A stretch of 64,000 bases of DNA, from positions 16,122,001 to 16,186,000 of the forward strand of contig CM075988.1 of assembly GCA_038087875.1 (NCBI GenBank), read 5' to 3'. Position 1 is the stretch's first letter. The number at the start of each line of letters is the position of its first letter. The translations under genes were made by a program, and so were the position numbers. Below the pieces are notes generated by a model. The model worked only from the letters and a program-made list of their open reading frames with translations. It did not search any database and had not been told where the DNA came from. Positions 1-64,000 of the stretch are shown piece after piece. The stretch is from Malacoraja senta. Lineage: Eukaryota.

Positions 1-346
1 ATTCAGCAGTGAGGTAAAGAGCTTGAAAAGATTTACATTCTGTTTGAGTTCGCTCTAATGCCTTAATACAATAATTGACTTGTATGTGACTACAAGGTTG
101 AATTTTATGTTAATGCAAGGGTTCAAAAATTATGCTAACACTGATGTTGAATATTATGCAAAAGCAATGGGTGATTAGCATGTTAATAGATTCATAGAGA
201 GTGATATACAAGGGCAGGACCTACACAGTGAATGACAGAATGGAAACAGGCCCTTCAGTCCAACTTGCCCATGCCAACCAACGTCTCCCATCTACACTAG
301 TTTCACCTGCCTGCATTTGGCTCACATCCCTCTAAACCTATCCCAT

Positions 347-1415
347 AGACAAAGGCGGAATCAGTTAATTTAATATCATACTTATATAATATCATCTTAA
401 ATATAGAAATACCCACAACAGATGGAATTAGAAGAGATTGGGAACAAGATCTAGGTATAAAAATTTCAAAAGAAAGTTGGGATAATCATTTATTACAGGT
501 GCATAAATGCTCGATCAACGTACGACATACGCTTATCCAATTTAAAACATTACATAGATTATATTATTCAAAAACCAAACTAAATAAAATCTTTCCTAAC
601 GTCTCATCAATCTGTGATAAATGTATATGTCAAGAAGCTACCATAGCACATTCTTTTGTTTTTTGTACAAAAATCCAAAAATTCTGGTTTGAAATATTTG
701 ATATTTTTTCAAAATTAATCAAAATAAAACTGGTACCAAAACCAGAATGGATTATTTTTGGAATATCGGAAGGTATTCCTGAATTAAACGTGTATCAGAA
801 GAATTTACTCAATTATGGGCTAATAATGGGAAAAAAGCTTATACTTAAATTCTGGAAAAATGCGCCCACACCAACAATAAAAATGTGGACATCAAATATG
901 TTGGAAACATTACATCTGGAAGAGATGAGATTCCTCCTAGTAGGTAAAGTAGATCAATTTCAAAAGACGTGGTCTACGTTTTTGGACCTATTACAAGCAT
1001 GAGGTGCAATAGTAATTTAGAAAAACAAATAAATAAATAAAAGGTATCTGGACCTGGTAATGGGAGGTAAAATAAAAACAGACTTGGTTGGTAGTTCCTT
1101 CTCTATGAAGTATAGTATAAGAGTTATAATAGAGCGATTGTTCCTTCTTTCTTTCTCTTTTTTTTCTAGGGTCTATTTTCTAACTTTACTTCCTTCTCTA
1201 ACCTCTTCTCTAAGGGGCTTTCTTTTCCCAACACTCTTTTGCACTTCACAACCTTTGCGCACTTTCTTCACTTTTCTTACTTCTTTCTTTTTCTTTCTTA
1301 AAGTTTAAAAAAATGAAGCGGTACAAAAAATGTATTAATATATACGTGTTGTACATTACTGTAATCTACCGTACTTCTAAAAAATAAAAAAAATAAAAAA
1401 AAAAAAAAAATAAAA
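347..1415 (+). mobile_element. 5'-truncated L1-clade LINE (ORF2 C-terminal zinc finger, 3'UTR, polyA) inserted into a CR1 fragment
   Basis: ORF 499-1002 with C-x2-C...H...C; polyA tail; 14-bp TSD TAAACCTATCCCAT at 333-346 and 1416-1429. Confidence 0.92.
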
Positions 1416-2038
1416 TAAACCTATCCCATCCATGTACATGTCCAAATGTTTTTTAAATGTTGTAATAGTACTTGCCTCAACTACCTCCTCTGGTAGCTTG
1501 TTCCAGAAAACCTACCACCTATTCTGTAAAAAAAATTGTCCCTCAAGTCTCTTCCATCTTTCCCCCCTCACCTTAAACTTAAGTTCTGGTTCTTCATTCC
1601 CTACTCTGAGTAAACCTATCTATTCCTCTCATGATCTTATACATCTCTACAAGATCACCCCTCATCCTCCTGCACTCCAAGGAATAAAATCCTAGCTTGT
1701 TCAATCTCTCCCTATAGCTCAGGCTCTAGAGTCCTGACAACATCCTCTTAAATCTTCTCTGCGCCTTTTCCAGCTTAACAACATATTTCCTATAACAGTG
1801 TGAGCGGAACTAAACACAATACTCTAACATGACCCACCAACTTCTAAACTAAATACACTAACTGATGAGGACCAATGTGCCGAAAGCCTTCTACGTATCT
1901 AACTGTGACGCCACTTTCAAGGAACTAATTCCCTGCTCCCCGAGATCCCTGTACACTACAGCACACCTCAGACCTCCGTCATTCACTGTGTAGGTCCTGC
2001 CCTTGTTAGACTTCCAAAAACGGATCACCTCGCACTTC

Positions 2039-2143
2039 TTCAAAGAAGTCTGAAGAAGGGTTTCGGCCCGAAACGTTGCCTATTTCCTTCGCTCCATAGA
2101 TGCTGCTGCACCCGCTGAGTTTCTCCAGCATTTTTGTGTACCT
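2039..2143 (+). mobile_element. Short Penelope terminal-repeat-derived insertion with hammerhead motif
   Basis: Flanked by the 14-bp direct repeat TCACCTCGCACTTC (2025-2038, 2144-2157); same sequence family as the end of the Penelope-like element at ~53370-53490. Confidence 0.8.
2047..2080 (+). ncRNA. Minimal hammerhead ribozyme motif
   Basis: CTGAAGA-A-GGGT(TTCG)GCCC-GAAAC-GTT; stem I is weak. Confidence 0.6.
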
Positions 2144-2271
2144 TCACCTCGCACTTCACTGTATTGAACTCCATCAAATATTCCCTCACCCCGTCTTTGC
2201 GCCAAATGTATAAAAAATAGTTAGGAACTGTGTTCCGAGAATAGTTCTTAAGAACAATTGTTAAGAACGGT

Positions 2272-2572
2272 GGGCGACACAATGGCGTAACAGTAGAGTT
2301 GCTGCCTTACAGCCCGAGAGACCCGGGTTCGATCCTGACGACGGGTGCTTGTCTGTATGGAGTTTCTCCCTGCGTGATTCTTTCTAGGATCTCCGGTTTC
2401 CTCCCACACTTCAAAGTCATATGGGTTTGCAAGTTAATTGGCTTGGTATAAATGGAAATTGTCCCTAGTGTGTAGGATAGTGTTAGTGTGTGGGGATCGC
2501 TGGATGGCGCGGACTCGGTGGGCCGAAGAGACTGTTTCCACGCTGTATCTCCAAACTAAACAAAACTAAACT
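2272..2572 (+). mobile_element. tRNA-derived V-SINE (HE1-like)
   Basis: B-box GGTTCGATCC, V-domain CCGGTTTCCTCCCACA, (AAACT)n tail. Further copies at ~3775-4030(+), 5990-6305(-), 9790-10020(-), 19641-19935(-), 21397-21685(-), 24312-24610(-), 27091-27543(+), 37684-37960(-), 38125-38340(+) and 53890-54187(-). Confidence 0.85.
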
Positions 2573-2884
2573 ACAGTATTTCTAGATTTATTAGAACATT
2601 GAGCAGTCCAGCACATGAACAGGCCCTTTGGCCTACAATGTCTGTGCCTAACATAATGTCAAAACCATCACTTATCAACCTGTACATAACCCATATCCTC
2701 CATTCTCAGCATATCCAAATGCCTATATTTTTTATATTACAACAAGTGCAAAATTCAAGATTAAGGGCTGATTAGGGATAGTCAGCACAGTTGTATATGT
2801 GGGAAATTATGTGCCACGATCTGATTGAATTTTTTGATGATGTGACCAACAAGGTTTAGTGAGGGCAGAGCTGCAGACACATAT

Positions 2885-3348
2885 ATCATAAGGTCATAAA
2901 TGATAGGAGTAGAATTATGCTATTCGGCCCATCAAGTCTACTTCGCCATGACTGATCTAGCTCCTAACCCTATTCTCCTACCTTCTTCCCAAAACCTCCG
3001 ACACCTGTACTAATCAAGAATCTATCTATCTCTGCCTTTAAGATATCCACCGACTTGGCCTCCACAGCCTTCTGTGCCAAAGAATTCCACAGATTCACCA
3101 CCATCTGACTAAATATATTTCTCATCTCCTTCCTAAAAGAACGTCCTTTAATTCTGAGACTATGACCTCTGGTCCTAGACTCCCCCACTAGTGGAAACAT
3201 CCTCTCCACATCCACTCTATCCAAGCCTTTAACTATTATGTACGTTTCAATGTGGTCTCCCCTCATTCTTCTAAACACCAGCGAGTACAGGCACAGTGCC
3301 GACAAACTCCCATCATAGGTTGACCTACTCATTCCTGGGATCATTCTT
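2885..3348 (-). mobile_element. CR1-type LINE 3' fragment
   Basis: ORF 2970-3344 (RRMRGDHIETYIIVKGLDRVDVERMFPLVGESRTRGHSLRIKG) is a CR1 ORF2 C-terminus. Similar pieces at ~4430-4790, 6805-7145, 21150-21310, 30180-30290 and 59310-59590. Confidence 0.85.
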
Positions 3349-4861
3349 GCAAACTATATGGATTCCAGCAAGGTGTTTGACAAGGTTCTGCATGGTAGGC
3401 TGCTCTGGAAGGTTAGATGATATTAAACACAAGAAGAGTCAGCTGACTGGATAGAAAATTAGCTTCATGGAAGGAAGCAGCGAGCGATGGTGATTGTTTT
3501 TTGGACTTGTGACTAGTGAGGTACCTCAGGATCTGGTGCTGGGCCTGATGTTGTTTGTCATCCATATAAATGATTTGGATGAGGCATGATTAGTAAGTTT
3601 GCAGATGACACTAAAATGGGTGTTATTGTAGACAGTGAAGATGATTGCCAAAAATTGCCACAGGATCTTTGTCAGTTGGCAAGTGGGGTGAGGGAATGTT
3701 TCATAGAGTTCAGTACAGTGAAGTGCGAGCTGTTCCATTTTGCAACTAGAACTTACTGATGGCAAAGCTTCACCGAGTTCAGTAACCCGGGTTCAATCCC
3801 GACCACGAGTGCTGTCTATATGGAGTTTGTACGTTCTCCCTGTGACCGTGTGGGTTTCCTCCCACACTCCAAAGATGTACGGGTTTGTAGGTTAATTGGC
3901 TTGGTATAGGTGTAAATTGTCCATAGTGTGTATAGGATGGTGTTAATGTGCGGGGGTCGCTGGTCGGTGCGGTCTCGATGGGCTGAAGGGTCTGTTTCCG
4001 CGCTGTATCTCTAAACTGATTAAACTAAGGTATCAATACATCCAACATCTTCATCAGTTGTATCTGTGTAAAATATTATCACTTCCAATGATCCAAAACA
4101 TTCATGCATTAAGATATTTCCATTGGCGTAGTGATATTCTTTGTTCCATTATATTAAATGATGAACCATTTCATTCCATGAGATTCATGCAAACTTTTTT
4201 AATGTTTAGCTTGAGAGTGGAATATTCCTTTTACCCACAAGTTGGTCGTCATTGGCAAGTTGGGCCGAAGGGCCTGTTTTCGTACTGTATGACTCTATGA
4301 CTGCCTGGTTGAAAATGCAACCATTTTTTATTATCTGACAAACCATTAAGGTGAAAACCATTGACTGTCAAACCATTGACTGTCAAAATGTTGTCTATTA
4401 CTTTTCAACTATCCTGGGATACCTTAACTTAGGAGGGGACCTCATTGAAATATACAGAAGAGCGAAAGGCTTGGATAGAGTGGATGTGGAGAGGATGTTT
4501 CTACTAGTGGGAAATTTTTGGACAAGAAGTCTTTAGTCAGAGAATTTCTTTAGTCAGAGGGTGGTGGATCTGTGGAGTTCTTTGCCACAGAAGGCTGTGG
4601 AGGCCAAGTCAGTAGATATATTTAAGGCAGAGATACATAGATTCTTGATTAGTACGGGTGTCAGAGGTTATGGGGAGAAGGCAGGAGAATGGGGTTAGGA
4701 GTGAGAGATAGATCAGCCATGATTGAATGGCAGAGTAGACGATGGGCCGAATGGCCTAATCCTGCTCCTGTCACTTATGAGCTTATGAAATCCTCTTTGT
4801 TAATTTTGCACTATTCTGCCAGTGGACTCATTGTCAAATCCAATGTCATTCATGTTGAAGG

Positions 4862-5716
4862 TGGGGGGAAAGTATTTGATACATATACACAAATGTTTGA
4901 TTAATGTAAGACATAATTTAATTCAATTAAAATTTTTACATAGATTATATTATTCAAAAACTTGACTGAATAAATTCTATCCAAATACTTCCCCCATTTG
5001 TGATAAATGTCTACCCCAAAATGCAACTATAACACACTCTTTTGTTTCCTGCATAAAACGTTATAAATTCTGGAGTGATATTTTTGAAATATTTACAAAA
5101 TTATTCAAGATAAAAATGGAACCTAATACTGAAATGATTATATTTGGAGTAACGGAAGACGGGAACAAATCAAACTCATCTCAACATTTATTTTTTAATT
5201 ATGGGTTAATAACGCAAAAAAACGTATACTTAAATTTTGGAAAAATACACCCACACCAACGCTTAAAATGTGGATTTCAAACATGTTGGACACCGCACAT
5301 CTTGAGGAAATGCGATTCCTCCTAATAGATAAATCAGACCAATTCTTACCGAGTTGGTCTCCATTTATCGACTTTTTGGAAGCATATGGTGCAACAAAAT
5401 TGTAGAAACTAACAGTTTCAGGACTGGGTGAAGGATGGTCAATATAAATAACGATCTCCTTAATCTCTTATTTTCTACTCTTTTTCTTTCTATCTTCTTT
5501 TCTTCACTTTTCCTCTTTCACCCCTTTTTCTTTTTCACACACCATATATCACACGTTTTTCTATATTTTATTATCTATTCTCTCTTTTTCTCTTTCATTA
5601 TTAAAAAAAAAAAATAAGAAGCTGTACATAAAATGTAACCTGTCAATATATATTAGGCCCCTTGGTGCCATATTACTGTACTTACTTCTAATAAAATAAA
5701 ATTTAAAAAAAACAAA
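4862..5716 (+). mobile_element. 5'-truncated L1-clade LINE
   Basis: Homologous to the ORF2 C-terminus of the other L1s; A-rich tail; 14-bp TSD ATTCATGTTGAAGG at 4848-4861 and 5717-5730. Confidence 0.9.
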
Positions 5717-7389
5717 ATTCATGTTGAAGGGATTTCTCTTCGGATTACAAATCAGACAATAAAAATTAGGAGATCTGGGTGGGTTTAATTGGTTATAGTT
5801 ACCCAACAATCATGTCACAGAGTGGAATGAATTTGATTCTCAATATTTCAAACCAGTACCTTGGAAAGCTGCCCCAAGATATATGAGGGAGATTGTTAAC
5901 GTCCCTTTATAATGGGAGAAGGGCAATGATGTCTTATAGTTGATACGCAAATGTACCCTTACCATTTAGTGTGATTTAGATTTAATCTTTTTAGTTTTAG
6001 AGATGCAGCATGGAAATAGGCCCTTCTACCCACCAAATCCACACTGATTATTGATCACCAGTTCACACTGGTTTCATGTTATCTCTTTCTCATCCACTCC
6101 CTACTCTCGGGGCAATTTACAGAGGCTAATTCACCTACAAACCCACACATATTTTCAATGTGGGAGGACACCAAAGCACCTGGTGGAAACCCACATGGTC
6201 ACGGGGGCAACGTGCAAACACCACTTCGACAGCACCCAAAATCAGGATTGAGTCCGGGTCTCTGTCGCTGTGAGGCAGCAGCTCTACCTGCTATACCACT
6301 CTGTACTGTGATGATCAGTGTATTTTGCTGAAGGATTGCAAATTGTTAGTCTTGGCAACCTCCTGCAAAGGGAAAACACGGAGTTAATTACAATAATTAA
6401 ATGACAATCCTATGATCCCAGCAAGGCTTTGAAGCCACTTTTGGACTGAACTGGGTGAAGCTTTGCCATCAGGAAGTTCTAGTTGCAAAATGTGAGTGAG
6501 CATTCTTAAAGTGAACCCATTCAGCTCATTAATCAAAGAATGTTTCAAACAGATTTACAAACTTGACTCTGTTACAGTGAAAAATATCATATGATTACAT
6601 TGTTGATAAATAGCCCCATGGTTCTAATCTGCTCTTAATGATGTCAGGAAATGTCAATGTGCAATAAGGGGAAACAAATAGTTTTACCACCCAGGCATCA
6701 TGGTAATGTAGGATATGTAGTGAGCCAGTTTATCACCAGAAAGTATCCTGCAAAGCTTATGAAATGGCCGGTGACAAACTGACGTTCCCTCGCCCCACCT
6801 GCCTCGATAGAGTGGATGTGGAGAGGATGTTTCCACTAGTGGGAGAGTCTAGGGCCAGAGGCCATAGCCTCAGAATAAAAGCTTGTACCTTTGGAAAGGA
6901 GATGAGAAGGGATTTATTTATTCAGGTGGTGAATCTGTGGAATTTATCGCCACAGACAGCTGCGGAAGTCAAGTTAATGGATCATTTTAAGGCGGAGATT
7001 GGCAGATTCTTGCTTAGTACGGGTGTCAGGGGTTATGGGAGGAAGGCAGGAAAATAGGTTGAGAGTGAAAGACAGATCAGCCACCATTGAGTGGCGGGGT
7101 AGATTTGAAGGGCCAAATGGCCTTATTCTGCTCCCAGAACTTATGAATTTATGCCCCACACTCTTCAATAGTGTAAAAAAAGAGGTATAAAGTTTGAACA
7201 CTTTATCTCATTGCTGGTTGGAATGTCATCAGCTGTAACTGAACTTAGTAGTGTGTTTATAAAGTAAACTATCGATGCTTAATTATGGAAAACGATGGAC
7301 ACTACATAAACATTTGCAAAATGAGTATAGCTTTTTTTCTTCTAAGTATGTGTTGCAAAACAAAATGGTTCATGATTCCATGAAATCGT

Positions 7390-7700
7390 AATCCCCGGGA
7401 AGTAAATGAATAGCCAAGACACATCTGTAATCTCGAAGATATTTTAACTGTCAAACCAAATGAGGGGCGTGATCCCAATAAGTTCTTAAAATACTGCAGG
7501 AACAATGGTCTAGCATTTTAATCTCCAGATCCAGTTTTGTTTGAGTTTTGCAGTAATTTCCGTGCATATGTGAAAAAAATGCGTCATATATTCAGCCGGA
7601 GTGTAGGATTGGCAAGTACCTGGGCAAACTGCGATGGACAGGTGCACGGCTTACCTGGGAGTTGACGCATATATTATCGTCAAGGATCATGTTTCACAGC
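7390..7700 (+). promoter_or_regulatory. Putative proximal promoter of the IkB-zeta-like gene
   Basis: Non-repetitive sequence with GGGGAAGT (ETS-like, ~7396), TGCGTCA 7580-7586, TGACGCA 7663-7669, reverse CCAAT (~7608) and TATA-like CATATATTAT 7668-7677, upstream of ATG 7853. Confidence 0.45.
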
Positions 7701-7852
7701 CTTCCTCTTAAAAGAGGCCGTTCATTGGAAAAGTACCATCTAGAGTCTGGCTTGCAGTTGCTTTGCATCAGTGGTGAGTCGCGGGGACCACCTCCCTACC
7801 CATCTACCTACTTACCTGTCCAGGTGCCCCTGACGTTGCATCGGGATACAAC

Positions 7853-8066
7853 ATGCTCTTCAAGGTGTCGAACCCGGACAGTTTGCACGATCAGAGCAGC
7901 AATGACAGCGGCATCGACGACTGCCTGCGAAGGAGCAAATGGTCTCCTGCGGCCATTCCCAGACAATGCCCGCAACTGAGTCCATCCTCTCCCACCCGGA
8001 CCGTCTCCAAACACTGCAAACGCGGACGAAAGACCACGCCGGACGCAGCAAACAGGATCAGGGCCG
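7853..8066 (+). CDS. Coding exon 1 ([23 protein letters not shown]...NRIRA)
   Basis: ATG at 7853 in a non-repetitive, CpG-richer segment; donor CCG|GTAAGA; phase 1 matches exon 2. No recognisable homology, so less certain. Confidence 0.65.
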
Positions 8067-11000
8067 GTAAGACTTTCTCAACCGCAGTTAACAGTGCAAA
8101 TTATTGAAGTTTTGTGTCGGGAGGAACTGCAGATGCTGGTTTACACCGAAGATGGACACAAAATGCTGGAGTAACTCAGCGCGGGGGGGGGGGGGGGGGG
8201 GCAGGCAGGAAAGGGAAAGGGTGAGGTTTCGGGGTCGAGACCCTTCTTCAGACTGAGAGTCGGGGAGAGGGGATCTAGAGATATGGAAGTGGAAGGTGTG
8301 GCTGGAGGTGGAATTCTGCTGGAGGTGGCAAAAATGTCGAAAGACTATGTGCTGTATGCGACGACAAGGAAGGTGAGGACCAGGGGGACTCTGTCCCTGT
8401 TGCGACTGTGGGACACTTCTTCCCACCCTGCTTCCTGCAAAGACTGTATCCCCTACTCCAAATTCCTCCACCTACGCTGCATCTGCACCCAAGATGAGGT
8501 GTTCCTAACCAGGACATCCGAGATGACCTCATTATTTAGGGAATGGGGATACCCCTCTTCCACCGTTGATGAGGCCCTCACATGGGTCTCCTCGGTACCC
8601 CGCAGCTCCGCTCTTGCACCCCTCCCCCCAACATTGAGGTTTGTTTGGTTGCAGGATATGTTCGATGCTGAACCTGGCAACAAGGTGCAATCTATAATCA
8701 AAATGAAATTTATGTTGGTGTTAAAGCAGGCACTAATTCTTTTGCATAATGACATAATGAGTTGTAAAATAATCTCGCTAAATAGAAAATTGCAAACCAG
8801 AGTTGAAGCTCAGACTATATATTTTAGTTTTAACCCAGTGTTCTGGTTAGTACTTAATCTTTAGTCAACATCTGGTAATTTCTTTAGCAAAATACACCAA
8901 ATAGCTGGAGGAACTCAGGGGGTCAGGCGGAATCTGGATTGGTGATATTTCGGGTCAGACTAATCGCTGAGCTTCTCCAGCACTTTGCATTTTGCTCAAG
9001 ATTCCTGTATCTTTAGCTCCTTTTGTCTCTGAACATTTCTTTGATGGCAGTGGGAACTTACAATCCACAGATTGGTTGTCACTCCTGCAACAAGAAGTCC
9101 TCATTAATTACAGTAAACCCACATTATTACAGACCTTTTTATAATAGATTTTGGTTACAGCGGACAGACCTACCTCCAGGCCTGGCTGCCAATGCTACTC
9201 CCGGCCCGGGTACTTCCCGCATCACCTCCCCGGTTACTTCCAGCCCTGACCTACTGCCACCACCGCCGGGGACCACAGGGCTTCCTCAGTCACTTCCAGA
9301 CCACCACCGACCCTTACCTGCACTCAAGCCTGCACCAATGACTCCGCCAATCCTCTCCTCTCCCCCTGGGGCTGTCAACTCGCCTGGATTCCAGGCTCAG
9401 TTCCAGACCGAGAATCTGAGGGTCAGTCTCGACCCAAAACATCACCTATCCATGTTCTCCAGAGATGCTGCCTGACTGCTGAGTTACTCCAGCACTTTGT
9501 ATCCTTTTGTGTATCAACCAGCATCTGCAGTACTACCACTTATACAATGATACTCTATTATTCAATAATCTCTTGCTCGGTTATAGCTCGATTTTTCCCT
9601 CTAGTGTTTGTTTTTCCATCCTGGGAAAATGATTCTGACTGTCTACTCTATATATGTCCCTCATAATTTTATGTACTTCAATCGGGTCGGACTATAACCT
9701 CAGGGCATTCCAGAAAAAAACAATTCAAATCTGACCAATGCTCCGAAGTGGAAAATTCTGTTCGCAGGTCTATTCCTTGATCTTCCCACTTTCCCAGTTA
9801 TCCCACTTTCTCATTCACTCACTACACATTAGGGGCAATTTTAGAAGCTTATTAACCTACATACCCAAACGTCTTTGGGCTGTGGGAGGTAACCGTAGCA
9901 CCTATGGGAAAGCCATATGGTCACAGGGAGAACGTGCAAACTCTAAACAGATAGCACTCGAGTTCAGGATCAAACCCGGGTCCTTAGCGTTGTAAGGCAG
10001 CAGCTCTACTAACTGTACTGTAATGTTCTCCTGGTCATGTCCAACCGCTGCAGTATTTCACTTTTATATCCATACCGTCTTGAATGGTACCCTTACCAAC
10101 AAATTATTTTAAAAAATCTTCATTGGATACCAAAACAAAAACAAATCTTTTCTTTTAACCAAGATAGCAGCTAAAACTATTTAGCCCTTAGTTGTCTATG
10201 TTGAGGTCTTTCTTATATAAAGCTCCTCCGAAGCACATTAGAACATGTTGTTGTATTGAAGGTACTATGAAAATGGAAGCTGTTGATTTATTTTTATTTT
10301 TTATTTTTTATTTTTTTATTAATATTTTTATTAGAAGCAGTGTACAGTAGTATAAACCGCGGCATGTGACAAAATACATTTATTGTACATCTTCCATTTT
10401 AAATTTAACAAAGAAGAAATAGAAAAAGAGAGACAGAGCAAGAAAGAGAGAAAGTGAAAGAAATAGTGAATGTGTACACCCCTAAACTACCGAATAGTGT
10501 AGTCAAAGAGTAAATAAGTAAAAACCTAAAAAAGAGTAAGAAGACAAAAACGAAAAATAATAATAAAAAAAAGAAAAAAGGGACCATAACGTGTTGATAT
10601 ACCTGCTTCATTTCTCACCACACCCATCACCCTGTCCGTGAATCGGTTTAATTCCAAAATTGTGTTGCACCATACTATACGTGTAATGAATCAATGAAAG
10701 GAGACCATATCTTTAGAAATTGCTCTGATTTTCCTGCTAAGACGAGTCTCATATCTTCAAGATGTAGCGTCTCAGACATGCTTGTAATCCACATTTTAGG
10801 AGTTGGGGTAGAAGCATTTTTCCAAAATTTAAGTATACGTTTTTTTGCCATTATCAGGCCATAATTGAGGAAACGTCTTTGAAATATTGATAGCTCAGAG
10901 CAGACTCCTGTTATTCTAAAAATAATCAATTCTGTATGGGGGTCCAGTTTTGATTTAATAATTTTGAGAAGATTTCAAAGATTCCTTTCCAAAATTTATG

Positions 11001-14000
11001 AAGTTTTATGCAAGAGGCAAAGGAGTGTGCTTCTTGAGATAGACATTTGTCGCAGATAGGAGATACATTTGGAAACATTTTGTTCAGTTTAGTATTTGAG
11101 TAATATAGTCTGTGTAGTATTTTAAATTGGATTAGAATATGTCTTACATTAATCGAACAATTATGTATATATAGGAGATATTTTTCCCATCTGTCTTTGG
11201 GGATTTTTAGACTTAATTCCTGTTCCCACTCTCTTCTAATTACATCTGACGATGGAATTTCTATATTTAGAAGGATATTGTACAAGTATGATATTAAATT
11301 ATTTGACTGCGTTTCTATTCATACCTTCATCTAATATATCTGGCAATATATCCGTGGGTATATGTTTTCAAATAGTCTCGAATTTGAAGATATCTAAAAT
11401 ATTGATTACCTTTCAGACTGTATTTCGACTGTAATTTCTGGAATGATAAGAGGTTTCCCATTTCGTACAAATCTCCAACCTTTTTAATTCCTAGTCTTTC
11501 CCAATGAATAAACGTTTTATCTATAATAGATGGTTTGAACGACGGGTTATTAGCTATTGGAGAAAGAAGAGATAGATTTTTTTTTTTAAAATTATAATAA
11601 AGAAGAAAAAGAAAAAGAAATTAGATAATAAAGTATAGAAATATGTGAGATATAGTGTGTGGAAAAGAAAAATAGAAAGTGAAAGAAGAAAGTTAAAGAA
11701 TAGAAAATAGGAAAAAGAGAATAAAAAAAGAAAAAAAAGGAAGAAAAAGAAAAAAGAACTAATGAGATCTTATTTATAATCTTGACCATCCCTCGCCCAG
11801 TCACGAGTTAGCTTTTACAATTGTGTTGCACCATATGATTACAAAAAGACGACAAATGGGGACCAATTCGTTATGAATTGGTCAAATTTATCTATTAGGA
11901 GGAATCGCATTTCCTCAAGATGTGCGGTGTCCAACATACTTGCAATCCACATTTTGAGCGTTGGTATTGGTGTATTTTTCCAAAATTTAAGTATTAATTT
12001 TTTTGCTATTATTAAACCATAATTAAAAAATAATTTTTGAGATGGATTCAATTTATTCCCATCTTCCATTACCCCAAATATAATCAATTCATTATTAGGT
12101 TCCATTTTTATCTTAAATAATTTTGTGAATATTTTGAAAATATCACTCCAAAATCTATAAAGTTTTATACAGGAAACAAAAGAGTGTGTTATAGTTGCAT
12201 CTTGGGTTAAACATTTATCGCAAGTGGGGGATATATTTGGGTAGAATTTATTTAATCTTGTTTTTGAGTAATATAATCTATGTAAAATTTTAAATTGAAT
12301 TAGATTATGTCTTGCATTAATCGAACATTTGAGAATGTATGTCAAATACTTTTCCCATGTAACCTTCGTAATTTTTATCATTAATTCCCATTCCCACTCT
12401 TCTCTAAGTACCTCTGTCGCTGGTAAATCTATATTTAAAATACTATTATATAAATATGATATAAATTTTTGTGTATCAGCTTTAATATTCATTGCTTCTT
12501 CCAATAAATCAGGAGTTATTTTTTGATATCCTTGTATGTATGTCTTCAAGAAATCGCAAATCTGAAGATAATTTTAATTGTTTCCATATTCTTATTGTAT
12601 CCTGTATAATTGGGTTCTTCTTATATATTGTATTGTTCATTTTTTTCGGGGAGAAGAGGATCGTTCCTATATTACAAGGAAAACAATCCTCTTTCTCCAT
12701 TTTTATCCATTCTGTCTGTTGGGTAGAACTATCCAACCAGTACATTATATTCTTAATATGTATTGCCCAATAATAATACAGAAAATTCGGGAGTGAAAGT
12801 CCCCCGACATCTTTTGGTTTACATAAGTGTTCTTTTTTAATTCTATGTGATTTATAATCCAAAACAAAATGAGTAATATTAGAGTTTAATTTTAAAAAAA
12901 AAAATGTTGGTACATATACTGGTATAGACTGAAATAGGTATAATAACTGTGGTAGAAAGATCATTTTTATAGCGTTTATTCTACCTATTAATGATAAAGG
13001 AAGTGTTTTCCAAAATTTAATCATTATATTAAGTTTGTTTATTAAAGGTATAAAATTGGCATTGAATAAAGCTTTATGTTTTCTAGTAATCTGAATACCC
13101 AGATATTTAAATTTTTCTGTTGCTATTTTAAAGGGGAACTTCAGTAAGTGTGTAGATTCTTGAGGTTTTAACGTCATGATTTCACTTTTGTTCCAATTTA
13201 TTCTATATCCAGAAAAGGACCCAAATTCCTCTATTAAGTTTAATAAATTTGGTATGCTCGTTTGTGAGTTTGTTATATATAACAGAATATCGTCTGCATT
13301 TAATGAAATTTTATTATTTGAGTCCCTAGTATTATAATCCTGAATATTCGGATGACTTCTTATACTTTCAGCCAAAGGTTCTATCATAAGGGCGAATAGT
13401 AGGGGTGATAAAGCACATCCCTGCCTATTACCCCTTGATAATTGAAATTTTTGAGATAACATATTATTAGTTAATATTCTTGCCATCGGTTTATCATATA
13501 ATAATTTCACCCATGTAATAAAATTCTCTCCCATATTAAATTTTTGTAATACTTTGTATAAATACTGCCATTCTACCTGATCAAATGCTTTCTCTGCGTC
13601 CAAAGAAATAATTGATATATCTTCTTCCTCCACTTAATGTGAGTACATTATATTAAACAAGCGTCTCAAATTATTAAATGAATATCTTTTGGGTATAAAC
13701 CCCGTTTGATCAGGGTTTATCAATTTACTAATATATTTGCTTAGTCTTCTGGCTAAAGTCTTTGCTAAAATTTTCTGATCTGTATTTAAAAGTGATATAG
13801 CTCTATATGAGCCCGGGTCCTCTAGATCTTTATCTTTTTTTGGAATAAATGTAATAGTTGATTCTGCTAATGTTTCAGGTAGTTTATTTTCTTTAAAAGC
13901 GTGAGTATATAAATTAAATAAATAGGGAGTGGTTATCACATGAAATTTTTTATAAAATTCATTACTAAAACCGTCTGGTGTCTATAAATTTTTTATAAAA

Positions 14001-17000
14001 TTCATTACTAAAACCGTCTGGTGTCTTACCATTTTTCAACGATTTTATTGTTTCACCTATTTCTTCGATTGTAATTTGTGCTCCGAGTTCCTCTTGTTCC
14101 AAAAGGTCAAGTTTTGGAAGATTACAATTATCTAAAAAATTATTAATTTTACTATCTTCTATTTTAGTTTTTGATGTATATAAATGTTGATAAAATTGAG
14201 CAAATCTTTTATTAATATCTTTAGGTAGTATTAGTAATTCACCATTCTCCGATTTAATTTTATTTATGGTATTTTCTTTTTCTTGTTTTTTCAGTTGGCA
14301 CGCTAACAGCTTATGTGGTTTGTCACCAAACTCAAAATGTTCCTGTTTTGTAATTTGGAATAATCTTATTACTCTTGCCGAGAGAATTCGATTAAGTTTA
14401 AATTTCAGTAATATTATCTTATTATGTTTATCTATAGTGGAGTCTTTAGCATTATCTAACTCTAACTGTCTAATTTATTGTTCTAGCAACATTTGTTCTG
14501 TTTTATTCTTTTTATTTTGAAAAATTTTGTATGAAATTATAATTCCTCTAATAAATGCCTTAAAAGTTTCCCATAATAAAGAAGGCGAGGTACCTGGTGT
14601 ATCATTTATCTCAAAAAAAAATTTCATTTGTTGTTTTAAGTATTGATAACCTTGTAAGTCATTTAAAATATTTGTATTAAACCTCCAAAAAAAGTTTTTA
14701 CCCGGCATTCCCTCAAATTTTACTGAAAAAGTCAACGGAGAGTGATCAGAAATACTACTAATGTGGTATGTTGGATTAATTGTATATGGCATTAATTTCA
14801 TATCCACTAAAAAATAATCAATTCTTGAATAAGTTTTATGTACCGAAGAGTAAAACGAGTATTCCCTTCCTACTGGATTAGCAGATCTTCATACATCTGT
14901 TATATTAGTATTTTTTATATATGTATTTAGAAGTTCACTAGTCTTAGATTTTAAATTACTCCTCCTTTGTTTTACTGATTTGTCTAAGTATGGATCTAAA
15001 ACACAGTTGAAGTCCCCCCCTATTATCACATTTTGGTAATTAAACTCTAATATATCTATAATTTTATCAAAAAATTGGGGGTTATCAAAATTCGGAGCGT
15101 AAATATTTATCATAGTTAGTGGGGTTGCATAAATTTCTCCCGAAACTATGATGTACCTTCCCTCTTTATCTGATATAGTGTTCTTTAATTTGAAAGGTAT
15201 ACCTTTTCGAATAAGAATAGCCGTACCTCTAGATTTAGAAGTAAATGACGAATAATATGTTTGACCTATCCACTTCGCCTTTAATCTCATTTGTGTTTGC
15301 TGTTTCATGTGGGTTTCTTGCAAAAAGATTATGTCGCTTTTCAAAGATTTTAGGTGAGCAAAAATGTTACCCCTCTTTATTGGTTCATTGGCACCCCTTA
15401 TATTCCACTACAGAATGTGATTCCTCCATTCTTTATTTGTCTATCGTCTTGCATTATATATCAAAATAGTATTCCTGAATCATATGGTGCAAGCAAATAC
15501 CTCAGAGTTCTGGGTGTTGGGTGGTCATCCCAAGTTTTTAAGTTTATATTACATCTCCTTCTCCAAAAGTACCGTAGATAAAGAAAGAAAAAATGTGATT
15601 TAAAGTTGATTACAAAAAAACTAAGCAAATACAAATTTTTATAGTGATTTTTAAAAAAAAGTGAAGTTAAGGTATCTAAGAAAAGATACCTTAAAGACAA
15701 GTAGCCACCTAAGGTGGCGAAAAATTTATGGACTTCCGTTGGTGTTGTTTTACATTGAACTCCAATCCCTTATTAACACCTCATAAAAAGCTACAGACCG
15801 TCTCATATCTTGTTTATTCTTACTTAAATTTATCAAACTAGCACTAGTAAAAACCAAAAAGACTCAGAGAAAAAATGTTTAAAAAATAAAAAACCAAATA
15901 TAAGACACAACATATTCTCAGTTCTATAAGTATTTATGCCTTTCCAATTTATCTAACCAACTACCATACAAGCAGGTACCGAGGGGTTAAACAAAACCTC
16001 ATTCCTGGATCTTTTCCAAGTTTATGCTGCGCCTAACTCCTTCCCACACAAGAAAAATACGTTAGTAATGTTATAGACATTTTGGTTAATTACTATTTAT
16101 AAGCATATATCATTTATAAGTATATATCAGTAATATTAGTTCATTTCCCTTTTTAAATATATAAAATCATAACTTATACAATCCCATTATTTCTTTCCCC
16201 ACCTCATGGTTTATTCATGATTTATTCATATTTACTACATACACTCACAAATAATTAGTATTATTAAATTTGTTAAATTAGTTGGTTAATTATAATTAGA
16301 ATATAATGGTTAGATATTTTCTTAAATCAACAGTTAGTATTAATATTATCTCGTCCATGTCCCTTATACATTCCTTCATTACTTCTGTATCTTCAACGTC
16401 CTTTTGTTTATCTTTGAGCTTTTCATTCAAGGTGAAACATGGACAATGTTCTCAAATACACATTCCAGACAGATAAGCTCGGTAACTGTCTGGAAAAATC
16501 CACCATCTTAGCCAGTTCAAAACTCTATCTTAAAAGTTAAGAAATGCAATCTTCCTCCTCCTCGACATCTTCTTCCGATGTTTTCGATGCTTTTCTTACG
16601 ATATCTTCTGCATACTTAAAAGCTTTTTCGGGATCCATAAATGAGCGCTCAGTTCCGTTGTAAGTAATTTTCATTTTTGCTGGATAGACCACCCCATATC
16701 TGACATGAGGTATTCCTCTCAGTATGTTTCTTGTCTGTGTAAACAAGTTCCTTCTCTGGACGACCTCCGGAGGATAATTACGGAAAAATCGAATATTATC
16801 CCCACCATATATCAAATTCTCCCCATGGACAATCTTATTCAGTATAAATTCCACTGAAGAGATGTCGAGAAATTTCACAATTATCTGTCTTGGAGCAGCA
16901 TTTATGTCTCTTGAGACACGTCCAACTCGGTGAACGATATCTATTCTTGATTCTTCCGGCAGTTTAAAAACATCTTTGAGTAAGTCAGCAACGAAAGTAC

Positions 17001-20000
17001 GTGTTTGAGATCCATATCCTTCTCGCCCTTCTCTTACTCCAACAATTCTCAAATTCTGCCTTTCCGATCTCGCATCCAAGTCCAAACATTTGTCCGTCAT
17101 TCTTGCAAGTTTTTCTTCTTCAGCTTTCTTTGATTTTTTCAAACTCTTTATTTCCGTAATCATCTCTTTCATGTCATTTTCCATCTCTTCCATTCTCTCA
17201 TCAAGGTCGCCCATCTTATCATTTACACCAGTAAATTTCTTATTATAATCATTTTCGATTCTAACAAATTCTGATTTAAGTTTTTTATCACTCATTATGT
17301 TGCTTCTTCAGCTCCTTTAACTCACCACAAGCACCATCAATTTTTTGAGAGAATATCTCCATATTAGTCTCCATACTCTGCATCTTTTCCAGTGTCGTAT
17401 TAATTGTAGCAGTTATATCTAAAAGCATTTGCTTTACCTCCTTCTCCTTCTTTTCTCCTTTTGCAGCCATTTCCAGCACAGATCCTTGGCTGTAAAAGGC
17501 CTGTCTCACGAGTCTGCGGTCATTGGCGGCGAAACGGGAAGAATCTGCCGCCATAGACCGCGCACTCGTGAGAACGTACAATTCCCGGGCCGTGCGGCGG
17601 TGTTCCCAACACCGCGCGGTGCTAAAATAAAATCGACAATGTCGAAAACCATATACTCACCGCACAACCTCCACCAGTGATGCACAAGTGCGGCACGGCC
17701 GCCCGCATGGGCCGCCGCCAGTGTGGCTCGAGCGCCGTGCGTCAAACCTCCACTGCCACAGCCTCCACCAGTGAGGCACGTGCCGCCGCCAGTGAGGCAC
17801 GTGTGCTGCACGGCCGCAGGCACAGCCACCGCTACAGCTCCACGATCAGGATGGCCGCCGCCACAGCCGCCGCTGGTGAGTCACGTGCGGTGGGCCGACG
17901 TCATCGCAGTCGGCCCGCCCTTTTTTTTACTTACCGCAAGCACGTGAGACCCGCCGTGTTTGAATTAACTCGGCCCCCGCACAGCATCCGTGCGGCGCTC
18001 CGGTGGATAGGCTCGACGCTCTCGCCGTTGCCGCGCGGTCCTCGCTACCGGCGACGCCGCGCTTCACCGCCGATGACCGCAAACAGGTAAGACAGAGCCT
18101 TAAGACTCTTCTTCTGAGCCTTCTTCTGTTGTTTGCAGTATCCAAAACTTTTTCAAGCTGGAGACTTATAGTAGTTTTCTTAGGTGCTCGTGAGCTTTTC
18201 TCTCTTCTCATTTAAAAGTCCCGATTTTTACCGTTAAACTCCCGATTTTAGCGTCGTTTTCTGATGATGTCATGCAACGCCAAGCATATTTTTAGAATCG
18301 GTCCCGACTTTAAAACGGTTTTTTAGCGATTTTACGGGAGAGGAGCTCAATGCAGCGCCCTTAGTGTTCCATGGCGCTACCGGAAATCCTAGATTTCTTA
18401 GTTTAAGAGTAAATTTAAGTGCTATGAATAATCAGGTTTTTCTTGTATATTGTGTTCTTCAACTTTATTGGGGAGAGAAGGATCGTACCAATATTAAAAG
18501 GCAAGCAATCCTCTCTCTCCATTACTAACTAATCTACCTGTTGACATGAATTATCCAGCCAGTGAATTACTTTTTTAATATTCGCTGCCCAATAATAGTA
18601 CAAGAAATTGGGGAGCGCCAATCCACCGATTTCTTTGGGTTTACATAGATGTCGTCTATGAATTCTATGTGATTTATAATCCCAAGCTACTTCCTCTGGC
18701 AGCTTGTTCCATACACCCACCACCACCCATAGTTCAGCCTGATGATTATTCAGCACAGTTGGAACTGCTGAGGGTTTATGCAGGTGTGTCGTACGTTGCA
18801 AGGTGGGAGGGAGCAAAGTCAGCAGAGGCACACAGCCAACGTGTGGGAGGCAGTGGTGGGAACTAGAAAAATGAAAGGTGGGTGGAGAGGAGCCATTGGT
18901 TTGTCAGGTGGCTGAAGAATGTGCAATGAGTCGATGAGAAAATGGGATAATACTCATGGTATTTTATCCCACTTGTACATGGAATATAACTTATCCAAGC
19001 CTGAAAATACAAGTTTATATAATTCAGGCCTATAAAAATAATAATATACCTCATTATTATTGAAGTTTCTAATAATGTAAGCGTATTATTTTATATCTTG
19101 AATATAATACACTTATATTATAATATAATATTATAATATAATATTATAATATAATATAACAGTGTATATTAACATACTATATTAATATATATAATATGAT
19201 ATATAATAATATTATTTTCCATCCTAATATATTGAAGTCGCTGATGAGTCATGTAATGTGCCTGTTGAGAGATGAGGCATTGTTTTCCATTTGAGATTTC
19301 TTGGAACAGTTTGCGAAACTAAACATAGATCATTGATAGTTGGAATGGATGGGAGAATTGCTTGACTCGTGACCGGATACGCAGATTTCCTTTGCAGACA
19401 AAACAAGGATGTTCCACAAAGTGATTACTCTATCTTCATTCAGTAAAGGTAGCCTGAGCAGACATAATGCCAAACATGCAAGTAAAACACAGTGATGCAT
19501 GGAATAGGTTCCAAGTGCAGGGAAGGGAATGGAGACATTTGCAAGATCTTGCCAGTATTTTCATATTGCCAGCCTCTAATTCTGCATAGGTTATTAAGCA
19601 TTGGCTCCTACATAATATGCATCAGTTTATAATATGCCCCATTTAGTTTAGAGATACAGCATAGAAATGTGCCCTTCGGCCCACCGAATCCATGCTGACC
19701 ATTGGTCATCCATTCTCACTAGTTCTAGGTTATTCCGCTTTATCATTAGAGGCAATTTTACAAAGGCCAATTAACCTACAAACTTGTACTTTGGAATGTG
19801 GGAGGAAACCGGAGCACCTGTAGGAAAGCCACATGGTCACGGGCAGAACGTGTAAACTCTACACAGACAGCACTCGAGGTCAGGATCGAACCCGGGTCCC
19901 TGGCGCTGTATGGCAGCAGTTCTACTTGCCCGCTGTTAAAAGTGTATTCTCACATACGTCCTTGGATGGAATCAAATGAAAGGCAAGAGGAAGGGATGCC

Positions 20001-23000
20001 TGGGGCAAGTGGTATAGATTAAGATGCGGCAGTGAGAGTTGTCTGCTTGGAAGACAAGAGAGGTGGATAAGAAGGAGATGATGAGGATGGCAGGGGAAGA
20101 CCTGTGGAGTGTGGAGGCCAGAAGATGAAAGACTAGAGGCCAAGTCGCCGAATGTTTTTAAGAATGAGATAGTGAGACATATTCTGGGACACGAAAAACT
20201 TTGTTAAGATATGGGGAGAAAGTTGGATTGTGGTACTAAACTGGAGGATCAACTATGAACGGCAGAACAGGCCTGAAGGGCCGAGTGGCCTGCTCCAGCT
20301 CCTGTCTGCCTATGTTTCTATGAACGACTGGACATAATAGTTTGATGAGCTGGTTTCAAAAAGAGAAGGGAGCAGTGGTATAGTGGTTAAAAGGAGGTTA
20401 TCATAAAAATGCCTGAACTAATTATCCAAAGACATGAGTTTAATGCTCACCGGAGCAGCTGTGCAATTAATTAAGCAAATCTTTGGAATTAAAAATCCAT
20501 GGGCCAGCATTCAATTCTTTGAAGTCAGTGCTCAGTTGGATTAAATACGTGACAAAAATATGAATTTCCAGAGTCCACATTTTCAGTTCATTATCAACCC
20601 CTTGGATACCTCTAATGCATTTCATAATTAATGTTAATTCCTAACTGGATTTTATTTCATAACCAGATGAGTCTGAAACTATTCAGATGCTCACTTCTGC
20701 TATACATCACGAGAGAAGATTCTTAATATTACCACTGTGCAGGAGGTAATTTTATTTCAACATTCAAAGGTTTTTTAATGAGGTGCAAATAATAAGCAGG
20801 CAAATAACTTTTCTGCACGAATATATATTAACTTTGATGCTAACATAAATTATTGTTAGCTAGTATAATTCGATTAATATTGGCAACACGGACATTTTAG
20901 GTTATTAGAACTGCACCAAAATTCGCGGCTTTTTTGTAAAATTAAACGTTCTTTTTTCCTTAGGCACAAATAATCAAAGTAATTTAGAATCCCAAAAGAT
21001 GTACCTTGGAGTCAGAGTTCGTCTGCCAGTCCGAGATCTTCTCCACAATTATCGCAAAGCCAGAGGAGAAGACCCCAAATCCAACCAGGTACAACATAGG
21101 CACCATTCCAGCTGCACTTCAAGTCCATGTTTGAGGGATGTATTCATCAGACATGGGAGCAGAAGTGGGCCATTTGGCCCATCGATTCTACTCCGCCATT
21201 CAATCATGGCTGATCTGTGTTTCCCTGTCATCCCATTCTCCTGCCTTCTCCCCATAACCCTTGACACCCTTACTAATCAAGTGTCTGTCAATCCCTGCTT
21301 TAAAAATACCCAAGGAAGTGCATAAACTTGAGCTTTTAAATTACCACTTTGAAACAGTGAATGTTGGTGTGAAATGTAACATAGACAGGAAAAAGTGTTT
21401 AGAGATACAGCATGGAAACAGGCACTTTGGCCCCGCCGACCATCAATCACTTCCACCATTTCCATGTTATTCCACTTTAGCACCCACTCTCTATGTATTC
21501 GGGGCATTTTACAGAGGCTAATTAACCTACAAACCTGCATGTCGTTGGGATGTGGGAGGAAACTGGTGTGCTAGGACGAAACCCATGCGGTCACAGGGAG
21601 AGCGTGCATACTCTGCACAGACAGCACCCGAGGTCAGGATCGAACCTGTGATGCTGGCATTGTGAGGCAGCTGCTCTACCTCTTACCAATTATGTTATCA
21701 GATTGTCTTGACAATATTTTCCTGATAGTGATAAGGAATTTCAAATACTTAAAGTTTAGTCATTCAGAGTTTAACTTTTGTTTGAAGTGGGGATGATTAA
21801 AGGTATTGTGTTTCTTTCCCTACAGGCAGATGTGGCCTGCAAATTGAATAATGGTAAGCGATTCCGTTTATTACTGGAATCTACCTAGTTTTGTTTTATA
21901 GTATTTATGAGTGTGTCTATTGTATTTTTTGCTGGCTTTATTTCAGAAAGAAGACGTGTTGTCAAGGATTTGATGCATAGTCGTCCATGTTCTGCTAAAG
22001 GGAGCAAACAGGTAAGGACTCTGTAGCTCCTAGAATATGCAGCCTCGACACGTCTAGATGGGGCTGAGGCCCCATCTCATCCTTTGTTAGCGCCCCAGCC
22101 AGATCCCTTCCACCAATGTATTCATTCACCTGGCTGAACTTATTCACACTTTAAAAATGCTCTCTTTCAGCTCCACTCGCTTTCACCAGATCCACATTCA
22201 CGCTCACATGCACCCACGCTATTTCCTGATTTTATACGGGGTACCTGGAACAATCCTTGTTTCAGTCCCTCTTGGGCCTCTTCCCCCAACTATTTTTCCG
22301 GTACATTGATCACTATGTTGACACTTCTTCCTGTGGACATACAGAACTCAAAAATGTCATCAGTTTGATGCCACTTTCCACCCTACTTCCACCTCTGACT
22401 CTTCCCATCTCTTTCTGCATCTTTTCATCACCTTCTCAGGGGATAGATGAGCAGCATACATCCATTACAAGGTCACTGACTACAGCCCACAGTGTCTACA
22501 GCCATACTTCCCTGCACCCTTCCTCTTGTAAAGGCTCCCTTCCATCTCCCAGTTCCCAAGTCACAGTCCAATCTGGTCTGGTGATGAGATTTTCCTCATT
22601 GATGCCTCTGAGTTAACTTAGTTCTTCCTGAACCAGGACGACCCACCTACCATAATTGACAAAGCCTTTGACTGCCTCTCGCCCCTCTCCATTTGGGAAG
22701 AAGAGATGGAGAGTTTACTTTGCACCAATCTTTTCATTCAATGGATCACTTCCCACGACTTCCATCTCCTTCGATGAGATTCCAGAACCAGACACATCGT
22801 CCTCTTCATCATTCTGAAGACTGTTCCCTTTGCAATCCTCAAGTTCATTCTTTCATCTCCCATGCAATCACAGGAAACGCAACACCTGTCCTTGTACCCG
22901 TTCCCTTCCCACCACTCAGGGACCCAAACAGTCCTTGCAAGTGAAACAGTAAACCGCTTTCATTTCTTCCAAACCAGTTGGTTTGTATTCAGTGCTCACA

Positions 23001-26000
23001 GTGTGACTTCCTCTATACTGGACAAATTAAATGCGGATTGGGGTGCCCGCTTTGTGGAACCCCAGCGTTCAGTCAGCAGTGGTGACCCAGAGCTTCCAGA
23101 TGCCTGTCACTTGACCTCCTTTCCACTCTCACTCGGACGTGTACATGGTCTACAGCACTGTTGTAATGAAGCCTCATCTTCCACCAAGATGTGTGGCAAC
23201 TTTCCAGATTCAATATAGATTTCAACAACATCAGCTGACTCCACCTGTTTGTTTCTAGCGAACTGGCCAATTCATCTGTTGATTATTCTGCGGTATTCAA
23301 TTCTGTTTTTCTCTCTCAATTAAACCTGCTGGGCATTTCCTTCAGTCTGACTGCATTTCACATTTGCAAGTCCCTGTGTTCCCTGTCCACTTGCCTTTAT
23401 TAATCTATCAACTAGGTATCTTCATCAGCAGTGTTTCTATTGGGCAACCCTGTCCTCACCCCACCAGAGATATTCCCTTTGTTGTTAAGGGGCTGTCCCA
23501 CTGCGGCAACCTAATCTACGAGTTTAGAAGAGTTTGCCCTCGACTCAAACTCGCAGCATGGTCGACACGTGGTCCTAGGAGGTCCTATGAGATCACTGGA
23601 TTGCTCGAGGGAAGTTCCCACATACTCGCGGCCTCAGTTTGGTCAAGGAAAGTTTTTCAGCATGTTGAAAAAATCTCCGCGAGTAAAAATTGGTCAGCAT
23701 GGTTCTTTTGAATTCGTAGTGCAGTGGAGTGGGGTCGCTATGTAGTTACAGGCAGTCGAGGGCAGCCGTAGGCAATCTCCTTTGCTGACCGGGCATTTTA
23801 ATTGGCTCATTGGAGTTTTCAGGACCAAGGAAAACCGACGGGTGATTTAAATGCCCCCCCCCTTCTCTCCCCTTCTGCTTTTGTGTGTATGTGCGTGTGT
23901 GCGTGTGTGCGTGTGTGCGTGCGTGCGTGACTCTCTCTCTCTCTCTCTCAATCCAGCCCGAGGTTTTCCAGGCGAGTGCCCTCGAGCTTGAAGGTCAAAG
24001 ACAGTCGCTGAAAGGTTGCGTCAGTGGGACAGGCCCTTTACAATCCCTCTCCATCCTCTCTGCAACCTCAATAACTTATTTATTTCTCTTTCACAATTCT
24101 GCCAGACTTCAGCCTGAAACGTTAACCCTGTTACTCTTTCCACAGATGCTGACCGAGCTGCTAAGTGTTTCCAGCATTTTCTGTTTTCTCTGATTGCCAG
24201 CATTAGTAATGTTGGTTTGACTTTTCAGAAGAGAATTAGTGGTAGCTGCACACTTTTGCCTTTGCCTAGGGAATGTTATCATGTTATATTTAATGGAAAT
24301 GATACCACTTCTAGTTTAGTTTAGAGATGCAGCATGGAAACGGGCCCTTCGGCCCACTGAATCCATGCTGACCAGCAATCATCCGTACACTCGTTCTATG
24401 TTATCTCAGTTTTGTATCCTACATATTAGGTGCAATTTACAGAAGTCAATTAACCTACAAACCTGCACATCTTTGTAACGTGGCAGGAAACCGGTGCAAA
24501 CTGAGAAAACCCACGTGGTCACAATGACAACTTGCAAACTCCACACAGACAGCACCCACGGTCAGGATCAAACCCAGTCTCTGGCGCTGTGAGGCTGCAA
24601 CTCTACCGCGTAAAGGACTTCCTTCTGTCAGTGTCGTTTGTGAGTCAATCAGTTGGGTTTTGATGATAGCGCAATGGTTTTAAATTTAAAAAAGAGGTAA
24701 AAGCTGGAAATGCTCAGCAGGTCCGGCAGCATTTGTTGAGAGAAAACCAGCAACAACACTACCCTTCATCAGAAAGTTAAATTACCTATTTTATACTATT
24801 TTTCACATTTCTTTGAAGTTAAATATAAATGTTTCACTTACCCTGGTGGGATTTGAATCCATGCTTTATGGTGTTATGGGAAATGCCAAAAGCAATGGGT
24901 TATTTCTCATTTGTGTTAATAATATCATGATTGTATTCCTCATTTTGCTAAAGACATCTTCAAATCTTTGACTCTGGCAGCTTTCCCGAATCAATATGTG
25001 GCTTCTTCTCTTGCTTGCCTTTCCAGAGAACAAAGATAAATGTTTGGCCGCCAAGAAATTTTGAAGATCTGTTTGAAGATTTGGTGGAGGTTCTGGAGAC
25101 GGATCTGAAGCAAGGTGGGCCATGCCCCCTTCAGGGGCAGATTGGAGTGGATTGTCCACCGAGGTGTTACATGGGCTGTCCCGTCTGCCTCAGAGACTTG
25201 CACTCCAGAAACCAACGCCCCCCTGCTCTCCAAACTGAAGACGCTCACCCAGACCTGGTATCTCCATCTCACAAACCCTATTCAGGTTCAGAATGTGAGT
25301 TTTGGCACGGTTCACCTGGCGGGTTGGTAGCCTTTGGAGGTGAATGCTGTGTCAACATGGCTGATGAAGTGAGACCCTTCAGTCATCATCACTGCTATTC
25401 CCAGAACACCAAGCATCAATCTCATCCTCATTCTCCGTCGTCGGAGGCTAAAGAATTTGGTCAGGCTGCATTGAGTATTGTCCACAGCTGCAAACGGACT
25501 CGGGGTGAACCTAACGGCAACACTGGAAGCTCGGTGTTGTCCTTCTTCCAGTTTCAACTGCAGCAACTCGAGGGTAGCCTCGCCGCCCTGTCGGCTGAAG
25601 ACATTCTGTCCGTCGACAAGAACGGCAACACGTGAGTTGAGCATCCATGGAAGCTTACAGCATAGAAACAGGCCCTTCTGCCCAACTTGCCCACACTGGC
25701 CAACATGTCCCATCTACACCTACCATCTACACTAGTCCCACCTACCTGCATTTGGCCCATATTCCCTAAACCTGACCTATTCATGTACCTGTCTAAATGC
25801 TTCTTAAACCTTACGATAGTACCCGCCTCAACTACCTCCTCCAGCAGCTGGTTCCATACACCTACCACCCTTTGCGTGAAAAAGTTACCCCTCGGCTTCC
25901 TATTAAATCTACCCCCTAAACCTATGTCCTCTGGTTCTCGCTTCCCCTACTCTGGGCAAGAGACTCACGATCTATTCCCCTCATGATTTTATACACCTCA

Positions 26001-29000
26001 AAAAGACCACTCCATCATCAACTTGCTCCGGTGTTATTGCAGAGGACAGACCCTAATGGCAAAAAGAGAATGAATGACTAAATCCTTCAGTTCAGAAGCC
26101 CATTTGACCCATTCAAAGTACAAATCAATAAAAGTGCAGCAAAAAATAGTTTTAGTTAATTTATTGTCACGTGTACAGTGAAAAGTTGTTGTTACATGCC
26201 AACCAATAGAGTTCTAACAAAGAGAGATGGCTCGAACAAAATTGTTGTTTTGCCTAGTGCAAAGATTATTTTAATGGATATTATTGATAATGAATATTAC
26301 ATTTGAATGCCAGAATCATTTGTGAATATTAATTTATCCATGCCATGTAGATTAATATAGTTTTGTCTAATGTGAATTTTAGAATACATACTTTTTGACA
26401 TTGCATTGTACATTTAGCACAGATAGGCCAAAAGGGCAATTTTTGTATTTAGACTAAGGTCATCTCCCTTGTTCTGTTGTCATGTGACATAGAACAGTAC
26501 AGCACAAGCACAGGCTCTTTGGCCCGCAATGTCTATGCCGACATGATGCCAAACCCAACTCTTATCTGCCTGCACATAATCCATATCCCTCCGTTCCCTG
26601 CATATCCATATGTCTATCCAAAAGTATTTTAGCTGCCACTATCAGGCCTCTCAGCCACCAACCCCAGCACATGTTCCAGCACTTGCCAACCTCTATGTAA
26701 AAATAAAATGCCTTGCACATCTTGTTTAATCTTTGACTCTCTCACCTTAAAACCATGCCCTCTTGTACTATATCTTTCCATCTTGGGGAAAAGGTTCCGA
26801 CTGTCTACCCTATCGATGCCTCTCATAATCTTATATACATCTATCAGGTCTCCATGAAACCTCCAGTCTTCCTGAGAAACACCGGAGGTCCTACAATGAA
26901 ATGTGGTTAGCTGATTTTCATTGGATAAGTGCCTTGTTCATTTGCCATGTTAAGTTTTTCCACGGAAGGCACTAGTGGGGAACCTTTGCTTGCCATCAGC
27001 ATTCATGGAAACTGAGGGGCAAAGTACTTCAGAGAAATCACCCCAGCTTTCTATGCCTGCTATCCCATGAAAATCCAAAGACAAACCACAGACGGCACAG
27101 TGGTACAGCTGGTAGAGCCACTGCCCCACTGCGCCAGAGACAAAGGTTCAATCCTGACCACGGGTGATGTCTGTGTGGAGTTTGCATGTTCCCCCCTGTG
27201 ATTGCGTGAGTTTCCTCCGTGTGCTTCAGTTTCCTCCTGCAGCCCAAAGACATGCAGATTTTTGAGTTCATTGGCCTCTGTAAATTACCCCCAAGTGCGT
27301 AGGGAGTTGATGAGAAAGTGGGATAACATAGAACTAGTGTGAAAGGATCAATGTGTAGGAAGGAACTTGGAACTGCAAATGCTAGTTTACACCAAAGATA
27401 GACACGAAATGCTGGAGTAACTCAGCGGGACAGGCAGCATCTCTGGATAGAAGGAATGGGTGATGTTTCAGCCAAGACCATGCTTAATAGTCAGGTGGGC
27501 TGAAGGGCCTGTTTTCACGCTGTATCTCTGAACTAAACTATACTAAGGATTTTGTTTGGGAACACGTACAGTTTCTTCCTGATTAAATGACCAGTGTGGG
27601 AAAATACAGTGTTGCATTGTGAGAGTTCCAAGTAATAGGTATAGTTCAGAACACTGTAAATAAGCACACATTGGATGTATTACATTTCTTCCAGGAAGGC
27701 CAACCCATTGTATGTTTTTATCTTTGAACACTGGAGATAAATTGAATACAATGCTTCAGCTAACATTTAATATAGTCTCAGTGATAAGAATGAAGTACGG
27801 CTGTAGTTTGTTTCACAAGATGAATTTAGCACTGCATTTCAAAAATACATTTTGTTTGCAAAACAGGTCATTTTTCTACAGTTTAGTTATCATTGGAATT
27901 TATGTACAAATTGCAGATAAAACTAATTTGGTTAGATTATTGAATGCTTACTTCTATGCTTTGCAGCCTTGCTAACAGACTGTCCGTTATTTATTCTGAT
28001 AGATTGCTTCATTGTGCTGTCATTCAGGGAAAGAGAGCACACACTTACAGCTTAGCCTGTAGGATGTCCGACATGAATAGAATTGACACAAAGGATTCCA
28101 GTGGTCAAGTGAGTAAAAACGTTTTTGGAAATTTCTGTCACATTGTAGTTTACCTTCCCAGAATTATCTTCTGGGCTCCCTATTTATGGATGTCTTTGTG
28201 GTAAATTAAATAAATACATAGAAAAAATAACTAATCCGTGAAGTCTTAACTACATCGTGAATTTTAGAGTATGCTTTATTCCCAAAGTAGACGCCACAAA
28301 TTAACTGTAGTAGTTCTTGCAAACTGAAACTTATTGCAATCTAATACTCGGCTTCAATCTGCACTGACAATGTTTAGAAAGAGCTGCACATTGTTATATG
28401 CCCCCAATTTTTAAAGTTTTATGAAAAATAGAATGAGACCATGTATCTTGAGAGTCGTGACGGGAAGCTAGTTTCCACACATCACATTATCAATTTCACC
28501 TTGTCAAAATAAAAGAGAGCTGCTGGAGGAACTCAGCGGGTCAGGCGGCAACTGTGGAGGCAAATTTCCAAGGTATGCAAAGAGTCACCACACAAAGGGT
28601 GGAGACTACGTTACAAAGTATCCTGTGCCAGGTCCTCCTTTGTTGTCCCCTTCTCCCCTCCAACCCCACCTTCCTCGTCCCCCCACGCCGTGCCCTCCTT
28701 TGTCGTCCCTCCCACCCTCTCCCCACACCAGGTCTTCTTTTGTTCTTCCCTCCCCTTGTGGCGTATCCATGTAACCTTAAGTTGTTGACACCTGCAGGAA
28801 CTTTATGGTGAAAATATATCAATTGTTGTAAAGCTCTGCATGAGAGGGCACTGAAACTATATGTCTTTAATAGGGAGTAGTTGGAATGGAAACTCCTGAG
28901 AGGAGAGGGTGATTTAGAGTTCCTAATGTAGTAATTCTGCTCTTTTTGCCTGCACAGACTGCTTTACACTTGGCTGCTGAACGAAACCAGCACCTGATGG

Positions 29001-32000
29001 TCAACGATCTTATTTCACTCGGAGCTCAGATCAATGAAAGAGACTTTTTAGGGAGGACTCCTATCCACTTGTGTGCAGAGAATGGGTTTCTCCGAGTATT
29101 GCAGGTATGTCAAGAGGAAGTTGGTGCTTAAATGCTGGGCCTTGGGCAAACTTCACATCTATTGATTACTCGCTGTCCCTGATGTGTTAATCCAATAATT
29201 GATCATTGCAGGTAATAGAGAGGACCCTGAAAAATGGAACAGACGTTGACATTGATGCCAGGGACAACAATTGTAAGTTTTATTTTTTTAGTAGTGGGTA
29301 TATGGAATGAGCTGCAGGAGGAGGTAGTTGAGGCAGGTAGTATAACAATATTTAAAAGACATTTGGACAGGTGCATGGATAGGAAATGTTTAGAGATATG
29401 GGCCAAACGCAGGCAGCTGAGACTGGTGCAGATGGGGCATCTTGATCAGCACGGGCAAATTGGGCCGAAGGACCAGATTCCATGCTGTTTGACTCTATGG
29501 CCCTATCTTTAGTGGTAGTAATTTCTCGTGAGCCTGGATTAGATTTACTACTGTGTTGATTGCTATAAACATGTGTAGTACATCCATGAATGGGATAAAT
29601 GTGTGCGCAACCATTTCTCCCAGTATTCTGTTTCTCCACCCCCCCCCCCCCCTCCACCTAAGTCCCTCCCTCTGGTTTCACATCTCACTTCTCTCTCCTT
29701 ATCTTACACCCTTTGGTTCACTTTCCAGCTTTCTCCCCCTACTATAACCTAAAGCATTACTTATCCATGTTCTTCAGAGATGCTTTCTGACTTGCTGAGT
29801 TACTCCAGCACTTTGTTTTTTTTTTGTAAACCAGAATGTACAGTTCCATTTGTCTACATGTAAGTGTGACTATGTTTAGCAACTGTGTGTGACTAGCTGT
29901 TGCCTTTGGTCTACAGGCCTTACCCCATTGCACTATGTAGTGTTGGCTCACATTGCAACAGTAAAGGAGTTTGAGAACTTGGGGAAGGACAGCGACATGC
30001 TGAGGTTCCTGGAGCTGAGGAAGGAGCAGCTCCTAGATGGAATGAAAAGCCTGCTGAGGATGGGATCTTCTCTCTCCATGCAGGTATGACAGGTACCACA
30101 TTGTTCCATTTTAACCAAGAGTTGGCAGAACATTATTGCCCTGAATTCTATGGAAGTAAATTATCACTGAATTAACATTGGAAACATAGAAACATAGAAA
30201 ATAGGTGCAGGAGGAGGCCATTCGACCCTTCGAGCCAGCACCGCCATTCATTGTATTCATGGCTGATCGTCCCTTATCAATAACCCGTGCCTGCCAGAGC
30301 AAGAACTATATCAATTTATAATTGATATATAAATCTCTATAATGATTGCTTTTTAACAGCACATTTTGTATTTGCATCTCCCGTAATTTACACATTATGA
30401 ATAAATAGTAGCTTGCCAGCTGCAAAGCAGTACATATGAGTAGCACCTTGTATTTTGACAAGGTGTCTTAAGATGCTTCATAGGAATATACAGACCTAAG
30501 TTGACATGGTTAAGACTGAAAAACTAGGTTAAATAGGTAGCTTTTTAGGAGTTCTCCAAAGGATTGGGACCTGGTGAGAATTGTCCCACAGCCTAGTGGA
30601 CGACCCGGGATCCATAAGTGAAATGCTGGTACCCTATTGGAAATCCGGCCAGCACCCTTGGCACAGGAAGTGAGAGATAAAGGGGAAATAAATGAAGGAC
30701 TTCAAAATTAGTTGCAATTAAGAATTTAAAGAACGTCACTCATCTGAATGATATCTTCTGTTCATTTCCTCAAGGATATAAATGGACGTAGGGCCATTGA
30801 CTTTGCAGAGGAAGAGAATGACACTGAAGTTCTGAATTTCCTTTGTAATCATGTTGAGAAGATGAAAACCCTTTCCCACAAGGTACACTGCATTCAATAA
30901 AACCAAATGAAGTGTGCTTGATTAATTTTAATGCCATAATTTAGCTAACAGTTTGTGTTGTCTCAAGCTCAGTATTTTAATAATTATCATGATTACAGAA
31001 TGTTTTTACCAATAGTTGAGTAAGAGCTATTCAAATGGCTGTATGGTAACTCAAATTTCACTACACGCATGTGACAATAAATGTGAACTTGAACTTGAGT
31101 TACATATTCTTAAATGTAAGGTACATAGATTGGTAATATACAATCACCAAAAAATAGACCCTCAGGCTTTGAATCAGGTTATCTGACCCAGCCATCTAAT
31201 ACCACATCGCTTCACTTTCCACACAGCCCTGAGAGAGTAGAAGTAATAGCGACCTTGCAAAAAAGGGCTCATTTAGAGCCGTAATCAGAGAATCAGGCCT
31301 TGCAGAAAAGAGCTGTTCAGCCCACCATGGCCTTGATCATCATGTACCTTTCCATATTAATCCTACTCACCAGCACATGATCTTGTAGCTTTCTATACCT
31401 CGGTGAGAAGTCATTCATTTAACTGAATTGTGTAAGCAATATATCAGTCAAAACATGACCTGCATATTGCTGTTTGAAACAATGACAGAATGTACAGTAG
31501 ATCCCTCTTCAGTCAGAGTCAAGTTAACGAAGATGTTTTACAAAGTTGGTCTAAAGAAGGGTCCTGACCCAAAATATCACCTGTCCATGTTCTCCAGAGA
31601 TGTTGCCTGACCTGCTGAGTTACTCCAGCACGATAAGATTTTTGAACAAAAAGCTCCCATGTGCCCAATCTTTCACATGGAGCTATATTTCCTCTCGCTT
31701 TTATTAAATGAAAGGATTGATCTCCCAGATTTGGGTGAAGGTGTGCACAATCTTGTTACACTTAACTTTGTGCAAGACTAGTTGCAGGGAATCCAGGTGT
31801 TAACAACTCATTTGTACCAACATTTATATCAAACGCACCCAGCCCATTTGAAGCTGAATAGTTTGTCTCAACCTGCCAGGAATTGTGCAAGGGTTTGAAG
31901 AATGCTGCCAAGGCATTTTCAGAACAATGTGTTGGGTTGGAAGATTGCAACCTTCACGAGGTCCGCCCTGTTTCGACGATTGCAATCAACCTGGCGTGCA

Positions 32001-33981
32001 CAATCAAATAAGATCAAATAGAACAAGTTGTTCTACAACTTTAGGCTGTGCACGCCATACGCAAGAAGAAGAACAATGTGTTGAAGGACTGGCACTTACA
32101 ACCTCATACCTGGGAGAGTTTGTCCTGATAGTGGAATACTCATTTCATTCACTGAGGAGCCATTATTTTCTATGAAAGATGGAAGAGGACATTTGCGCAC
32201 ACAGAAGCAACAAGCAATATGGATGTGGGCTGAGATCATGGTCTTTCCATATTTCCTATATTGTGCAAGAACAAATAAACAACAAAGAAAACACGGTTTT
32301 GGGGGGAATTTTACAAATAATAAGAGACAACAAGGGAAAAGACATATTTTCATTTCCAGTCTTGTTTCTATGGTCTGTTTTAAATCCTAAAATTATTATT
32401 TTTATTCTAAAAATTGTACATAACAGCTTTCAGAAAATCTTAAATTATTTCTTTGACCCCTGAAATTATTTGTTAAACCAAGGTAGTTGCCCTGCTGCTT
32501 GTGGGCAGGCTAAAGGGGCTGTCCCACTGCGGCGATCTAATCTGCGAGTTTAGAAGACTTTGCCCTCGACTCAAACTCGCAGCATGGTCGACACGTGGTC
32601 CTAGGAGGTCCTATGAGGTCACTGGACCTCTCCTTCATGCTCGAGGGAAGTTCCCGCATACTCACGGCCTCAGTTTGGTCGAGGAAAAATGTTCAGCATG
32701 TTGAAAAATTTTCCACGAGTAAAAATTGGTCGGCATGGTTCTTTTGAACTCGTAGTGCAGTGGAGTGGGGTTGCTATGTAGTTACAGGCAGTCGAGGACA
32801 GCCGTAGGCATCTCCTTATCTAACCGGGCATTTAAATTGGTTCATTGGAGATTTCAGGACCAAGGAAAACCAACCGGTAATGTAAAAAGCCCGCTAAACT
32901 TTATTATAAGTTGTCTGGATTCTTAAACGTGTCTCCACTCTTTCTCCCCCCCCCTTCTCCCCCCCCTTCTCCCCCCCCCCTTCTTCCCCCCCCCTTCTCT
33001 CCCCCCCCCCTTCTCTCCCCCCCCCTTCTCTCCCCCCCCCCTTCTCTCCCCCCCCCCTTCTCTCCCCCCCCCCTTCTCTCCCCCCCCCCTTCTCTCCCCC
33101 CCCCCTTCTCTCCCCCCCCCCTTCTCTCCCCCCCCCCTTCTCTCCCCCCCCCCTTCTCTCCCCCCCCCCTTCTCCCCCCCCCCCTTCTCCCCCCCCTTCT
33201 CCCCCCCCCCCCTTCTCCCCCCCCTTCTCCCCCCCCCTTCTCCCCCCCCCCTTCTCTCCCCCCCTTCTCTCCCCCCCCCTTCTCCCCCCCCCTTCTCCCC
33301 CCCCTTCTTCCCCCCCCCTGCCCGCGCTCTCTAAAGGACTTACCGTACACTGTGCAGCCGTCTTTTACCTTTCTGTTCATCGCGGGTGTAAATTTCAGAC
33401 AGCGCTCCCCCGCTTTCCCTGGCCCCCGCCTTTGCGATGTATTTGTGTGTGTGTGTGCGCGGTCGGTCGATCCAGCTCGCGGTTTCATCGCTGACGGTCG
33501 ATCCAGCTCGAGGTTTTCCAGGCAAGTGCCCTCGAGCTTGAAGATCGAAGACAGTCACTGAAAGGTCGCGTCAGTGGGACAGGCCCTGTAACATTTGATA
33601 ACTGGTGAATTTCCAAAAGGACGTTGAACAAGCCACAAAAGTGCTGGAGTAACTCAGCAGGACAGGCCGTGTCTCTGGAGAATATGGATAGGTTACGTCT
33701 TAGGTCAGGACTCTTCTTCAGACATGCCACAGTTGTGTTATTGTGTTCTTAGCATATCTATTGGGATTGAATTTCTACCCAATCTGTGTCTATACAGTAG
33801 AATATAAAATATATAATACATAAATACAAATCAGTAAAATGACTTGTTCTTCTTTGTATCTCTAAAGGATCATGGCTTGTGTGCAACACTCAGTCCAATA
33901 AATCAGAAAGCAGAGTTATTCTCAATGGCCCCTGAGCTGCCTCCTTGCAAAAATTACAAGCAGCCCAGCAATGTGCCATGA
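7853..33981 (+). CDS. nfkbiz-like: Spliced gene for an IkB-zeta/IkBNS-family protein (OCA peptide + truncated ankyrin domain), 11 coding exons, 579 aa
   Basis: Exons 7853-8066, 20964-21088, 21826-21853, 21947-22011, 25027-25631, 28003-28108, 28958-29104, 29212-29272, 29917-30083, 30775-30882 and 33868-33981 join in frame (1740 nt) across GT-AG introns. Peptides match human IkB-zeta as recalled: [31 protein letters not shown] ~ [48 protein letters not shown] ~ NQHLIVQDLVNIGAQVN. Ortholog versus paralog is not resolved. Confidence 0.88.
8110..8632. mobile_element. Penelope-like element fragments in inverted arrangement
   Basis: Terminal repeat on - strand, then + strand [23 protein letters not shown], a PLE RT-thumb region. 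Confidence 0.7.
10286..11572 (-). mobile_element. Older L1-clade LINE, 3' part (5' part at 18397-18685), split by the L1 at 11580-18389
   Basis: ORFs 10675-10929 and 10926-11285; T-rich tail ~10286-10320; the LKLRNLSL-coding sequence rejoins across the insertion. Confidence 0.9.
13943..14026. repeat. 41-bp tandem duplication inside L1 element A ORF2
   Basis: AAATTTTTTATAAAATTCATTACTAAAACCGTCTGGTGTCT occurs twice, 43-bp period. Confidence 0.85.
17496..18100. mobile_element. CpG-rich PIF/Harbinger-type MITE inserted in L1 ORF1
   Basis: Imperfect ~40-bp TIRs (AAGGCCTGTCTCAC..TGCGGTCATTGGCGG / CCGCCGATGACCGCA..GTAAGACAGAGCCT); TAA TSD at 17493-17495 and 18101-18103. Confidence 0.82.
18397..18685 (-). 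mobile_element. 5' remnant of the older L1 split by element A
   Basis: [37 protein letters not shown] in ORF 18529-18831. Confidence 0.88.
19100..19217. repeat. AT-rich low-complexity tract
   Basis: Degenerate (TATAA/ATATT)n. Confidence 0.8.
20964..21088 (+). CDS. Coding exon 2 with OCA peptide ([23 protein letters not shown])
   Basis: Acceptor ttttttccttag, donor CAG|GTACAA. Motif resembles OCA-B YQGVRVKEPVKELLRRKRG and IkB-zeta FQGVRVKNSVKELLLHIR. Confidence 0.9.
21826..21853 (+). CDS. Coding exon 3 (28-nt micro-exon, ADVACKLNN)
   Basis: Acceptor tttctttccctacag, donor ATG|GTAAGC; phase 0 in, phase 1 out, which bridges exons 2 and 4. Confidence 0.75.
21947..22011 (+). CDS. Coding exon 4 ([22 protein letters not shown]; basic, possible part of an NLS)
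   Basis: Acceptor tttatttcag, donor CAG|GTAAGG; phase 1 in, phase 0 out. Confidence 0.78.
22200..23230 (+). mobile_element. Decayed Penelope-like element (RT and GIY-YIG remnants)
   Basis: YLEQSLFQS...LFFRYIDH (a YIDD variant), then a remnant of the GIY-YIG region ending ARFVEP. Confidence 0.7.
23488..24037 (+). mobile_element. PIF/Harbinger-type MITE, copy 1
   Basis: TIRs AGGGGCTGTCCCACTG / CAGTGGGACAGGCCCT; TTA TSD at 23485-23487 and 24038-24040. Confidence 0.9.
25027..25631 (+). CDS. Coding exon 5 (large linker exon ending in the pre-ankyrin helix ...[31 protein letters not shown])
   Basis: Lies within ORF 25015-25635; acceptor cttgcctttccag, donor AC|GTGAGT; the last ~30 aa are IkB-zeta-like. 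Confidence 0.9.
28003..28108 (+). CDS. Coding exon 6, ankyrin repeat 1 ([35 protein letters not shown])
   Basis: Acceptor ttattctgatag, donor CAA|GTGAGT; resembles IkB-zeta FLHIAVAQGRRALSYVLARKMNALHMLDIKEHNGQ. Confidence 0.93.
28958..29104 (+). CDS. Coding exon 7, ankyrin repeats 2-3 ([49 protein letters not shown])
   Basis: TALH and TPIH ankyrin motifs; acceptor tgcctgcacag, donor CAG|GTATGT. Confidence 0.95.
29212..29272 (+). CDS. Coding exon 8 ([20 protein letters not shown])
   Basis: Acceptor cattgcag, donor T|GTAAGT; phase 0 in, phase 1 out; corresponds to IkB-zeta ...VDLEATNYD. Confidence 0.88.
29917..30083 (+). CDS. Coding exon 9, ankyrin repeat 4 with the nuclear-IkB insertion ([18 protein letters not shown]...[18 protein letters not shown])
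   Basis: Resembles IkB-zeta GLTPLHCAVIAHNAVVHEL...SLVDTIKCLIQMGAAVEAK; acceptor ggtctacag, donor CAG|GTATGA. Confidence 0.93.
30775..30882 (+). CDS. Coding exon 10, degenerate ankyrin repeat 5 ([36 protein letters not shown])
   Basis: Acceptor catttcctcaag, donor AAG|GTACAC; resembles IkB-zeta [25 protein letters not shown]. Confidence 0.85.
32514..33587 (+). mobile_element. PIF/Harbinger-type MITE, copy 2, with internal expanded pyrimidine tract
   Basis: Same TIRs and internal sequence as copy 1; TAA on the left, GTAA on the right. Confidence 0.9.
32939..33318. repeat. Pure C/T minisatellite, approximately (C7-10TTCT[CT])n
   Basis: ~380 bp with only C and T on the + strand; G-run array on the - strand. 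Confidence 0.95.
33868..33981 (+). CDS. Coding exon 11, non-ankyrin C-terminal tail and stop ([10 protein letters not shown]...KQPSNVP*)
   Basis: Acceptor ttctttgtatctctaaag, open in phase 0, TGA at 33979-33981, strong donor G|GTGAGT at 33983. Confidence 0.7.
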   Translation, partial: DHGLCATLSPINQKAELFSMAPELPPCKNYKQPSNVP

Positions 33982-34440
33982 GGTGAGTGAGACCCTGTAC
34001 AAACACCATTTTCTTTATAAACAACAGAAACTCCTTTTAAATTGTTGCAGCTGATTTTAAAGTCTGAAACATTCATTCTTGTGCTGCTCACAAAGTGGTG
34101 AAAGAAATTAAATATGGTTATTTTTCCTTATAGGAACTCGTGAAGATTTGAGAGATGCTCAAGGAGTCGATAAGTAAACGTCACTGTGAATCTGAGCTGC
34201 GGCTGACACCAAAGCCTAGGCCTTTTTGGGATGGACACATGGAGGGGTGAAGACCTAATGGTTAAGTTATAGGATCAGCAGACTGAATTCTGGCCATTTT
34301 ATCCAGTAGATGTGAATCCCACCTTGGCAACTGCAAATTCAAGTAATTTGGAACTTGCAAAAGAAAACTATTCTCAGATATTGTAATCATGAAACGTTTA
34401 AATGATTGCAAAAGCTTCTCCGTATAACTATTGATAGAGA

Positions 34441-34574
34441 CAAAATGCTGGAGTAACTCGGCGGGACAGGCAGCATCTCTGGATAGAAGGAATGGGTGAA
34501 GTTTTGGGTCGAGACCCTTCTTCAGACTGAATGCAAAGATGCTGCCTGTCCCGCGGAGTTATTCCAGCATTTTG
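34441..34574. repeat. Inverted pair of Penelope terminal repeats (38-bp arms)
   Basis: 34441-34478 versus the reverse complement of 34537-34574 match at 36/38. Confidence 0.88.
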
Positions 34575-35349
34575 TGTGTATCTTCAGTTTAAACCAGCAT
34601 CTGCAGTTCCTTCCTACAACATTTTGTCTGTATAATGATTGTTCTTTAGTGGAAGAAATCTGCCAATATTCCCCTCCCTGTATATATGACACCTCAAAAC
34701 TGTCAATGCAATGGACTCCTCATTTATCATTTCAAAGCTCCATTAGGGACGGACAATACATACTAAAATTGCTCTGAATGTTCACAACTGGTGAATGAGT
34801 AAACTCCAAATCAGTCATTGAACTCCAAATCATTGTGAATAACACCTGAATGGCAGTAAAATCATGTTTTGTATAAAACTGAGCATTAACATAAATAAAC
34901 GAAAATCCAAAAATGAACACAAGTATATTGGATGCATTCTAAACTTTGACTAACACATTTTGTGTGACTTTTGCATAATTGCATTTTTGAAGACATCAAT
35001 TCAGTGCAAGAATTTACTTTCCTTCAGCACAACTCAGAATATTAAAAATGCAACCAGGATTAACAGAGTTGCAGTTAGTACAGAACTGAGAAGTCCCCAA
35101 CAGATTTGGAAATCAAAATTGTTATGTTGAAGATTCTTTGACAAATTATTTACTTGGATTAAATATTTCACTTTTGCAGTTGGATGTGACATATGTTTAA
35201 CAGATACCTCTATAATATGTGTTGCCAACCCGACTAAACTGAGCTATGAGGAAAAGTTGATCATAATGATGACTTGTATTGCCTTCTGGTTACCAATGTG
35301 TCAAATTAGTATGTTTTATCATGTAAGAAAATGTGATTGTTTTGAAAAC

Positions 35350-36020
35350 TGGTCACGGGAATTTAATAAAGATAAATGTGAGGTGTTGCATTTCGACAAG
35401 TCTAACATTGGCAGGACCTACGCAATGCATGGTAGGACTCTAACGGTGTTGTAGGGCAGAGGGATCCATAAGTGCAGGTGCTTGGTTCCTTGAAGGTGGA
35501 ATTACAGGCAGATAGTGTGATCAAAAAGGCTTTTGACACATTGGCCTTCATCAGTCAGAGTATTGAGTACAGAAATTGGGAGGTCATATTGCAGTTATAT
35601 AAGATGTTGGGGCAGGAGGAAGAGGGGTGATTTATAGAGGTGTATAAAATCAAGCGAGGAATAGATTGGTTAGATGCACAGAGTCTCTTGCCCAGAGTAG
35701 GGAAATTGAGGACCAGAGGACCAGAGGACCAGAGGACATAGGTTTAAGGTGAAGGGAAGGGAAAAATATTTAATAGGAATCTGAGGGGTAACTTTTTCAC
35801 ACAAAGGGTGGTGGGTGCATGGAATGAGCTGCCTGAGGAGGTAGTTGAGGCAGGGACTGTCCCATCGTTTAAGAAACAGACAGGTACATGGATAGGACAG
35901 GTTTGGAGTGATATGTGCCAAACACAGGCAGGTGGGACTAGTGTAGCTGGGATATGTTGGCCAATGTGGGCAAGTTGGGCCAACCGGCCTGTTTCCATGC
36001 AGTATCACTCTATGACTCTA
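35350..36020 (+). mobile_element. CR1-type LINE 3' fragment within the putative 3'UTR
   Basis: EFNKDKCEVLHF... and [17 protein letters not shown] remnants. Confidence 0.8.
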
Positions 36021-36112
36021 ACCAATATTACTAAACAATTAAAAGAAAACAATTTCAACATTAGTTTCTGGTCTATGTTGGTTATATATGATTCAACAGT
36101 TGCAAATTATCT

Positions 36113-36127
36113 GGTTTCTGTGAAACT
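36113..36127 (+). promoter_or_regulatory. Roquin constitutive decay element (CDE) stem-loop
   Basis: GGTTTC-TGT-GAAACT: 6-bp stem (one G-U) with a UGU triloop, same core as the TNF CDE UUUCUGUGAAA. Confidence 0.7.
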
Positions 36128-38414
36128 TCCACTACTGGTTGCATTGTCTAGCAATTGTACTGTATTATATAGTATCATTCATGGTTCTCTCTGACTTTTT
36201 TTCCTTCAGTTTTGATGTACTTTTTTTAAGCATGATTACTCCTTTGGTAATTCACCTATTTTTGGATTGCAATAAAACCGTTACTGTTCATCTTGCATTT
36301 GTATGTCTGTGGATTTAGAAAAGAGTTTTATTGATGTACTTGGGGAATTAAATCATAATATGTTTAGTTTTGATTCCTGAAATGTTGCATGAGGCATCGA
36401 GCAATGACTTGATAATTAACCATTAATATTGGTTGATTTGAACGCTTCCTCATTGCAAAACCTGTGACACCCGTGGGACAGAGTAGTTACTTGTGTTGCG
36501 TGTCCTTACCTCTCTTGTTCTCTTTCCTACCACACACAGTCAATTAGTAATCCTGGCCTCTGCATATCATTCGTAACCCATAGCAAAGAAAGTTAAGAGA
36601 AGGAAAATCAACCTAGCCAAAGCTGGCTAATGGGAGCCAGAGGTAGTGTGAATTTTATCCTCTTTCAATGTCCCCTGCAGTGCAAATTCTTCTTCAGTTA
36701 CTTCTGTACTCTATGAAGAGCTTTCTTTCAATCTATTTTCACGCTATTGCAGTTCAAACAGGTTATAAAGTCTTCAATCAATAACAAAAAAACATTTAAT
36801 AGCATGCTGAGAAACTTCAGTATTTACTTTCCTAAATCTCCCTCCTGGTGAGCTTGAATGCAGTTTTGAAAATAAATCAAGATGTACTGAAACAATTAAT
36901 AATGTACATTATCTAATTGAATTTGCCCATTAAATTTACTATGTTTGCAAAGATATAAAGATTTTTTGAGTCTGGGAATTAATAACACAGCAAAACTTTG
37001 TTTTTTTGGTGTTGACAGTAATCTGGGCTATTTGATAGAATGACTCAACCATAATTCATTGGGCAATTTATATATGCAGCAGGTTGGAAGAATAGGAAGT
37101 TACCTCTGCTCTGGAAGGATAAGTACCTAAAACGATGTTGACCGACTAGCACCAAAAGTAGTGAACGGGATTAGTAACTAATGAGAATAACTAAAAACCA
37201 CTGGGGTTCATTTGGAGTTGGATAAAATTCAAAAGGAAAGAAATAATGGAGAATTTGTTAGATCACACACAGATTGATTAGATCACATGTGAATTGCTGT
37301 GAACAGCCTTGGTCTCCATAATTAAAAAAGACCAAGAAGCATCAGGCAATTTACAAAAATAATCAACTTGACTGATACCAGAACTGGGAGGTCAAACCTA
37401 TTGGGAAAGTTTGAAAATGTTGTGACTCTTTACTCTATAAAAAGGGAAGAGTGAGCTGATTAAAGATCTTTAAGATTATTAAAAAGTTATGACACAGAGA
37501 GGGCATTTCTAAATTCAGACAAAATTGGAACCAAGAGTTATTAAACAATCCAATAGGGAATACAACAGAATATATCAATAACTCCAATCCAATGAAGTGT
37601 AGTTTATTGGTTGGTATGCTTTCATAATGGCCTCAGTAATTTCTGCTAAACTTTTAGTGACTGATATATTTCATTTTATTTAATTATAAGATACAGCATG
37701 AAAACAGGCTCTTTGGCCCACCGAGTCCCACCGATCATCGATCACCCCTACACTAGTTCTATGTTATCCTATGCACCAGGGTCAAATGACAGAAACCAAC
37801 CAACCTACAAATCTGCATGCTTTTGTGATGTGGCAGGAAACAGGAGCACCTGGAGAAATCACACGAATCGCGGTCACGTACAAACTCTACAGACAGCACT
37901 CGTGGTCAGGATCAAATCTAGGTCTCTGACGCTATGAGGCTGCAGCTCTACCACTGTGCCATCCAGCATATTCTTACACAAAAATCCCCTTATTCCTCCA
38001 TCCAACAGTACCTTCTCTGTTCTCCCCAACAAAGTGTATAACCTCACTCTGATGAACTCATTTGATAATTATTTGAGCAAAACTAAACTGCTGGAGAAAC
38101 TCGGCGAATCAGACAGCATTATTTGGGTGGCACAGTGGCAGAGACCCTTGTTCCTTCCTCAGTGCTCAGGCCTCAGGTGCTGTCAGTGTGGAGTTTGCAC
38201 ATTGTCTCTGCGACTGCGTGGGTTTCCTCTGGGTCCTCCGGTTTCCTCGCATATCCCAAAGACATGAGTTTGTAGGTTAATTGGCCTCTGTAAATTGCCC
38301 TGAATATTTTGGGAGTGGATGCAAAAGTGACATAACGTAGGGCCCAACTCCAAATGAACCACTGTGGTTTGAGTTCTTTTTAGTTACTAACCCCTTTCAC
38401 TACTTTTGGTGATT

Positions 38415-39140
38415 TTCTAAATGGGGAGAGAATCCAGAAATCGAAGGTGCAAAGGGACTTGGTGCAGGATGCCCAAAAGGTTCATCTGCAAGCTTAATCA
38501 GTAGAAAAGAAAGCAAACGCAATGCTAGCATTAATTTCAATACAAAAACAGTGATGTAATGCTGAGGCTCTATAAGGTGCTGGTAAGGCCACATTTGGAA
38601 TATTGTGAGCAATTTTGGGCGCCATATTTGCGGAAGGATGTGCTGGCTCTGGAGAGGGTCCAGAGAAGGTTTACAAGAATGATCCCAGGAATAAGTAGGT
38701 TAACCTATGATCAGCATTTGTCACCACTGGGCCTGCACTCGCTGGAGTTTATAAGAATGAGGAGGAACCTCATTGAAATATACAGAATAGTGTAAGGCTT
38801 GGATAGACTGGATGTGGAGAGGATGTTTCCACTAATGGGGGAGTCTAGGACTAGAGGTCATAGCCTTAGAATTAAAGGACATTCTTTTAGAAAGTAGATG
38901 AGGAGAAATGTCTTTAGTTAGAAGGTGGTGAATCTGTCTAATTCTTTGCCACAGAAGGCTGTAGAGCCCACGCCAGTGGATAAGGCAGAGATAGATAGAT
39001 TTTTGATTAGTACAAGTGTCGGAGGTTAGGGGGCGAAAGCTGGAGAATGGGGTTAGGAAGGAGAGATAGATCAGCCATGATTGAATGGCAGAGAAGATGA
39101 TGGGCCGAATGGCCTAATTCTACTATCACATGACCTTATG
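38415..39140 (+). mobile_element. CR1-type LINE 3' fragment
   Basis: ORF 38559-38795 LYKVLVRPHLEYCEQFWAPYLRKDVLALERVQRRFTRMIPG. Confidence 0.88.
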
Positions 39141-39780
39141 TGTGTCTCTATTCTGTCAACCCCATTTTGATAAATGATTGATCAATGGTGGGCATGAAAT
39201 CCATGGGCACAAGGGTCGGCTTCCATGCTAAAGCTCTAAATAATAAATCTGTTAAGGAATAAGGACAGACGACATTTTGGGTCATTCTGGACATTTCTTC
39301 AGGCTGATTGAGTTGAGAGGAGCGAGCTGGTCGGGAGAGGTGAGGGGAAGGGGAAGGGGCGAGGCGAGGCGAGGCAAAAACTGGCAACTGGGAGGTGGTT
39401 TCAACAGCCAATCAACCCTTCCTCACCTGAGTCCAGTTTGTTATTTCACACCAGGCGAGAATAAATAGTTAACGAAGCTGATTAAATGCAATCATTGTGG
39501 TAACATCTCCTGCAGGTCTTCATTTCCACAGAGGAAAATTTGTAACGCAGCATAGATGTGGAGTGAGGTTACATTTATTTGACTTAGCTGCTTATGTTTA
39601 GTAGTTTTCTGGATGAAATGAAGCAAAATGGGATGGTGTCAGGAAAGAAGCACAGTGAGCTGACTTGGAGGATTATTCCCAGAACAATGCAACTCCTGCT
39701 GTGTTGCTCTCTGCTTGGCCACTCTCAAGGTACAGTGCAAGATTAAAGAATGTTAGTTATAGTTGTTGCTGTACATGTTG

Positions 39781-39938
39781 GATAGACACAAAATGCCGGA
39801 GTACCTCAGCGGAACAGGCAGCATCTCTGGAGAGAAGGAATGGGGGATGTTTTGGGTCGTCCATCCCGAAACATCACCCATTCCTTCTCTCCAGAGGTGC
39901 TGCCTGTTCATCTGTTACCCCAGCATTTTGTGTCTATC
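39781..39938. repeat. Fold-back of two inverted Penelope terminal repeats (~75-bp arms)
   Basis: GATAGACACAAAATGC...GGAGAGAAGGAATGGG mirrored by CCCATTCCTTCTCTCC...GCATTTTGTGTCTATC. Confidence 0.85.
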
Positions 39939-40427
39939 TCTGGTATAAACCAGCATCTGCAGTTGCTTCCGATGCTTTTGTTTGCTCTTTGTTTGCATTT
40001 TGATGGGCCAAATGGCCTAGTTTCCATGCTGTATTTCCAAACTAAAGTAAGAAGGGACCCAACCCAAAATGTCACCTGACTTGCTGAGGTACTCTAGTAC
40101 TGTATGTTTTGGAAAGGAAAATTTTGGTTAATACTTCAAAGTCGCTCAGAATTGATGTGAGCATTGAAATTTTTATTTGACCGAAAGACTTTATAATGAA
40201 AAACTGTGTTCATCAACTGTTTTAACAATCTCCAGTCAGCTGTCGATTATACGTATCATCACATCACAAGGAAATTTCTATACTTAATGGTGCAATTTGA
40301 CATATCTTTCATAAAATTAATCCCACTTTCAAATGAGAAGTGTTTATTAAAGTTGAATCCCATGGTACTAGCCAGAGAGTTCTACAGTAATGAAACAAGC
40401 CCTTCAGCCCACCTTGCCCATGTTGCC

Positions 40428-41540
40428 CACATAAGAGATTATTATACAAACTTAAAGCACATGGCATTGGGGGTTCAGTATTGATGTGGATAGAGAACTG
40501 GCTGGCAAACAGGAAGCAAAGAGTAGGAGTAAACGGGTCCATTTCACAATGGCAGGCAGTGACTAGTGGGGTACCGCAAGGCTCAGTGCTGGGACCCCAG
40601 CTATTTACAATATATATTAATGATCTGGATGAGGGAATTGAAGGCAATATCTCCAAGTTTGCGGATGACACTAAGCTGGGGAGCAGTGTTAGCTGTGAGG
40701 AGGATGCTAGGAGACTGCAAGGTGACTTGGATAGGCTGGGTGAGTGGGCAAATGTTTGGCAGATGCAGTATAATGTGGATAAATGTGAGGTTATCCATTT
40801 TGGTGGCCAACTAGGAAAAGGGGAGATGCAACGAGACCTGGGTGTCATGGTACACCAGTCATTGAAAGTAGGCATGCAGGTGCAGCAGGCAGTGAAGAAA
40901 GCAAATGGTATGTTAGCTTTCATAGCAAAAGGATTTGAGTATAGGAGCAGGGAGGTTCTACTGCAGTTGTACAGGGTCTTGGTGAGACCACACCTGGAGT
41001 ATTGCGTACAGTTTTGGTCTCCAAATCTGAGGAAGGACATTATTGCCATAGAGGGAGTGCAGAGAAGGTTCACCAGACTGATTCCTGGGATGTCAGGACT
41101 GTCTTATGAAGAAAGACTGGATAGACTTGGTTTATACTCTCTAGAATTTAGGAGATTGAGAGGGGATCTTATAGAAACTTACAAAATTCTTAAGGGGTTG
41201 GACAGGCTAGATGCAGGAAGATTGCTCCCGATGTTGGGGAAGTCCAGGACAAGGGGTCACAGCTTAAGGATAAGGGGGAAATCCTTTAAAACCGAGATGA
41301 GAAGAACTTTTTTCACACAGAGAGTGGTGAATCTCTGGAACTCTCTGCCACAGAGGGTAGTCGAGGCCAGTTCATTGGCTATATTTAAGAGGGAGTTAGA
41401 TGTGGCCCTTGTGGCTAAAGGGATCAGAGGGTTTGGAGAGAAGGCAGGTACAGGATACTGAGTTGGATGATCAGCCATGATCATATTGAATGGCGGTGCA
41501 GGCTCGAAGGGCCGAATGGCCTACTCCGGCACCTAATTTC
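40428..41540 (+). mobile_element. Young 5'-truncated CR1 LINE (RT C-terminal part still open)
   Basis: ORF 40481-41461 with GVPQGSVLGP and KFADDTKL; (TATGTTTC)n tail. Confidence 0.95.
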
Positions 41541-42334
41541 TATGTTTCTATGTTTCTATGTTGGCCTACTGAGTTGCAAGCATTTGGCCCATATCGGACT
41601 AAACCCTTCCTTTCTATACATCTGTCTAAATGTATTTTATAAGTTGTAATTGCTTCCTCTGGCTATCATATTAATCTTAAAATGTACTCTCTTCTGGAGA
41701 GTATTCTGAGGGATAGGTTATACACACACTAGATAATATTCTGAGGGATAGGTTATACAGGCATTTGGATGGGCAAGGGCTGATTATGGATAGTCAGCAT
41801 GGTTTTGTACGTGGGAGGTCGTGTCTCACAAATCTGATCGACCGTTTTGGTCTCGTTTTCAACAAAATCAACGAGGGCAGAGCTGTACATGAATTTCAGT
41901 AAGGCATTCGGCATGGTTCCACATGGTAGGCTGCTCTGGAAGGTTAGATCACATGGGATCCAAGGTGTTGGTGGAGAGAGGTTTCTCTGGCAATTCTGCC
42001 CCTCTGATCAATGAAACAAAATCTTATTCACATGAGCTAAATCTTGTGCTTTGGAATGGGCCAACTGGAACTTCCCCAGGCGTTATTTGCTCAAAGACTG
42101 AACAAAAACAGCTCCTCAAGCGTTGCAATGATTTACTCTTCAGCTTTACTATTGTCACATGTACCAATATACAGTGAAAAGCTTTGTTTTGAATGCTATG
42201 CAAACAGATCAGGTATACCATGAATATAATTAAATCAAACTGGAGTATAATAGATTCAGTAAAGGGGAAGCTGCAGAGTGTAGAAATAGTTCTCAGCATT
42301 GTAGCGCATCAATAAGTGAGTTCAGTATTTCAAC

Positions 42335-42390
42335 TGCGCATGCCCAGGTCATAGGTCAATCGAGATAAACATTCTCAGCAGCTGAGCTGC
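42335..42390. promoter_or_regulatory. Motif cluster: NRF1-like, perfect DR1, GATA, E-box
   Basis: TGCGCATGC 42335-42343; AGGTCATAGGTCA 42346-42358; AGATAA 42363-42368; CAGCTG ~42379; followed by CpG-richer sequence. Confidence 0.4.
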
Positions 42391-43304
42391 TGCGTGTATA
42401 CAGACCTGTGTTTCATCTGTAGTCAGGATCGAACCCGGGACTCCGGCATGTTGAATTGCTACTGGAGTTAGATGATGTAGAACAAATGCGAATGGGTGAT
42501 CTCACTACCGTCCCCTACCGAGTGTCCCATCCCTATCTGGGGGCGGCCGGGATGTCCGGGGTGATGGGACACCGGCCAGGAGCAGTGGTGGTCCCAGGCT
42601 TACAGCCAGCGTGGAGAAGAAGCACTAACTCCAGCTCAACTCTGCTCCAACTCCCGAGGAACCCGTTCCCCGATGGGCCGGGGACCGTCAGCTGCACCTC
42701 TCACCTTATCCAGTGGCTGTTGATTAACCCTCTCGGGGAGAGAGAGAGAGAGAGAGAGAATGTCCTCCAACGTTGCCGGGAGAGTTTCTGTGAAATTCCA
42801 GAGGGTGGGTTTGTGAAGTGAGATAGAAATAAGATTGAATTAATGTTCATAAAAGAGCGACGACTGTCCACTATTGAGTTGACACAATTCTAGATTAATT
42901 AATTGGTAGAATACTTAACAATTTATACACAGTCTATACAGCCAGTGCTTTGTTCGCTTTTTCTTTATCACGAGTGACCTTTGACAAATCCCATGATTCC
43001 TTGTGTTTTTCGGAATACCGAACTCGCTTATTGCATGGACAATGGAAGTTGTCAGAAAGTTGAAGATCCAGTGGTACAGTGGGGGGGAGTTGATTTCTGT
43101 GTCCTGGAGTATGGAGATGATTTTGGACAGGATTATGGTGTTGAAGGCAGAGATATATATCTATAAATAGGAGTCTAACATGGGTGTCCTTGCTGTTAAG
43201 CTATTCTGGAGATGATTTTAGAAAATTTCCTCCATACGATCCTCAAGACCTTGTCATACTCTCCAAAGGTGGAGCTCAAATGTTCTCAGTAACTCAATAA
43301 AACC

Positions 43305-46300
43305 GGCTTCTGGTGGCGCCATGTTATACTAACAGACGTGCACCTAGCTCCGCTCTCGAAAAAATTCGCGATTTTTTGCGTTAAAACGGGTCTATAAGTC
43401 GGAATTGATTTAAAAACTTTACCGGAGCTTCTGGTCGCCATGCTGATGACGTCATCAGTAAGCGCGATGTTTTAAACGGTGGCTTAAAGACTTTTATATG
43501 AGAAAACTGTCTCCAGCTCAGAGCCCTCGGAGAACAGTTAAAAAACAGCTGCTGAAAAACCTGAAGAATCCTGAAGGAGAAGTTACCTCTGAAGTTCCTG
43601 AAGTGGCTGCAGAAATGGATACAAGATCTAAGACAGAGCTGGCTAAGGATAAAGAATTTGAGGATTTGAAGAAATCAGTGAAAGATATGAAAGATGAAAT
43701 TTTGGATGAAAATAAAACTCTGATGGAAAAAATGATGGAAAAAATCGAAAAGATGATGTAGGATTTGAAGGCTGGTAATCAGAAGGATATTGATGCTGGT
43801 AATCAGAAGGTGATTGATTCACTTGACACTATAAATAAACGAATTGATGATGTGAAAGATGGACTATCGGGGAGAATGGATAAGATGGAAAAAGTTACTA
43901 CGGACAGGTTCACGGCTGTGCTTGAAACAGTAGCTGCAAGTATGGCTACAATCATGGAATTGGAGAAAAATATGGCTCGAGTGGCAGAAGACATGGTGAA
44001 AATGAGGCGAGAACATGATCAAATGAAGCAAGAACATGAGCAAACTTCAGTACAGATGACGACTCAACTGGGGAAAGTTTCAGATAAATGCCTGGACCTG
44101 GAAGCTCGTTCTAGACGCCAGAATTTGAGAATTCTTGGAGTCTCAGAGGGAACTGAGGGAAGGGACATTCGTGAGTTTGCCATGGGCTTACTTAAACAAC
44201 TGCTTAATCTCTCCAAAGAACCGAAAATTGAAGTGGCACACCGTGTACCGAGACTTAAACCGAGATCTCAAGCTAGACAAGACCACCCACGACAGATTAT
44301 TGTGAAATTTCGAGACATTTCAGAACTGGAAGAGGTGATGAGTAAAATCAAATATGGAGTGCAACTGAGGCTTGATAACGACATTATCAAAATATTCAGG
44401 GACTATCCGTATGAAATTGTGCGAAAGAGAAATCAATTCGGAAAGGCAAAAGAACTTTTAAGGGGGATGCAAGAAGTTAGATACGGTGTCTTTTATCCAG
44501 CTAAAATGCGCATCTCTTATAATGGACGTGAAAGATCATTTGTGAACCCGGAGGATGCGTACAAATATGCCCAGAGCATCGTTGAAAAGTAGCAACATAG
44601 ATGGTATGAACAAACTTCTTTATTGGAATTCCACAGTTAATGGAGGATCGCCAGCTCGGAACCATTTCATGTAGTGTTTTGTTTAGGATGGCGAGACTGG
44701 TTATCTGTGGAATTTTAACTCAAGGACATTCTGTGTTCCAAACGAAGTAAACAGCCGAACCGAAGAGAATGGACTATACCAGAAGCATTAATTGTTTAAT
44801 GGATTATAATATTAAATCCAATTGTAAGAATCGATCCTATTAACAACTTAACAATTTAACAAGTTATCAATATTAAACTAGAATAGTAACGGACGCTAAT
44901 AACAAAAATAACGAACTAACATAACTAACATAAATTTTTACTAAATCTAAACCTTGTCTATAACTGGGAGGAGGGGATGAGAAACGAGCACCTGGCTCGG
45001 GTCCAGGAGCACGTTTCATTAACCCCTTCAACCAACAGTTGATTATTATTGAGGGTAAAATCATTCGTTTAATAATTAGTAGATAAAATTGCGATATATA
45101 TATGATATGCTATAATGAAATATATAGGGTAAATTTGTATTATATATCTGATTGTGAGGCCCCGTCCTATTATGTTATGATTAACCAAGGGTGCGGAGTT
45201 ATTTGTTTAACATCAACAATGGAAGTCGAAACAAGGTTTTCTCCCACCTACAGGTGGGCCACTTGTTACAGTGTCGACCATTTTAGACGCTGTATTTTCA
45301 CTTTTTCAATTTTTTTTAAATTATTGTTATTATCACATAAAGTCACATGTTTGTGTTTTGTGTTTAGTGATAAGCGTAAAAGGGATATGCCAACAAAACT
45401 TAGTAATGCAAAGGTTCCCCCAATACCCAAAGACCTGAGACATGGATGCACCACAAGATTTAAAGGTATTATAATTATTCAAAATGCAAGATGTTAAACA
45501 AAAGAACCTAGGAGGAGTCTCATTCTGCAGTTGGAATATAAGAGGTATTAATGAACCTATTAAAAGGGGTAAGATATTAGCTCAGCTGAAACTGTACAAC
45601 TCTGACATCATTTTCTTACAAGAAACTCATCTAAAATCCCAGGATCAAGCTAGGTTGAGGGCGAAATGGATAGGTCAAATATATCATTCTTCATATACTT
45701 CGAAATCTAGAGGTACGTCAATCATTATTAGAAAAGATATACCATTCAAAGCAAAGAATACCATAACAGACATTGAAGGGAGATATTTGATAGTTACCGG
45801 AGAAATTCATGATACTCCAATTACCTTGATAAATATATACGCGCCTAACTTTGACAATCCTCATTTTTTCAATAAATTTCTGAACATAATCGCAGAGTTT
45901 AATTATCAAAATGTTATAATAGGAGGAGACTTTAACTGTGTTTTAGATCCGTATTTAGACAAATCAAGCCAAAAACAGAGAGGGAATACGAAATCTAAAA
46001 CTAGTGAATTTTTAAATACTTATATAAATAATACTAATATAACAGATGTTTGGAGAATTGCTAATCCGACTGACAGGGAATACTCGTTTTATTCAATTAT
46101 GTTACACAAAACATACTCACGTATAGATTATTTCCTGGTGGATACAAAATTAATCCCTCACACTGTGAACCCAGCATACCATACAAATTCGATTTCAGAC
46201 CATTCACCACTAACTTTCTTTTTAAAACTGGAAGGAATGTCTAAGAATAAATCATTTTGGAGATTCAATTCTCAAATCCTAAAAGATCCGCAAGCGAGTA

Positions 46301-49300
46301 TATATTTAAAAGAACAAATGGACGTCTTTTTTGAAATAAATGACACTCCAGATATATCGCCTACTTTACTATGGGAATCTTTTAAAGCGTTTATTAGAGG
46401 CGTTATAATCTCATACCAAGCTTTTCAAAATAAAAAGAATAAGAATGAACAAAGACAGTTAGAAGAACTTATTAGACAAATGGATATAGATAATGCTAAA
46501 GATCCATCAATAGATAAACATAATAAAATAATAATTTTGAAATTTAAATTAAATAAACTATTATCAGCCAAACTTATAAGACTTTTCCAAATTACAAAAC
46601 AGGAACACTTTGAATTTGGGGATAAACCGCATAAACTTTTGGCTCGTCAGCTAAAAAAACGAGAAAAAGAACATACGATCCAAAAGATTAAATCAGATAG
46701 AGGGGAATTACTAACCATACCGAAGGATATTAATAAAAGATTTGCGCAATTTTGTGAGAATTTGTACACATCTAAAACGACTACGGACTCCAATAAAATT
46801 ACAGAGTTCTTGGATAATTGTAATCTTCCAAAGTTAGAGTTGAAGGAACAAGAGGAATTGGGTGCACAAATTTCAATCAAGGAATTAGAAGACACAATAA
46901 ATTCATTAAAGAATGGAAAAACTCCAGGTCCTGATGGATTTACTAATGAATTTTATAAAAGCTTTTATGACAAAATTATACCACGATTACAAAAAGTGTA
47001 TCAATATGCTTTTAAAAAACAAATATTACCTGATACATTAGCTGAATCAACGATCACACTAATACTTAAAAAAGACAAAGATATAGAAGAACCGGGTTCA
47101 TATAGAGCTATAGCATTGTTAAATACAGATCAAAAAATATTAGTGAAAACATTAGCTAGAAGATTAAGTAAATATATTAGTAAATTAATAAACCCAGATC
47201 AGACGGGGTTTATCCCTAAGAGATATTCATCTAATAATATGAGACATCTACTCAATATAATGCACTCACACAAAATTGAAGAACCAGAATAATCAATTAT
47301 TTCGCTGGGCGCTGAAAAAGCATTTGACCAAGTAGAATGGAATTATATGGATAAAGTATTACAAAAATTCCAACTGGGAGAGAATATTATTTTATGTATT
47401 AAATTATTATATAATAAACCTACAGCTAGAATATTAACTAATAACATATTATCCTCGAAATTTCAACTATCAAGGGGAAACAGACAAGGATGCTCATTAT
47501 CACCACAGTTGTTTGCTCTCACAATTGAACCTTTAGCAGAAAAAATTAGAACACATCCAGATATCCATGGGTATAATACTAAATACTCAAATAACAAAAT
47601 ATCTTTATACGCGGATGAAATATTATTGTACATTACAAAACCTCAAATTACTATACCAAACATATTAAATCTAATTGAGGACTTTGGATCCTTTTCTGGA
47701 TACAGAATAAATTGGAATAAAAGTGAAATTATGTCAATAAAACCGAAAGACTCAACACATCTTTTAAAATTCCCTTTTAAAATAGCTACAAAAAAATTTA
47801 AATATTTGGGTATCGAAATCACTAGAACATATCAAGGCATATTCAAAGCAAATTATGATCCTCTACTTAATAAATTAAATACATTAATTAAATTTTGGAA
47901 AAGGCTTCCGATGTTTTTAATAGGCTGAATAAATGCAATAAAAATGATCTTCTTACCACAAATTTTATACCTATTTCAATCGATTCCTATATACCTACCA
48001 AAGAAGTTTTTTTTTTAATTGGACTCAGACATTACTAATTTCATATGGGATTATAAATCCCATAGAATACAAAGAACACACTTGAACAAAGCTAAAGTAT
48101 TAGGGGGCTTAGCACTCCCTAACTTCATGTATCATTATTGGTCAGTAAATATTAAAAATATGATCCAACTGATGGACAACTTTACCCAGCAAGTGGACTG
48201 GATTGTAGCGGAGAGAGGGGACCTCTCCTCTGGTAATATTGGAGGGATCCTCCTCTCACCAATGAAACTGAATAACATAAATTATAACAAAAACCCAATT
48301 ATACATAGTACAATCAGAACTTGGAAACAAATAAAACAAAATTTAAAATTAAGAAATCTATCGCTTTTATCTCCAGTAGTTAATAACCCTTCGTTTAAGC
48401 CCTCTATTACAGACAAATCTTTTATGCAATGGGATAGACTAGGAATTAAAACGTTCGGTGACTTGTATGAAACTGGAAAATTACTATCATTCCAACAATT
48501 ACAAATAAAATATAAACTGGGAAATAATCAATATTTTAAATATTTTCAAATATGTGACTATTTGAAAAAATATACAAAAGATCATTATAATATCCCAGCA
48601 GATGTATTGGATGAAGCAATGCAGATAAAAGCTGAATCAGCAAACTTAATATCATATTTGTATAATATGATATTATGAGTTTAATATGATAATATGAGTT
48701 TCGTTTGAGCCTCTTTGAGGTTCAAATGACAAGGAATAAAATCTAATCTAATCTAATTATCTTAAATGTAGAAATACCATCTACGGAAGGTATTAGAAGA
48801 GACTGGGAACAAGAATTAGCTATTAAAATCTCAAAGGAAAGGTGGAATGAACATTTATTAAACGTGCATAAATGTTCGATTAATGTGAGACACACTTTAA
48901 TACAATTTAAAATTTTACATAGATTATATTATTCAAAAACTAAAGTTAATAAAATTTTCCCTAATGTATCATCCATTTGTGATAAATGTCAATCTCAAGA
49001 AGCTACTATAGTGCACTCATTTGTTTTTTGTACAAAAATTCAAAAATCTTGGATTGAAATTTTTGAAATCTTTACAAAATTATTTAAAATAAAACTGATA
49101 CCCAAAGCAGAATGGATTAACTTCGGAACAACGGAAGATAGTCCTGAACTAAATGTGTTTCAAAAGAAATTAATAGATTACGGGTTAATAACATGAAAAA
49201 AGTGAATCCTAAAATTCTGGAAAAATGCTCCAATACCAACTATAAACATGTGGATTTCAAATATGTTTGAAACATTACACCTAGAAGAGATAAGACTCCT

Positions 49301-49768
49301 CCTGGCAGGTAAACCAGATCACTTCCACCTGACGTGGTCTGCATTTACAGAATTATTACAAGTATAGGGTGCAAAAGTACTTTAAAAAAAAAATGGGGTC
49401 GGGTAAAGGGGGATGAAAGCTGGAGAGTTGGTATATCCCATTTGCATGATGCTTATAACAAAGTATTTGTTTTTCTCTTTTTTCCTCTTTCTCTTTTTTT
49501 TTCTTCTTTAGGGTCTATCTCTTAATCCTTTCTTTTTAATTTCTTTTCTACAGGGTCTCTGTTCTTTCTTGTTGTCACGTTTTTACACCTTCACTATTTT
49601 CCTTCACTTTCTCTTTTTTCTTAATCTCAACCTTTCCTTTATATCAGTGTAAAAAATGACGGAGTACATTAATTGTAATAAGATATACTTGATGAGTACT
49701 AATGTAATTGGTTGTAATGTAATGTACTTCTAATAAATAAAAATAAAAAATAAAAATTAAAAAAAAGA
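43305..49768 (+). mobile_element. Full-length dead L1-clade LINE (element B)
   Basis: ORF1 43498-44592 (one internal stop), ~0.9-kb spacer, ORF2 from ATG 45484 to ~49367 (APE, RT with YADE, zinc finger; several stops), AATAAA/polyA. 14-bp TSD AACTCAATAAAACC at 43291-43304 and 49769-49782. Confidence 0.97.
48667..48755 (+). mobile_element. Tiny retroposon 3'-end insertion within L1 element B ORF2
   Basis: Interrupts the YLYN-IILN coding sequence seen in sister L1s; hairpin 48704-48726, AATAAA and (ATCTA)3 tail. Confidence 0.65.
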
Positions 49769-50029
49769 AACTCAATAAAACCAAAGCAAGTTATCTTAAA
49801 TATTTAGAATGTTTGCTTTTATTCCTTAGGTTTAAGATTGTATCTGCAATTTTCCTTCCTTGTTTACTTTCCTAACACTTTTCATGACATGGGGTGACAG
49901 CTATTCTGACAGGTAATTGCTTTGCCAGAACACTCCCTGTACTTGCAGGATGACTTTGGTTCATTTGGCAATGATTTCAGTGTAAATCAGCTTCTCATCT
50001 CCAGATATCCTCGCCTCCATATCTTTTTT

Positions 50030-50345
50030 TAGTTTAGTTTAGAGAAACAGCACGGAAAAGGGCCCATCGGCCCACCAAGTCCGCGCCGACCAGCGATCCC
50101 CACACATTAACACTATCCTACACCCACTAGGGACAATTTTTACATTTACCAAGCCAATTAACCTACAAAGCTGTACGTCTTTGGAGTGTGGGTGGAAACT
50201 GAAGATCTCGGAGAAAACCCACGCAGAGCACGGGGAAAATGTGGAAACTCCGTACAGACCACACCCATAATCAGGATCAAACCCGGGTCTCCGGCGCTGC
50301 ATTTGTTGTAAGGCAGCAACTCTACCGCTGCGCCACCGTGACCAC
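50030..50345 (-). mobile_element. V-SINE
   Basis: Full head, V-domain and (AAACT)n tail; another copy at ~50709-51010. Confidence 0.85.
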
Positions 50346-50415
50346 CCTAATCTCTGTAATCTCATCTAGCCCCGTCCCATCCTGGCATTTCTGTGCATTT
50401 CCCATTCAAACATCC

Positions 50416-50449
50416 GGTCTGAAGAAAGGTCCCAACCTGAAATGTCACC
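50416..50449 (+). ncRNA. Minimal hammerhead ribozyme motif
   Basis: GGT-CTGAAGA-A-AGGT(CCCA)ACCT-GAAAT-GTC-ACC: stem I GGU/ACC, GUC cleavage triplet. Confidence 0.6.
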
Positions 50450-52329
50450 TATCCATGTCCTCCAAAGATGTTGCCTGACCCACTGAGTTACTCCAGCACT
50501 GTCTCTTTTTCATGGGTCAGCATCTGCAGTTCCTTGTGTCTCCTGAGCTGCTTGCGGCCTTGATGTGTAGTCTCTTTCATCTTGGGTGGTCCCTATCTGT
50601 GTTGTGGACAACTTGTTAAACTGCCATTCTATGGGCTTTGCGAAGGCCAGCATTGGATATAAGGACTTTGCCTTGGATGCAGCAGAGGTGCATGTTGCAG
50701 TGGGTGGGTTTAGTTTAGTTCAGAGATACAGCGTGGATACAGGCCCTTCGGTCCACCGAGTGTGGGCCAACCTGCGATCCCTGCACACGTGCACCATCCT
50801 ACACCCACTAGAGATGATTTACAATTATACCAGGCCAATTAGCCTAAAAACTTGTACGTCTTTGAAGGAAACCGGAGATCCTGGAGAAAACCCACACAGG
50901 TCACAGGGAGAACATACACACGCCATACAGACAAGCACCCATAGTCGGGATCAAACCCAGGTCTCTGGTGCTGTAGGGCAGCAACTCTACCGCTGCGCCA
51001 CCGTGCCGCCATTGTTGGAGATACCTGGCTTGTTTTCTTTCTTTTTTTTCTTCTCTGGAAGTAGAAAGCACCCTGTCGGGATGCAATTTTCCTTCCTTGT
51101 TTACTTTCCTAACACTTTACGTGGCATGGGGTGTCAGCTATTCTGACAGGTAATTGCTCAGCAGATGATTTGCCAGAACACTCCCTGTACTTGCAGGATG
51201 ACTTTGGCTCATTTGGCAATGATTCCAGTGTAAATCAGCTTCTCATCTCCAGATATCCTCGCCTCCATATCTTTTTTTTTTAAATTTAGCTTGGTTTGGC
51301 AAAGAGCTTTGCCCAAGTGCAAGAAATTGCAGAGTTGTGGCTTTTGCCCAATCCATCACACAGACTAACCCTTCCCATTGACTCCGTCCACACTCCACGC
51401 TGCCTCGGGAGAGCTAGCCAAGCACCATTTTACACTACAATCATTATCTCTGCCGCCTCTCCTGTCAAGCAGAAGATAAAAAGCCTGAACCAGATTCAGG
51501 AATAGCTTCTTGCTCACTGGCAAACAACAGAATTGACTTCTCGGAAGCTATGGGTGTAGTCCCAATCTCTCATTGCAGCTATTGTATTTTTTTAAATCTT
51601 TTTTTGTAAAGGCCCAGCTGTAACAATACATTCCACATTATAGTTTTTTTTCCATTGCACTACCTGTTGCATCGATCGTCCTCATGCATGATATGTTTTG
51701 ACTAGATACTGCATGCAAAGATATTTTGGCACACATGAGAAGAATATGCCAACACCATGTGGAGTACGTGGCCAGTCAACCATGAGGCATGTCTTTCAGC
51801 TGTGCATTTTGCAACTCTGGCATTTTTTGTCGATGTTCTCATTCTTCGTTCAACTCATTCTCATTCTCTGACTGCTCCCATTCACTCATGGACCAGGTAA
51901 CCTTGTTCATCCTCAAGATCTCCCATCCCCCAACCCTCTATACAGCTTATCAACATCAATGGGCACGGTGCCTTACAATGCTGTGTACGACAGTGATCGC
52001 AACTTCTACTGAAGTGTGGATGGCTGTTGGCTCGCTAGAAGCTCTTGTTTTTGGTCCTGCTGGGGGTCCACAGCCCCCTCCTCACCTGGCAAACCAGGTG
52101 GGGGACGGTTTAGTTGCCGACTAAATGGAGCAGACAGCATGGGATTACATGGTACCCATGGCAGGGGGTGGGGGGGGAACTCCCCCCGACCTGGCCCCGA
52201 AGCTTAACACACTTTTTTTCCTCCCAATGTCTGACGATAGATCTTTGATCTGAAACATTAACATTATTCTTTACCGGATACATTTGGCCAAGCCTGTTGA
52301 GTATTTCCAGCATATTCTACTGATTCCCA

Positions 52330-53495
52330 CAGTTATCTAAACTACACTTCCTCCCACCCTGCTTTTTGCAGATGCCATTCCCTACTCTCAATCTCTGTCA
52401 CATCTGCTCCTAGGGTAAGACTTTCCATTCTAGGAAATCCAAGATGTCCTCTTTCTCTCCTAAATGGGGTTCCCCCCCCCCCCCCGTCATAGATGGATCC
52501 CTCACCTGCATCTCCTCTGTCTCGTAGTTCTGCTCTTGCTCCCCCTCCCTGCAGAAGGAAGAAGTCCTGGTTCCCCACCAGCCTCCACATCCAATACATC
52601 ATATTGTGACATTTCTGCCACCTCCATCGTGATCCCTCCACCAGTCACAGGTTCCCGGCTCCACCCCTTTCCCCCTTCTACAGAGACCGCTCTGTCTGTA
52701 ACTCTTTGGTTCACTCATACCTTCTCCCCCAAACCACCCCTTCACCAGGTAGTTTCCCTTACAACCACAAGCGATGTAACACCTTCTAACTCCTCCTTCG
52801 ACTCCATCCAGGGATCCTGGCGATCTTTCCAGGCTAGGCGGAGGTTCACATGCATCTCCTCTCATCTACTACATCTGGTTTTCCTGATGTGGCATCCTGT
52901 ACATCAGCAAGACTAAGTGTAGACTGATCAACCATTTCGCTGAACATTTGCACTTAGTCCGCCAAGGCCCACTAGATCTCCTGGTTGCCACCATTTTAGC
53001 TCCCCTTCCTATTTCCATGCCGACCTTTCTGTCCTAGGTCCCGCCATTGCCAGAGTGAGGCCACATGCAAACTGGAACAACTGCACCTTGTATTCCCTTC
53101 GGCATCTTGAAACCCAACAGTATGGACATTGACATTTCCAATTTTGTGTAACCTCTATCTAAATCCACCTTCCCTCCCCTACTCCCCACCTGGCTTCACA
53201 ATCTGCAACTCTTAACCTGTCTCTCTCCTTCTGTTCTCATCTCTTGTCTTTGTTCCAACCACCTGCCTGTTGAAAACCTCCTTCGCTTGTGTCGACTCTT
53301 TACCTGCCTCGCTTTGTCCGGCCTCTCCCCTTCTCCACCTTTCTTTTCCACCCCCAACCCAAATAATCAGTCTGAAGAAGGGTCTCGACCAGAAACATCA
53401 CCTAACCATGTTCTCCAGTGATGCTGCATGACCCGCTGAGTTAGTCCAGCGTTTTGTATTTTTTTGTGCATTAAATGATATCTGCAGTTCTTTGT
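52330..53495 (+). mobile_element. Penelope-like element 3' part (thumb, GIY-YIG endonuclease remnant, terminal repeat with degenerate hammerhead at ~53369-53402)
   Basis: FQARRRFTCISS...CGILYISKTKCRLINHFAEHL matches the PLE GIY-YIG pattern; CTGAAGAAGGGTCTCGACCAGAAAC follows. Confidence 0.82.
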
Positions 53496-54849
53496 CACTA
53501 TATTCAGTTTCAATTTTTAGATTAACAGCAACAATGGGTTTGTAGTTTGATTTTTAACTTGCTTAAAGTGCCCTGGATTAATTTACAGTGTTAATGATCC
53601 CATATGAATATAAGATGGTATAGCTGGGTTTGCTTCCTATTAGTTTCATGGCATTACCTATGTCAATGGTGTAACAAGACTCTAATCCATGCATAAATTA
53701 TGGTTTTGTGTCTCATGACTTTTGATTTCTTTCAAGCGCTTCCAGGTTTTTAATGTGTGCAGTTCAAATTGCTCTTGTGACGTTGGTATCAAGTTCTTTG
53801 CAACTGTTGAGGGAATTCTGGTAACTTCACCTTATTTTCTAAATGACGTGGTTCATTGTTGGTGTTAACATTGCTGTTTGTGGAAACGTTAGTTTAGAGA
53901 TGGAGATACAGCATAGAAAGAGGCCCTTTAGCCCATGGAATCTGTGCAGCTATTGATCACTGTTCACACTAGTTCTGTTATCCCACTTTCTCGTCCATTC
54001 CCAACACACTAGGGGCAATTTTAGAGGCCAATTCACCTACAAATCCGTATGTCTTGGGGATGTGGGAGGAAACCCATGTGGTCACAGGGAGAACATGTAA
54101 ACTCCATACAACCAGCATCCGAGGTCAGGATTGAACCTGGGTCTCTGGTGCTGTGAGGCAGCAGCTTTACCAACTGTGCCACTGTGTCGACCTTGCCGTG
54201 TTTAACCGGCTGCTGGTTTTCATTTGTTAAACCAGTGACCGCATTTTGAACTTGACGTTATTTGCTCTCCCATGCTTTGGGCCATTTTGAAACGGATGTT
54301 CAATGCGCTGTAGAAAATACATGTTTTTCTTTACAAAATAAAGCCTGGAATGTTTTGGCAGTTCTGAAACCTCTTCATTTTGATGGTTTAAAAATGTTGC
54401 AGAAACTGATATGTTCAGTGAGCTTACATGCTGCTTGCTTTGAATGGGGTTATTTTTTGTTCTGTTGCCCAGTTCTTCACTGAGGCTTACTTAAGTGAGG
54501 CTTAAGACTTGTTGTTCAAGTTGCCATGGTTTTATGCATTTTTATTTTCTGGAACAATAATCTTTTGCTTATTTGACCCAAATGTTAAAAGACGAAATTA
54601 ATTCCGTAACTGGCGGAACCATCTGTTTGAGTAATCCTCTACTGAGGATAATGCCCGAGTCTTGTGAGATGCCAATTGTTCAAGAAACATCCTATGTTGA
54701 ACCAACAAAGAATAAATATTCCTTTACGCCTGCTTATGAATCCCAGGCCTATTCCACAAAGGGTCTCGACCCGAAACGTCACCCATTCCTTCGCTCCATA
54801 AATGCGGCCTCAACCGCTGAGTGTCTCTAGATTTTTGTCTGCCACTAAT

Positions 54850-55545
54850 ACCACTTTGCCATAACTGGCCAAGACCTTGCCTGACGGTGAGAGGGGCTTT
54901 CCCAGTCGGATCCTTCCTATATCTTTGGAATCTTACTAACGATAAGAAGGGCTGCAATGGAGAGGAGACGTTTTCCCACCTCTTCACAGAGTGTGGATTT
55001 GCAAAGAAGATCTGGAGAATGATGCAAGGGTACCTGCCATGGTTTAGCCCAACCAAACTCTGATTTACAGGCTCTTCCCAGGGATGTATTCGGAGATGGC
55101 CATCCAACGCTGCTGGAAGACCATCAACTCCATGAAAGACCCTCTTTGGTGTCTTTCTGCCCCGAAACCTGTTGGTCTTCCAACACAGGCCATTGTCTAT
55201 CAAGGAATGTTGCCGACTGGCACATTCCAGACTGCTGGAGTACCTGCTGAAGGATGCACTGAAGCCTGGTGCAGCCAACGCCAAGGTTCTGTGAGGGAGG
55301 ACCACAGTCTAGGTTGCTGCTGGACATTGAGGGGCAGTCCAGTGGGATACCCCACAAACAAGGGGAGGGATTATCACCCTAGGGAGTAACTCGAGTGGCA
55401 AGAGAGATTTGTTTTGTTTCAAGATATGTGCAAACACCACTCAGTATGACACAAACGTTTGTATGAGATGCTGAGAGTATCTGAAGACCTTTTGCACAGT
55501 TTTTGTGTTGTATACATTTTTTATTTTGGATAAAGTTGATTTTTG
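54850..55545 (+). mobile_element. Tx1-like LINE 3' fragment
   Basis: VRGAFPVGSFL...GCNGEETFSHLFTECGFAKKIW is a zf-RVT-type C-terminus, distinct from the AT-rich L1 family. Confidence 0.7.
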
Positions 55546-57544
55546 GAAATTTTAAAAATCCATATTACCAACGAACTTCCTTTTTTTCCAGCAGGTACAT
55601 CTTTCCATGAGGATTGTTCGATAATTTGCCCGCTTGCGATGTGTTGGGATCACAAAGGGTGCATGGACTACAGGTACTTGCTGGTGCTTGCTTTATTGAA
55701 TGTACACACCAGGTTAACAAACAACTGACTTGGGGAAGTAAATTGAGTGTTCATAACTTGGGCAAAACAGGTTGCATAAGAGTGGGCTCCCATAAATTCA
55801 AAAGTCCAAGCTACGTTCTGATGTTTGTTCCTACGAATGGCAGAGCAAGTTTCCCCTCTCTCACTTCTAATAACTGTTCTCTTGTATTAATCTTGCGCAA
55901 GTGCACTTGTAACCTGATTGTTGAGGTCCCTTGACAGATTTGGGTACAGTCTCGGCCACCAATAGTTAACTGTTGGTACACAAAAATGCTGGAGAAACTC
56001 AGCGGGTGCAGCAGCATCTATGGAGCGAAGGAAATAGGTAACGTTTCGGGCCGACTGTTGTTGACACTAATGGATAAACCTTTTCTAATGATATCTGTCA
56101 TGAAACAAATTGTTTTGAAATATGCTGATAGTTTTTTTTTAAGGATTTAGAAGGAATTCACAAATTTGATTAGTGTGAGCAATTTTCCTCTTTTCCCAAG
56201 GATTTGTGCTTTTTCAATTAATTCAATGCTTGACAGATAAATTGTGAGGTGTCAATTTTCTATCTGAACCCTTCACTGAAGCACGCAGGTCTGAACAAAC
56301 ATTTGTACTGTTTATCTAAGGACATGATGAAACAACATAGTCAAGCATCAATGCTGAATATTTTTCTTGGATTCAAAACCATCAGTTGCTGAATTCTTCC
56401 TTTTATAATGATCGTCATGCTGCACAGCAGAAAAACAGGCACGCTGTCCACGCCATATTGGGAACCAACCAACCAAATCCGCACACTGGGCTAATCTCAT
56501 TTTCTTGCATTTCATCAATATTGCTCTCAACCCTTCCTATCCATATCTGTCCAAATGCCTTTTAAAAGTCATAATTGTTCCCGCTTCTATAGCTTCCTCT
56601 GGCAGCTCATTCCAAATTTAGGCTACCTTCTGAGTGGAAAAAGTTGGCCCTCCAGTCCAACTTAAATTTCTTCCCTCTCTTCTTGAACTGCCCCCTCTAG
56701 TTTTATAATCCTCTACTCTGGTAATAAGACTGAGCATTCACCTTATCTGCACTCCCCATGATTGGGCACTTCCCAATATGGTCACCCCTTGGCCTCCTAC
56801 ACGCTAAAGAAAAATGGAGCCAATTATCAATAAACAGACTGCTGGCAGAACTCAGCCAGTCGAGCAGCATTTGTGGGAGAAAAGGAACTGTTGACATTTC
56901 GGATTAAGATCCTGAATCGGAACTAAGTGAAGCAGGAAAATAGTCGGTGTAAAGAGGGGCAGGGGGGCAGGGTGAAGGATGAGATGGGGTCAATGGGTGA
57001 CTAGTGGACTGAGGAAGGGTGAAGGTGATGAGTAGGAGGAGTGAGATGGGGAGGAATGGAGATGGAAGTAGATGGGTAAGCTGGCTCCATTTTTTTTTCT
57101 CTTGTCTGCTTCCACCTATCGCCCAGCTGCCTCTGCACCTCAACACCACCCCTTCCCCTACACTCTGCCTGGCTTCATCTACACATCACTCCTCAGTCAA
57201 CCTGTCATCACTGACTCCTCCCCCTCTCCCTCCCATATCTCCCCTCACCACTCTGTCCTGATGCACGATCTTGACCTGAAACATCCACCCCTTTTCCCCC
57301 TCCAGATGCTGCTTGACCTGTTGAGTTCCTCCTGTTTTGGTTTTTTTGCTCCAGATTCCAGCATCTGCAGTCTCTTGCATCTCGAGCCAACAGTCAAGTC
57401 AGAACAGATCTGCAATGATTTCAAGCCAAGGCAAAGAACATGAACAAGTTGATACCAGTCTTTAGGAATAGTTTAGTTTATTCAGTTTCGTTTATTATCA
57501 CGTGTACTGAGGTACAGTGAAAAGTTTGTATTGCATGCTAATCT

Positions 57545-57545
57545 C

Positions 57546-57622
<77 letters not shown>
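57545..57622. repeat. (CA)n microsatellite at the truncated end of MITE copy 3
   Basis: ~38 CA units. Confidence 0.95.
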
Positions 57623-57624
<2 letters not shown>

Positions 57625-59177
57625 GAAAGCGGGGGAGCGCTGTCTGCACGATGAAGAGGAAGGTAAACGGCTGCCACAGTGTACGGTAACTCCTTTAGAG
57701 AGCGCGGAGGGGGAAAGAAGGAGTGGAGACACATTTAAGAAGTATAATTAGCGGGCATTTAACCTACTGGTAGGTTTTCCTTGGTCCTGAAAACTCCAAT
57801 GAGCCAATCAAAATGCCCAGTCAGCAAAAGAGATTGCCCACGGCTGCCCTTGACTGCCTGTAACTAAATAGCGACCCCACTCCACTGCACTACGAGTCAA
57901 AAAGAACCATGCCGACCAAATTTTACTCGCGGAAAATTTTTCAACATGCTGAAAAGTTTTCCGCGACCTAGCTGAGGCCATGAGTATTCGGGAATTTCCC
58001 TCGAGCATGAGGGAGAGTTCCAGCGACCTCATAGGACCTCCTAGGACCTTGTGTCGACCATGCTGTAGCAATGTTACAAAATTTTGAGATTTTAAAAATC
58101 AAGTCTGTAATTTATCCCATCAGATAAAGCATAAAAATACGTTTAATTTGACACCTAATTCACTTTCATATCTTCAGTATTAAAAAGGTTATGGCCATTT
58201 TCATACTCGGAAATTAGCATCTTGTTCCCTATTGCTTTTCCATTGACTTAACACAAAAGCTGTGATCGAGGACAGTCAAAAGCCCATAACTTTCTTAAAA
58301 ATTAAGACAACTGAAAGAAATGTTCAGTTATTATAGATTGAAGCATTCTGAAACAAATATGAAACAATCTTACTTAGATGACATGAAATTAAAGCATATA
58401 ATTAGTTAGTTACCTAATTGTAGCTAATTACAAAATTCAATTACTAGATCTAAACATCTATCAATTTCTTAAGAATAGATTAACATTTTTAAATAGCCTA
58501 AGTGTCCAAATAACATTCAGAAAAGAATTCACAATATAACATAATTTTTAAATCTCATTGTCATGGACTTATAGGCCAAATGGAAGGAATTTAATGTTTA
58601 ATACCTGTAAATTAATGGGCATTTAAATCATCTTGCGAGTGGGTTTTTCTGGAACGTGATCATTTGGAACGTTGATTTACGGTGAATTTAACCGCGTATC
58701 GGCATGAAAAATATTGCCGTTAGTTCGGGGAAAAGAATCACCGTTTCGCAAATTAAAATGTGAATTGAAGGCCTCTAATTTATTTTATTTACATAAAATA
58801 AATTGCTTTCGTTTACCTGTCCCGTGCGTGAAATCCGTCCCCGTTGTCGGCGTTGACGGCTTCAGAAGCTGATTTTAAAATGACTCCAGCGCTGAACTTG
58901 TCGGGAGATTTTTAAAACAAAATACACAAAACGCCCGTCGGAACGATTCTTCAGCAAAAGCTTGTACTCCAACGAAATACAATTCAGGACAAGGTAGGAG
59001 AAACCCGTGTTTTAACCCCGCCCCCCCTCAAAGGCGCCAAAATCGCGCACACGGCCAGTGGCAGAATTGCAGCGCCGCTGAAGGTAAGTATTGTAACATA
59101 CCTACATGCTGCGAGTTTGAAGGTCGAAGATACTCTTCTAAATTCGCAGATTAAGTCGCCCAAGTGGGACAGCCCCT
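57623..59177 (-). mobile_element. PIF/Harbinger-type MITE, copy 3 (one end lost, interrupted by a nested transposon)
   Basis: Reverse-complement homology to copies 1 and 2; TIR AGTGGGACAGCCCCT then TTA at 59178-59180. Confidence 0.88.
58066..59104. mobile_element. Non-autonomous DNA transposon with 19-bp imperfect TIRs and a 7-bp TSD (hAT-like, possibly hATw)
   Basis: Left end TAGCAATGTTACAAAATTT; reverse complement of right end TAGGTATGTTACAATACTT; CATGCTG duplicated at 58059-58065 and 59105-59111; the empty site is present in MITE copies 1 and 2. Confidence 0.88.
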
Positions 59178-59807
59178 TTAGTATCCATCCCTAATTGCCT
59201 CTGAACTGTGGAGCCAGTCAGGAGTGGATCAACTTCAGTGCATCTGGAATCAGAAATAACCAGAAATAAACCAGATTGGAGAGGGAGAGTAGGCTTCCTT
59301 CCCTGGCGGTCATGACATAAGAGATAGGAGTAGAGTTAGGCCATTCTGCCCATCAAGTCTACTCCGCCATTCAATCATGGCTGATCTATCTCTCCCTCTC
59401 AAACCCATTCTCCTGCCTTCTCCCCATAACCTCTGACATCCATGCTATTCACAAATATATCTCTGCCTTACAAATATCCATTGACTTGGCCTCCACAACC
59501 TTCTGTGGCAAAGAATTCCGTAGATTCACCACCCTCTGTCTAAATAAATTCCTCCTCATCCCCTACCTAAAAAAACCTCTTCCACTAGTGGTCGGACATT
59601 AGTTAATCAGATTGGCATCAGATTGGTTGGCATGGACGAGTTGGGCAGAAGGACCTGTTTAGATTCTCTATCAGATAGGTTATTGCAGCAATCCAGCCGT
59701 TTTATGTTTACAGGCACTGATGCTACTTTCCAGATTTATTTGATTACTTGAGCTTAAATGCCCAGCTACCACGGTGGGAAATTTACTAATTTCCTTGGAT
59801 CATATAG

Positions 59808-60094
59808 AGTTTAGATTAGAGATACAGTGCGGAAACAGGCCCTTTGGCGCATCGAGTCTGCACTGACCAGCGATTCCCGCACATTAACATGAGGCACACT
59901 AGGGACAATTTCACACTTATTCCACGTCAATGTACCCACAAACCGGTACGTCTTTCTTTGGAGTGGGAGGAAACTGAAGATCTCGGAGAAAACCCATGCA
60001 ATCATGGGGAGAACAACAGCTCCTGTCGTCGGGATCGAACCTGGGTCTCTGGTGCTGTAAGGCAGCAACTCTACTGCTGTGCCACCATGCCGCC
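59808..60094 (-). mobile_element. V-SINE
   Basis: Same family as 2272-2572. Confidence 0.85.
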
Positions 60095-62337
60095 CATTCT
60101 TGTATGGGGAATTGACGTGACCCCACCTAAAGCATTGTATACATTATTGCTCCTATCATTCACAAACCAAAACTCTTTCAAGCAAAGATTGAGGGTATGT
60201 TTACAGCATTTGTCAATGTCTGTATTGAAGATGATCACAGGAAGTGTGGGGAAACACATAGCAGATCTGTGTTCCTGCCTACAGGTGCTGCCTGACCTGC
60301 TGAGTATTCTTGCCATTCTCAGTTTTGTATTTCAGATTTCCAGCGCCTGTCAAAGTTGAATTTATTTTGCACTACATCTCAAACCTGCTCGTTTTCCTGA
60401 AATGCTGATATTATTTCTATCTATTTTTAAAATGATTAAATTTCATCACATATTTGAAAATAGTTGAAAATATGGTGTCCATTAAAGGCAATCAAAAATT
60501 GTGTACATTTGTGGAAACCAAATTCTACAACGTTGCCAGAGGAAGTAGTTGAGGCAGGAACAATAACAACATTTAAAAGACATTTGGACATGTCCCTTCC
60601 CCGACTAGTTCGTCCTGCAGCATATTCCATATACCCACCATTCTCCGGGTGAAAAGGTTGCCCCTCGTGTTCTTGTTAAATCTTTGCCCTCTCTCAAACC
60701 TAGGCTCTCTAGTTTTTGATTTCTCCAATCCTATGAAAAAGCCCTTGTGCATTTATTTACCCTATCCACCTTGTGGATTTTATACACCTCTAAGATCACA
60801 ATTAAACCTCCTGCTTTCCAAGGTGTAAAGTCCTATCCTGTCCAACCTCTCCCTATAGCTTAGAGCTTTTCGTCCTGCAACATCTTTGTAAATCTTCTCT
60901 GCACCCTTTCCAGCATAATGGCATCTTTCCTATATCAGATTGACCAAAACTGGACACAAGACTCCAAGCGAATCTTATTGAAGGAGTATAGGGAGAACAT
61001 GAGAATGTGCTATTGTGATAGATGATCTGCCATCTCTTTAAATGAACCGGGGCTGAATGGCCTGTTCCTGAATGTATTTTCCTATGCTCTTGGGTGTGAT
61101 TTTGTTTCTAATTTCCCAAGGTCTTTTTAACTCCCACAGTTGCCAGGAGCTCTCAAGTGGAGAAATGCAATGTCCATCAGGAATGAAGCAATCTGAAATG
61201 GGGATGGAACCTCTGTCCAACTGCACGGTGAGTCCTAGTCTAAAGTGCTGGGTGGGTCTGGGCATGCAGGGTGATTCATTCACACTACCAGACAGTGACC
61301 ACCTCCAGCAAGATATTCTAAGCAACCACCCTTGATCTTCAAAGACATATCACTGCAGAAACCCCCACTATTAACATTCTGGACTAACCACAAAAGTACC
61401 ATGGGTGTAATTTTCAATATAGAGCTGGTCAGAGATGAGGGAAAATTGGCTCTCCTCTGGTGAGTGACTCACTCCTGATTCCTAAAGCCTTTAAATCAAG
61501 GCAGAGAGTTCTCACACTGGCCTCTTCACGTCCCTCAAAGCTTACACAACTGTATTGGAAGCAACATCCTCAATCACAACACCCAAGAAAAAGTTAAATA
61601 TCATATTTCAAAGTTTTTCAGTACCTGCCACACAACATAAGACTAAAAAATGCTTCAAATACTCATTCATGGTAAGAAACAACCTGTAGCAGTGAATCAC
61701 CAGCCAGCCTGAAATTGGTTCATGACCTTGCTCAATGGTACTGAATGGCTCCCTTATGCAGTTGAATGGTAATATGGTAACTTGTACCACAAATGGAGAA
61801 TTGTGCTTCAAAGTCACTTCCGAACTCTTCCACACTTACACCGCACCTTTATCCTTAAAACAAATTGAAGCTGACTTCATAGAGCGTTATCTGATCTGTG
61901 ATTTATTGCCAACTGACGCATCAGTAATATGGCAAGTGTTGTGCAATCAGTTCGTCTCGAACACCAGCATAAAAAAGATTAACAGACTGCCAGAAGAACA
62001 CTGCATGCCAGTCAGTATCTGAGGAGAGGAATGGGTAGACAATGGGTTGGCATCCTTCTTCACATGGATACCAGAATCTGTGGGGAGAAATGGGCATGCG
62101 ATGGATTGGAACCCTTCTTCAGACAGATACCAGTATCTGCAGTTCCGTGTCAGCAAATAATACTGATCGGTAAACCTGTATTTTATCAGGGAATCTGTTC
62201 TATACACACAGTATGTACCTAATTTATGAACTTTTTGTTGTTATTATTACTTGAAAACTGACCCAAAGCAAACTTTCCAGTGGGTGTCTAAGGCTTGAAT
62301 GTAATTGCATGAGCTTATGCTGTTTCTCGGCAATGTT

Positions 62338-62782
62338 TCAGTTTAGTTTATTGTCACGTGTACCAAGGTACAGTGAAAAGCTTTTGTTGCGTGCTAACTG
62401 GTCAGTAATATCTCTGCAGAGACCCACACTATTAACATTCTGGACTAACCTAGACAATACATGATTACAATCAATCCATTTACAATGTATCGATACATAA
62501 GGGAACAATGTGTAGTGCAAAGTAATGCCAGCAAAGTCCAATCAATGATAGACCGAGGATCATCAAAGAGGTAGATAGTAGTTCAGCACTGCTCTCTGGT
62601 TGTGGTAGGAAGATTCGGTTGACTGATAACAGCTGGAAGAAATTGTCCCTGAATCTGGTGGTGTGTGTTTTCACACTTCTATACCTTTTGCCTGATGGGA
62701 GAGGGGATAAGAGGGATTGGCCAGGGTGCGACTCGTCCTTGATTATGCTGCTGGCCTTGCCGAGGCAGCGTGAGGTATAAAG
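62338..62782 (-). mobile_element. Rex1/Babar-type LINE 3' fragment
   Basis: KTHTTRFRDNFF C-terminal motif (ORF 62480-62674) and (AAACT) tail. Related remnants at ~26150, 42140-42310, 42960-43210 and 57470-57540. Confidence 0.7.
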
Positions 62783-62836
62783 GTTTAAAACAAAAAGTTA
62801 TGTAAAGTCGCCCATTTCTTTCTTCCTGTCTTTCAG

Positions 62837-63026
62837 GATCTTGACAGGTGGGTACATGGTTGTTGCATAAAAATTCCTAAATTTTCGGCTGAATGTTTAT
62901 TGCAACAGATTTCTAGGAATAAAAAGAAAGCATGTTTGTACCAGAAGATGTGTCATCAGAATCCAAGCCCACGGATTTCTACGAAACACTGCCTGAGACT
63001 AGCATCATTGCATCAGCATGGTAAAG
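62837..63026 (+). other. Candidate exon of an unidentified downstream transcript
   Basis: Strong acceptor tttctttcttcctgtctttcag and donor AAG|GTGAGT; one frame is open throughout; no recognised homology. Confidence 0.35.
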
Positions 63027-63466
63027 GTGAGTTATAAATTGCTGACTGCTACCAAGAAGCAGGAAAGGCATTTTTTTTTTTACTCAGTCACAGTGCTTGT
63101 GATAATCCATTCTTACAGTCTTGTCTGAATTTCTATGGTGTTGCTGAAAGTACTATCATTTGCACAAGGCAGAGTTAACAACAGAATATATTTTATTGAA
63201 TGCAGCTATTTGAAGGCAGCAATATGGGTGTATATATTAGTTCAGGTAGAATTATTTTTTTTTGGATTGGAAGAATCAGCAATGATTGACGTGCTTTGAG
63301 TGAGAGGCTAATAAAGGTATTTTTCCTCGCGAATTCAATATTGTAATAGAACAATAATTTCATAATCGATATGAAACCCATTGAGTTACTCCAACACTTT
63401 GTGTCCTTTTGTATAAATCAGCATCTACAATTCCTTGTTTATATGTACCTAACCGGGTGAGGACAT

Positions 63467-63790
63467 GGGCAGCCACGATAGCGCAGTGGTAGAGTTGCTG
63501 CTTTACAGCGCTTCAGCGCCGGTGACCCTGGTTCACCCTCACTACAGGTGCTGTCTGTACAGAGTTCGTACGTTCTCCCCGTGATCGCATGAGTTTTTCT
63601 TCCGAGATCTTTGGTTTCCTACCACACTCCAAAGACGTAAGGTATGTAGGTTAATTGGCTTGGTGTATGCATGTGAATTGTCCATAGTAGTAGGATAGTG
63701 TTAATATGCGGGGATTGCTAGTCAGTGCAGACTCGGTGGGCTGAAGGGCCTGTTTCCGCGCTGTATCTCTAAAACTAAAAACTAAAACTT
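63467..63790 (+). mobile_element. V-SINE
   Basis: tRNA-like head, V-domain, (AAAACT)n tail. Confidence 0.85.
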
Positions 63791-64000
63791 AAGCAACCAT
63801 TCTGCGTGATATTGCTCCATTGTAGCTGTGATTCTGAATTGAATGATGTTAAGTAGTGTTCTAAGTAGTGTAGAGTTAAGACGGCCCATTGTCAAGATCC
63901 AGGATGAGAAGCTTCTCATTGCAGCAGGTTGAATTCAACAAATTGCACCTTCAGAACTATTCAGATGTCCTCGATTGGAATTTACAATTGTTTGTGAATA

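Follow-up and report, generated by a model that had tools for sequence, protein, structure and literature searches.

What kind of gene encodes an IkBzeta-like protein that stops short of the last ankyrin repeats, and what could such a protein do? The question arises from a locus of the skate Malacoraja senta that lies in a 64,000-nt stretch of contig CM075988.1 (hereafter the window). A predicted model of 11 exons on the plus strand (Table 1) reproduces the 579-aa protein following IkBzeta through ANK1-4 that the original prediction had described: AG/GT signals flank all 10 introns, the phases match, and the translation comprises 579 aa followed by a stop. In Leucoraja, the database model for the orthologous gene spans 11 of 11 window exons, with 73-96% identity in separately scored pieces and 46% for a single match covering two small exons plus the intervening intron. 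The part of the window that precedes the start codon showed no kB-site or octamer pattern.

Table 1 Features of the gene model, in window coordinates
Feature	Position	Strand	Basis or remark
Coding exon 1 (start codon; residues 1-72)	7853..8066	+	86% identity to Leucoraja model
Exon 2, bears OCA peptide	20964..21088	+	Gene model, Leucoraja model, PDB matches
OCA peptide, residues 83-102 (OCA-T1 positions 11-30)	20996..21055	+	PDB matches, family patterns; position tolerance from available part of PMC12755459
Exon 3 (28 nt)	21826..21853	+	Gene model; kept in shark and ray models
Exon 4, opens with basic cluster RRR (21949-21957), candidate nuclear localisation signal	21947..22011	+	
Exon 5: acidic helix, poorly conserved linker, N-capping helix, ANK1 start	25027..25631	+	
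Acidic amphipathic helix specific to the family, residues 156-172; possibly an activation or partner-binding motif	25060..25110	+	
N-terminal capping helix, equivalent of IkBzeta 417-429	25540..25581	+	Role from PMC11293385
Exon 6, ANK1 (106 nt)	28003..28108	+	
Exon 7, ANK2 and ANK3 (147 nt)	28958..29104	+	
Exon 8, ANK3 end and linker	29212..29272	+	
Exon 9, ANK4 with IkBzeta-type helical insertion	29917..30083	+	
Exon 10, degenerate ANK5, still models as repeat	30775..30882	+	Helices 533-539 and 543 onward in orthologue structure model
Exon 11, 37-aa tail and TGA stop (33979-33981), then GT donor	33868..33982 (coding 33868-33981)	+	
Probable last exon, 3' UTR in window	34134..34899	+	5' limit set by acceptor and Leucoraja model end; 3' limit tentative, set at first AATAAA/ATTAAA hexamer

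Almost certainly, the window gene is intact and orthologous to zgc:113279, an ancient paralogue that is sister to NFKBIZ, has been retained in jawed vertebrates other than mammals and, in their common ancestor, already had no ankyrin repeat beyond ANK5 (in many teleosts, none beyond ANK4). Direct orthologues are filed as zgc:113279, 'NF-kappa-B inhibitor zeta-like' or 'OCA domain-containing protein' (XP_055516685.1, Leucoraja; XP_032905423.1, Amblyraja), of which the Leucoraja model has the same exons, is 94% identical over ANK1-4 and differs only in the last 15-20 residues. A tree of 64 ANK1-4 sequences separated this family from NFKBIZ with a UFB of 100, and branching within the zgc:113279 clade was roughly congruent with the species tree. 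The window sequence fell outside the NFKBIZ clade, as sister to the Leucoraja model within the batoids; a 1:1 NFKBIZ grouping was not obtained, and an AU test rejected grouping it with skate NFKBIZ (p-AU 1.8e-94, dlnL 321). The tree has no true outgroup, so that the order of duplication is unrooted, and it contains neither NFKBID nor BCL3, for which no named sequence was retrieved.

The zgc:113279 group occurs in sharks, rays, chimaera, ray-finned fish, coelacanth, lungfish, amphibians, reptiles and birds, with no match among the mammals sampled, and 17 species carry both an orthologue and a true NFKBIZ. The neighbour that models from turtle, alligator and the bird clade fuse onto the downstream end sits ~53 kb downstream on the same strand in the skate. 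Together, the trees, the two-gene species and the common downstream neighbour support a separate paralogue, as the original prediction of a further nuclear IkB with no human counterpart had it. Database entries for the family are uncharacterised and often mislabelled NFKBIZ. A literature search, with subscription papers and supplements outside its scope, found no paper on zgc:113279 or on an ankyrin-bearing POU2AF1, and the gene is apparently unstudied.

On the skate chromosome, a CUB+Frizzled gene and then a collagen+C1q gene lie just upstream; one class-2 POU gene, CBL, an APP-family gene, POU2AF1 and POU2AF2 are also present. This chromosome presumably matches human 11q23-25, and we infer that the window gene arose there as a whole-genome-duplication copy of NFKBIZ. 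Full-length frog, basking shark, sawfish and skate queries located no full-length NFKBIZ in the assembly, and NXPE3 could not guide us to it because the large NXPE family swamps the search. We do not take this as evidence that the skate has lost NFKBIZ: an L24e family search of the assembly returned RSL24D1 only and no RPL24, NFKB1 was not among the RHD matches examined, CBL and class-2 POU genes each came up just once, and three other skates (Amblyraja, Leucoraja and Rhinoraja) have NFKBIZ, which renders the negative search here uninformative. Elsewhere on the same chromosome (C12:23.1 Mb), the genomic sequence reads from POU2AF1/OCA-B exons into a complete domain of seven ankyrins without a change of frame. 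An assignment of this ankyrin gene as plain NFKBID was dropped, as Pfam identifies its upstream exons as POU2AF1; a search for a second copy of its ANK6-7 exon found none.

The missing C-terminal repeats are a property of the family rather than of the window gene alone, judging from its sequences. With an ANK6-7 HMM, 0 of 98 zgc:113279 family proteins scored above 8.7 bits, versus 152 of 152 NFKBIZ proteins above 40 bits, and none of 11,501 six-frame ORFs in the window plus 100 kb on each side (264 kb, reaching up to and past the next gene) held such an exon (best 6.5 bits; positive-control exon, 74.7 bits). Repeats in the window protein thus number five at most, compared with seven in nuclear IkB proteins, and its ANK5 shows the degenerate residues originally described. 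That the truncation is a gene-model artefact, or the gene a decaying copy, is very improbable. The splice junctions were predicted from sequence, the last 15-20 residues differ among skates, and several database models end at the ANK4 exon, as such a reading would have it; against this, the frame is open across 11 exons, ANK6-7 is missing throughout the relatives and the region searched, and a 317-aa protein found only in Logan is encoded without a break, from the N-helix through to a tail that is not ankyrin, on a contig of 1,339 bases, pointing to a spliced transcript in a squamate-clade member.

The original prediction also held that the ANK6 exon had been replaced by an unrelated 37-aa tail and a stop. 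For this species, 'unrelated' fits. However, when tail starts from 17 orthologues were compared with the ANK6 exon start, the best score fell at offset 0 of 19 (column-permutation p=0.023), a weak hint that the tail exon may be an eroded ANK6 exon. Nor does this exon probably end at the stop: a GT donor lies one base past it, and the acceptor at 34134 yields the Leucoraja model end in the Leucoraja frame, which would place the stop 1 nt before the last junction. The tail is also conserved in sawfish and Mobula models, and its variable end among skates reflects a frame shift in the Leucoraja model and an earlier stop in the window.

At the other end of the protein, the OCA peptide is retained, as predicted. 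Only three PDB entries matched exon 2 at E<=10, and each was an OCA peptide (POU2AF3, POU2AF2 and POU2AF1); with E values of 0.06-0.66, these matches are weak by themselves. Across 75 tabulated family matches, Y13, G15, V16, V18, K/R19 and L26 were invariant (75/75), R17 and R30 each occurred in 73, and position 25 was always L, M or I. The available part of an OCA-T1 scan (PMC12755459) reports that K19 tolerates only R, that L25, L26 and R30 are intolerant and that K29Y is functional; the window peptide carries R19, L25, L26, Y29 and R30, and so, at the level of sequence, keeps every residue reported as mutation-intolerant. Its sole departure from the motif is at Q14, a position that is L, V, M, I or A in 75/75 family rows versus Q in 134/139 NFKBIZ sequences; skate POU2AF1 likewise has L here. 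Although 22 of 98 family models gave no OCA match at 10 bits, most are N-terminally short or alternative-start models, an account that leaves out Anolis, Callorhinchus, Narcine, Heptranchias and Pristiophorus.

Activation does not follow from an intact OCA peptide: catfish OCA-B, whose sequence is binding-competent, failed to activate and reportedly has no working activation domain (accessible text of PMC13043367). The window protein might accordingly be a decoy that occupies POU2F on octamer DNA without activating, in competition with OCA-B, OCA-T1/2 or IkBzeta. We regard this as unlikely: while the catfish case and a linker that is poorly conserved and strongly shortened in teleosts speak in its favour, the acidic helix pattern recurs in 60 of 73 family proteins, as would be expected of an activation or cofactor-binding motif. 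A structure model of the sawfish orthologue places a helix at 153-170, and we consider the acidic helix a candidate transactivation or cofactor-binding motif.

How far the ankyrin repeats still engage NF-kB was assessed at the p50-NLS contacts of IkBzeta, namely D441, D443, E477, H478, R514 and E569 (PMC11293385; the printed 'Asp411' was read as Asp441). The window has D, N, D, S, R and E at these positions, i.e. two contacts lost, one changed and three kept. D443 is retained in 1/37 family rows versus 26/26 NFKBIZ sequences and H478 in 0/37 versus 25/26; D445 is never D in the 37 rows. Conversely, D441 is kept in 34/37, a basic residue (K/R) at 514 in 37/37 and E569 in 29/37, and position 477 is acidic or amide (D 31, N 6). 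The conserved ANK1 aspartate, human D441 (mouse D451), called essential for p50 binding in the available portion of PMC11393961, corresponds to D341 of the window protein. The orthologue structure model has a pLDDT of about 89-98 over residues 341-560, and its best structural match is 9BOR (Z 25.8, rmsd 2.0 A over 223 residues, IkBzeta 415-640). Among the RHD matches examined in the skate genome no p50 sequence was found, nor was a p52 NLS exon within the 40 kb searched.

Survival of D441, 514, E569 and 477, together with conservation of ANK1-4 since the jawed-vertebrate ancestor, means that binding to p50/p52 may persist. ANK1-4 could then still hold the p50/p52 NLS, making the protein a dual NF-kB/POU bridge like IkBzeta, or a dominant-negative p50 competitor that forms no promoter complex, which we consider possible if rather doubtful. 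The IkBzeta specificity contacts sit on ANK1-3 and the ANK4 insertion (PMC11293385), which remain as folds in the model, and ANK7 of IkBzeta clashes with kB DNA (PMC11293385), so that a protein without it could still form a complex on DNA. On the other hand, D443, H478 and D445 are lost family-wide, both p50 chains touch the repeat stack, so that losing ANK6-7 should cost interface, and the title of Kohda 2016 states that N- and C-terminal repeats are both needed for an active complex. Residue by residue, the sequence is compatible with the POU-coactivator, NF-kB-uncoupled and dominant-negative readings offered originally, though 'NF-kB-uncoupled' may overstate the case, as several p50 contacts survive.

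The best explanation, to which we give somewhat better than even chances, is that the protein is mainly a POU2F cofactor whose N-helix and ANK1-5 fold yet are weakly coupled to NF-kB. The basic cluster would bring it into the nucleus, where the OCA peptide would dock on POU2F1/2/3 at octamer DNA, like OCA-B and IkBzeta, and the acidic helix would recruit co-regulators. The N-helix and ANK1-5 would fold like IkBzeta but, without D443, H478 and ANK6-7, would no longer form the high-affinity, DNA-bound complex with p50, and may persist because they tether NF-kB weakly or bind another partner.

More broadly, our results suggest that OCA coactivators and IkBzeta-type proteins belong to a single family in which ankyrins have been lost repeatedly. 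On balance, we lean towards a single OCA-linker-seven-ankyrin ancestor of IkBzeta, zgc:113279 and POU2AF1/OCA-B that bridged POU2F and NF-kB. Its ankyrins would be complete in NFKBIZ and, on the genomic reading, in skate POU2AF1; zgc:113279 would have been reduced to five repeats from sharks to birds and to four in many teleosts, and mammalian OCA-B would have lost them all, its C-terminus being what is left of the N-helix and the start of ANK1. If true, zgc:113279 is an intermediate that still exists, and it counts as a fifth coactivator of the OCA type, which mammals lost; taken together with the skate POU2AF1 locus that carries ankyrins, it suggests concretely where the OCA coactivators of B cells and tuft cells came from. 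Its product would join both the nuclear IkB set, given as three seven-repeat proteins in the available text of a published IkB phylogeny (PMC3553144), and the OCA set, of which the PROSITE paper (PMC12807641, as far as accessible) names four. As a natural separation-of-function variant, it could reveal which IkBzeta outputs need POU2F and which p50. Because it occurs in zebrafish-type, amphibian and bird models, often under the NFKBIZ label, the two may be mixed up in immunological data from fish and poultry.

Compared with known systems, the window protein shares with IkBzeta (NFKBIZ, 9BOR) the OCA peptide, basic cluster, N-capping helix and ANK1-5 with the ANK4 insertion, at 41-42% identity over ANK1-4. 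It differs in lacking ANK6-7, in its degenerate ANK5, in the loss of D443, D445 and H478 and in the hydrophobic residue replacing Q14; its family further stands apart by its own acidic helix, a separate clade and chromosome, and absence from the mammals sampled. Like IkBNS (NFKBID) and BCL3, it falls among the nuclear IkB proteins that conserve the ANK1 aspartate (available portion of PMC11393961), whereas those two have seven repeats (PMC3553144, available text). With POU2AF1/OCA-B, POU2AF2/OCA-T1 and POU2AF3/OCA-T2 it has in common an OCA peptide with all reported critical residues and, for the first two, the chromosome. The characterised mammalian POU2AF1-3 have no ankyrin domain, the word 'ankyrin' occurring 0 times in the accessible text of PMC13043367, and outside the OCA peptide the window protein matches no POU2AF1-3 Pfam family.

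The gene in the window encodes a 579-aa protein in 11 exons with AG/GT borders and agreeing phases, ending at a stop codon at 33981. We infer the exon joins from conservation, and a Leucoraja database model covers all 11 exons; in protein searches the nearest relatives of the window's proteins were skate proteins. The frame of the 37-aa tail is the same in sawfish and Mobula models, which both extend 7 residues beyond the window's stop, and judged by these models the tail is real. The GT donor 1 base past the stop, with an acceptor at 34134, points to a further non-coding exon. Transcripts with a stop this near the last junction are expected to escape nonsense-mediated decay, as this one therefore should. 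Among skates, the final 15-20 residues seem free of constraint: the tail exon shifts frame in the Leucoraja model and meets an early stop in the window. One LINE-like element sits in intron 1 in minus orientation, and two of three copies of a simple-repeat-bearing interspersed element also lie within introns of the gene.

A search with the large exon brought up 10 proteins, exclusively of sharks and rays; the horn-shark protein among them in turn retrieved 54, comprising 46 members of one family and 8 unrelated ankyrin proteins. The 46, named zgc:113279, NFKBIZ-like or uncharacterised in databases, come from chimaera, bichir, bowfin, teleosts, coelacanth, lungfish, caecilian, frog, turtles, alligator and birds; no mammal was among the 54. 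Salamanders, lizards and python joined through a profile search over 1.84 billion representatives (best 150 matches considered), for which 20 unnamed family-side or neighbouring rows were identified individually and the remainder placed by a quick tree, none falling outside groups already found. The mammalian absence thus reflects searches without a hit and does not prove loss. A separate search recovered true NFKBIZ (120 of 436 matches listed), and among the matches listed at least 17 species carry both genes: the cartilaginous Cetorhinus, Carcharodon, Mustelus, Heterodontus, Rhincodon, Pristiophorus, Heptranchias, Pristis, Narcine, Amblyraja, Leucoraja and Callorhinchus, as well as Latimeria, Protopterus, Chrysemys, Alligator and Sphaerodactylus. 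Together with this co-occurrence, an unrooted tree of 64 sequences and 192 columns (37 family, 26 NFKBIZ and one other, chosen among the stored sequences so as to span the taxa), which split family from NFKBIZ with a UFB of 100, and an AU test on 27 of the 64 sequences, which rejected a grouping of the window gene with skate NFKBIZ, bear out the original prediction of a separate paralogue rather than the NFKBIZ orthologue. Mean identity was 39% between the groups, 53% inside the family and 72% inside NFKBIZ; the family paralogue thus evolves faster.

When all 346 stored proteins were assigned by their ANK1-4 scores, 98 fell in the family and 152 in NFKBIZ, counts that include isoforms and fragments, the entries not being independent. 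ANK6-7 was carried by none of the former and all of the latter, and an NFKBIZ ANK6-7 HMM found no match among 11,501 ORFs in 264 kb (best 6.5 bits; control exon, 74.7 bits), in agreement with the predicted loss of the C-terminal repeats; the downstream gene begins about 53 kb past the window gene. Judged from these proteins, the truncation is ancestral in the family. That it is an artefact of modelling, or the gene a copy in decay, is very improbable. Many teleost models end 7-16 residues past ANK4. In bichir, bowfin and caecilian the first tail residues align to the ANK6 start, and over the 17 of 37 rows with an alignable tail offset 0 was the best of 19 (p=0.023, column permutation), the rows being related and the register seeded by the alignment; the window's own tail scored -8.2. 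The tail might conceivably be an eroded ANK6 exon.

An AlphaFold2 model of the sawfish orthologue, 82% identical to the window protein over the ankyrin region, shows the N-helix and five repeats with confidence, besides the OCA helix and an acidic helix standing on its own, and matches the IkBzeta structure 9BOR across IkBzeta 415-640. The p50 contacts (human IkBzeta numbering), taken from the accessible part of PMC11293385, were mapped via the macaque sequence: the window retains D441, R514 and E569, and D443, E477 and H478 are replaced by N, D and S. Among 37 family rows, D441 is kept in 34, E569 in 29, R514 in 3 (K in 34), D443 in 1, and E477 (D in 31) and H478 in none. The binding face is changed rather than erased, for which reason retained p50 binding, in line with the three contacts kept in the window, is still a live if unlikely rival.

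In the OCA peptide (OCA-T1 numbering) the window keeps Y13, G15, V16, R17, V18, V22, L25, L26 and R30. According to the available portion of PMC12755459, whose OCA-T1 structure and mutational scan served as reference, R, as found here, is the sole change tolerated at position 19; Y at 29, likewise present, is functional, and position 20 (L here) is free. An OCA HMM made from NFKBIZ only reached the 10-bit cut-off in 76 of the 98 family proteins; the 75 tabulated are conserved as in the window, a hydrophobic residue at position 14 being the sole family-wide departure, and the other 22 are mostly, though not all, short or alternative-start models. We lean towards a protein that would enter the nucleus, dock on POU2F and activate through its acidic helix, with p50 coupling weakened. 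That the peptide instead makes it a POU decoy is doubtful, more so than retained p50 binding.

Two genes upstream, one CUB+Frizzled and one collagen+C1q, we take to be MFRP and C1QTNF5, and the same chromosome (C12) carries a class-2 POU gene, CBL, an APP-family gene, POU2AF1, POU2AF2 and an ANKK1-like ORF. The human position of this whole set is presumably 11q23-25, a region we assume to be paralogous to that of NFKBIZ. The accessible part of PMC13043367 places the human POU2AF cluster on chromosome 11. Bird models, including duck, lie on 7-10 Mb contigs, fitting a microchromosome. We infer that the family arose by whole-genome duplication; the tree is unrooted. Skate, turtle and alligator, as well as a bird-clade model, share the downstream gene directly behind the family gene; annotators fused the pair in the turtle, alligator and bird-clade models, in which it has no Pfam match. 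Searches of the assembly found neither NFKBIZ, RPL24 and NFKB1 nor a second CBL or additional class-2 POU genes, and an APP-like gene is placed on a small scaffold; whole regions seem to be missing from its searchable part. NXPE-family genes are greatly expanded over more than 30 small contigs, most copies with a 273-aa open exon 55-59% identical to turtle NXPE3.

At the POU2AF1 locus, Pfam PD-C2-AF1 matches three exons (34.8, 89 and 76.6 bits), and in the last of these the match runs to profile position 237 of 249 at the exon's last codon. This exon closes with a phase-2 GT donor, through which six more exons follow without a stop, yielding ANK1-7, a complete IkB-type domain. Ankyrin exon sizes of 106 and 147 recur in the window gene; over ANK1-4 the domain is 35% identical to the window gene and 40% to NFKBIZ. 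Among 3,483 ORFs in 100 kb the best, if weak (7.3 bits), match to the N-helix/ANK1 start was this last PD-C2-AF1 exon itself, so the search found no start of their own for the ankyrin exons. If the donor is read through, the product has a short end resembling that of OCA-B. On this genomic reading of one genome, OCA-B of the skate may combine an OCA peptide with ankyrin repeats. A pattern search saw no POU2AF3 OCA exon between POU2AF2 and this locus; the near-identical translations there point to either an inverted duplication or an artefact of assembly. The conger eel NFKBIZ model matches PD-C2-AF1 weakly (residues 86-199, E 0.003), as do other NFKBIZ N-termini. Such matches hint at a kinship of NFKBIZ and OCA-B beyond the peptide.

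Features on chromosome C12 and in the window (window positions where so marked)
Feature	Position	Strand	Content
Window	C12:16,122,001-16,186,000		Part of 1.94-Gb assembly
Tail exon and sequence behind it	window 33868-34150		Compared with Leucoraja model
LINE-like fragments	window 349-999		ORF1-like, endonuclease and reverse-transcriptase-like pieces among the three stretches (by eye)
	window 11842-17307	-	
	window 43462-48675	+	
Interspersed element, three copies	window about 23,480-24,020; 32,510-33,590; 57,500-58,100		Simple-repeat interiors
Downstream gene	C12:16,208,747 to at least 16,255,737	+	Large, multi-exon, uncharacterised
POU2AF2	C12:22,975,694-23,014,364	+	Own OCA exon; tail to tail with POU2AF1-ankyrin locus
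Near-identical translations	C12:about 23,049,000-23,071,000	opposite strands	Between POU2AF2 and POU2AF1
POU2AF1-ankyrin locus	C12:23,086,698-23,136,450	-	PD-C2-AF1 exons and ankyrin exons

No description of the family gene was found in the main texts of the literature searched, and it goes unnamed in the accessible parts of PMC3553144, PMC12807641, PMC11393961, PMC10299181 and PMC13043367. The window gene is already represented in databases, and is a further variant of the IkBzeta/OCA type.

Follow-up and report, generated by a model that had tools for sequence, protein, structure and literature searches.

In caliciviruses, the TURBS, a paired element lying shortly upstream of a downstream start codon, acts as a termination-reinitiation signal and requires overlapping stop and start codons together with local pairing. 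Long-distance pairing between the 5′ and 3′ parts of an RNA is described for the 3′CITEs of Tombusviridae and their relatives, in which the 3′UTR base-pairs over a kilobase range with the region ahead of the start codon (PMC8708638). In L1 retrotransposons, the translation of ORF2 across long spacers is presented as an open question (PMC5381506), and two models are cited in PMC5381506 and PMC4072516: one places an IRES ahead of ORF2 (Li 2006), the other invokes termination-reinitiation (Alisch 2006). When spacers were folded in isolation, a shared pattern was absent, and the main text of that report does not use the words "complementary" and "inverted repeat" (PMC5381506). In a megabat L1, the native intergenic spacer performed 8.8-fold better than a shuffled one (PMC4072516). 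Stringent LINEs and human L1 also carry 3′UTR stem-loops (PMC5135761).

Here we find, across 12 L1 families of the Malacoraja senta genome, three nested pairs of arms (H1-H3) that match the ~110 nt directly ahead of the ORF2 AUG with the ORF2 stop and 3′UTR, partner arms lying ~3.7 kb apart, one just before the ORF2 start and the other around its stop. This computationally detected, covarying long-distance pairing of the 3′UTR with the region before a start codon resembles that of the 3′CITEs. It differs in its partner, which in L1 is a second, internal cistron on a polyadenylated retrotransposon RNA, in its form, an extended nested duplex overlapping a stop codon instead of a kissing loop, and in that no factor-binding 3′ fold or element was identified. 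Moreover, 3′CITE RNAs lack cap and poly(A), whereas the L1 elements terminate with AATAAA and a tail rich in A. As in the TURBS, a paired element stands close ahead of a downstream start, but the stop upstream stands at a distance of 0.6-1.4 kb, and the partner arm lies downstream by 3.7 kb; the conserved 18S-complementary core of the TURBS was seen by eye in the alignment upstream of H2 in 2 of the 12 families. The IRES and reinitiation models address the same problem and implicate sequence just upstream of ORF2, but that sequence is local, as cited in PMC5381506 and PMC4072516. The LINE stem-loops likewise represent conserved RNA structure at the 3′ end, but are local hairpins of 8-10 bp, and the term "long-range" is absent from the text of that report (PMC5135761). 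The megabat element shares a long spacer that persists in evolution, but it was rebuilt without UTRs, and its spacer was inhibitory (PMC4072516). A missing 3′ partner could explain this inhibition, and L1 constructs without their native 3′UTR may misreport the effect of the spacer. Long-distance pairing is already known from RNA viruses; for pairing of the kind suggested by our sequences, no account in non-LTR retrotransposons was found among titles and the opening lines of abstracts, a search that covered few subscription journals.

The stretch analysed, hereafter the window, comprises 64,000 nucleotides, and its relevant features are the following.

11577..18390 (-): L1 element A, a dead family-A copy with 5′UTR, ORF1, spacer, ORF2 and partial 3′UTR; ends approximate
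16537..17295 (-): open part of ORF1, 252 aa, identified by position and likeness to the ORF1 of element B
15455..16536 (-): inter-ORF spacer of element A, ~1.08 kb (1078 nt), 26 AUGs, 30% GC
11815..15454 (-): ORF2 of element A (EN-RT-C terminal), broken in the window copy; ATG at 15454
15553..15560 (-): element A, H3 5′ arm (outer helix)
11761..11768 (-): element A, H3 3′ arm, 7/8 match in the window copy
15510..15527 (-): element A, H2 5′ arm (two short helices)
11783..11800 (-): element A, H2 3′ arm, within the 3′UTR
15477..15492 (-): element A, H1 5′ arm, with a conserved CC core 31 nt before the ORF2 ATG
11826..11841 (-): element A, H1 3′ arm, final ORF2 codons in family A
15419..15427 (-): element A, H0 5′ arm, ORF2 codons 10-12, suggestive only
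11898..11906 (-): element A, H0 3′ arm, ORF2 C-terminal codons, suggestive only
45382..45520 (+): element B (family B), 5′ arms, whole block
45382-45394 (+): element B, H3 5′ arm
45416-45428 (+): element B, H2 5′ arm
45447-45452 (+): element B, H1 5′ arm
45484 (+): element B, ATG
45510-45520 (+): element B, H0 5′ arm
49293..49439 (+): element B, 3′ arms, whole block
49293-49303 (+): element B, H0 3′ arm
49368-49373 (+): element B, H1 3′ arm
49401-49413 (+): element B, H2 3′ arm
49427-49439 (+): element B, H3 3′ arm

These elements display features of the L1 clade. An APE-type endonuclease is present at the N-terminus of ORF2 in element B (PF03372, E 3.4e-18), and element A aligns over the same stretch with an intact relative; one intact relative of 1269 aa is L227. 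A reverse transcriptase domain (PF00078, E 2.2e-18) occupies 12512-13534 of the window and, in a rapidly built tree, groups among teleost proteins that carry names, while the C-terminal cysteine-histidine motif matches zf-RVT at E 9.3e-06 with 26.7 bits, below the 27.5 cut-off. ORFs of 238-252 aa stand at the ORF1 position; Pfam families were found in neither of two, the 252-aa open part in element A among them. The AATAAA and A-rich tail were present in 7 of the 10 copies checked and absent from the window's copy of element A, which lacks its own 3′ end and whose ORF2 carries a frameshift, stops and a deletion. Of the 120 ORF2 relatives listed, the DNA-level comparison covered a minority.

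The initial annotation had pointed out that 15478-15492 and 11826-11840 of element A are perfect reverse complements over 15 nt, and that a second nested pair, 15510-15527 and 11783-11800, matches at 14 of 18 positions; both observations hold. The 16th pair that it expected from an unmutated copy is also present, with G in place of the window's T in all 14 family-A 3′ ends contained in the 20 family-A stretches fetched. Both 16-nt H1 arms are exact in 13/18 family-A copies and both H3 arms in 10/18. Some of its details required correction. The copy near 5379, taken for a sister, belongs to another subfamily (D) and carries its own matching 5′ arm. The true stop of family A lies ~10 nt beyond the arm, at 11815-11817, and the H1 3′ arm is therefore coding; a stop codon is found at or beside this arm in 10/10 copies checked. 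A 15-bp inverted repeat arose somewhere in the AT-rich 6.9 kb in 15 of 200 shuffles, so it is not rare, and chance inverted repeats of 16 and 19 bp also occur in element A; the improbable part is the placement of the match (1/5000). Beyond what had been annotated, we identified H3 as an outer pair and, as a possible inner pair within coding sequence, H0, with 9-12 pairs in 5/12 families. H0 is only suggestive because its permutation result is weak (z -1.7, 1058/20,000, with one of five controls at -2.2).

Comparison of the 12 families, whose ORF2 are 64-90% alike, supports the earlier proposal of a selected long-range stem looping out ORF2, with complementarity maintained by compensatory changes across subfamilies and recurring in distant elements. 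Cognate arms averaged -43.3 versus -30.6 for non-cognate arms (z -5.4, 0/50,000 permutations), and control window pairs were null (|z| <= 1.5 in 7/7). The consensus fold obtained from sequence-only alignments was better than 200/200 label permutations. Two-sided changes affect 21 of its 35 pairs, the clean compensatory examples being H1 in E2, E3 and I2, and H3 in B versus B2. Conservation of the arms (0.56-0.74) exceeds that of the flanking spacers (0.33-0.46); the helices are short and are separated by unequal, non-complementary loops. Since the arms changed in step and kept their complementarity, a clasp of the arms flanking ORF2 likely forms in L1 RNA.

Other tests went against this pairing or gave nothing. 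When only family A was used to call the helices, a column-wise test gave no significance (245 vs 239.6 +- 4.9 paired cells, 3171/20,000), and its two-sided changes were paired in 58/140 cases, no better than in slid controls; this test took in helices unsupported by the consensus fold and ignored register shifts, and it is still a miss. In minimum-energy folds of 4.3 kb the clasp is present for family C and absent for family A, and cofold energies favoured the cognate partner in 5/14 rows and 8/14 columns only. Predicted unpairing of the AUG on arm pairing rose only from 0.36 to 0.43 (22 elements); exposure or occlusion of the AUG as the effect of the clasp was rejected, the shift not being consistent among elements. 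Rfam yielded no family over 11400-18500 and one chance match below the gathering score. Six runs included none listed as holding the RNA, which says nothing either way on expression, and contigs from three other runs contained family C in short pieces that never linked the two arms.

The arm signal extends beyond this genome, where 7 of 21 distantly related L1-like elements of other organisms reach z <= -3, against 0/81 shifted controls, and it spans deeply separated lineages with unrelated sequences. It was unclear in 13 of the 21, and in families J and H of the same genome. A two-dimensional scan of the distant set over 88 cells peaked at ATG-80/stop-40, with 16/20 negative. The consensus sets of PMC5381506 may bear on the reach of the clasp into zebrafish, frog, lizard and mammals.

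The arms are tied to ORF2. The gap between H1 and the AUG is 31 nt in 9 of the 12 families and 33 nt in the other 3, a length kept in all despite diverged sequence (gap identity 0.46). Similar arms do not bracket ORF1 (mean z -0.04, 1/14). The fixed 31-33-nt gap, together with an unbracketed ORF1, fits a role at the ORF2 start. A ribosome shunt from the ORF1 stop was rejected, as none of 40 window pairs from that region showed cognate pairing. The inter-ORF spacer measures 571-1436 nt in all 14 elements with an ORF1 match and contains 11-32 AUGs, and the poly(A) tail lies ~200-300 nt beyond H3.

As read from sequence, the co-evolving arms would build a nested clasp that, in our evenly balanced judgement, starts ORF2 translation with the 3′ end of the RNA held by the AUG. 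Helices H1-H3 are predicted to form in the full-length RNA, and ribosomes leaving ORF1 would be unlikely to scan through the spacer. The clasp would hold the poly(A) tail and its bound factors at a defined distance from the AUG of ORF2; alternatively, its cargo could be a ribosome fresh from terminating ORF2, held at such a distance from the same AUG. A ribosome reaching the ORF2 stop would have to melt H0 and H1, while H2 and H3 may remain paired, and the clasp could therefore meter ORF2 output. More tentatively, and with the balance of probability against it, this may be an ancestral translation device of long-spacer L1 and L1-like elements across animals, a 3′-end bridge that keeps both poly(A) and the stop of ORF2 clamped a fixed length away from the AUG, starting ORF2 without scanning and reset by the ribosome that finishes ORF2. 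If true, it would explain the persistence of long spacers and their inhibitory look without the 3′UTR, and would tie ORF2p synthesis to the 3′ end of its own RNA. Translation of ORF2 from bicistronic L1 RNA has long posed a question, most acutely for those elements of fish, frogs and basal mammals whose spacers are hundreds of bases long, and it becomes directly testable because there are exact base pairs to break and restore.

The clasp could instead be real and repress ORF2, blocking or throttling initiation and keeping the yield of ORF2p per RNA low, which we consider unlikely. The same covariation would apply, a helix is predicted over the AUG or first codons in B, B2, L104, L107 and L110, and low ORF2p output has been argued to be advantageous (PMC3894237). 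Against this, the duplex of many elements has a gap at the AUG (inter-strand profile near zero from 0 to +20), the AUG-filled 1-kb spacer should suffice to repress, and a set AUG distance fits positioning better than blocking.

A protective role is quite improbable, in which the clasp bends poly(A), together with PABP, back in the direction of the ORF1 stop and shields the bicistronic RNA from nonsense-mediated decay. Folding poly(A) back near a stop suppresses this decay in human cells (PMC2689704), and looping out ORF2 would, by arithmetic, leave ~1.3 kb instead of ~5 kb between the ORF1 stop and poly(A); yet the 5′ arms keep a fixed distance to the ORF2 AUG, whereas their distance to the ORF1 stop, a region without pairing, varies with the spacer. 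We give the same low weight to the clasp shaping the RNP for cis-preference or target-primed reverse transcription with no part in initiation. The 3′ arms do lie within ~300 nt of poly(A), where reverse transcription starts, and other LINE proteins recognise 3′UTR structures (PMC5135761), but the fixed AUG distance is then left unexplained, and the ORF2 stop is near the poly(A) tail even without a clasp.

It is very unlikely that a spliced or internally initiated RNA serves as the ORF2 message, the arms closing or regulating this shorter form. In A, D, B2, C and E, a pyrimidine tract and AG do stand immediately upstream of H3, ~115-119 nt ahead of the AUG, but 1-3 AUGs still separate the AG from the ORF2 AUG. 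Spliced genomic copies were not found: family C gave one match, with no L1 sequence upstream, and family A gave none, a weak negative. Least credible is an absence of function, with arms left by chance or by recurrent template switching in which one end was copied onto its opposite: a single 15-mer is weak and the family-A column test failed, but short helices split by unequal non-complementary loops, scattered two-sided substitutions that renew them, and recurrence in deeply separated lineages with unrelated sequences all speak against it.

Complementary arms bracket ORF2 of element A, a minus-strand L1. Both pairs described in the initial annotation, one of 15 nt with exact complementarity and a second matched at 14 of 18 positions, are present in the sequence. 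Restoring the TAA at 11839–11841 to GAA had been proposed to add a 16th pair to the 15-nt arms (H1), and the base that does so is carried by all 14 family-A 3′ ends found among 20 fetched stretches. The bracketed ORF2 contains a frameshift, stops and a deletion, and its named relatives are teleost proteins. A 15-bp inverted repeat anywhere in element A occurred in 15 of 200 shuffles; the rate fell to 1 of 5000 for one linking the 150 nt before the AUG with the stop region. The features concerned, and others in the window, are:

11577–18390, minus strand: element A, with the ORF2 ATG at 15454
11577–11586 and 10527–11576, minus strand: end of element A, where the final ~90 nt of its 3′UTR are missing and an A-tract leads directly into ORF2 of another L1 fragment
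~13975–14021, minus strand: ~47-nt tandem duplication in element A ORF2, at a frameshift
~15573, minus strand: splice-acceptor-like site, its AG absent from this copy
352–1100: L1 of family C, a very young family (40/40 top matches 100% identical over 401 nt; complete ORF2 in 6 of 20 fetched copies)
40484–41461, plus strand: 325-aa ORF resembling, by eye, the RT end of a CR1-type LINE
32904–33356: tandem array with purine-pyrimidine skew, period ~16 nt, 24 copies

DNA and protein searches of the genome retrieved 172 stretches; adding the pair of elements in the window brought the total to 174, of which 87 contained both ORF2 ends and formed 19 clusters. Copies with a truncated or replaced 5′ arm region, without a true 3′ end, or duplicating a family were excluded, and 12 representatives of one clade (A, D, B, B2, C, E, E2, E3, F1, F2, I1 and I2) were compared. 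RNAalifold, given alignments built on sequence only, recovered three long-range helices unprompted, H1 adjoining the stop and H2 and H3 lying in the 3′UTR. Element B, a plus-strand L1 in the same window, has all three, spelled in different letters. In 10 of the 12 families no more than 2 of 40 shuffles equalled or exceeded the nested-helix score; the exceptions were E2 (4/40) and F2 (19/40). Among distant families scored separately, G and G2 were positive for arm pairing, and J and H were not. One copy, L039, joins a family-A ORF2 start to a family-B2 3′ end 4.2 kb on, as a chimera or nested insertion.

Complementarity between the sequences at the start and stop of ORF2 has co-evolved. Each 5′ region pairs better with the 3′ region of its own family than with those of others (z −5.4, 0/50,000), and in this test |z| stayed at or below 1.5 for seven control pairs of windows taken from these elements. 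The true row pairing of the alignments beat 200 of 200 permutations, with two-sided changes in 21 of 35 pairs against a permutation mean of 8.3; these permutations carry no tree model, and the safeguard is that the control windows have the same tree. Among them, H1 has A-U to C-G in both E2 and E3 and two of the same kind in I2; in H3, B and B2 differ by U-A to C-G. When helices were predicted from family A only and scored in fixed columns, they did no better than permuted ones (3171/20,000). Mean cofold energy favours cognate partners (−21.6 versus −12.2), but the cognate ranks first in just 5 of 14 rows, and folding 4.3 kb as a single piece gave all helices in family C and none in family A. 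H0, an inner pair within the coding ends, reaches 9–12 pairs in 5 of the 12 families and shows a single two-sided change; its pairing across families was not significant.

Across the 12 families the arms are better conserved than the surrounding spacers. The H1 core lies 31 nt from the AUG in nine families and 33 nt in three, over a stretch only 46% identical; the remaining gaps vary more (20–35, 10–17, 19–38 and 6–19 nt). The stop codon shifts in position relative to the H1 3′ arm: it immediately precedes the arm in B, B2, C, E and E2, falls within it in F1 and follows it in A, D and I1. The arm is thus kept whether coding or not. Of 10 copies, 7 have a poly(A) signal 279–376 nt beyond the end of ORF2, and the inter-ORF spacer measures 571–1436 nt with 11–32 AUGs. 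No cognate pairing was found at the ORF1 stop region, and a bracket around ORF1 scored in only 1 of 14 elements, L135 (z −3.2), perhaps by chance.

For elements of other organisms, a metagenome scan gave 70 loci, 26 with both ends and 22 with enough flank, or 21 elements after removal of one near-duplicate. Of the 51–69 windows in each element, the strongest partner of the stop region was no more than 75 nt away from the AUG window in 9 of 21 (binomial ~4e-7, computed for n = 22 elements that are not fully independent). Over 88 cells, a cognate-minus-foreign scan had its peak at ATG-80/stop-40. Taken singly, 7 of 21 elements gave z ≤ −3, a level seen in 0 of 81 cases across four shifted controls. 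Positives fall on either side of the deepest division in a quick RT tree, near teleost proteins (L105, L109, L115) and in a distant, unassigned set of L1-like elements (L135, L140, L149, L151). Their arms appear mutually unrelated in sequence and often extend into the first codons. Thirteen of the 21 gave no clear signal, which may reflect decay of single copies or a patchy feature.

The arms are very probably a selected RNA structure, and their duplex is predicted to form in vivo. It could well serve ORF2 initiation, a role on which we are evenly divided and which we infer because the structure keeps a fixed distance to the AUG and is found where scanning from ORF1 is implausible. Repression of ORF2, protection of the RNA from decay and a part in particle assembly are less likely alternatives; predicted AUG accessibility does not tell these, or splicing, apart. 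Among 6 runs listed in a search for expression, none was RNA.

Passages of PMC5381506 describe long spacers as probably ancestral, find no common local fold in them and propose IRESs. Parts of PMC4072516 report that a megabat spacer had an inhibitory effect in a reconstructed element lacking UTRs, its persistence being termed hard to explain. Viral 3′CITEs, as outlined in a portion of PMC8708638, act via long-distance pairing. The present L1, in contrast, is polyadenylated, and a factor-binding fold of the 3′CITE kind was not found in it; the arms therefore work at most like a 3′CITE bridge and are not classed as one. Literature searches and Rfam returned no description of such arms, which are real, conserved and apparently undescribed for L1, their function being our reading.

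Splicing, with ORF2 made from a shorter message that the arms close or regulate, is a further and unlikely alternative, and a spliced copy sought in the genome was not found. The acceptor-like site, a pyrimidine tract plus AG that precedes the ORF2 AUG by 115–119 nt and lies immediately 5′ of H3, has equivalents in L034, L267, L231, L065 and L098. A family-C copy, L273, begins right at this AG, preceded by non-L1 DNA whose translation resembles an LTR-retrotransposon gag.

Follow-up and report, generated by a model that had tools for sequence, protein, structure and literature searches.

An OCA motif is described for four proteins in one review (PMC12807641), namely the ankyrin-less OCA-B, OCA-T1 and OCA-T2 (POU2AF1-3) and IkB-zeta, and both this review and another (PMC11393961) state that IkB-zeta binds POU factors through this motif. 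For OCA-T1 a structure and a full mutational scan have been reported (PMC12755459, with the scan in supplement file 2). The gene analysed here, which lies in a window (the whole stretch of DNA examined) of 64,000 nucleotides from the skate Malacoraja senta, resembles IkB-zeta in that its product combines an OCA motif near the N-terminus with a disordered middle part, a capping helix and ankyrin repeats 1-5 including an insertion in repeat 4. It also shares a nuclear IkB-type ankyrin domain, and thus the subfamily, with IkBNS (NFKBID); in the part of PMC12074568 that is accessible, however, IkBNS is given six repeats and an OCA domain is not described for it. The gene is apparently a conserved but unstudied variant of the IkB-zeta design that is present and automatically annotated in databases: a search of full-text literature, whose coverage does not extend to supplements, returned no paper evidently describing its zebrafish or chicken orthologs (zgc:113279 and LOC428250) and no text in which 'OCA motif' occurs together with NFKBID. 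A survey of salmonid IkB genes lists nfkbiz, nfkbid and bcl3, and the terms '113279' and 'zeta-like' do not occur in its available text (PMC10299181).

Tblastn searches with shark and ray proteins, combined with splice sites, delineate an intact gene at 7853-33981 on the forward strand with 11 coding exons, ten GT-AG introns and an open frame of 579 amino acids (Table 1). The closest named protein is 'IkB-zeta-like' of Amblyraja radiata, with 93% over the ankyrin region. From the N-terminus onwards the skate protein consists of a low-complexity start, the OCA motif (Y85-R102), a basic stretch, an acidic helix, the disordered middle, the capping helix and an ankyrin part comprising repeats 1-4 plus a degenerate fifth; introns 1-4, which surround the OCA exon, are in phases 1, 0, 1 and 0. 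Where the skate gene has its TGA stop codon and the adjoining GT donor (33979-33988), relatives encode Gln-Gly, and the next exon (34134 onward) would add about 14 residues, so that the skate protein has likely lost a short tail. In many orthologs the basic stretch of exon 4 closes with HPY, whereas the batoids examined have PC; a basic...PY pattern is found in 13 of 37 rows, in three of these at another place, and resembles a PY-type nuclear signal.

Table 1. Features of the skate locus (positions within the 64,000-nucleotide window)
Feature	Position	Strand	Remarks
Coding exon 1	7853..8066	+	ATG at 7853; low-complexity N-terminus; tblastn 87.5% to Amblyraja P0008; GT donor
Long interrupted LINE-like element in intron 1	about 10900-17300	-	ORF1, endonuclease and reverse-transcriptase-like frames, read by eye
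Exon 2, carrier of the OCA motif, phase 1 to phase 0	20964..21088	+	tblastn and splice sites
OCA motif, Y85-R102 of the gene model = OCA-T1 Y13-R30	21002..21055	+	
Exon 3, 28 nt	21826..21853	+	tblastn and splice sites
Exon 4, basic stretch RRRVVK, possible nuclear localisation signal	21947..22011	+	tblastn and splice sites
Exon 5: acidic amphipathic helix, disordered middle, capping helix, start of ankyrin repeat 1	25027..25631	+	
Acidic amphipathic helix in exon 5	about 25060-25107	+	
IkB-zeta-type N-terminal capping helix and start of ankyrin repeat 1, in exon 5	about 25531-25631	+	
Exon 6, ankyrin repeat 1	28003..28108	+	
Exon 7, ankyrin repeats 2-3	28958..29104	+	
Exon 8, linker and end of repeat 3	29212..29272	+	
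Exon 9, ankyrin repeat 4 with IkB-zeta-type helical insertion	29917..30083	+	
Exon 10, degenerate ankyrin repeat 5	30775..30882	+	
Exon 11	33868..33981	+	stop codon TGA at 33979-33981; GT donor one base after stop
Likely last exon, presumably now untranslated (3' UTR)	34134..34900, end approximate	+	AG acceptor 34132-34133; AATAAA near 34893; sequence alone
Second long interrupted LINE-like element	43460-49200	+	ORF1, endonuclease and reverse-transcriptase-like frames, read by eye
CpG-rich stretch, likely promoter of the next gene(s)	58690-59090		GC box; splice donors on both strands
Strong exon candidate	62837-63026	+	the one strong exon in a rough splice-site scan of the window; ends in ATG GTA AAG

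None of the sequencing runs in which the gene occurs is recorded as RNA. In the RNA-like run X1, from a relative and of a kind that we guess, one contig stops at the exon 5 donor (25631) and differences are found at equal depth (13.2) in exons 9 and 10, so that splicing is weakly indicated. An ortholog of 594 aa, OCA motif included, is encoded on a Logan contig no longer than 2073 nt; introns would hardly fit into this length, which suggests that the contig derives from a spliced mRNA. Several predicted isoforms lack the motif (P0069, P0071, P0072 and P0082 of crows; P0007, P0011 and P0395): in those of crows the OCA exon is apparently translated in another frame, and the X2 isoforms of shark and reedfish start elsewhere. 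A splice switch for POU binding is possible on the basis of these predictions. In passerine orthologs (P0053-P0067, P0083-P0090) the disordered middle contains an expanding short tandem repeat (ECLLRNSPSQ-like).

A preliminary description had placed a divergent OCA motif on an exon of its own at 20999-21064 of the forward strand. Both points stand, as the translation matches the 22-residue peptide claimed and the 125-nt exon, which encodes about 41 residues, is flanked by AG and GT; merely the end has to be moved, since the codon of the final G (21065-21067) lies just past 21064. With a profile built from true IkB-zeta and lamprey motifs alone, the motif frame scores 21.1 bits (E 2e-5), compared with 6.9 bits for the runner-up among 2712 six-frame segments of the window and best scores of 4.6-11.6 across 20 block-shuffled windows. 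The sequence fits the PROSITE pattern of the OCA motif (PDOC52003), with the coil YxGVRV[KR] and the helix V[KR]xLLxxxR. Up to E 10, the motif matches OCA-T2, OCA-T1 and OCA-B alone in the PDB, each weakly (E 0.06-0.66), and its sole Pfam match is PD-C2-AF1 (POU2AF1) at E 0.12, under the cut-off of that family. Residues Y13, G15, V16, R17, V18, V22, L25, L26 and R30 are shared with POU2AF1-3 (9-10 of 18 positions identical). The tyrosine, the PV dipeptide and the final RG had been listed as common to OCA-B, but the RG is three residues out of register: the equivalent of the R in the final R(G) of OCA-B is the arginine of NYR (21053-21055), which is followed by K, and the RG of the skate motif lies three residues beyond this essential arginine. 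Beyond the motif no similarity between the skate protein and POU2AF1-3 was detected; unlike the ankyrin-less POU2AF family, the skate protein has ankyrin repeats, and its motif begins about 85 residues from the start.

The skate gene is an ortholog of zebrafish zgc:113279 and chicken LOC428250, and represents the skate member of this group. Our first protein search yielded 101 matches, 83 of them belonging to the zgc:113279-type family and the remainder being generic ankyrin proteins. Orthologs in sharks, bichir and gar carry the name zgc:113279 in NCBI/UniProt, and several have been given the automatic UniProt label 'OCA domain-containing protein'. A profile of the capping helix and repeat 1, run against 1.84 billion representatives (best 150 of 554 matches listed), retrieved both this family and true NFKBIZ, whereas a word-based search with repeats 4-5 found 14 cartilaginous-fish rows alone and no NFKBIZ. 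Thirty proteins were named by look-up (28 profile representatives and two rows of a search with a turtle query); the members among them come from coelacanth, lungfish, paddlefish, bichir, gar, teleosts, frog, caecilian, axolotl, squamates, alligator, duck and chicken (LOC428250). Overall, the family ranges over chimaera, sharks, rays, coelacanth, lungfish, ray-finned fish, amphibians, reptiles and birds. In contrast to IkB-zeta, no mammal was named for it among the matches listed; the best 120 of 858 rows of the turtle-query search are all turtle, bird or unnamed and are uninformative on mammals. Absence among the named matches listed suggests that the gene was likely lost in mammals.

Several databases call the orthologs 'NF-kappa-B inhibitor zeta(-like)', and the simplest reading would be that the gene is the skate NFKBIZ or NFKBID and nothing more. 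This is extremely unlikely. A family member and true NFKBIZ co-occur in Cetorhinus, Carcharodon, Lissotriton and Protopterus, in the first three on contigs of different length. In trees of the ankyrin region, which have no outside root and contain no named NFKBID sequences, the skate sequence is sister to Amblyraja (100/99) within a family clade (100/100) that follows the order of the species tree, and a branch with support of 99/97 (37 rows) and 100/100 (19 rows) separates the family from the group of NFKBIZ and lamprey. An AU test in which all cartilaginous-fish sequences were forced together, as orthology to shark NFKBIZ would demand, was rejected with p 6e-69. The family is thus a separate sister copy of IkB-zeta and not its ortholog, and the earlier suggestion of an old NFKBIZ paralog is supported. 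As both genes occur in sharks and in bony fish, the duplication, and with it the separation of the skate gene from IkB-zeta, predates the split between these two lineages; with trees lacking an outside root, it may or may not predate lampreys. With regard to NFKBID, Pristis pectinata has a third paralog (P0217, XP_051901330), which lies on a 10.2 Mb contig and is nearest to IkB-delta among the Atlas clusters. P0217, likely the Pristis NFKBID, is a separate gene with a long branch on the family's side of the tree. In trout, nfkbid is represented by genes of its own whose products have six repeats (PMC10299181), and E477 and H478, which IkB-zeta and IkBNS have in common (PMC11293385), are not kept in the skate family. 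The gene model of P0217 shows a short ankyrin domain and the second half of an OCA motif alone (HTVKELLQYHR), which suggests that the OCA motif was ancestral to NFKBID too. In a Danionella gene model, true NFKBIZ is fused to an LRR-IQ protein. We take the latter to be CEP97, a neighbour of human NFKBIZ at 3q12.

The motif is well conserved among orthologs, the strict pattern being present in 71 of 83 family rows and in 100 of 102 further rows (new rows among the best 120 of 858 turtle-query matches listed). In 38 family representatives, which were picked for carrying the motif, there is no variation at Y13, G15, V16, V18 and L26, 37 have R30, 37 have P21, and position 19 is R or K throughout. 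Position 14 is hydrophobic in all 38 of these motif-selected rows; this is the one family-wide novelty and distinguishes the family from IkB-zeta. The published scan (PMC12755459) was made on human OCA-T1 with POU2F3, one change at a time, and serves here as a proxy for the skate motif, in which Y13, G15, V16, R17, V18, V22, D24, L25, L26 and R30 are unchanged relative to OCA-T1. The nine skate changes score as follows: V12M -0.14, Q14L -0.77, K19R +0.29, H20L -0.31, T21P +0.14, K23R -0.37, A27H -0.71, E28N -0.59 and K29Y -0.06. Their mean of -0.28 compares with -0.21 for the wild type and with -0.96 to -1.72 for stop codons at these positions. By this OCA-T1 proxy, six of the nine changes are near or at wild type, three are intermediate (Q14L, A27H, E28N) and none falls in the null range. 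In the same scan K19R, T21P and K23R each rank 1 of 19 at strict positions, and K29Y is neutral. Compared with random changes at the same sites, the skate motif reaches p=0.0003 and all 15 distinct motifs scored reach p <= 0.0006, although conservative changes do better than this null, which makes it a lenient one. At position 25, M or I is found in 19 of 38 family rows, and L25I scores -0.93 in the scan.

Since three of the changes are the best tolerated at their positions, POU/octamer binding is likely, and we predict the motif to bind in this way. It had been proposed that the replacements of Q by L and of K by R could alter the POU or octamer preference. For K19R, which outscores the wild type, a change in specificity is unlikely; Q14L, by its intermediate score, remains a fair candidate.

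The ankyrin domain is shorter than that of IkB-zeta and stops after repeat 4-5. The best solved relative of the skate protein is human IkB-zeta (9bor; 181 bits by sequence, 43% identity; fold E 2e-14, rmsd 1.9), and the match spans the capping helix and repeats 1-5 and ends in repeat 5. The IkB-zeta-type capping helix ahead of repeat 1 is present, as in nuclear (atypical) IkB proteins. In the AlphaFold model of the Amblyraja ortholog, the ankyrin domain (about residues 326-507) is predicted with confidence, repeats 1-4 being mostly above pLDDT 90, and there are low-confidence helices at the acidic stretch and at the OCA motif (residues 94-104, pLDDT about 60). In contrast to IkB-zeta, repeats 6-7 are missing in 38 of 38 family rows; the repeat-7 signature occurs in none of these 38, compared with 12 of 12 IkB-zeta and two of two lamprey rows. 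The contacts of IkB-zeta with the p50 NLS named in PMC11293385 include D441 (printed there as 'Asp411' and read here as D441 from the 9bor numbering), D443, E477, H478 and R514. Of these positions, that of D441 at the start of repeat 1 is D in 35 of 36 family rows and that of R514 is basic in 35 of 36 (K in 33, R in 2). D443, E477 and H478, however, are changed: D is kept at 443 in 2 of 36 rows, E at 477 in 1 of 36 (D in 33), and H at 478 in none of 36.

These features bear on the question whether the protein is a second dual-use coactivator which, like IkB-zeta, bridges POU factors and p50/p52 on composite octamer-kB sites. The capping helix, D441 and the basic residue at 514 are conserved, repeats 1-4 are confidently modelled, and the p50 specificity contacts lie in repeats 1-3 and the p50 NLS according to PMC11293385. 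The family keeps repeats 1-3, so that p50 binding may survive, which makes this a real rival. On the other hand, repeats 6-7 are gone throughout the family, neither D443 nor H478 is retained, the shorter D takes the place of E477, and the IkB-zeta domain additionally contacts the p50 dimer interface. We consider a dual-use role possible, if somewhat doubtful; judged from the residues and repeats lost, NF-kB binding by the shortened domain is predicted to be weakened or redirected. An exact kB or octamer consensus was not found within 1 kb upstream of the ATG.

Alternatively, the protein might bind POU-octamer complexes and displace OCA-B, OCA-T or IkB-zeta without activating, i.e. act as a competitor or repressor, as the binding-critical motif positions are kept and the ankyrin domain is cut short. 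However, 29 of 37 family representatives share the acidic amphipathic helix encoded in exon 5, of which similar versions exist in lamprey and P0217; it would fit an activation or cofactor-binding element, so that we regard such a role as quite unlikely. That the helix is an element of this kind is possible, activation being a guess from its composition. According to the review PMC13043367, catfish OCA-B has an intact motif and yet did not activate.

A conserved motif that is predicted to work, combined with a shortened ankyrin domain, makes an additional POU coactivator likely, rather than a protein half-way to OCA-B. We thus favour, as a reasonably probable explanation, that the peptide is the conserved OCA motif of an intact IkB-zeta paralog (zgc:113279/LOC428250) whose product likely works in the nucleus to coactivate POU factors and is predicted to bind NF-kB weakly or in an altered way. 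By analogy with OCA-B, OCA-T1/T2 and IkB-zeta, the coil of the peptide (YxGVRVR) would run along octamer DNA while its helix (PVRDLL...R) would dock on the POU-specific domain of POU2F1/2/3, giving a DNA-dependent ternary complex of peptide and POU2F1/2/3 on ATGCAAAT. The acidic helix might then recruit the transcription machinery, and the capping helix and ankyrin repeats 1-4(5) would adopt an IkB-zeta-like fold with weaker p50/p52 binding or a different partner. The genome duplications of early vertebrates would have produced the gene, along with NFKBIZ and NFKBID, from an ancestor already equipped with the OCA motif and a full ankyrin domain, and this copy would later have been lost in mammals.

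A different history was put forward in the preliminary description, which saw in the gene an evolutionary intermediate from the 11q23 region, partway from IkB-zeta to the ankyrin-less POU2AF proteins. The shortened ankyrin domain would agree with this, but the motif does not: the skate motif matches OCA-B at 10 of 18 positions, compared with 13 for shark IkB-zeta and 11 for lamprey, and the family mean (11.3/18) is no higher than that of IkB-zeta (11.9/18), so that it is no nearer to OCA-B, OCA-T1 or OCA-T2 than IkB-zeta is. Y, PV and RG are not diagnostic, with Y13 and P21 each occurring in 5 of 12 true IkB-zeta representatives. Q14, common to the POU2AFs, lamprey and 8 of 12 IkB-zeta rows, is found in none of the 38 family rows, which indicates that the family motif is derived and not intermediate. 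The lamprey IkB-zeta-like protein XP_032820506 (P0169/P0245-P0249) combines an ankyrin domain of full length with an OCA motif that is complete (YQGVRVRCTVRTLLERQR), and the ankyrin shortening is therefore likely a loss from a full-length ancestor. In the available text of PMC13043367 no OCA-B is reported for lamprey; ankyrin-bearing OCA genes may thus be the older form, which fits an intermediate as well. Galliform orthologs are located on chromosomes of 5.9-6.6 Mb. From the similar size, we presume with fair but incomplete confidence that these correspond to chicken chromosome 24, the counterpart of human 11q23-25 and the site of the POU2AF cluster, but several other chicken microchromosomes are of similar size. 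NFKBIZ (3q12) and NFKBID (19q13) belong to the same paralogon as 11q23-25. A shared chromosome would show ohnology, however, and not descent of the POU2AF genes from this gene. Taken together, we consider an intermediate very unlikely. A broader scenario, in which the OCA peptide began on an ankyrin-bearing gene of IkB-zeta type and the paralog described here is the copy on the POU2F3/POU2AF chromosome, whose N-terminal exons gave rise to the ankyrin-less POU2AF1-3, is speculative and on present evidence unlikely. If it were true, non-mammalian jawed vertebrates would run a fifth OCA coactivator, the ankyrin domain of which would have traded NF-kB for another partner.

A possible marker for synteny is provided by turtle and bird (tinamou) gene models (P0024, P0038, P0048, P0109), in which the gene is fused to part of a large uncharacterised cysteine-rich gene downstream. 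Exons of the fused cysteine-rich part were not found in the window, and tblastn with this gene gave no match in the window outside the ankyrin gene. Likewise, 39 hand-picked frames among 364 unmasked candidates outside the gene had no Pfam match at a curated cut-off among the matches listed. The other features around the gene are given in Table 1.

The skate gene and its orthologs likely represent a fifth OCA-motif protein, which jawed vertebrates have widely conserved. In fish, reptiles and birds, many of the proteins currently annotated as 'IkB-zeta' belong to this other gene. With its shortened ankyrin domain, the family offers a natural experiment on the uncoupling of the POU and NF-kB arms of IkB-zeta. 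Together with the lamprey protein that combines OCA motif and ankyrin domain, it turns the origin of OCA-B into a question that can be tested by synteny.
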